Source of the DNA: Octopus bimaculoides
Lineage: Eukaryota
Length of the DNA: 64,000 nucleotides
Assembly: GCF_001194135.2 (NCBI RefSeq)
Contig: NC_069001.1
Span: 37,597,379-37,661,378 of the forward strand
Reading direction: 5' to 3'
The notes beneath the pieces are model-generated. The model was given only the letters and a program-made list of their open reading frames with translations. It did not search any database and had not been told where the DNA came from. The position numbers were made by a program, and so were the translations under genes. Positions 1-64,000 of this stretch are shown in pieces (the stretch's first letter is position 1; the number at the start of each line of letters is the position of its first letter).

Positions 1-157
1 ATCATAGTTACCAAATTGCAAGTATAACCAGCTCCCATTGAGGAGGGGAGATAATCTATAGATTTAAGGGTTCTCCAAAATTGACATTAAGGAAAGGCAT
101 ATTGTTTGAACAAAGCCTTTTTATTTATTTATTTATTTATTTCCTATTTTACCGCAG

Positions 158-603
158 ATGATATGGCAGTGTACATGAGCCAATTGCTAGGTGTTTGTCA
201 ATATTTGCTGTTGGTTGAGGCTGTGTATAAATGATTTAACAACACCTTGATAACATGTAGATGTGATTTATTAACCCCACACAAGTCATATGAAGTTTGT
301 CTTGCATTACAAAGTATCCATGTAGTGTGAACAAGATGAAAGAAATATAATGCAACATGCAAAGTTGCTAAATATCAAATTTTAGATTAAACACAAAGAA
401 TATATATACTGCTATATTCATACACAGCTTCATGTCTACCACCACAAATTGCATGTCAGTTTAAGCATGCAGTTGTTAAAAAGTGTGAAGACAATTACTC
501 TGGCCTGGCATCTACGACATTCTGCAAATTGGTGCTCAAAATGGACTTTATTCATAGGCTTGGTCTGGAGAAAACTCTGGAGAGACTATTTCGTGAAAAC
601 TAG
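158..603 (+). CDS. Possible 3' exons of an unidentified gene entering from the left, convergent with PIH1D1
   Basis: Acceptor ttttaccgcag, exon 158-190, GT; acceptor tcatacacag, exon 428-603 (TAG). Joined in phase 1 they read DMAVYMSQLLASCLPPQIACQFKHAVVKKCEDNYSGLASTTFCKLVLKMDFIHRLGLEKTLERLFREN*. I recognise no family. Confidence 0.35.
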
Positions 604-2632
604 CTTCAGATTGGCGCTGGTAACTTGGCTTCACACGTGGTTTGAAGTCCCATAATTGTGACAACTCAGGTTCAAGTCTACTAAAAGCCTCAACAGAGCC
701 TCTGAAATTGGTGGCAGGGATGGAGAGAAGCATCACTAAAATGTGAGACTTGGTCTAAATGCTTGCAGGATAGTAGATTCCACAAAAGACCCCCATGTCA
801 CCACGTGGTAATATTAAATGGGGTGATGGGTTAATTCTACCACTCTAAGTTGGCCACAGTAGATTTGAACTGAGACCTGGTCCAACATTCTTAGACTTCC
901 ACCAATCCACGCTCTTAGATTGCTCCTTTTTTATCAGTCCCTGAAAGGAAGAAAGTACCCATGATTCACTTGGATTCTTCACTGAGGTGTTGGAGCAGCT
1001 GCCTTTCAAGGTCCCTTACATCATCATCATTTAATGTCGGTTTTCCATGCTGGCATGAGTTCAATGGTTGGACAAGAGTTGGCAAGGCCAAGAGCCATCT
1101 CTTTTGTCATAGTTTCAAAGGGTGGATGCCCTTCCTAATGCCAACCACATTATAGACTGGCACTGGGTGCTTTCATGTGGCATCAACACCAATGCTTTTT
1201 ACATGGCACCAACACCAACAGGCTCACCAAGTACATTACAAGATAAATTATGAATGGAATTAGAATTGAACACAAGAATAACCATGAAATCCTGTAAGAG
1301 TTTGTGACATGTAGCATAGCCAAAGGTGGATGGGCCACCCCAGGTGACACTTTTATGGAGACAGCACTTTTGGGTCAACTGTATAAACTTGTATAGCAAT
1401 GGTGTGTGGTGGTGGGGGAGACACAGCAAACTCAAAGGCCAACCCGGGTGGCACACACTCCAGCTATTCCACTGAATGTGATGGACTTTATACAGTTTCT
1501 GCCTACCGAATTCCACCCACAGAGTATTAATTGTCCAAAGATGTCTGCCCCATGTTCCACCCAATGGGATTGACCCTGCAACCAGATGGTTGTGAAGCAA
1601 GCTTCTTAACCACACAGCCAATATCTTTATTTGTCTAAAAACTGATATAGACAATCAGATAAACATTGAGAAACAACAGGAAACATGGTAATATTTTCAA
1701 AAATCACATTTATTAAACATTTATAAAACAACAATAACAGACAGAAACAATGCTGGGATTTGAACCAAGAATCTGTTGATTGCTGGGTCTCTTGGTTGTT
1801 TCTCTCTCAAATACAGAGCTAATATCAATGTAATATTGCATAGTTTGTGAATTAATGGCTAAGATTTTAGATTTTAAAATAATTGATTTCAAACATTATA
1901 GACAGAAATATGAGGGGAATAGATAGAGAGATAGATAGATAGACAGACAGACAGCAAGGGGAGGATAAGAAAGAGAGAGAGAGAAAGAGATAGGGCCAAC
2001 AGGTCCCTACAGGACAGATTCAGCAAACAATAGATAGATTTTAAGTCATTTCCTTTCCTTCAGGACCTTTTGCAGAACTCCAAGACTGGATGAAGAGAGG
2101 AAGAATCTCCAGACTGGAGGTTCAAATACATCAAAGTTTTGTCTGCTAAAGATACCCAGGGGCAAGTAGATGGTGTTAAACTGGATGAAAAAAATAAAAC
2201 CCCATCTAGCACCAGGTATAACACTACTAAAGGGTCCAAGATCCAGGTGGTTGTGTTAAAACCAGGCAAATGATTAAAGGTATCACCCATACAAAATTCC
2301 ATAAACTCCAATGAAGGTACCCCAGGGTAAAGAGTTGGTGGTGGTGTAAAACTGTATTGAATATCTGCCACCCACTTCTCTTGCTCTTGTTTATTCTGTC
2401 TTAAAATGGTAATTTTTATGCATCATTATACATAAAAATCAACAATTTGAGAAGTATTGAAAAAAATTTGCAAAAATTAATTCAATATGAATAATTGGAA
2501 CAAAAATATACATTGTCTAATGTCCAGAAAGCATCAGTCAGGTCATTATATAATAACACTTTCATTGGACTGGCATCCTGGCTGTTAACAAGTAGAACAG
2601 AAATATATTTTGTGTAGTTTCTTGTACAATGA

Positions 2633-2821
2633 TCAGGTTGTTACATAGTTCTGTGGTTGGACTGGCATGGTGACTGTTAATAACTGAAATGGAGATAAAA
2701 AAACAACAGTTAAAGTTTGCTCTGCATTTCAAAGTGATGTAATGATTACATTGTTCAATTAAATGGAGTTGCATGAAACGATCGTACTGCATTACCTCTG
2801 GATATCCTTGTTGCTTATTTT

Positions 2822-2859
<38 letters not shown>

Positions 2860-2905
2860 AAGTAGTTGTATACTGCCAACTTAACGTGACAGTCCCAATA
2901 AGGGA

Positions 2906-2938
<33 letters not shown>

Positions 2939-5900
2939 GGAACAAATACGCAATAGAGGACAATAAAACATTCGGAGAGATAGACAATAAAAAGGCGGAC
3001 AGGAAAACAACAATTAGAAGGAAAGGGAGAAAAAGTCGGGTCCTTCGTGGCCTTCTTTCCTCAGTCAAGTTACTATATGGTGGTTGTTCTTTGCAAAGCT
3101 TGACCTCTTCTTGTCCCTATAATTGCTCTTTCCTAGCGTGAGATCTTAAATGACTTTCGAGCCCGAATATCAACAGATATCAGGGTCAAATAAACAAAAT
3201 TCTGTTGAACTGAAATTTCAGATATCGAAAGGAAGGAAAGATGGCGTGAGTGAGAAGATAGTGATGCAAGAGAGATAATTGCGTCATCCACGACTAATTT
3301 GCTCTTGAGAAAATAAATAAATTCGAAATAAAAATAAAAAATTAAAACGGCTCTCTATGGGTACGAAAGGCCTCCATCAACCATATCTGACTATGTCTCT
3401 CTCTATATATATACACACACACACACATATATATATAAATGTATATACACACAGGATTGAAAAGGCTGCCAATCACTCTGAGAGTGTAACGGGTGCTGGA
3501 GTAAATCCAAATATCTTAGATGTCACTGCATGTACAAACTAATTAATTTTAAATAAGCACTGATAATCTTTGATAATTACCTTAGTTTTTCTGTTGAACT
3601 GTGCCCCACAGTTTTCCTGGATGATGTTGTATGGAAAATAGATATCTAACAAGTAGACGTCAGATCTCGTTTCTAGAAGCAAGCGGTCTTCTCCAATATT
3701 GAGAATCAATGATGTAGCAATTTTCTGTGAAAGGGGAAAGTGAACAGAGAAAGAAAAATGGTTTTTATATGGAAATTCAGACGAGAAAAAAAGAATTTGA
3801 TACATAAAGGCACAAAGAGAACAGACATTGTAACAGTAAGGATGATAATGATCAGTGTAGTTGGTATTGTGTAGCCCCAGGATAGTCCAGGATCTGGCAG
3901 TGTTTCTACAGCTGGATGCCCTTCCTAACGCCAACCACTCCGAGAATGTAGTGGGTGCTTTTATTACGTGCCACCAGTACAGGGGCCAGAGGGGGCTGGC
4001 ACAAAGTAAATCGCTGGTCTGGGACTTATATGGAAACGGAGTGAAGCCAATGCATACATTATGTATGAGCAATCAATAACATTTAGGTAGGGCGTCCGGC
4101 CACAGAAGCCAAGCCAAATCAGACTGGAACCTGGTGCAGCTTTCTGGTTTACCAGTTCCAGTCAAACTGTCCAACCCATGCCAGCATGGAAAGCGGATAA
4201 TGATGATGATATATATATAGACACACACAGAGTGAGAGGCTGTCTGTAGTTTGAGTTTTATTTTTTTAACCTTAAGCTTTTATTTGGAGTTGCTGATTTC
4301 CTATATGGGTTGCCCTTGCTACAGCATACAGAGGCCTCAGTGTAGTGATTAGCATGAGGGGAGGGCCTGGTGAAGGAGGGGCATTGGATATAACAAAGGT
4401 AATGGGAGGTGGAGAAGTGAAAGGGAAGGAGTGCCTAAGTGGAAAGGAGGGGAGTGACCCCAGCCAGCTTCAAGGAGCAACAGTGATTATAGCAGCAGAG
4501 GGGAGACAGAACAGCTGTCAGTCAGAGGATGGAAGTGTGTCAGTGAATTAGAATTTCTAACTGTTACATGTACAGTAGAAATGGTTAATTTTCACAACCT
4601 CCTCAAGAAACAGAGAAAATATATAGCAGAGACATTTATCCAAAATAAGTTTTATCTGCCATGGAAAGCAAGTCTTTGGTGAGGGAATATCAAAAACGTA
4701 TAAAAGAAGTGCAAAACAGAAATTTACTTACAATTTTGGGAAGGTTTATTTCTGCTACCATAAATTCTGGATGTCCCTGGGCAGGGTCTTTCAGCAATTT
4801 ATACAATGGCTTTTCTCCACTGTTAAACATAAAACAACACATGACTTATCAATAACTCAGATAAGAGTTGTTAACAAGAACAATAATGATAATCATCATC
4901 ATCATCATCGTTTAACGTCCGCTTTCCATGCTTTCCAACCACATGGTTCTGAGTTCAGTCCCACAGAACCATGTGGTTGGGAAGTAAGCTTTTTAATCAC
5001 ACAACCACACCTGTACCTGTTATTATATCATTTTAGAATTATATAAAGTATGAAAACACATACGTATGCTGCACTGCATGGCTGGATATTTCTTTGATCA
5101 GTGGAGTAGATGGTGCTGCAGGCTGTGGACTGGATTTTGACCCTACGTTACTGTAAGAAACCAAAGACAAATGGTTATTAAATTGCTGTTGCTAATGACT
5201 CCCTGGTTGTCATATAAAACGCTTGGTGGGGTTACTTCCAGCTCTTTAAGTTCTGAGTTCAAATTTTGCTAAAGTCAACCTTTGCCTTTCATCCATTTGA
5301 AATCAATAAAATAGATACTAATTGAGCCCTTGGGTTCAAGTAACTGCCTTGGCCCCTTCCTCGAAAGTACCCTGAGTATTTTATTTAACTACCATTAGAA
5401 ACACAAAGAGTGGAAATACATATTTTCCTTCCTTTTTTCCATTGCTCTATCATAATTGAAAATGAGAATGAGCAATGTTAACAGAAAAGATGTCACAAGA
5501 TTAGTCTTCAGGAAGAGACATGGCTCAGTGGTTAGGATATCATTCAGCTCACAACTGTAAGGTCATGGGTTCGATTCCTGCTACTGCATTGTGTCCTTGA
5601 GCAAGACACTTTATTTTATGATGCTCCAGTTCACTCAGCTGGCAAAAATGAGTTGTACCTGTAATTCAAAAGGGACCAACTTTGCCACATTCTGTGTCAT
5701 GCTGAATCTCCCTGAGGACTACATTAACGGTACACAAGTCTGTGGAGTACTCAGCCACTTGCACATTAATTTCACAAACAGACTGTGCCATTGATTGAAC
5801 CAACTGGAACCCTCATCATTGTAACTGACAGAGTGCCAGTTACTAGGAAATGGTTTAACTCTCTCAGACCTCAAGATTTATTTTGCACTTTCAGTTTTCC

Positions 5901-8900
5901 TGAAAGAAGAAAAGGTTACTTACTCAAAGACTTCACTAATCAAGGATTTTGATTTGTTGCGAATGTTCTGTGGTGCTATACTTCCCATGAACTTCTTGTT
6001 CTTCAATATCACCCAAGAGTCTGGTAAAAATGAACAAATGGAATAAAGAAAGACAAGATGACAGCAACAGGTAGCAACAGCACCATGCCCTACCTCAATG
6101 AAAATTCACATATCAACCTCTCTCAATATACAAACATATCTTATTTTAACAAATTTTATAAACTGTTTTAAGCTCTCTACCTGTTCATTGATAACAACAA
6201 CAATAACAGTCAATTAACTGGAGTCAAGGCAACTCATCTACGATAGTGGCCACTCCAAAATAACCATCTTTCTCTCTTCTTTTCCCTGTCTGCTGCTCTT
6301 CATCCCTTCCTCTGCTGTCAGTCATCACCTACTTTCCCCAGCTCATATGTATTATCAATTACCCCTTCATCCTTGCCTACCATTCATCACATCCACTCCC
6401 AAACCCAACCCAAGATTTACAGTCACCCCCTACCCTTCATATCTTCCCTCTCATCTATATTTACCATTCCTCAAAACAGGTTCTTCGTCCATTGAAATCA
6501 CTCTATCACCATATACTCTGAGGGTTCACCATGATACTTCACCATTTTTATCCCTATCCAGCTCCAACCTCATCATTCTCATCCTCTCTTCAATAATGTA
6601 GCTTTTACAGCAAGTATAAAAAAGCCAAATGAAACTCATGGTTTACTCACTTCGTTTTAGCTTCATTTTGTATTTTTCCTCCAAACCTTCCATAGATATT
6701 GATATCATAAATACTCGGAACAACTCATTCTTCTGGATCTTTTCGAAAAACTTTGGATTGATGACAACATCATAGACTGTACAGGCTTGGCCACCTAGGG
6801 TGGATAAAAACATCATTTAAACTGTATTCAAACTCGATCAGATTATTGATGGGAATGGCAGGAAGTGGAACAATTCAAAAATATGATTATTATTATAATT
6901 ATTAAGGCGGCGAGCTTGCAGAATTGTTAGCACACCAGACAAAATGCTTAGCAGCATTTCATCCATCTTGACGTTCTGAGTTCAAATTTCACCGAGGTCA
7001 ACTCTGCCTTTCATTCTTTTGGGATCAATAAAATAAGTACCAGTTGAACACTGGGGTCGATGTAATTGACTCATCCCCATCTCCTGAATCTGCCCCTGTG
7101 GCAAAATTTTGAAATAATTCTTATCATTATTATTGATTTTTTTTATTGCCCACAGGGGGCTAAACATAAAGGGAACAAACAAGGACAGACAAAGGTATTA
7201 AGTCAATTACATCGACCCCATTGCATAACTGGTACTTATTTAATCGACCCTGAAAAGATAAAAGCAAAGTCGACGATGTTGTGCTCCAGTATGGCCACAT
7301 TACAATGATTGAAATTAGTAAAAGAATAGATAAAACAAACAGAAATAAATAAAAACAAGAGCTAAAATTACTTTTATCAAGTTCTGGGTGAGATTCTCCG
7401 AGACTCATCGGAATTCGGTAATCAGTTGGAACTTCAGAATCCAGCAGTTCCATTAATTTCTCGTCAGATATTTCCTCGGGTTTTGGAACCTGAAACATCA
7501 ACAGAAAAATGTTGCTGTTATTCTTGTTCTTGATATCGCTGTTTAGCCCTGGGTCAGAACTGATGGAACAGACCGATCACCCAAGGTGTTCTGGTTCTGA
7601 TCAACCAGTCATTTTCTGAGGCTCAGAATCCCCACCCCCACCCCCCTCACCGGAACAATAACAACAAGGAAGGACACATAAGATAATGTAGTCCTAGATA
7701 CACCATGTCGTAAAAAAAAAAAGACACAAAGGTCACAGATAGAACATTGTAGATCATAAATCTGCTGGATCAAGGCTGACCTGGGGTTAAAAGCAACAAT
7801 AACAAAGTACATTAGATAATGTACTCCTAGATGCACAACATCAATAAAAGACAAGATGGTTGCAGCAGGAACATCTTTGATCATAGGCCTGTAGAACCAG
7901 GAACGACCTAGGGTTAAATGGTAACAAGGAGGAACATTAGATAATATAGTGCTCGATGCACTTTGTTTGAATACATAATGGTGGTCACAGCTGGACTGTC
8001 TTTGATTATATATTCGCTGAATCAAGCCTGAGACCCAGCATTAAACATCAACAATAATTTAATTAATCTCCAAATTAAACATCAACATTAAATTAATTAA
8101 TCTCCAAATATACGTACATTGTCAGCTTGACAAATATTAATGAAGACTTTTTTATTTTCTTCATCTTTCACTTTGATGCAGAAACCTGAAAGTTAAAAAA
8201 TGAAACCATCAGAACATACAATAAACACATTAATATCATAAGCAAACACACAAATACGTATTGGTTTTAAATTGTAGCCCATGCCCAGCAATTTAGGGGG
8301 TAGGATTAAGTCGATTACATCAACTCCAGTGCTCGGATGTTCAAGTTCAACTGGTATTTATTTCATCGACCCCCCCCCCCCACCAAAGGGACGAATGGCA
8401 AAGTCAACCGTTACTTATTTTATTGACTCCAAAAGGATGAAAGGAAGAGTTTTGGTACTCAAGTTCAACCCCAGAGCTCTGGTATTCTGAGTTCAACTGG
8501 TACTTATTTTATCAATTCCAAAAGGATAAACGGCAAAGCTGACTTCGGCAAAATTTGAACTCAGATCATAAAAACAGACAAAATGCTGCTTAGCATTTTG
8601 AACAGTGTCATAACAATTCTGCCAGCCATATTATAAATGCATAAACACAATAATACATATATCATCATCATAACCATCATTGTTTAATGTCCGTTTTCCA
8701 TGCTGGCATGGGTTGGAAGGTTTGACTGAAGTCTAGAGAGCCAGTCGCTGTACCAGGTTCCAATCTGATCTGGCAATGTTTCTACAGCTGGATGCCCTTC
8801 CTAACCACTAAGCCATGCACCTTCACATTTCATTCCATAGTTAAAGTGTTACATATATATTAGACCATCACAGAATATACTATAACAGATAATTAATGAT

Positions 8901-10400
8901 TTCTAATATAGACAGTACTCGTCTGGGTGGATCTAAATGTAGGATTTCACAGCTGAGTAAAGAGGACCATCTTTAGTTAATGCAAGGCTTACATATAAAT
9001 ACAGGGCCCAGTAACCCTTGAGTAAAGGACCAGCTTATATCTAAATAAGGAGTACACCTCAATATTTATATTTGAGTAAAGGGAAAAATCTGAATAAAAG
9101 TGACAGACTTTGACTTGTGTAAAAAGGTCCACTTACCAGGTTTGGGTGTAACTTGTAAAAACGTGGCAGGTTTGAACATATCTGATGATTCTGGTTCATG
9201 CTGAAGCTGTGTTTAGTAAATATAGAAAATGGAAGGTTCTGGGTGAGTTTTGAAGAATTAATTGGAAGAGAATATAATCATTTTAACATAGATCTTTCAC
9301 CCTCGTACCTTAATTCTTTATTTTACTTAATAAAAATTAAATGGCTTTCAGATTTCAATGTCAGAGATTCAGAATCTGCAAATTTCTTTTAATTCGAAAA
9401 AAAAGTTTTTAAAATTATTTTTTGGTTAGAAACCGATTTAGGTCAGGATTTATCGCTGCAGTATTTTGTATGTGTGTGCGTGTGTGTAAATATTTCTTTT
9501 GCTCTCGTACATCACTACCCATTCCCTTTCCCTGTGGCATGGTATTTTGAGGGCTAGTCGCTATTTCAAAATTACCCCAAAATTAGGTTGTTTTGTTTAA
9601 AAAATGGGGGTGTATGTGAAAATTTTACTTTTATACACTCAATTCGCTTTAAAGGTGATATGTATGATTTTTCGGTAGTTTTCGATGTGTTTTCGACGAA
9701 TCTGACCATCAAAACAATCGGAAATCAGTCGTTCTTTAGATAAACCCGCCTTGCAGGTGAAACGGATGTTAAAGTAAAAATTTACCATCTATCCAGCTAC
9801 CTTCTCCGCCAACTAGTCCTGGGAAGGTTATGGAGGTAGAGAAGCAACGGTCATTAGACTTTCCGGCTGGATTCCCAAGCATGAGACTATGGATATTATC
9901 TGACCATCTCGTTCTTGGTGGTCTATCCTTAGGTCTCCTACCGGATGGCTCAGCTTGAAGAATCTGTCTTGCGATTCTTTCATGCGACATTCTAACCACA
10001 TGTCTGTAGCACCGGAGCTGTGACCTCTCAATGCGGAGAGGCAGCGGTTCGACCAGGAGAGATTTCTTGATCTCCGAGCTACGCAGAGTAACGTTACTCC
10101 AGAGATCCAACGACGGAACACCAGGATAATAATATTAAATCTGATGAATCGTCACAGAACAAAGAAAACAGTTGCAATTTGGTAGAATCATGTTCAGAGT
10201 TACACCACAAACAAACAAACAAGATGTGAAAATACAATAACACGGACACTTCGCCCATTATTCCTCCTTCCTATTTGACCCTTAGTCTCTAAAAAAACAA
10301 TATCTGTGAAAACATGGTCAATATTTACGCTGTCCAGGAAGAGTTTTTCATAGTCCAGCTCATTTGATTCAATATCTAATAAGGATGAATCAACAGACAT
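2633..10400 (-). CDS. PIH1D1: PIH1 domain-containing protein 1 (R2TP co-chaperone subunit), 10 coding exons, 310 aa
   Basis: Exons (minus strand): 10400-10329, 9200-9137, 8185-8118, 7489-7372, 6794-6651, 6020-5924, 5150-5064, 4819-4732, 3724-3581, 2683-2633. All introns are GT-AG, phases chain, total 933 nt. Peptides GFCIKVKDEENKKVFINIC, YRIPMSLGESHPELDKSGQACTVYDVVIN, WVILKNKKFMG and LILNIGEDRLLL...AQFNRKTK|LLTVTMPVQ match human PIH1D1 as I recall it (GFCIK..GKVFINIC, FRIPMSLGEPHAELDAKGQGCTAYDV, KNRPFMG, LSLEIGENRL). Confidence 0.93.
5515..5840 (+). mobile_element. tRNA-derived SINE, family 3 (inverted copy ~49940-50250)
   Basis: TGGCTCAGTGGTTAGG / GGTTCGATTCC boxes, TGTCCTTGAGCAAGACACTT core, CCAGTTCACTCAGCTGGCAAAAATGAG. 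Confidence 0.7.
6906..7110 (+). mobile_element. tRNA-derived SINE, family 1 (copies e.g. 32862-33075, 40137-40260, 55272-55485, 55521-55740; minus 58915-59070, 61140-61320)
   Basis: GGCGGCGAGCTGGCAGAA head, B-box-like GAGTTCAAATTC, conserved GAGGTCGACTTTGCCTTTCATCC...GTACCAG body; dozens of copies in the window. Confidence 0.8.
9790..10125 (-). mobile_element. RTE-clade LINE 3' fragment (degenerate) in PIH1D1 intron 1
   Basis: Frameshifted peptide FRRWISGVTL / LRIERSQLRCYRHVVRM...GRRPKDRPPRTRW, matching the RTE C-terminal LRWFGHVVRM...GRPRTRW motif. Confidence 0.8.
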
Positions 10401-12441
10401 GTTGTTTCAGTTTGGCTTGGAGACCAGCACTTCCCGTTGAGCATGCGCATTCATCTATTAATGTTTCCCCTGCTAACATTATATCTATCTATCTATCTAT
10501 TCTCCCCACCCCCCCTTTCTAGTTACTCTTGCTAACATGCATACTGTAATGAACCAAAATGTCTTAATAAATCTCCACCAAATTACATTCGATTTTTTAA
10601 TTAAAATTCATTAATTAACATAGATAGATAGACAGACATACAGATAAATAGATAGATAGATAAAGAGATAGATAGACAGACAGACAGACACACACACACA
10701 CACATACATACATACATACATACATACATACATACACACACACATACATACATGCATACATACATACATACATACATACATACATACATACAGACATATG
10801 AAAGGCACCACACTCTGTAAAGAGGTTGATGATAGGAAGGGCATCCAGCCATAGAAACCATACTGCAATAGACATTTGGAGTGTGGGCAGCTCTTTGGAT
10901 GGCCAGCTCCTTGTCAAACTGCCCAACCCATGCCGGTATAGAGAACAGATGTTAAATGATGATGATGATGATGATGGTGATGATGAAGAATTCTCTTGTC
11001 ATACACAAATATCAGCACAAGGAATACTGGTGGAACATTGCTATCAAAACATCTGTCAAGTGTAAGCATAACAGGTTGGACGTTGTTGTTTGGGACAGAC
11101 ATGAAAAAGTATGAACCATCACAGAGGTCAGCTGACCTGCTGATGTGAATATCTCTTTGAAAACCAAAGAGAAAGGAAATAACTGCGAATATCTGCTTCA
11201 AAATCTCCAGTTTGTACATCAAGATTACAAATTTACATTTGTACCAATAATAATTGGAAAACTTGGTTTTGTAAGTAAATGCCTGTCAGTTTGGATAAGC
11301 TTGGAATTTCAGAAAAAGAAATCAACCAACTGATTCGCACATTACAAATACAGTTTGTAAGCGGAACAGTAAAATTATGCAAGACTTTTCTCAGGTTTAA
11401 AATGTGACATTGTTTTGTTATCTACATTTCAAAGATGGAGATTTGTATCTTTGTTAGAAGCCAGCTCCTACATCAAAGGAAGAATTTATATCTATATATA
11501 TATATATATTGCCAACTTAGTAGAAATGCTTCACTAAGGAGTTCCAATAAGGTCGAAACATGCTAGTCGCACCTCAACCACCACCACCACCACCACCACC
11601 ACCACCAAAACCACCACTCTGAAGAATGCAGTCACTGACTTACAAAACGACGGGATGGACACGACTGGAGTGTCATTGATCATTGGTGTCTGCTTCATCC
11701 AAGCTAAAGACTTAGTTATCAATTGGCGTATTAAGAATGGCAACCAAATCTCCCTCAAGTCACATTCTACTGTCATAAACTAGGAAGAACACACGGGATA
11801 GCATAGTCCCAGATATACTGTGGCGGAAAAATCTATCGAGATGGTCACGATTGGAACACCATTAATCAAGGCTGCTCTAATCGTGCTCTACTTTGGGCTA
11901 AACAACTTAGCAACACCAACTCCACCACCATCATCATCATTTCAAGAAAGACGTCAACATCACCCTCATCACTACAACCATTACTTCAAAGAAGGTACCA
12001 CCGCCGCCGCCTCCTTAACTGCCGTTACTACCTGCACCATCACTACTACTACTACTATTATCAACAACAACGCGTCCACCGCCATCACCACTCCAACAAG
12101 AATTCCACCACCACCACCACTCCCACAAGAATTCCATCACCACCACCATCACATGATCACCAGTGTAGATGATAAATCTTTCTCCCCCACCTCTTCTACT
12201 CAGTCGTTTGTTATCCTCAGTGGGGAAAGGAGTGGAGACAAAATAACAAGTGTTTTCGCGCAAACTCACGAGGTTGAGGAAACTAACCTTGTGCTTATAC
12301 ACACACATATATATATATACATATATATAGTTGTTGAGTATATAAACATATATAAGTATATATATATACAAATATATGTTTATATTAACTTTTATTTGTC
12401 TCAATATACTTAATTAGTTCTGTAGTTGCTTATAATAATCA
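10400..12441. promoter_or_regulatory. Divergent (head-to-head) promoter interval for PIH1D1 and ALDH16
   Basis: The two start codons point away from each other 2 kb apart. NRF1-like TGCGCATGCTC (minus, ~10439-10449) and CGGGAAGTG (minus, 10428-10436) lie near the PIH1D1 ATG. E2F-type TTTCGCGC is at 12254-12261. CpG density is visibly raised. Confidence 0.6.
11013..11406 (+). mobile_element. Fossil 3' end of an RLE-type (R4/Dong-like) non-LTR retrotransposon
   Basis: YWWNIAIKTSVKCKHNRLDVVVWDRHEKV*TITEVS*PADVNISLKTKEK...FVPIIIGKLG resembles the R4-type restriction-like endonuclease domain (RPDIVV...K.EK...VPIVIGALG). Contains in-frame stops and a frameshift. Confidence 0.7.
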
Positions 12442-15400
12442 TGTCGTCCCAAAGCAGTTCTCTGTTCCAAACCCAAACCATTTTCGACTCCCTCAGCTAT
12501 GGTCCCGCTCCAGAAGCCGATACCATCGTCCAGGTAATAATCAAATAGTTATTCTACATTTTTGATCTTTCTTCTTTGTCATTTTACAGTGTTTTGACTC
12601 AGTTTTACGAAGCTAGATTTGCGTTAATCATTCAATCGATCACTTAATCAGACATTTATTCGACTTAAAAAATGTTTTCGAATACTCTGACAAATGCATA
12701 AACTTGTATTAAATATGTAATAACTTTCTTTCTTCGTAAACTTTTTAAAAAGTTCGAGTGTTGTTTAAACTCCAGGTTAGTTTCTGATTGAGTCAACCTA
12801 TGAGATGAACAAAGACGTTCCAGACTCGACCAACCCGTTTTATATATATATATATATNNNNNNNNNNNNNNNNNNNNNNNNNNNNNNNNNNNNNNNNNNN
12901 NNNNNNNNNNNNNNNNNNNNNNNNNNNNNNNNNNNNNNNNNNNCTTTATCAAACGTGTCTTTTTTCAAGCCGATACGATCCAAGGCTTTTGACTGCTATT
13001 TTTAATTAGCAGATCGACCTCTGAGAGGCTCTCGTGTATAAAGTTGTCAATTGCAAGTTAATTAATGTCAAAGTCCGTTTGAGCTTGATTTTGTTTAACC
13101 CCAGGTCAGTCCTGATCAAACAGACAGACCTGTGATCAAAGTTATTCCAACCGTAACCACCTCGCCTGTTTTTGTTTTCTTTACCGTATCTACGACTACA
13201 TCAACCAATATGTCGTTTCTTTCTTTCTGACGACCTCGTAGAGGCTCCCTCGATGATTCGTCTCTCTTTGGGGCTAAAGTTGTGGTACAGTTTGGTACTG
13301 ATGGTGGCTAACAGAATTGGTTGGGATGCTGGATAAAATTCATTGCTGACACTTCGGTCGTTTTTTACTTTCATTCATTCAGGTTCGATAAAACAAATAT
13401 ATATAGGGGGTTCAGTGTGTGTGGGACATAGAATTTATATATATAAAAAAAAAACAAATGACGGTTCTTTACCAAGTGATCGTACCCCTTGTTTCCCTAA
13501 AACAGGGAGCAGACCGTTCAATATTGTTGCCCTAAATCGTTAACGGATCCTCGCTCTCCCCTGTTCTCTGGTGGAAATAAGCCTGACAAATAAATGCCCA
13601 ACATCAAAATATTTGGGTGTATACATTTTGCCCCTTTACCCCTGTATGAAAATAGCAGCCGAATAATTCCCATTTCTTTTGCGAGGGCGTTAGACAAGTT
13701 TAAATCTTTAAAACCATCTTGATTTTTATTTTAAACACAGCAGTTTGTTTACTGATTTTAAATTCTCTTAGCCCTCCATCTCCCACATGTTAGGTGGAGG
13801 CTGCCCCTTGTGAGAAACTCTGATGTATTCAATTACATACCCCTGGTTGCTCCTTCCCCCAAACTTTTTCGGGGTTAATGCTAGCATTAATAATTGTTTT
13901 CTAATCTAGACGTGAGGCCGGCAAAGAGGGTGTGTCAATGTCATTGATCCTGTAATTGACTGATACTTTATTTTATCGACTTCTGAAAGGATGGAATGCA
14001 AAGTTGACCACAGTGGAATTTGAACTCAGAACATAAAGACCCAGAAAAATACAATTTTATGGCGAAAAGTGCAAAATGCAAGCAACATTTCGTCTGTCTT
14101 TTAAGTTCTGAGTTAAAATTTCATCGAGGTCGTCTTTGCTTTTTATCCTTTCGAAGTCGATGTAATCGATTTGCCCCTCCTACCAAATTTTGGGCTATGA
14201 TAGAAATAATTATTATGGCGAAATGAAAGTGAACGTTCGTGACCTAGTGAAAAATAGTTACCATTTTAGTTTATCGGTTTTGTTTTGGCCAAACCTCCCT
14301 TACATCACTCCACATTGTCTTAAAAGAAGAACGTAAGCTAATTTGCACCTAGGTATAGTATGTCTGAATAAAGGATGGGATGCATAAATGCATATAATGC
14401 ATATAAACCGCTAGTTCGAGTGTTGTCAAGTAAAAAATCCCGTTCTATTGTTTGTAACAGGCTGTCGGAAATTACAATATCTGTCACACTTAATAACTCC
14501 ATCAGGAAGTGTTTAATGTCATATTTTTGATTTAATAAGAATTAACCCATTATATTCTCAAACAATCCCCACAGAAGTATAAAAGTTATTGATATAAAGA
14601 AATTGATTTGATCAGCCTTCGATGATCCGAAGTCTTTAACAAAAACAAATAACTCCGCTTTTACTTAATCCAGAACCTGTTGTTTTTACCGACGCTATTC
14701 TACATGCACGCCTTATGAAACATTTTCATTCTTTTTGATTTTTTTTCATTATCTTTTTACTTGTTTCAGTGTGCTTATTATTATTATTATTTTTTTTTTT
14801 TTTTTTTTGTTAAAGTCTGGTGCTTTTGTCTATCGATGTCATTTGCCGAACCGCAGAATTATGTAAACTAGTCAATTGTCAAGCGACCCATCAAAAAACG
14901 GCAGATTCATTATAAATATTATCCTTATAAATTTTTATTCTTTTATTTTTTCATTCATTTGACTGCGGCCATGCTGGAACATCGCCTTTAGTCGAACAAA
15001 TCGTCCCCAGCACTTATTCTTTCTAAGCGTAGTACTTCGTTCTGTTTTGCCGAACCGCTAAGTTACGTAGACGTAAACGCACCAACATCAGTTGGTGGGA
15101 GGACTAACACAGACACACAAACATATATATATAGAATAAATCGATATATCGAATTTGAAGTCTCTGTCTCTTTTGAATATGAAAATTTAAAAGTTTAAAA
15201 ATCTTATGATATAAATATAAACTGTGAGAACGACCCTTAAGGAATCTAATTAATGATCTCCTAAGGTAAGTTCTTATGCTATATTGGTAACGGTTGCCAC
15301 ATCCTCTGGAAAAAAATTATTATATATATATATATATATATAAATCTATGCCTCAAAAAAAAAAAACCTATAAAAGTAGAATATTCCCTTTTCTTCTCTC

Positions 15401-16530
15401 TCTCACCATATAATAATAATAATAATAATAATAATTGTCAAAACAGNNNNNNNNNNNNNNNNNNNNNNNNNNNNNNNNNNNNNNNNNNNNNNNNNNNNNN
15501 NNNNNNNNNNNNNNNNNNNNNNNNNNNNNNNNNNNNNNNNNNNNNNNNNNNNNNNNNNNNNNNNNNNNNNNNNNNNNNNNNNNNNNNNNNNNNNNNNNNN
15601 NNNNNNNNNNNNNNNNNNNNNNNNNNNNNNNNNNNNNNNNNNNNNNNNNNNNNNNNNNNNNNNNNNNNNNNNNNNNNNNNNNNNNNNNNNNNNNNNNNNN
15701 NNNNNNNNNNNNNNNNNNNNNNNNNNNNNNNNNNNNNNNNNNNNNNNNNNNNNNNNNNNNNNNNNNNNNNNNNNNNNNNNNNNNNNNNNNNNNNNNNNNN
15801 NNNNNNNNNNNNNNNNNNNNNNNNNNNNNNNNNNNNNNNNNNNNNNNNNNNNNNNNNNNNNNNNNNNNNNNNNNNNNNNNNNNNNNNNNNNNNNNNNNNN
15901 NNNNNNNNNNNNNNNNNNNNNNNNNNNNNNNNNNNNNNNNNNNNNNNNNNNNNNNNNNNNNNNNNNNNNNNNNNNNNNNNNNNNNNNNNNNNNNNNNNNN
16001 NNNNNNNNNNNNNNNNNNNNNNNNNNNNNNNNNNNNNNNNNNNNNNNNNNNNNNNNNNNNNNNNNNNNNNNNNNNNNNNNNNNNNNNNNNNNNNNNNNNN
16101 NNNNNNNNNNNNNNNNNNNNNNNNNNNNNNNNNNNNNNNNNNNNNNNNNNNNNNNNNNNNNNNNNNNNNNNNNNNNNNNNNNNNNNNNNNNNNNNNNNNN
16201 NNNNNNNNNNNNNNNNNNCCTATTATTGAATTTATATATATATCATCATCATCGTTTAACGTCCACTTTCCATGCTAGCATGGGTTGGACGGTTTGACTG
16301 AGGACTGGTGAAACCGGATGGCAACACCAGGCTCCAATCTAATTTGGCAGAGTTTCTACAGCTGGATGCCCTTCCTAACGCCAACCACTCAGAGAGTGTA
16401 GTGGGTGCTTTTACGTGTCACCCGCACGAAAACAGCCACGCTCGAAATGGTGTCTTTTATGTGCCACCCGCACAAGCCAGTCCAGGGGCACTGGCAACGA
16501 TCTCACTTGAAAATCCTACGGGAGCCAGTC

Positions 16531-16562
<32 letters not shown>

Positions 16563-17779
16563 ACATATATAAACTAATACATCCATTTGTTGTTTACACC
16601 ACCTGTTTTTGTCTGTTGTTTTTTTCATAAATTCTCCCATATATATATGTATGTGTATATGTACGTCTATTTGTGTATTTGCTAACATTCTAGTCACTAC
16701 CTCACTTTCATTTTTGTCTGGCTTAATCCTTCCTCAGCTTTGAGGGCAGTGCATAGTTTCCACAAATTTATGTCTTCTTTTTTTGTTTCCATAATATTGT
16801 AACCCATATAGTAATAATAATAATTTCACCTTTGGTGAAATTTACCTGGTGGAATTTTCCTACAATGGAATTTACCTAGAACCGTATATATATATATAAT
16901 TAATATAAACAGCAGTTTGGAATTTTTCACCAAACACGAGAATTATAATTGTCACTAAATGTGACTAAGGTGTTAAGAAACACGTACATTGCTAGAAATA
17001 AGAACTAAACTGCTATAATGCTGTAGTTTATAATGCTCTTATTTCTAGCAATGTAGTCACATTTAGTGACTATTTTGTACACACACACATATATACATAT
17101 AGATAGATATATACACACACACATATATATACACACACGCATATACATACACACGCACACACATAATATCATTATCTGCATTGTGTATGGCAATGACTTG
17201 CATATTTATTCTTAACACATTGTTGTGTATGTCACAAAACAACTTCTCATTTTTACGACAATAATGTGTTTATAATAAATATAAATCTGTTGCAATGGAT
17301 TATTAGCATGGACTCTCAGAAATTCTGAGTTAGTGTCCAACGTGCTGGAAGACCACTGAGAATGAGGCACCCCATAACTTTTGTTAAGGCATGTCCCCAG
17401 GAGAAGGTCACTCTGGTATAAAACAAGATGTGCAGGGAATGGCATTGAACATTTTGGAGATATTTTGCTTGCACTTGAAATCATGACACTTCCACATTCC
17501 CGAGCCTGCAACCCATGTTGGCACTGGATATCTTGCCCGGACTTGTCTCTAGATTGTGTCAGTAGGATCTGGAAGGTGCTGTGCAAGCCTTATTGGACCT
17601 AAATTTTTATGTTTTGCAACTATTTGATGCCTGGTTGTGTAGGAGGACGCCATGGCAAGCCTGGAAGCAGCAGATACCTGTGTGTATGAAGTTTCATGGT
17701 TTGATATTTGTATGTGCGATATTTTCTCATGGTGTGTTTGTGTGTCTATATGAAACTCCATTGTGGCTTGTTTCTATTA

Positions 17780-17826
<47 letters not shown>

Positions 17827-20318
17827 CCCTGTGGTGGCTTGTTTGTGTAAGCCGGCTGACACTTGACCTTTCAAATCCTGCCTAACAACTTGACCTATTC
17901 CCAGTATCAATGACTGTGCAGAGAGAGAGAGAAAGAAAGAGAGATACAATGAATGTTAGACTTTGTACAGTTATGTTTGAAGGGGAGTGGGAGGGAAGGT
18001 GTACGTTTGAGTGGAAACAGCTAAGGAGACTTAGATAAGGGCCTAGGGTTCCTCTGTTATCTTTTATTTGTTTCAATCATTAGACTGTGGCCATGCTGGG
18101 GCACCACCTTGAAGGGTTTGACCCCAATATGTATCTTTTTTTTTTTTTTTTTGAGCCTGGTATTTACCCTGTTCTTATGTTATGGGGACATATACACGCC
18201 CTCACCTATTGTCAGGCTGTTGTGGGGGCAAACACAGATACAAAGACACACACACATACAGTAATCCCTCGACTATCGCAGATGTTACATTCCAAAACCC
18301 TCCACAATAGATGAAAATCCACAAAGTTGAAACAGTACTGTACTCTTTTAATTATTTTTATAATTTGTATCTATTTATTTTATTATAAATGTAAAACAAC
18401 AACATGGAGGAATTGATGTAAGCTTAAATAATAAACCGCGATTGGTGAACTGTGACAGGTGAACCACAATATGGCAAGGGATTACTGTATATATAATGGG
18501 CTTCTTTCAGTTTTTCGTGTACTAAATCTGCTCACAAGGCTTTGGCCAGCCCAATACTATAGTAGAAGACACATGCCTAAGGTTCCACACAGAGGGACTA
18601 AACCCAGAACCATGTGATTGGGAAGTGAACGTCTTACCACACAGCCACACCTGCACCTCTATCAGATATAAGTTTGTATATATCAGGAAAAAAAAAAAAC
18701 AAGAAAAAAAAGCTGACAGATTCTGAGTTCAATTGCTATCACTGACACGAATTTCAAAGGTCGTCAATGATTGCCAACTTTTAACCCTTACATTACCATA
18801 TTTTTGTTGAAATACATTATTTTTGCTTCAGTTAATTTTGAAAATAATGTATTTGTCAAATTTTTGGTGGCTGTAAAATAAAAGGGGTCCCTTGTTGGAC
18901 GTATCCCTAGAAGTCTATGACAGGGCCGAGGTCAGTGACCATGTGAGATTATCGTATTAGTCCTTACCCCGACCCCCCACTCCTTACATCTCGTGAAGTC
19001 ATGGAACTATATGGAACTTTTTTTCTTTTACCCTTCCAGGAATGGTTAAATAAACATGAAAGGAAATTTGGACATTTCATTGACGGAGTGTGGGTTAAAC
19101 CAGAAGGACGAGAGACCGTTAACAGCACAAACCCTTCAACAGGTTTATGAACAAGTCTTACTTGAACCCTTTTGATACCGTCCTGCTTGGGACTGTCCCC
19201 TACCCCCTGTTTTAACTCCCAGCTTAAAGTGATTTATATTAAAACCTTCTTTCAAAACTGTGTTAATCTATGTTCTAAATCCAAGATTAATGATCACATT
19301 ATTATTTTTTTAATTCATTATTTTCAAAATTAAATGAAACAAAAGCAATGTATTTCAAACAAAAATATGCTAACAAAAGTGTTCAGCAGAATTTGTTAAG
19401 TTGATCTCTTTTATAGAATGGTGAACATTTGAACCAGATTTCTGGTTCCTTCCCTGCCAACTTACAAGCTTCTTAACTCTTTTAACCCTTTGGTGTTTAA
19501 GCCGGCCATATCCGGCCCAAATATCCGACATGATTTACATTCAGACTGGCCATATCTAGCCTCTCACACCTAACCTACAATGACATTCTAAGAATAAACT
19601 ATCACACCATCGAAATTTCAAAGCTGTAAGATAATGTATGATTAATTCAAAACAATTCGAGTGAAAAAAGTATTACATTTAATAGATTAATCTGAACACT
19701 AAAGGGTTAAGTACCATTCCTGTCCCTGATTCTATGATAGAAACTTCCTATTTTAAAATGATCTAAATTAAAACTTTCCATCAAAATTTCATGTTAATTT
19801 ATGTTCCAAACACTAACTTAATAATAGCTGTTATTTTACTAAATTCTTTATCGTTTTCAAAATTAATTGAAGCAAAGGCATTGCATGCTGATAGAAATAT
19901 GGTAACAAAAGGGTTAATATAATATATCTGAATGTGACAACTGGGGCTGCTGTCTGTAAAACTCCTGGTTTCTTGGTCTTTGAAAGTCTTCTGGCCATTT
20001 GTAAGAACTGGCTTTCCAATCTACAACAGAATTCCCTCTGTGGTTCACGAACAGACTTGAACCATGGTGTGTAAATCAATAACCCAAGGCTTGGTGCCAC
20101 ACTATTTGAATAGATTAAGGCCATATTCAGTAAATGTTCTGGTGCCATGGTCTTTCAAAGTTCAAGGACCATGGATTGAATTGACTGGTGTCATTAACCA
20201 TGATCAGTGAAAGCTTTGCTTCAGTGTGTAATAGAAGATACAGCACCAAGAACTGTGAGAGGACTAGTGCCAAAGTCTGTAGGAGATTTGGTACCAAGAC
20301 CTGAGAAAGTTCTGCTGC

Positions 20319-20357
<39 letters not shown>

Positions 20358-23300
20358 CCNNNNNNNNNNNNNNNNNNNNNCCCCCCCCCTCTCTCTCTCT
20401 TATGCAAAAAAAAAAAAGAAGTTTCTGATTAAAACTTTTCTCCTTGCTCTTTTCCACTTTCTATCTCTAGATGAAATTCTAGCCACAACCATCCAGGGTG
20501 TACAAGATGATGTTGAAGCTGTTGTTAAGGCTGCAAAGAAAGCCTTTACTTCATGGAGCACCCTGTCACCCCATACAAGAGCTCGTTATCTCTACAGGTA
20601 AGACAAAGCCCAACTCTATCTTCCCAGGACTACTGTTGTTATCGTTGCTACTTAACCCAGAATTGATCATAACTCTGATTTACCTGATCTGTGATGAGAC
20701 AATCCAGTCATGACCATCCAATCTTGTATTTTTCTTTGAAGATTGTAAGGTGTTATTTAATGGGTAGGGGTGTATGGCTGCTATTTCTAGCCTGTTGTAT
20801 GGGTATGAATCTGTGTGTTTCATTGTGTGTGCTTTTATGCATATCATGCAGTGTCTGAGGGCACTTTTGTGGGTGTCCTATTGTGTAAATCTGGTCTTCT
20901 GTGTGGCTGTAGTTTAACCCTTTCATTACCAACCTGGCTGAAACCGACTCTGGCTCTCAATACAAATGTCTTGTTTTCAAAGGTTCTGAATTAAAATCTT
21001 CCATCAAACCTTAGTCACAATTTATGTTCCTAACACTAGCTTAATGATAACTAAGTTATTTTACTAAATTCTTTGTTATATTTAAAATTAATTGAAAGAA
21101 ACACAGAGCATCTCGACAGAAATATGGTAACAAAAGTGTTAATGGGGGTGATTATAGTTTGTGTATGCTTTTGAGGTTGGCATCCTGTGCCTTTGTCCTT
21201 CTCGGTGTAGTTATGTGAATGTTGTTTTACAAATGTCAAACCATCCAAGTTTTATGCATTTTCATGGTTGCAATTGTTTGTTCTGATAAAACTTTTTATT
21301 TTCATTTCAGTATTGCAAGAAACATTCAGAAGCACCAGAAGTTGTTGGCGGTGCTGGAGAGCATGGATAATGGTAAACCATTCCGAGAGACTCGTGACTA
21401 TGATATTCCAACAGTTATAAACCACGTCTACCATCATGCTGGATGGGCTCAGCTGATGGACACCGAAATGAGGGGCTGGAAACCACTTGGTAAGGAACGT
21501 TATGAAAGTTCTTCTCTTTCAACTTTTGTAAATTCATTATTCAGGGCCAATTAATTTCGATACAAATACCTTTTCCTGCAGGTGTTGTCGTGGGCATTGT
21601 ACCATGGAATTTTCCACTGATGATCCTCATGTGGAAAGTATGTCCTGCCCTGGCAATGGGTAACACAGTCATCTTAAAACCAGCATCTTACACCCGGCTC
21701 AGCTGCCTCCTACTGGCTGAGATCTTTGCCCAGGCTGGGTTGCCTGCAGGTGTATTCAATGTTGTCACTGGCAACGGAGCATTTGGCAGCCGTTTAGCAG
21801 AACATATTGATGTTAACAAAGTAGCTTTCACTGGATCCACTGGCGTAAGCAACCAACCTTTTTGTTTTGTTTGTTCTAAGTTAATTTACATTTCAAATAT
21901 CAGCTTAAAAAATGACAATTATTTTACTAAATCCTTCATTATTTGTTGGAGTTGATCTCTAACTGTGGAGGGAACCTGTGGAAGAAGCAGACCCTGGAAG
22001 ACATGGGATGAGGTGGTGAAGCACGACCTTCAAACATTAGGCCTCACTAAGAGGATGACAAGTGGCTGAGACCTTTGGCGATTTGCTGTGCTTGATTAAT
22101 GTTTCTTAATTAATGTTTCAAACATCAGCTTCATAATGAGTGATTTTAGTAAATTTTTCATCATTTTCAAAATTAATTGAAATGAAGGCAGCAAAAGTGT
22201 TAAACTTTAGTGTTAAATTTATTAATTGGTTTCTTTCTTTCTCTCTTTCTAGGTTGGTCAGAAGCTGCGTCAATTGACCGCTGGAAGTGGCAAAAAGTTG
22301 TCACTGGAATTGGGAGGAAAATCTCCAGTGATAGTCTTTGAAAATGCTGACCTTGACAGTGCTGTGGAAGGTATAGTTGATGCCATATGGTTTAATCAGG
22401 GACAGGTAAGTGTCAATCTCTCTGTCTGTGCTCTTTATTTCGAGGTTAGGTGTAAGCATTTTATAAATTCACTGTAAAGATCCTTTCTAGATGTAAAAAT
22501 ATTGTAAAATACTCTCTGAAGATGAGGTGTTTGCATACATTTTTAAACAACATCCTCTCTACACATGTGTCTACTTTTCCATGTTTGCATGGGTCAGACA
22601 GAATTCGTTGAAGCAGATTTTCTCTGACTGGATGCTCTTCCTGTCACTAAATCTCACCTGTTTCTAAGTAACATGGTATTTCCCCATAGTCAGACATGTT
22701 TTCCATGATTTGAAGTGTTGATTCCTCTCTTGGTAAATTGTTCAATCACTCTGTTGACTGTGGCAAGAGGAATCTCAAGATTCTGTGCAATCTTATGCTG
22801 TCTAAGTCCACCTTCAGATTTACTCACAATATGCCCTCTTTGCTTCTGGTGTTCATGGCATGGCTTGTTGCTATAAACAATTAATATACTCATCATTTTA
22901 CTCACCATTTTACTCACCATTTTACTCATACATTGCAATACTTCAAACAAATTTTCTAACAATCAGTATACTGTAATCTGAAATGAAAACCGAATCGTAT
23001 AACATATATTATGAAGCAGCAGGGGTCTGATGTAATTGACTTAAATTGCTGGCCTTGTGCCAAAATTCGAAACTGATAATATTGTTTAGCTTAGATTTCC
23101 TTTCCTTAACTGTGGTTCTGTCTTCAGGTCTGCTGTGCCGGATCAAAGCTTCTTGTGCAAGAACCCATTTATGAAGAAATGATCAGCAGACTTAAGAAGC
23201 GGTTGGATTGTTTTCGGATAGGCTCTGGCCAGGACAAAGCCATAGATATGGGTGCCATTGTGAATGAGAGTCAAAGAAAAACTATTGATTCTTTTGTTGA

Positions 23301-26300
23301 AGAAGCAAGAAACGAAGGAGCCACGGTAAGTTTCGTGTTCCTGTTTCTCCCAGTTCCTTTATTCAGGACCATCAAAATATGCCTGTCCCCAATGAAATGG
23401 TACACCACAAGGGGCATCAAACTGTTCTTTGGATTTTTTTTTTCTTTGTTCTGCCTTGGCCCTTTCTCTTGTACTTTTGCCTCTCATCTCCCAGCATCAA
23501 GTTGATCCCTTTGGGGTTCATAGTTTTGCAAAGTGCATGACAGCCTCGCTCATGCTGGAGGCTGTGACTGAGTGTTTTCAATTAATCATGGATTATCTCA
23601 TAGCTTTGAGATTATGATGATGAAGATGAGATGGTTTATTTGTAGAATGAAATTATAGGGTAGATGGCAGATGCCAGATTTGGCCCCTTTGAACATAAAA
23701 CAGGTGGAATATTTTGGCCAGATATGGCCGGTTGGAATGCTAAAGGGTTAATAACACTACTGGTCCTTTGTGAATGATGTTCCATGACATATTTGTTCAA
23801 GGCTGAGTTACACACACTCCCTTGTTGCTCCTAGCATCAGAAATGGAACCACCCTGTGATTTGTCCACTGTAAACCATTAACTAACAAAGGAATTGTTCC
23901 ACACCATCCTCCTCCTCATCATTTAAAGTTTGTTTTCCTTGCTGGCATGAGTCGGAGAGTTTGACAGGATCCAGTGAACCACAAGGCTGCATTGTATTCC
24001 ATGTCAAATTTGAGATGGTTTCTACAGCTGGATGCTTTTCCTGACACCAACCATTTTACAGAGTGCACTGCATATTATTTGTTGCACCAGCATTAGTGAG
24101 GTTGTCAAGTAATTTGCAACACAGGAAAGAACAAAGAAAAGGGAAATGACCTTTTGATTATGGTGGCAGCAGAAGGGGAGTATTTGAGGGAGTAGACAAA
24201 TGATTTTACTGTTTGTCATAAAATACGTAAGTAAATAAATAACTGAATAAATTGTAATTTCTTGAGCCATTTATTTCATTGTTTTCCAAATTCGTGCAGG
24301 TGTATCAACCATCGTTGACGATGCCAAACAAAGGATGTTTCTACCTACCCACCTTAATTACAGATGTCCAGACTGTCTCTAGAGTTGTTGAAGAAGAGGT
24401 AATTTTCTAGCAGTCTTTTATTCTTTTACTGGTTTCAGCCATTGGATTGTGGCCATGCTGGAGCAGCTCTTCCAACAATTTCAGAGGATCTCATCAACCC
24501 ACTTTGGTACCTATGCTAAGTTTCTGCTTTATACGTGAAGGGGCAAAACTCGATGCTGGTAACCCCCTGCAGAGACTCAGGTGCAACCATGTGCACACAC
24601 ACACAACAGGCTTCTTTCAGTTTTTGCCTACCAAATCTACTCTAACACTTTGGTCAGTTCGAGGCTATAGTAGAAGACACTTTCCCAAGATGCCATGCAG
24701 TGGGACTGAACCTAAATCCTTATGGTTGGAAAGCAAACTTCATAACCACTCATACATGTGTATGTGTGTGTGTATATATGTGTGTATATGTATGTATATA
24801 TATGTATGTGTGTTAGTGTATATATGTATGCATATATGCGTGTATGTATCTCTCTCTCTGTATATATTTGTGTGTGTGTGTGTGTGTGTGTGTGTACTCT
24901 TATTTCTCTGTATATTTGTAATTCTCTTCTGTTACTACAGATCTTTGGTCCTGTGCTGGTAGCCATGTCTTTCCGTACAGCAAAAGAAGCCATCAAATTG
25001 GCCAACAACACAATATATGGTCTTGGAGCGAGTGTGTGGACAGAAACCTCAGCTCTTGGTTTAGAAGTGGCATCAGCCATCCATGCCGGAACCGTCTGGA
25101 TCAACTGCCACAACGTGTTTGATGCGGCTGCTGGATTTGGAGGGTTTAAACAGAGTGGTTATGGACGCGATGGTGGGAAAGAGGTAAGTCTGAGGTAGGA
25201 ATGGGGTGGGGGTTGTGGTGAAGAGGGAAGACTGGTGTAGAGGTGGTGGGGGAAAATTGTAGTGAGGTGATGATGTAGTCAGGTAGTGATGATGATGGAT
25301 GATGTCATCTATTGCTAGAGAAGTAAGACTAGTTGTGCTGGTGGTGGTCTGATTGAACAGATCTGTGATCAAAGCTAATCTGGCCATGACCATCCTGTAC
25401 AAGGAACCCAAGCCAACATTATCCAGCATGTATTTGTTTTAAAGACTGTGGAAATGTGATTTGTGGGAGATTTGGCTGCTTTTTCTAGCAGGTCATGCAA
25501 CCCTGTAGAGCAGCAGTTATTTGATGCTTAGAAAGGTCTTGATTTTTATAATTAGGTATTATTAAGAAATGTATTGAAAAAACTTAAAATATTTTGTGTA
25601 TTGAAGAAATATAAGCATCTGGACCCCTGTTGTGAACCATTGATGTAGGGGATTCTTTGTAGAAGGGGTGGGGTGTAGGTGGGGATGTTCCCCTTGGGAG
25701 CATCTTAGATTATAGGCTTGCTGGATAAGAGATGATTTGGTGCTTTTTAAACACATCAGCAGTAAGGAAGACACATTAAATAATATATTCCTAGATACAC
25801 TGTGTCTGGATAAACAGCTTGTGAATGAGGTCTGAACTGGGCTGCTAAGCAATCGAAGGACACCTTAGATAATGTACTCTTAGATACATTGTGTCTGGAT
25901 AAAAGATGAAGTAGTCACAACTAGAACACCTGTAATGAAAGGTCTGTTGGATCAGGGTTGACCGGGGGCGTCCTAAATACCACCATCATCATCCTCATCA
26001 TTTAACATGCGTTTTCCATGCTGGCATGGGTTGGACAGTTTGACAGGAACTGGCAACGCTGGAGGACTGCACCAGGCTTCAGTCATCTATTTTGGTGTCT
26101 GGCGAGATGCCCTCTTTACAGAATGTACTGGATGCTTTTAATGTGGTGTCAGCACTATGTCTGAATAAAAGGGAGGATGGTCATTGCTGGGATCTTATTG
26201 ACAACTGCACTGGTATGGTCATGTGATGTGTATGGGCGAGGACAGCTGTGTAAAGAAGTGCTGATCTCTGAGTGTGGAGGGAACCTGTGGAAGAGGTAGA

Positions 26301-29300
26301 CCCAGTGAGACATGGAACGAAGTAGTGAAGCATGATCTTCGAACTTTGAGCCTTGCAGAGGCAATGACAAGTGACCAAGACCTTTGGTGATGTAATGTGC
26401 TTGAGAGCCTGGTGGCATGTAAAGAATACCTTTTGAGCGTTGGGCCTCACGGAGGCAAATGGCCATGACCGAGACCTTTGGCATTATGTCATGCTTGAGA
26501 AGACCCATCAAGCCGAGCAAAGTTGCCATCCTGGCAGATACCAGTATCATGCAAATTGGCACCCATGCCAGTGGCATGTAAAAGCAGCTTGGTGTCACAC
26601 AAATGGCTCCCATGCCAGTGACATGCAAAAGCACCCATTACATTCTCGGAGTGGTTGGCATTAGGAAGGGCATCTAGCCATAGAAAACCATGCCAAATCA
26701 AACTGGATCCTGGTGCAGCCTTCCAGCATGCCAGCCCAGTCAAACTGTCCAACCCATGCCAGCATGGACAACTGACGTTAAATGATGATGATGATGGTTA
26801 CTGGATAAGAGCTAACTTATGAAATCTTGTAGAAAATCCTTAAGTGAAGTCCCTTGTCTTGTAGGGTTTGTATGAGTATGTGCAACCATCTTGGATGAAT
26901 AAACCAAAACATGAAAAAGTTGAAGTTGATATGAAGGCTTTTGGTTCTGCTGAATTCTCTCATTCTTTGCCAGGCAACCAAAGTGTGATTCCACCCAACA
27001 CTGATCCTACAACAGCACCAAGGTATGAAGAAATTCTTTGAGAGAATGTCAAGCAATTCATTGTTGGAATGATGGAATTTGAAGCAAATCAGGTTAAAGA
27101 TAAGAGTGTAAATATTAAGGATATGTCAGGGGTAAGGAGTTTGCTTCCCAACCACATGGTTCCTGGTTCAGTCCCATTGTGTGCCACATAAGGCAAGTGT
27201 CTTCTATAGCCCAAGGCTGACTAAAGCCTTGTGAATGGATTTGGTAACTGGAAACTGAAAGAAGCCTGTCATATATGTCTGTCTGTCTGTATGCGTTTGT
27301 GCCCCACCGCCAGTTGACAACTGGCATTGGTATGTCCCTGTAATTTATGGTTTGGCAAAAGAGACCTATAGATTAAGTACCAGGTTTTTTAAAAGAATAA
27401 ATCCTGGGGTCAATTCCTTCAACTAAAATTCTTTAAGATAATGCTCCAGCATGGCTAGAGTCTAATGACTGAAACTAGTAAAAGATAAATAATAAAGAAT
27501 AAAGTTTCTAAAATGGATAAAGAAATTTGAAGGATTGCTTTGGTCCTGTGGTAGAACATCTATCATGTCTGCAAAAGTTTTGGGTTCAAGCCCCCAGACA
27601 GCCTTTGATTTTTTTTTTTTTAAATCCAAAAGAGGGGTTTTTCAACCTAATATCTACACTCTTGCTTATAACTTTATCTGCTTCAAGACCTGACATGTCC
27701 AAGAAATAAAACAGTTCTGTACAAAGTTGAAGCTTGGAATTTGCAATATTATTTTTATTCCAGAGTTTACAATTGTTTCAGCAACTCCAAAGTGACTAAT
27801 CCTGCATCATGTTTATAAACCTGTCTGTTTTATTATTTGTACTCAATGATGGAAAAGTAATTTGTAGGTTTTCAGTTTTTCTGTTCATTTGGGAAAGTTC
27901 CATACAGGAACATCTCCTTTCAATTCATTGAAGGTGAGTTGTGAGGGTTCATTGAGGGCAATTTAATCGGCCATTAAAAGTGGGTTTTAGGGGCCTTTTA
28001 TCAGCCATTAAAGGTGAGTTGTGAGGGCCCTTTCTCTGACACATAAACATTGTTTTATTTCTTTGTTTATTAATTTATGTTTTTGTTCTCCTTTTAAAGC
28101 AAATATTCTTTTTATTTGTCTTCAGTGTTGACAGAACTTACAAGCTGTATTACGGAGGAGGTCAGAAGCGTCCAGATGGTCAGGCCTCTCGCACCATCTT
28201 CAGTGACTCAGGGAAAATGGTCGGTGTGGTTCCAGAGAGCAACCGCAAGGATGTCCGCAATGCTGTGGAAGCTGCACAGAAAGCTGCCCCTGGGTATTGT
28301 TCAGTTTTTGCCTTTTTATCTGCCTCGCTGCATCTAGGGTTGAGCAATATCTAAGTGATCTATCTGGTCTGGTGGAATTTCAGTCTTTTTGAGGGGAAGA
28401 AAATAAAGAACCATTAACTGGAAGGGTCAACAGATTGCCCTTCTTAGGGAGTTCTGAAGCCTTTAATTTCAGTGTCTTTAATGTTAATATTTTAATGTGT
28501 GTGTGTGTGTAATTGCTCATGAATACTCATGTTGGGTTTTCTTTCAGCTGGGCCAACAAGACCTCACGTCTACGCTCACAGATCATGTATTACATTGCCG
28601 AGAACCTGGGTGCTCGCTGTGATGAGAATGCTCAACTTTTACATGAAATGACAGGTCGAGAGATGAATGATTGTCTCAATGAAGTTCAGTTGTCCATAGA
28701 ACGGTTGTTTCACTGGGCAGCCTACTGTGATAAATATGGTGGAACCGTGCAGGTAAGAATGTCAGCTTTGTTAAATATTAGAAATGTATTTGTTGGACCT
28801 GTTTATTGTGGTTGTTTTTGTTTTTTAGTCCCCTAAGTTGGCCCTGAATTTTAAAATTAGTTTACAGCTTAGTCAGAAGAGGAAGGACCAGTCTTGTTAC
28901 CCTTTTCTGAAGCCCCTGAGATAAATGGTTTGGAAGTGGGGAGAGCATTATCCTTGGAGTGGAGATCCAATTTGTATTCTTGCAACTAAGCCGACCCATT
29001 ACTATATTTAGTTTCAGCCCTTTTTGTTTTGAGTTCAACCTCACCAAAATCAGTTTTCTCTTTCATCCCTCCAGGGTCAATGGAATAGTGCTGGGATCAA
29101 TGTAATTGACTAACAACCTCCTATAAAACTGTTAGCCTTGAGCCAAAATTTGAAACCATCACCATCATCATCAAGATCAAGGTGGCAGCATCGTTAGCAT
29201 GCCGGACAAAATGCTTAGCAGCATTTCATTTGTCTTTATGTTCTGAGTTCAAATGCCATTCTTGGTTGACTTTGCCTTTCATCCTTTTGGGTCAATAAAA

Positions 29301-30190
29301 TAAGGGCTAGTTGACTTACCCCTTCCCCCAAAATCGCTGGCCTTGTACCATAATTTGAAATCATTCTTCTTCTTCCAGGAAACTACTCTCTATGGTTTGA
29401 CCGTTAAAATCCACCAAGCCGTTGGTGTTGTGGGAATTGCTTGCCCTGATGAGAATCCACTGCTTAGTTTTGTATCCCTGTTTGCTCCTGCTTTTGCCCG
29501 GGGTAATGTGACAGTCATTGTCCCAAGTGAGAAATATCCCCTGTCTGCTATGAACATGTACCAGGTAACCTGTCTTTACAATTTTATATATATTTATTCA
29601 CTTTGGCTTCAAGAATTGGAATTTGCAGCTGTTTAATGAAGATGTGAGGTGTGGATTTTGTGGGGTGAAATGTTGAGGACTTAAGTGTGTGTGTGTGGAG
29701 GACTTTCATGAGAGGGTTGTGAAGGCTATTTTTACTGTGTTGGGGGCATCCTGAATGTCATGAGGGCTCTCTTGAGTATGTGGAGAAAGCAATTTTTGAA
29801 TGGGCATTTAGGGCTTTCATAAGTGTGTGGTGAGGGCTTTTTTATGTCGTGATTTTTTTTTTTTAACCTTTTTTTGATCTCTTTCTACAGATATTTGACA
29901 CATCAGACGTCCCTGCTGGAGTCATTAATTTGCTGTCTGGTAACAGAGACCATATTACCAAATACCTCACAGAGCACCACAACGTTCAAGCCATGTGGTA
30001 TTTCGGAACTGCTGAAGGTTCAGCATTTGTTGAATTCACTTCAGCAATAAACTGCAAGAGAACCTTTGTGAATTATGGTCAGCCACGAGATTGGACTGAC
30101 CCTGAGCAAGGCCATGGAGAAGAATTTCTTTACCATTCCATTCAATGCAAGAACATTTGGCTGCCAATGGGTGACATTTTTGCCAACTAA
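12441..30190 (+). CDS. ALDH16A1: ALDH16-family aldehyde dehydrogenase (full ALDH domain plus C-terminal truncated second ALDH domain), 14 exons, 824 aa
   Basis: Exons: 12441-12533, 19040-19142, 20471-20597, 21311-21489, 21582-21844, 22253-22405, 23128-23325, 24300-24398, 24941-25183, 26865-27022, 28126-28293, 28548-28752, 29379-29564, 29891-30190. All GT-AG, phases chain, total 2475 nt. Motifs: [12 protein letters not shown] (ALDH16-type N-terminus), [50 protein letters not shown], then a second domain [11 protein letters not shown]...[13 protein letters not shown]. Confidence 0.93.
16243..16520 (-). mobile_element. Short RTE-tail repeat copy (many others, e.g. ~4080-4210, 8720-8810, 10830-10985, 30745-30910, 47960-48105)
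   Basis: Conserved CATCATCGTTTAACGTCC..CCATGCTAGCATGGGTTGGACGG...CAGCTGGATGCCCTTCCTAACGCC. Confidence 0.8.
18259..18487. mobile_element. Tigger/pogo-like MITE
   Basis: TIRs CAGTAATCCCT / AGGGATTACTG, flanked by TA on both sides. Confidence 0.75.
19486..19706. mobile_element. piggyBac-like MITE, family A (second copy 31448-31658)
   Basis: CCCTTT...AAAGGG termini with TTAA on both flanks; internal similarity to 31448-31658. Confidence 0.7.
20918..21138. mobile_element. piggyBac-like MITE, family B (inverted copy 37919-38140)
   Basis: TTAA-flanked CCCTTT termini; near-identical internal sequence, reverse-complemented, at 37919-38140. Confidence 0.7.
21965..22095 (+). mobile_element. RTE LINE 3' coding remnant
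   Basis: [31 protein letters not shown]; same family as 26195-26795. Confidence 0.65.
22715..22860 (-). mobile_element. Tc1-like transposase N-terminal HTH fragment in ALDH16 intron 6
   Basis: [36 protein letters not shown] matches the Tc1 paired-like HTH pattern. Confidence 0.6.
26195..26795 (+). mobile_element. RTE LINE 3' end including 3' UTR and (ATG)n tail
   Basis: [17 protein letters not shown]...[17 protein letters not shown] runs into the GGCATTAGGAAGGGCATC...CCAACCCATGCCAGCATGG...GTTAAATGATGATG tail seen in many short copies. Confidence 0.75.
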
Positions 30191-30332
30191 GGTCACACCT
30201 TGTACATGTTTGCTTCTTTAATGTTTTGATGCAGTTCCATTATAACAGAATATTTCAATCTTTTTTTGTGCCAATATTTGATACCAATTTGTCATCTTTT
30301 AGAATTGGTTTGATCCCAATTTGATAACCTGC

Positions 30333-30428
30333 CAAATTGGTAAGCTGTGAATTAGGTATCTAGTCAAATTGGTAAGATAGCAATTTGGTATGTTGTCAAG
30401 TTGGTAAGAAATCAGTTTGGTATCTTAG
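30333..30428 (+). repeat. 32 bp degenerate minisatellite (3 copies) downstream of the ALDH16 stop
   Basis: CAAATTGGTAAG...GGTAT units start at 30333, 30365 and 30397. Confidence 0.7.
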
Positions 30429-31447
30429 CAAATATAAATCCATGTTGACAAAGTCATGCAGATGACAGAGTTTCTGTTATTCTGATGGAAATTGTACTGA
30501 AGACTATTCAAAGTTTTGTTTAAAAAATCACTTTTTTTTTCCTGTTTTCTATTTGAGAGAATATAAACCATATTTTAGAATATAAAGTGTATTTTTGGAA
30601 TATATTTTGAAAATAAAGTATATTTTTAAAATCTTCACAGACTTTTCCAATATATTCAGTCTCAACGCATAACACCTTGGGCAAATGTCTTCTGCCTTGG
30701 GAGCAGATTTTCCAGATGCCCATTGTGTATGCTTGCATGTGTGTATCATCATCATCATCATCATCATCATTTAAAATCTGTTTTCCATGCTGGGATGGGT
30801 TGGACAGTTTGACAGGAAGTAGAGGGCCACAATGCTGTGCCAAGCTCCAGCATCAAATCTGGGATATTTTCTATGGCCAGATGTCCTTCCTAAAACCAAC
30901 CACCTTACAATGGTGCTTTTGTCTGTGCCACTGGCACAAGTGAATTTCCAGGTAAGTTGTAAGACAAGAACGAAAATGGCAGAGCCCTCAGGGGAGGGGT
31001 GGAGGCAGGTGGGAATTTGTCAAGTACTGAGAGGCTGAAGTATGGATAAAGGAACCAAGGTTAAGAGATGGTCTTGGCATTGCATGAGAAGTTGTTAGTA
31101 AGAGTTACCACCATCCAAATAGTGTTCCTCATTTCCAGGCTTTCATGGAAACATCCCCTGGCCCAGGGGGAAATATTACTTTACTTGGAAACGAGGCAGT
31201 GTTGGTTGGAAATATACATTTGAAGGCTATCAGAGATTAAATTGAAACTAAATGTAGCTAAAATGCAAATATTTTAACTGTATTTCACTCCAGAGTTGAC
31301 TGGTTTGAATCCTGTCTGGTACATCCAGGAATAAGACATCCGATGATGAGCAAACATTAAAGTCAATCAAAAGTTAATGGAGAGTAAACAACATTTTTCT
31401 GTCTCCAAAGATGGGTTAAGTTCTTCTAAAAAAAATTAAAATCTTAA

Positions 31448-31658
31448 CCCTTTAACTTTTAAACTGGCCATATCCAGTCCAAATATTCTACATGTTCTGT
31501 GTTCAAACCGGCTAGATCTGGCCTTTCACACCTACCCATAAATATTGTTCTAAAAATATACATTCACATCGTTGAAATCGTGGAAGTTATGAGATAATGC
31601 AGGATTAAATCAAAACAATAAGCATTACTTTTGACAGAATAATCTGAAAGCTAAAGGG
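31448..31658. mobile_element. piggyBac-like MITE, family A
   Basis: ttaa-CCCTTT...AAAGGG-ttaa; similar to 19486-19706. Confidence 0.65.
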
Positions 31659-32177
31659 TTAATAACATTTAATTAAGAAAACAGTCTTGGAAATAACGAG
31701 ACAGTAAATTGCACCAACTTAGAGATGAATAAATACTTTAATATTTGGACATTGTTGTCTTTATTTTTTTTAATAGAAATTTCATAGAATTTTATTTAAA
31801 AATGTGTTTTTTTTGCAATCTGTTAAAGAGTCATTAAATGCTTCATATGAATAAAAATACAAACATACATTATATACACTAAAGCATACATACATATGTG
31901 TGTGCATGCATGTTTGTTTTATATGTATTTCAAGTCTCTCTCTCTCTTCATTGTACAGCCCTATTAGGTCAAAGCTTATTCCAGTCTCCGTGGTGGAGAA
32001 GAATCGTCCCAGAAGGGGACATCAGACCAGTGCAGGTTTAACCCTCCAGCAGTCTTAGGAACCTATTTTCAGATAGGTAGACCAAACCATTGCGAAACAA
32101 AGCATCTTGCTCAAGGGTATAATGTGCCACCTGATTCAAGTCAGCTTCTTGACCACACAGGCATGACTGTGCCTACA

Positions 32178-32362
32178 TATGAGGGGGTACTGGAAAGTTC
32201 TTGGCTTTAAGAGTATCACGAAAGGCCTGGTTGGTGGCCCAACCGTATGAGTTCTTTTGCAGGGCTTAAAAAAACTGAAGGACCACTGCAAAAAGCGAGT
32301 GATTAACTGATCCTTCTGTATTTTCTTTTAACTGAAGCTAGGAACTTTTCAGCACCCCTTCA
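32178..32362. mobile_element. mariner-like MITE
   Basis: Imperfect TIRs GAGGGGGTACTGGAAAGTTC / GAACTTTTCAGCACCCCT, preceded by TA. Confidence 0.5.
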
Positions 32363-34385
32363 GGTATATATATAATGACACGTGGCAGGAAGCTTGTCTA
32401 TATTTTACTCGGTATGTGTGTGTATGTTTGCCCCTGTCCTGATGGTGGCATCTGTTTGCAATTCTCTCCAAATGCAGGTCCAGCCACTGAGCTGTTTGTT
32501 GTTCAAAGGCCAAGGGAAATGTTCTTTTCTTCTCTAGGCACAATTTTTGGGGAGGCAGCCAGTCGATTAGATCAACCCTAGTATGCAACTGGTACTTAAT
32601 TTATCGACTCTGAAAAGATGAAAGGCAAAGTCGACCTCGGTGGAATTTGAACTCAGAACGTAAAGACAGATAAACTACCACTAAGCATTTCACTAAGCTG
32701 ACGATTTCCCTTGTCCAGGTCACCACCTTGGACTTATAAACAGTACTGCAGCATTGAAGAGGCATTGCACCAGCATGGCCACAGTAAAGGTAGCAAAACA
32801 GATGAAAGAATATAAAATTCAGTACCCCCACTGCCCCTGTCTGTATATGGTACCATTCTAAGGCAGTGAGCTGGCAGAAACATTAGCATGCTGGGCAAAG
32901 TGCTTCATAGTATTTCGCCTGCCATTACGTTCTGAGTTCAAATTCTGCCGAGGTCGACTTTGCTTTTCATCCCTTCAGGGTTGATAAATTAAGTAGTAGT
33001 TGTGTACTGGGGTCGATCTAATCGACTGCCCACCCCTCTCCAAAAATTTCGGGCCTTCTGCATAGAGTAGAAAAGTATATGGTACCATTTCAATGACACG
33101 GGGTGACAGTGCTAAGCAGTGATATGTATAACTACAAACTCGTTATCGGTTCAAATCTGCTTGAGGAATATTTGGACCTGTAGACAAATAGGTGTAAATA
33201 CACTTACTGCTGCTTCATGTAGAAATCTAGGCAAGCAGGGTTGCAATCACCACTGTGATAATGAAGATGAACAATGGTTTAAACTTTGGAGCCATTTATT
33301 TCTTACACACATGTTACAATGTGCGTTTTAGGGTGGAGTGAAAATAAAACATTGTGGACATTAAAAATGCCTGAGGGCTAAAATGTTGATATATTTGATT
33401 ACTAGAAAAATGCTGAATTTTCGTTGAGATCAATCACGCTCAACCAGTCACTGAACGATGACAGGAATATCATAAGAGGGACCTGTTTTTTGTGTCAGTT
33501 CACAGAGCTGCTTTTTCAGTATCTGTTGCTGAAGGGGAGATAACCACTCTGAAATGCAGGCATTCCACAGTCTGGATAAGCGATGCTGTGGGCTGACTCA
33601 GTGTATTTTACACCTATATGTCTACAGCGAGAAATTTTCTCCATGACAAAACAGTTTCAAGCATATTGAACTGGTAACAATTTTGTATTTCAAAAACAAC
33701 AATACTTCAAAGTTAATTCCCACCACCACCCTCTCCAAAACTAAATATTCTTTGGAAACGATGTGAAAGTAAAATTCTAAGGGTCAGAGGTCGGATGATT
33801 AACGAATTTCAAGATTAATTACAGTATTTTATGGCATAAACGACACAGGGACATATCTGGGGAAAAAAATTGGGTTTTTACACAGACTAGAACCTCAAAT
33901 TAACAACAGACTGGAGGCTGGTAATCAATATATTATTTAGCTACATCTGGATGCGTATAGGTTCATTTGTGATATGCTCATCTATTGTTTATAACAAAAA
34001 AAAAAAGAAAAGAGGGAAGAAAAAAGGAAGCTGCATGTATAATACATAACTTAGAAGCAGAGCTACAGATGTACCAACACACACGAGATTGAGACATGGC
34101 TGACTTCATGCACTTCTCATGAGGAATTCTGGGAGGAGCTTCGTGAGACCACTGCTGAGACGCTTCCAAAAAAAGAAAAGCCATTGGAAAACCGATTATA
34201 GCAGTGACTCGATCTAAGAATATCTGAAGAAGGAATTGTATTCCGAAATATCATCGGACTATGGATAACTAAGTTACAACAGGTATATAGTCCATGTTTT
34301 TGTATTATAGTGCATTGTTGTACCATTCAAAACTTTTTACTCTTTACAAACAATACACAATGCTTCAAGCGAACTACAATACTCT

Positions 34386-34439
<54 letters not shown>

Positions 34440-35127
34440 CATACATAATAATTGACCCTTTTTGTCTATGCAGACGGTCAGTTTAGCTTAGAGGTCACTT
34501 AAGCAAACATATCAGGGGCTCCTTTTCTTGCAGCTTCTTTCATTTAGGCTCAGATTACTGAATGCATTCAGCATTCTGAGCCTGAGTGAGACAGGCTTCT
34601 GCAAGAAGCCTGAGAAACCTTAAGTCACATGAAACCAAATCAAAACGTTTTAATTAATGATACATGTAACTCTTACTAAATGTGTTGAGCGCATTCTTTT
34701 TCTCTCATTTGTCCACTCACTCATATATGTGTGTGTGTGTGTCTTCATATCTGTGTTTGTCCCCCCACCACCATTTGACAACTGGTGTTGCTGTGTTAAT
34801 GACCCTGTAACTCAAGGGTTCGGGAAAAGTAGCTGATGAAATAAGTACCAGCCTTGAAAAAAATAAATAAGTCCTGGGGTCAATCCATTTGACTAAAATT
34901 CTTCAAGGTGCTGCTCCAGCATGGCCACAGTCTAATGACTGAAACACGCAAAAGATAAAAAATAACAGATGAAGATTACAACTGAACATAAAGAAATTAC
35001 GATAATGAAAATAGCCTCCATGATTATGGGGTCAAAACTTAGCTTCAGAGGCCTAACTTTGCACATAGGCCCTGGGGTGAGTTTCTTTTTAAACAGTTTT
35101 TTGCGGGAAAAAATAGTCTTGAGATTA

Positions 35128-36110
35128 TCTCAACAGATTTTCTATAAAAATTATAGACAGCACTGATTCGTTATGACATTTCATATCCGAATACGTTTAA
35201 TGTAAACAACAATGCGATGAAAGATAGAAAAATAGGTAATGGGTGTATATGCACATTTCAGGAGTTTTTGCACTTTCATCAGCTCCTATCTAACCTATTA
35301 ACCATCCATGAACTCATCCCTTTATATAACCACTAAATATAGCAATGTAACATTATTGGAAAAACCAATTTTACAGATTAAAAACATTCTGGGCTGCTGG
35401 TACATACATGTTACTTACTTGTAGGGACACCGTATTTTGTTATATAACCATAACATACTACAAAGTATATTAAATGCTTTTATAAGTCAGTACTGTGTTC
35501 TTCTGTGTTAGCAGTGCTATTAAATCACATATTAAGGTTATCTCTACAGATTTTCTATACAGATTACAGCCAGCACTGATTTGTTATGTCATTTCGTATC
35601 TGAATACATCTAACGTAGCACTGCTAACACAGAAGAACACCATACTGACTCATAAAAACGTTTGATATACATTGTGGTATATTATGGTTGAATAACGAAA
35701 TATGGTGTCCCTACAAGTCATTAATATTTACATATAAGCTTCCAGGAATATGTTCAATATGTAAAATTGATACATCCGATCATGTTTCACTGCTATATTT
35801 AGTAGTTATGTAAGCAACGAGTTCATGGATGGTTAATCGGTTGGATGGGAGCTGATGAAGAAGCAAACACTCCAGAAATATGAATATACGCCCATTACCC
35901 ATTTTCATCATCAATCTCATTGTTATTTTACATCAGGTGTCTTTGATACGAAATCAGTACTGGTTATAATTTCTATACAAAATCTGTAGAGATAACCTTA
36001 ATATGTGATTTAATAGCACTGCTAACACAGAAGAACACCGTATTGACTCATAAAAACGTTTGATATACTTTGTGGTATATTATGGTTGTACAACGAAATA
36101 TGGTGCCCCT
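35128..36110. repeat. ~1 kb imperfect fold-back built from a ~400 bp unit in direct and inverted copies
   Basis: 35130-35519 is complementary to 35616-35990; perfect 59 bp complement between 35495-35553 and 35980-36038; 36013-36110 repeats 35616-35713. Confidence 0.85.
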
Positions 36111-36206
36111 AGTGTGTCTTAGATGCCATCAAATATGGTAGATACCATCAAGTTCCCCTCCCAGTCTCTCTCTCTCTCTCTTTCTCTCAGCACAACATGA
36201 GAACTC

Positions 36207-63763
<27,557 letters not shown>

Positions 63764-64000
63764 CTGGAAAAGAAGAATTGGTAGAGTCACATGACTGTTA
63801 GAGTACAGGTTTCAAATTATAGTGCAAGGCCAGTAATTTGGGAGGAGGAGGAGGAGGAGATAAGTCAATTACATCGATTCCTTCCCCCATCTTCCACTGG
63901 TTCTTAATTTATCAACCCTGAAAGGATGAAAGGCAGAGTTCACCTCATTTGAACTCAGAACGTAAAAATGGACGAAATGCTGTTAAGCCTTTTGCCCAGC

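What the first reader, a model, noticed from the sequence alone, without database searches (positions are those of the whole stretch)
2633..30190. PIH1D1 and ALDH16 are head-to-head, the same divergent pair as at human 19q13.33
Seen in sequence: hand-assembled PIH1D1 (minus, ATG 10400) and ALDH16 (plus, ATG 12441) diverge 2 kb apart. The ORF track shows only fragments of PIH1D1. Established knowledge: human PIH1D1 and ALDH16A1 are adjacent and divergently transcribed, with closely spaced 5' ends. Inference: the pair dates back to the protostome-deuterostome ancestor and survived the heavy rearrangement of cephalopod genomes. That points to a shared cis-regulatory constraint or an unrecognised functional link between the R2TP/HSP90 co-chaperone and ALDH16. 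I cannot check whether this pair is already in microsynteny catalogues.
Basis: partly seen in the sequence, partly recalled or inferred. Interest (0 to 1): 0.85.

Follow-up and report, generated by a model that had tools for sequence, protein, structure and literature searches.

The report
Ancient head-to-head PIH1D1–ALDH16 gene pair
In this octopus DNA the genes for an HSP90 co-chaperone (PIH1D1) and an unusual aldehyde dehydrogenase (ALDH16) do sit back-to-back as they do in frogs, amphioxus and abalone, so the pairing is very old, but it is one more case of a known class of conserved gene pairs.

Summary
On the minus strand, 10 GT-AG exons (10400 to 2633) encode a 312-aa protein identical to Octopus bimaculoides PIH1D1. 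On the plus strand, 14 GT-AG exons (12441 to 30190) encode an 824-aa ALDH16. The start codons are 2,040 bp apart and nothing is annotated between them.

The three assembly gaps lie in ALDH16 introns 1 and 2. Their flanks are collinear with a gap-free O. vulgaris chromosome.

Both genes are orthologues of the human genes by domain architecture, named best hits and solved-structure matches.

I found the same divergent arrangement in O. vulgaris (3.0 kb), abalone (220 bp), amphioxus (260 bp) and Xenopus (8.7 kb). Locus tags are consecutive in a second frog. Accession numbers are 2-3 apart in Lottia, Potamilus and Solemya. The pair is absent or broken in Owenia, scallops, oysters, Nematostella and a sponge.

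Origin in the bilaterian ancestor is therefore well supported. A shared bidirectional promoter is the likeliest reason for retention, but it is inferred. A functional link between the proteins has no support: no ALDH16 carries the PIH1D1-binding DSDD/E motif. About 600 such conserved pairs were catalogued in 2012, so interest is modest.

The parts
2633..10400 (-). PIH1D1 gene (coding part), 10 exons: 10400-10329, 9206-9137, 8185-8118, 7489-7372, 6794-6651, 6020-5924, 5150-5064, 4819-4732, 3724-3581, 2683-2633
   Evidence: All junctions are AG/GT. The 312-aa product is identical to O. bimaculoides PIH1D1 P0127. Pfam: PIH1 1.2e-42 and PIH1_CS 2e-15, scored on the 283-aa form without the linker exon. 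The best solved structures are mouse and human PIH1D1, E 6e-41.
10329..10400 (-). PIH1D1 exon 1 with start codon at 10400 (MSVDSSLLDIESNELDYEKLFLDS)
   Evidence: It matches residues 1-24 of P0127.
5064..5150 (-). PIH1D1 linker exon (29 aa, between the PIH1 and CS domains). Skipping it keeps the reading frame.
   Evidence: The 9-exon model without it gives an open 283-aa product.
10401..12440 (.). Divergent spacer between the two start codons (2,040 bp). Presumed promoter(s) and 5' UTRs. No gene is annotated here in O. vulgaris.
   Evidence: GC is 0.39 and CpG observed/expected 0.45. It is 83-88% identical to O. vulgaris, the same range as the introns.
10591..10989 (.). Microsatellites ((ATAG)n, (ACAT)n, (ATG)n) plus a dispersed repeat inside the spacer
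   Evidence: tandem repeats; up to 100 non-self matches elsewhere in the window.
12441..30190 (+). ALDH16 gene (coding part), 14 exons: 12441-12533, 19040-19142, 20471-20597, 21311-21489, 21582-21844, 22253-22405, 23128-23325, 24300-24398, 24941-25183, 26865-27022, 28126-28293, 28548-28752, 29379-29564, 29891-30190
   Evidence: All junctions are GT-AG. The product is 824 aa and 97.5% identical to O. vulgaris P0007. Pfam Aldedh matches in two stretches, E 5e-192. It aligns end to end with the ALDH16 crystal structure 6mvr, E 8.5e-236, whereas other ALDHs match only residues about 34-498.
12441..12533 (+). ALDH16 exon 1 with start codon at 12441 ([31 protein letters not shown])
   Evidence: The YGPAPE motif is conserved in the bacterial ALDH16 structure and at the amphioxus and abalone gene starts.
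12858..12943 (.). Assembly gap in ALDH16 intron 1
   Evidence: Its flanks map to L001 10381 and 10406, in order.
15447..16218 (.). Assembly gap in ALDH16 intron 1
   Evidence: Its flanks (15125 and 16849) map to L001 13204 and 14448, in order.
20360..20380 (.). Assembly gap in ALDH16 intron 2, 90 bp upstream of exon 3
   Evidence: It is spanned by one alignment, window 19707-21140 to L001 20583-21997.

Best explanation
This is an ancestral bilaterian head-to-head (5'-5') gene pair. PIH1D1 is the client-recruiting subunit of the R2TP/HSP90 co-chaperone. ALDH16 is a two-domain aldehyde dehydrogenase. The two genes were already divergent neighbours in the protostome-deuterostome ancestor. They have stayed so in octopuses, at least some gastropods, amphioxus and vertebrates, and were separated independently in several other lineages.

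The most likely reason for retention is inferred, not shown. The ancestral state was a very short shared bidirectional promoter region, with start codons about 200-300 bp apart as in abalone and amphioxus today. Almost any breakpoint between the genes would then damage one or both promoters. In octopus the spacer has since grown to 2-3 kb, partly through repeats, but no rearrangement has hit it.
For: Shown:
- Gene models and orthology.
- All 57 source-named entries among the 104 PIH1 hits are called PIH1D1 or are generic (hypothetical/unnamed). None is called PIH1D2, DNAAF2 or DNAAF6.
- Lys57 and Lys64 of the phosphopeptide pocket are conserved in the alignment to mouse PIH1D1.

Same arrangement, with a PIH1+PIH1_CS gene on the opposite strand directly upstream of ALDH16:
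- O. vulgaris, 3,028 bp.
- Haliotis asinina, 220 bp.
- Branchiostoma lanceolatum, 260 bp.
- Xenopus tropicalis, about 8.7 kb.
- Consecutive locus tags GDO54_003420/003421 in the frog Pyxicephalus.
- Accessions 2-3 apart on one scaffold in Lottia, Potamilus and Solemya.
- Vertebrate synteny papers list PIH1D1 and ALDH16A1 together in coelacanth, Xenopus, human and others.

Class behaviour: conserved metazoan pairs are enriched for 5'-5' orientation and short spacers (PMC3514665).
Against: - The pair is not universal. Another gene lies upstream of ALDH16 in Owenia, Mizuhopecten, Nematostella and Ephydatia.
- Scallops, oysters and Lineus keep the two genes on one chromosome but far apart.
- In Argonauta hians, an octopod, the accessions are 56 apart.
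- No transcription start sites, expression data or reporter data were available, so a shared promoter is not demonstrated in any species.
- In octopus the spacer has no CpG-rich island. Identity to O. vulgaris is 83-88% in the spacer against 84-91% in the introns.
- Xenopus tolerates 8.7 kb between the genes.
Confidence: 0.8

Rival explanations
1. Neutral persistence. The pair is ancestral but is kept by no selection at all. A very short ancestral spacer is simply a tiny target for breakpoints, and some lineages rearrange slowly.
For: - Spacers are 220-260 bp in abalone and amphioxus.
- The pair has been lost many times.
- The octopus spacer shows no extra sequence conservation.
Against: - The pair survived in coleoid cephalopods, whose genomes are heavily reorganised (PMC9023564, abstract shown), even with a 2-3 kb spacer.
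- It also survived in Xenopus with 8.7 kb.
- As a class, conserved pairs show more co-expression than matched controls.
Confidence: 0.3
2. Functional coupling of the proteins. ALDH16 is a client or partner of R2TP/HSP90, or works in the same process. The linkage is kept to co-dose the two products.
For: Only the conserved linkage itself. From my own knowledge, ALDH16A1's function is poorly understood, so a link cannot be excluded.
Against: - No paper in the library mentions ALDH16A1 together with R2TP.
- The ten papers that name both genes are gene lists or synteny maps.
- Neither the window's ALDH16 nor any of 120 orthologues contains a DSD[DE] motif. By my knowledge of Horejsi et al. 2014 and Pal et al. 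2014, this is the CK2-phosphorylated motif the PIH1D1 N-domain binds.
- Many animals have separated the genes without losing either.
Confidence: 0.1
3. Coincidence or convergence. The two genes became neighbours independently in molluscs and in chordates.
For: A scan that selects pairs known to be adjacent in human will find a few chance matches genome-wide. By my estimate that is about 1e-4 per pair times tens of thousands of pairs.
Against: - The neighbour, orientation and immediate adjacency are the same in two molluscan classes, a cephalochordate and amphibians.
- Lottia, Potamilus and Solemya show near-adjacency.
- Independent origin in each would be vanishingly unlikely.
Confidence: 0.02
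4. Assembly artefact. Exon 1 of ALDH16, or the PIH1D1 gene, was joined to the rest by a scaffolding error across the N gaps.
For: There are three gaps inside the ALDH16 span.
Against: - No gap lies between PIH1D1 and ALDH16 exon 1.
- All gap flanks are collinear with a gap-free O. vulgaris chromosome that has the same gene order.
- Every residue of the orthologue is recovered from the window.
Confidence: 0.01

Closest known systems
Conserved ancestral microsyntenic pairs (CAMPs) of the co-regulated 5'-5' type (Irimia et al. 2012, Genome Res, PMC3514665), e.g. HSPE1-HSPD1
   Same: - Two unrelated genes that are immediate neighbours in several animal phyla, with conserved divergent orientation.
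- Very short spacers in some species.
- 54.8% of human CAMPs are 5'-5', and that class keeps its orientation best.
   Different: - Whether this particular pair is in their list of about 600 could not be checked, because the supplement is not held.
- Co-expression was not tested.
- HSPE1-HSPD1 are functional partners and reach beyond animals. Here no functional relation is known, and the pair was not seen in a cnidarian or a sponge.
Human PIH1D1-ALDH16A1 at 19q13.33 and the vertebrate Kiss3 syntenic block
   Same: - The same two orthologous genes.
- Vertebrate synteny maps list them side by side.
- They are divergent neighbours in Xenopus and consecutive locus tags in Pyxicephalus.
   Different: - The human orientation and sub-kilobase spacing rest on knowledge, not on a tool result here.
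- The other vertebrate neighbours (TEAD2, KCNC3 and others) are not in the octopus window.
- The octopus gene downstream of ALDH16 is an ABC transporter.
Mammalian bidirectional promoters (divergent genes with transcription starts less than 1 kb apart; Adachi and Lieber 2002, as cited)
   Same: Divergent orientation. Start codons are only 220-260 bp apart in abalone and amphioxus, which leaves room for little else but a shared promoter.
   Different: In octopus the start codons are 2.0-3.0 kb apart, the transcription starts are unknown, and there is no CpG island. So the octopus locus cannot be filed as a bidirectional promoter.
Cephalopod microsyntenic blocks (Schmidbaur et al. 2022, PMC9023564)
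   Same: Gene linkages retained or created in coleoid genomes.
   Different: - The blocks shown in the held supplement passages contain at least three genes.
- The held part of that supplement has one block with a PF08190 (PIH1) gene, but it is cephalopod-specific and has no aldehyde dehydrogenase in it.
- This pair is not recorded there. The file was cut when stored.

Membership tests
PIH1D1 (R2TP subunit) | N-terminal PIH1 domain followed by a C-terminal PIH1 CS-like domain in a protein of about 290-320 aa | tested here: met
   PF08190 scores 1.2e-42 over residues 40-182 and PF18201 scores 2e-15 over residues 205-276 of the 283-aa form. The full product is 312 aa.
PIH1D1 (R2TP subunit) | Closest relatives are PIH1D1 orthologues, not the paralogues PIH1D2, DNAAF2 or DNAAF6 | tested here: met
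   Among 104 hits, none is named PIH1D2, DNAAF2 or DNAAF6. The named ones are 'PIH1 domain-containing protein 1' or generic, and they include sharks, frogs, fishes and mammals at 39-50% identity. The top solved structures are mouse and human PIH1D1 at 6e-41, against yeast Pih1 at 9e-7. No explicit gene tree with paralogues was built.
PIH1D1 (R2TP subunit) | Phosphopeptide-binding lysines (Lys57 and Lys64 in mammals) that read the DpSDD/E motif | tested here: met
   In the alignment to 4ckt_A, the octopus sequence 'GFCIKVKDEENKKVF' places K on both K57 and K64. The role of these residues comes from my knowledge of Horejsi 2014 and Pal 2014.
PIH1D1 (R2TP subunit) | Assembles with RPAP3 and RUVBL1/2 | not testable with these tools
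   Needs biochemistry. The CS domain matches the PIH1D1 chain of the R2TP entry 6gxz at 1.1e-10.
ALDH16 | A complete ALDH domain plus an extra C-terminal ALDH-like domain of about 250-300 aa, unique to family 16 | tested here: met
   Residues 12-819 align to residues 5-766 of the ALDH16 structure 6mvr at 8.5e-236. All other ALDH structures align only to about 34-498. Pfam Aldedh matches in two stretches. 120 orthologues are 60-97% identical, and those that carry a descriptive source name are called ALDH16A1.
ALDH16 | Catalytic Cys and general-base Glu retained in non-mammalian members (lost in mammalian ALDH16A1) | tested here: met
   'NQGQVCCAGS' and 'LELGGKSP' are identical to the bacterial enzyme in the alignment. 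The mammalian loss comes from my knowledge of Vasiliou et al. 2013 and was not checked here.
Conserved ancestral microsyntenic pair, 5'-5' type (Irimia 2012) | Non-paralogous genes adjacent in several distant animal lineages | tested here: met
   Mollusca (Octopus x2, Haliotis), Cephalochordata and Vertebrata. I did not apply the exact lineage-count threshold of that study.
Conserved ancestral microsyntenic pair, 5'-5' type (Irimia 2012) | Orientation conserved | tested here: met
   PIH1 gene on the minus strand and ALDH16 on the plus strand, 5' ends facing, in all five directly inspected positive loci (window).
Conserved ancestral microsyntenic pair, 5'-5' type (Irimia 2012) | Elevated co-expression relative to matched neighbour pairs | not testable with these tools
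   No expression data on hand.
Conserved ancestral microsyntenic pair, 5'-5' type (Irimia 2012) | Listed in the published catalogue | not testable with these tools
   The supplement is not held. The main text does not name the pair.
Bidirectional promoter pair | Transcription starts of the two divergent genes less than 1 kb apart | tested here: inconclusive
   Start codons are 2,040 bp apart in the window and 3,028 bp in O. vulgaris, and the transcription starts are unknown. In abalone and amphioxus the start codons are 220 and 260 bp apart, so the criterion must be met there.

The most novel reading that the evidence does not exclude
The linkage is kept because the two products need to be co-expressed. 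On this reading ALDH16, whose cellular role is still obscure and which is catalytically dead in mammals, is functionally tied to the R2TP/HSP90 assembly machinery. A shared bidirectional promoter more than 550 million years old would enforce this. The pair would then be a guilt-by-association clue to ALDH16 function.
Probability: 0.1. Interest if true: 0.6.

Novelty: new member of a known kind. Interest (0 to 1): 0.3.

Why it matters
The finding adds a clean, well-delimited example of a bilaterian-age divergent gene pair that survived the coleoid genome reshuffle.

Its spacer ranges from 220 bp (abalone) to 8.7 kb (frog). That spread makes it a convenient test case for two questions: whether such pairs persist through a shared promoter, and what happens to regulation when the spacer expands.

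It also gives a weak hint for ALDH16, a gene with a gout association and no settled function. It does not open a new kind of biology. Conserved 5'-5' pairs were described systematically in 2012, and this pair may already be in that list.

Tried and rejected
1. My first PIH1 query, a rough join of four exons, found only 6 unnamed hits. The corrected full-length model found 104.
2. The last contig look-up, on a coral PIH1D1 (P0200), was meant to test a second cnidarian. It returned no record, so pre-bilaterian origin rests on only Nematostella and Ephydatia.
3. I looked for unannotated PIH1 exons by tblastn in all loci where no PIH1 gene was called. None turned up in L003-L006, L008, L010 or L011. 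For Asterias, Ptychodera and Penaeus this covers only 10 kb upstream, so those three remain undetermined rather than negative.
4. I scanned the spacers for motifs typical of bidirectional promoters (NRF1, ETS, YY1, SP1, E2F). Only scattered single matches appeared and nothing was shared across species. I draw no conclusion from it.
5. I asked whether a kisspeptin gene sits between the two genes in Xenopus, as the Kiss3 synteny papers might suggest. There is no kisspeptin-like motif in L009 1-10100.
6. Catalogue checks:
   - The Irimia 2012 supplement is not held.
   - The Schmidbaur 2022 supplement has no block with both PIH1 and Aldedh.
   - The Davila Lopez 2010 supplements do not name either gene.
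   - The 2026 coleoid 3D-genome paper has no held supplement.
   - No paper holds both 'PIH1D1' and 'bidirectional promoter'.
7. Accession-number spacing, used as a proxy for adjacency, is only a hint. It is reliable for GenBank locus-tag series and less so for RefSeq XP numbers.


Full report
**What is in the window**

The window is AT-rich eukaryotic DNA with eleven runs of N.

Minus strand. Stop-to-stop reading frames between 2.6 and 10.4 kb carry pieces of a PIH1-family protein. I compared translated frames from the orthologous loci of other animals to locate the exons. Reading the splice sites then gave a first model of 9 exons. The O. bimaculoides reference protein revealed one more 87-bp linker exon.

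The final model has 10 exons: 10400-10329, 9206-9137, 8185-8118, 7489-7372, 6794-6651, 6020-5924, 5150-5064, 4819-4732, 3724-3581 and 2683-2633. Every intron is GT...AG. The 312-aa translation is identical to the protein that NCBI names 'PIH1 domain-containing protein 1 [Octopus bimaculoides]' (P0127). So the window comes from O. bimaculoides or something indistinguishable from it.

Plus strand. Fourteen GT-AG exons run from 12441 to 30190 and encode 824 aa. 803 of 824 residues are identical to O. vulgaris 'aldehyde dehydrogenase family 16 member A1-like'.

**The gaps**

Gaps 12858-12943 and 15447-16218 are inside ALDH16 intron 1. Gap 20360-20380 is in intron 2, 90 bp before exon 3. No orthologue residue is missing from the window.

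The O. vulgaris chromosome stretch fetched through the ALDH16 protein (L001) contains no N. It is collinear with the window from 5915 to 37282. The flanks of gaps 1 and 2 map in order, and a single alignment crosses gap 3. No gap lies between PIH1D1 and ALDH16 exon 1. The adjacency is therefore not a scaffolding artefact.

**Identity of the two genes**

PIH1D1:
- Pfam finds the PIH1 N-terminal domain (1.2e-42) and the PIH1 CS-like domain (2e-15).
- The best solved structures are mouse and human PIH1D1 (6e-41 to 3e-36). The R2TP entry 6gxz matches the CS domain. Yeast Pih1 is far behind at 9e-7.
- In that alignment both lysines at chain positions 57 and 64 are conserved. From my own knowledge, these form the phosphopeptide pocket.
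- Among 104 database relatives, every source-given descriptive name is PIH1D1. They include sharks, frogs, teleosts and mammals. None is PIH1D2, DNAAF2 or DNAAF6.

ALDH16:
- The protein aligns from residue 12 to 819 with the crystal structure of a bacterial ALDH16 (6mvr, 8.5e-236). All other aldehyde dehydrogenases cover only the first domain.
- The catalytic 'VCCAGS' cysteine and the 'ELGG' glutamate are present.
- 120 relatives at 60-97% identity come from sponges, cnidarians, lophotrochozoans, crustaceans, echinoderms, hemichordates, tunicates, amphioxus and vertebrates. Those that carry a descriptive source name are called ALDH16A1.

Orthology of both genes to the human genes is as secure as it can be without a formal tree.

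**Is the pair conserved elsewhere?**

I used ALDH16 proteins as anchors and fetched their genomic loci with 10 kb of flank.

Direct positives. A gene with PIH1 plus PIH1_CS domains lies immediately upstream on the opposite strand in four genomes. Gene ranges in these tables start at the ATG, so the distances are between start codons.

| Species | Spacing |
|---|---|
| O. vulgaris | 3,028 bp |
| Haliotis asinina (abalone) | 220 bp |
| Branchiostoma lanceolatum | 260 bp |
| Xenopus tropicalis | about 8.7 kb |

tblastn confirmed PIH1 exons at those places and nowhere else in the fetched loci.

Indirect evidence from accession or locus-tag order:
- Consecutive tags in the frog Pyxicephalus.
- Accessions two apart in the bivalves Potamilus and Solemya, and three apart in the limpet Lottia.
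- Two vertebrate synteny papers list PIH1D1 and ALDH16A1 side by side in the Kiss3 region of coelacanth, Xenopus, human and others.

Negatives:
- A different gene sits upstream of ALDH16 in the annelid Owenia (5'-nucleotidase), the scallop Mizuhopecten (taxilin; its PIH1D1 is on another scaffold), Nematostella (saposin) and the sponge Ephydatia (kelch protein).
- Other scallops, oysters and the nemertean Lineus keep both genes on one chromosome but far apart by accession number.
- Argonauta hians is uncertain, with accessions 56 apart.
- Asterias, Ptychodera and Penaeus show no gene and no PIH1 exon within 10 kb upstream. Given the 8.7 kb spacer in Xenopus, this leaves them undetermined.

**What follows**

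The same two orthologues are in the same divergent orientation, as immediate neighbours, in two molluscan classes, a cephalochordate and vertebrates. Independent origin cannot plausibly explain that. By my estimate the chance for one specified pair in one genome is about 1e-4 or less.

The pair goes back at least to the last common ancestor of protostomes and deuterostomes, and it was broken repeatedly. The two non-bilaterians examined lack it, so an older origin is neither supported nor excluded.

**Why it persisted**

The 220-260 bp between start codons in abalone and amphioxus leaves room only for two short 5' UTRs and a shared promoter. This is the configuration in which a breakpoint is most likely to be harmful.

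Irimia et al. 2012 found the same for conserved metazoan pairs as a class: 5'-5' enrichment, short spacers, fewer insulators and more co-expression. That is my preferred mechanism, but it is inference.

The octopus spacer:
- It is 2.0-3.0 kb.
- About 400 bp of it is microsatellite and dispersed repeat.
- It has a low CpG ratio.
- It is no more similar between the two octopus species (83-88%) than the neighbouring introns are (84-91%).

So any constraint there is confined to small elements, or it has relaxed. Purely neutral persistence of a once-tiny spacer is a serious rival.

A direct functional link between the proteins has no support:
- The library has no paper joining ALDH16A1 and R2TP.
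- The papers that name both genes are lists or synteny maps.
- No ALDH16 among the window's protein and 120 orthologues carries a DSD[DE] motif, the known docking site for the PIH1D1 N-domain.

**Novelty**

The phenomenon is a known kind. Irimia et al. 2012 catalogued about 600 conserved ancestral microsyntenic pairs, more than half of them 5'-5' in human. I could not see their table, so the pair may already be listed. It would very probably have been detectable with their species set, which spanned vertebrates, amphioxus and Lottia.

It is not in the held parts of the cephalopod microsynteny supplement, whose listed blocks each contain at least three genes. It is not in the Davila Lopez 2010 supplements. 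I file it as a new member of a known kind, of modest interest.

Noticed in passing
window 36200-61100, minus strand: A large multi-exon ABC transporter gene lies tail-to-tail with ALDH16. Walker A exons are at 52690-52974 and 38238-38543, and a Walker B exon is at 36946-37257 (ABC_tran, E 1.7e-8 to 5.5e-5). In O. vulgaris the same position holds a 1,472-aa ABCC-type gene with TMD0_ABC, two ABC_membrane and two ABC_tran domains. Eight further assembly gaps fall inside it.
   Followed up: partly
window 5064-5150, minus strand: The 87-bp PIH1D1 linker exon can be skipped without breaking the frame. Exon 6 ends in phase 2, and both the linker exon and exon 8 start with T, giving Asp either way. 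A 283-aa isoform lacking the 29-aa linker is therefore possible. No transcript data were available to check.
   Followed up: no
proteins P0015 and P0154: An unnamed ALDH16 (822 aa) and an unnamed PIH1D1 (293 aa) from Logan assemblies both report a longest contig of exactly 3,868 bp. Together they need 3,345 bp of coding sequence. They may sit head-to-head on one intron-free (transcript-derived?) contig with about 500 bp to spare. That would imply overlapping or abutting 5' ends in that organism.
   Followed up: no
Potamilus streckersoni and Solemya velum: In both bivalves exactly one annotated model lies between ALDH16 and PIH1D1 (tags 035451/035453 and 012034/012036). In the scallop, a taxilin gene is the upstream neighbour of ALDH16. 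An insertion between the pair early in bivalves, followed by full separation in pteriomorphs, would fit. The identity of the intervening model is unknown.
   Followed up: no
window 10880-10990, 4076-4279, 26000-26140, 30700-30850 and elsewhere: A short dispersed repeat recurs many times on both strands. One frame of it translates as '...[12 protein letters not shown]...'. One copy lies in the PIH1D1-ALDH16 spacer, which has up to 100 non-self matches in the window. It is probably a SINE-like element. I did not classify it.
   Followed up: no
window 9772-10134, minus strand (PIH1D1 intron 1): A 121-aa open frame ('...RIERSQLRCYRHVVRMSHERIARQILQ...') looks by eye like the tail of a retrotransposon ORF. 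It has no Pfam match. It is conserved with O. vulgaris at about the level of the surrounding intron.
   Followed up: partly
window 58233-58787, plus strand: A 185-aa open frame ('...[17 protein letters not shown]...') sits inside an intron of the ABC transporter. It looks transposase-like by eye. It has no Pfam match at E<=0.01.
   Followed up: partly
window 23128-23145 (ALDH16 exon 7): The octopus ALDH16 keeps the catalytic cysteine ('VCCAGS') and the 'ELGG' glutamate, identical to the active bacterial enzyme. Unlike mammalian ALDH16A1, which is reported to lack the cysteine (my knowledge), it is probably an active dehydrogenase.
   Followed up: partly
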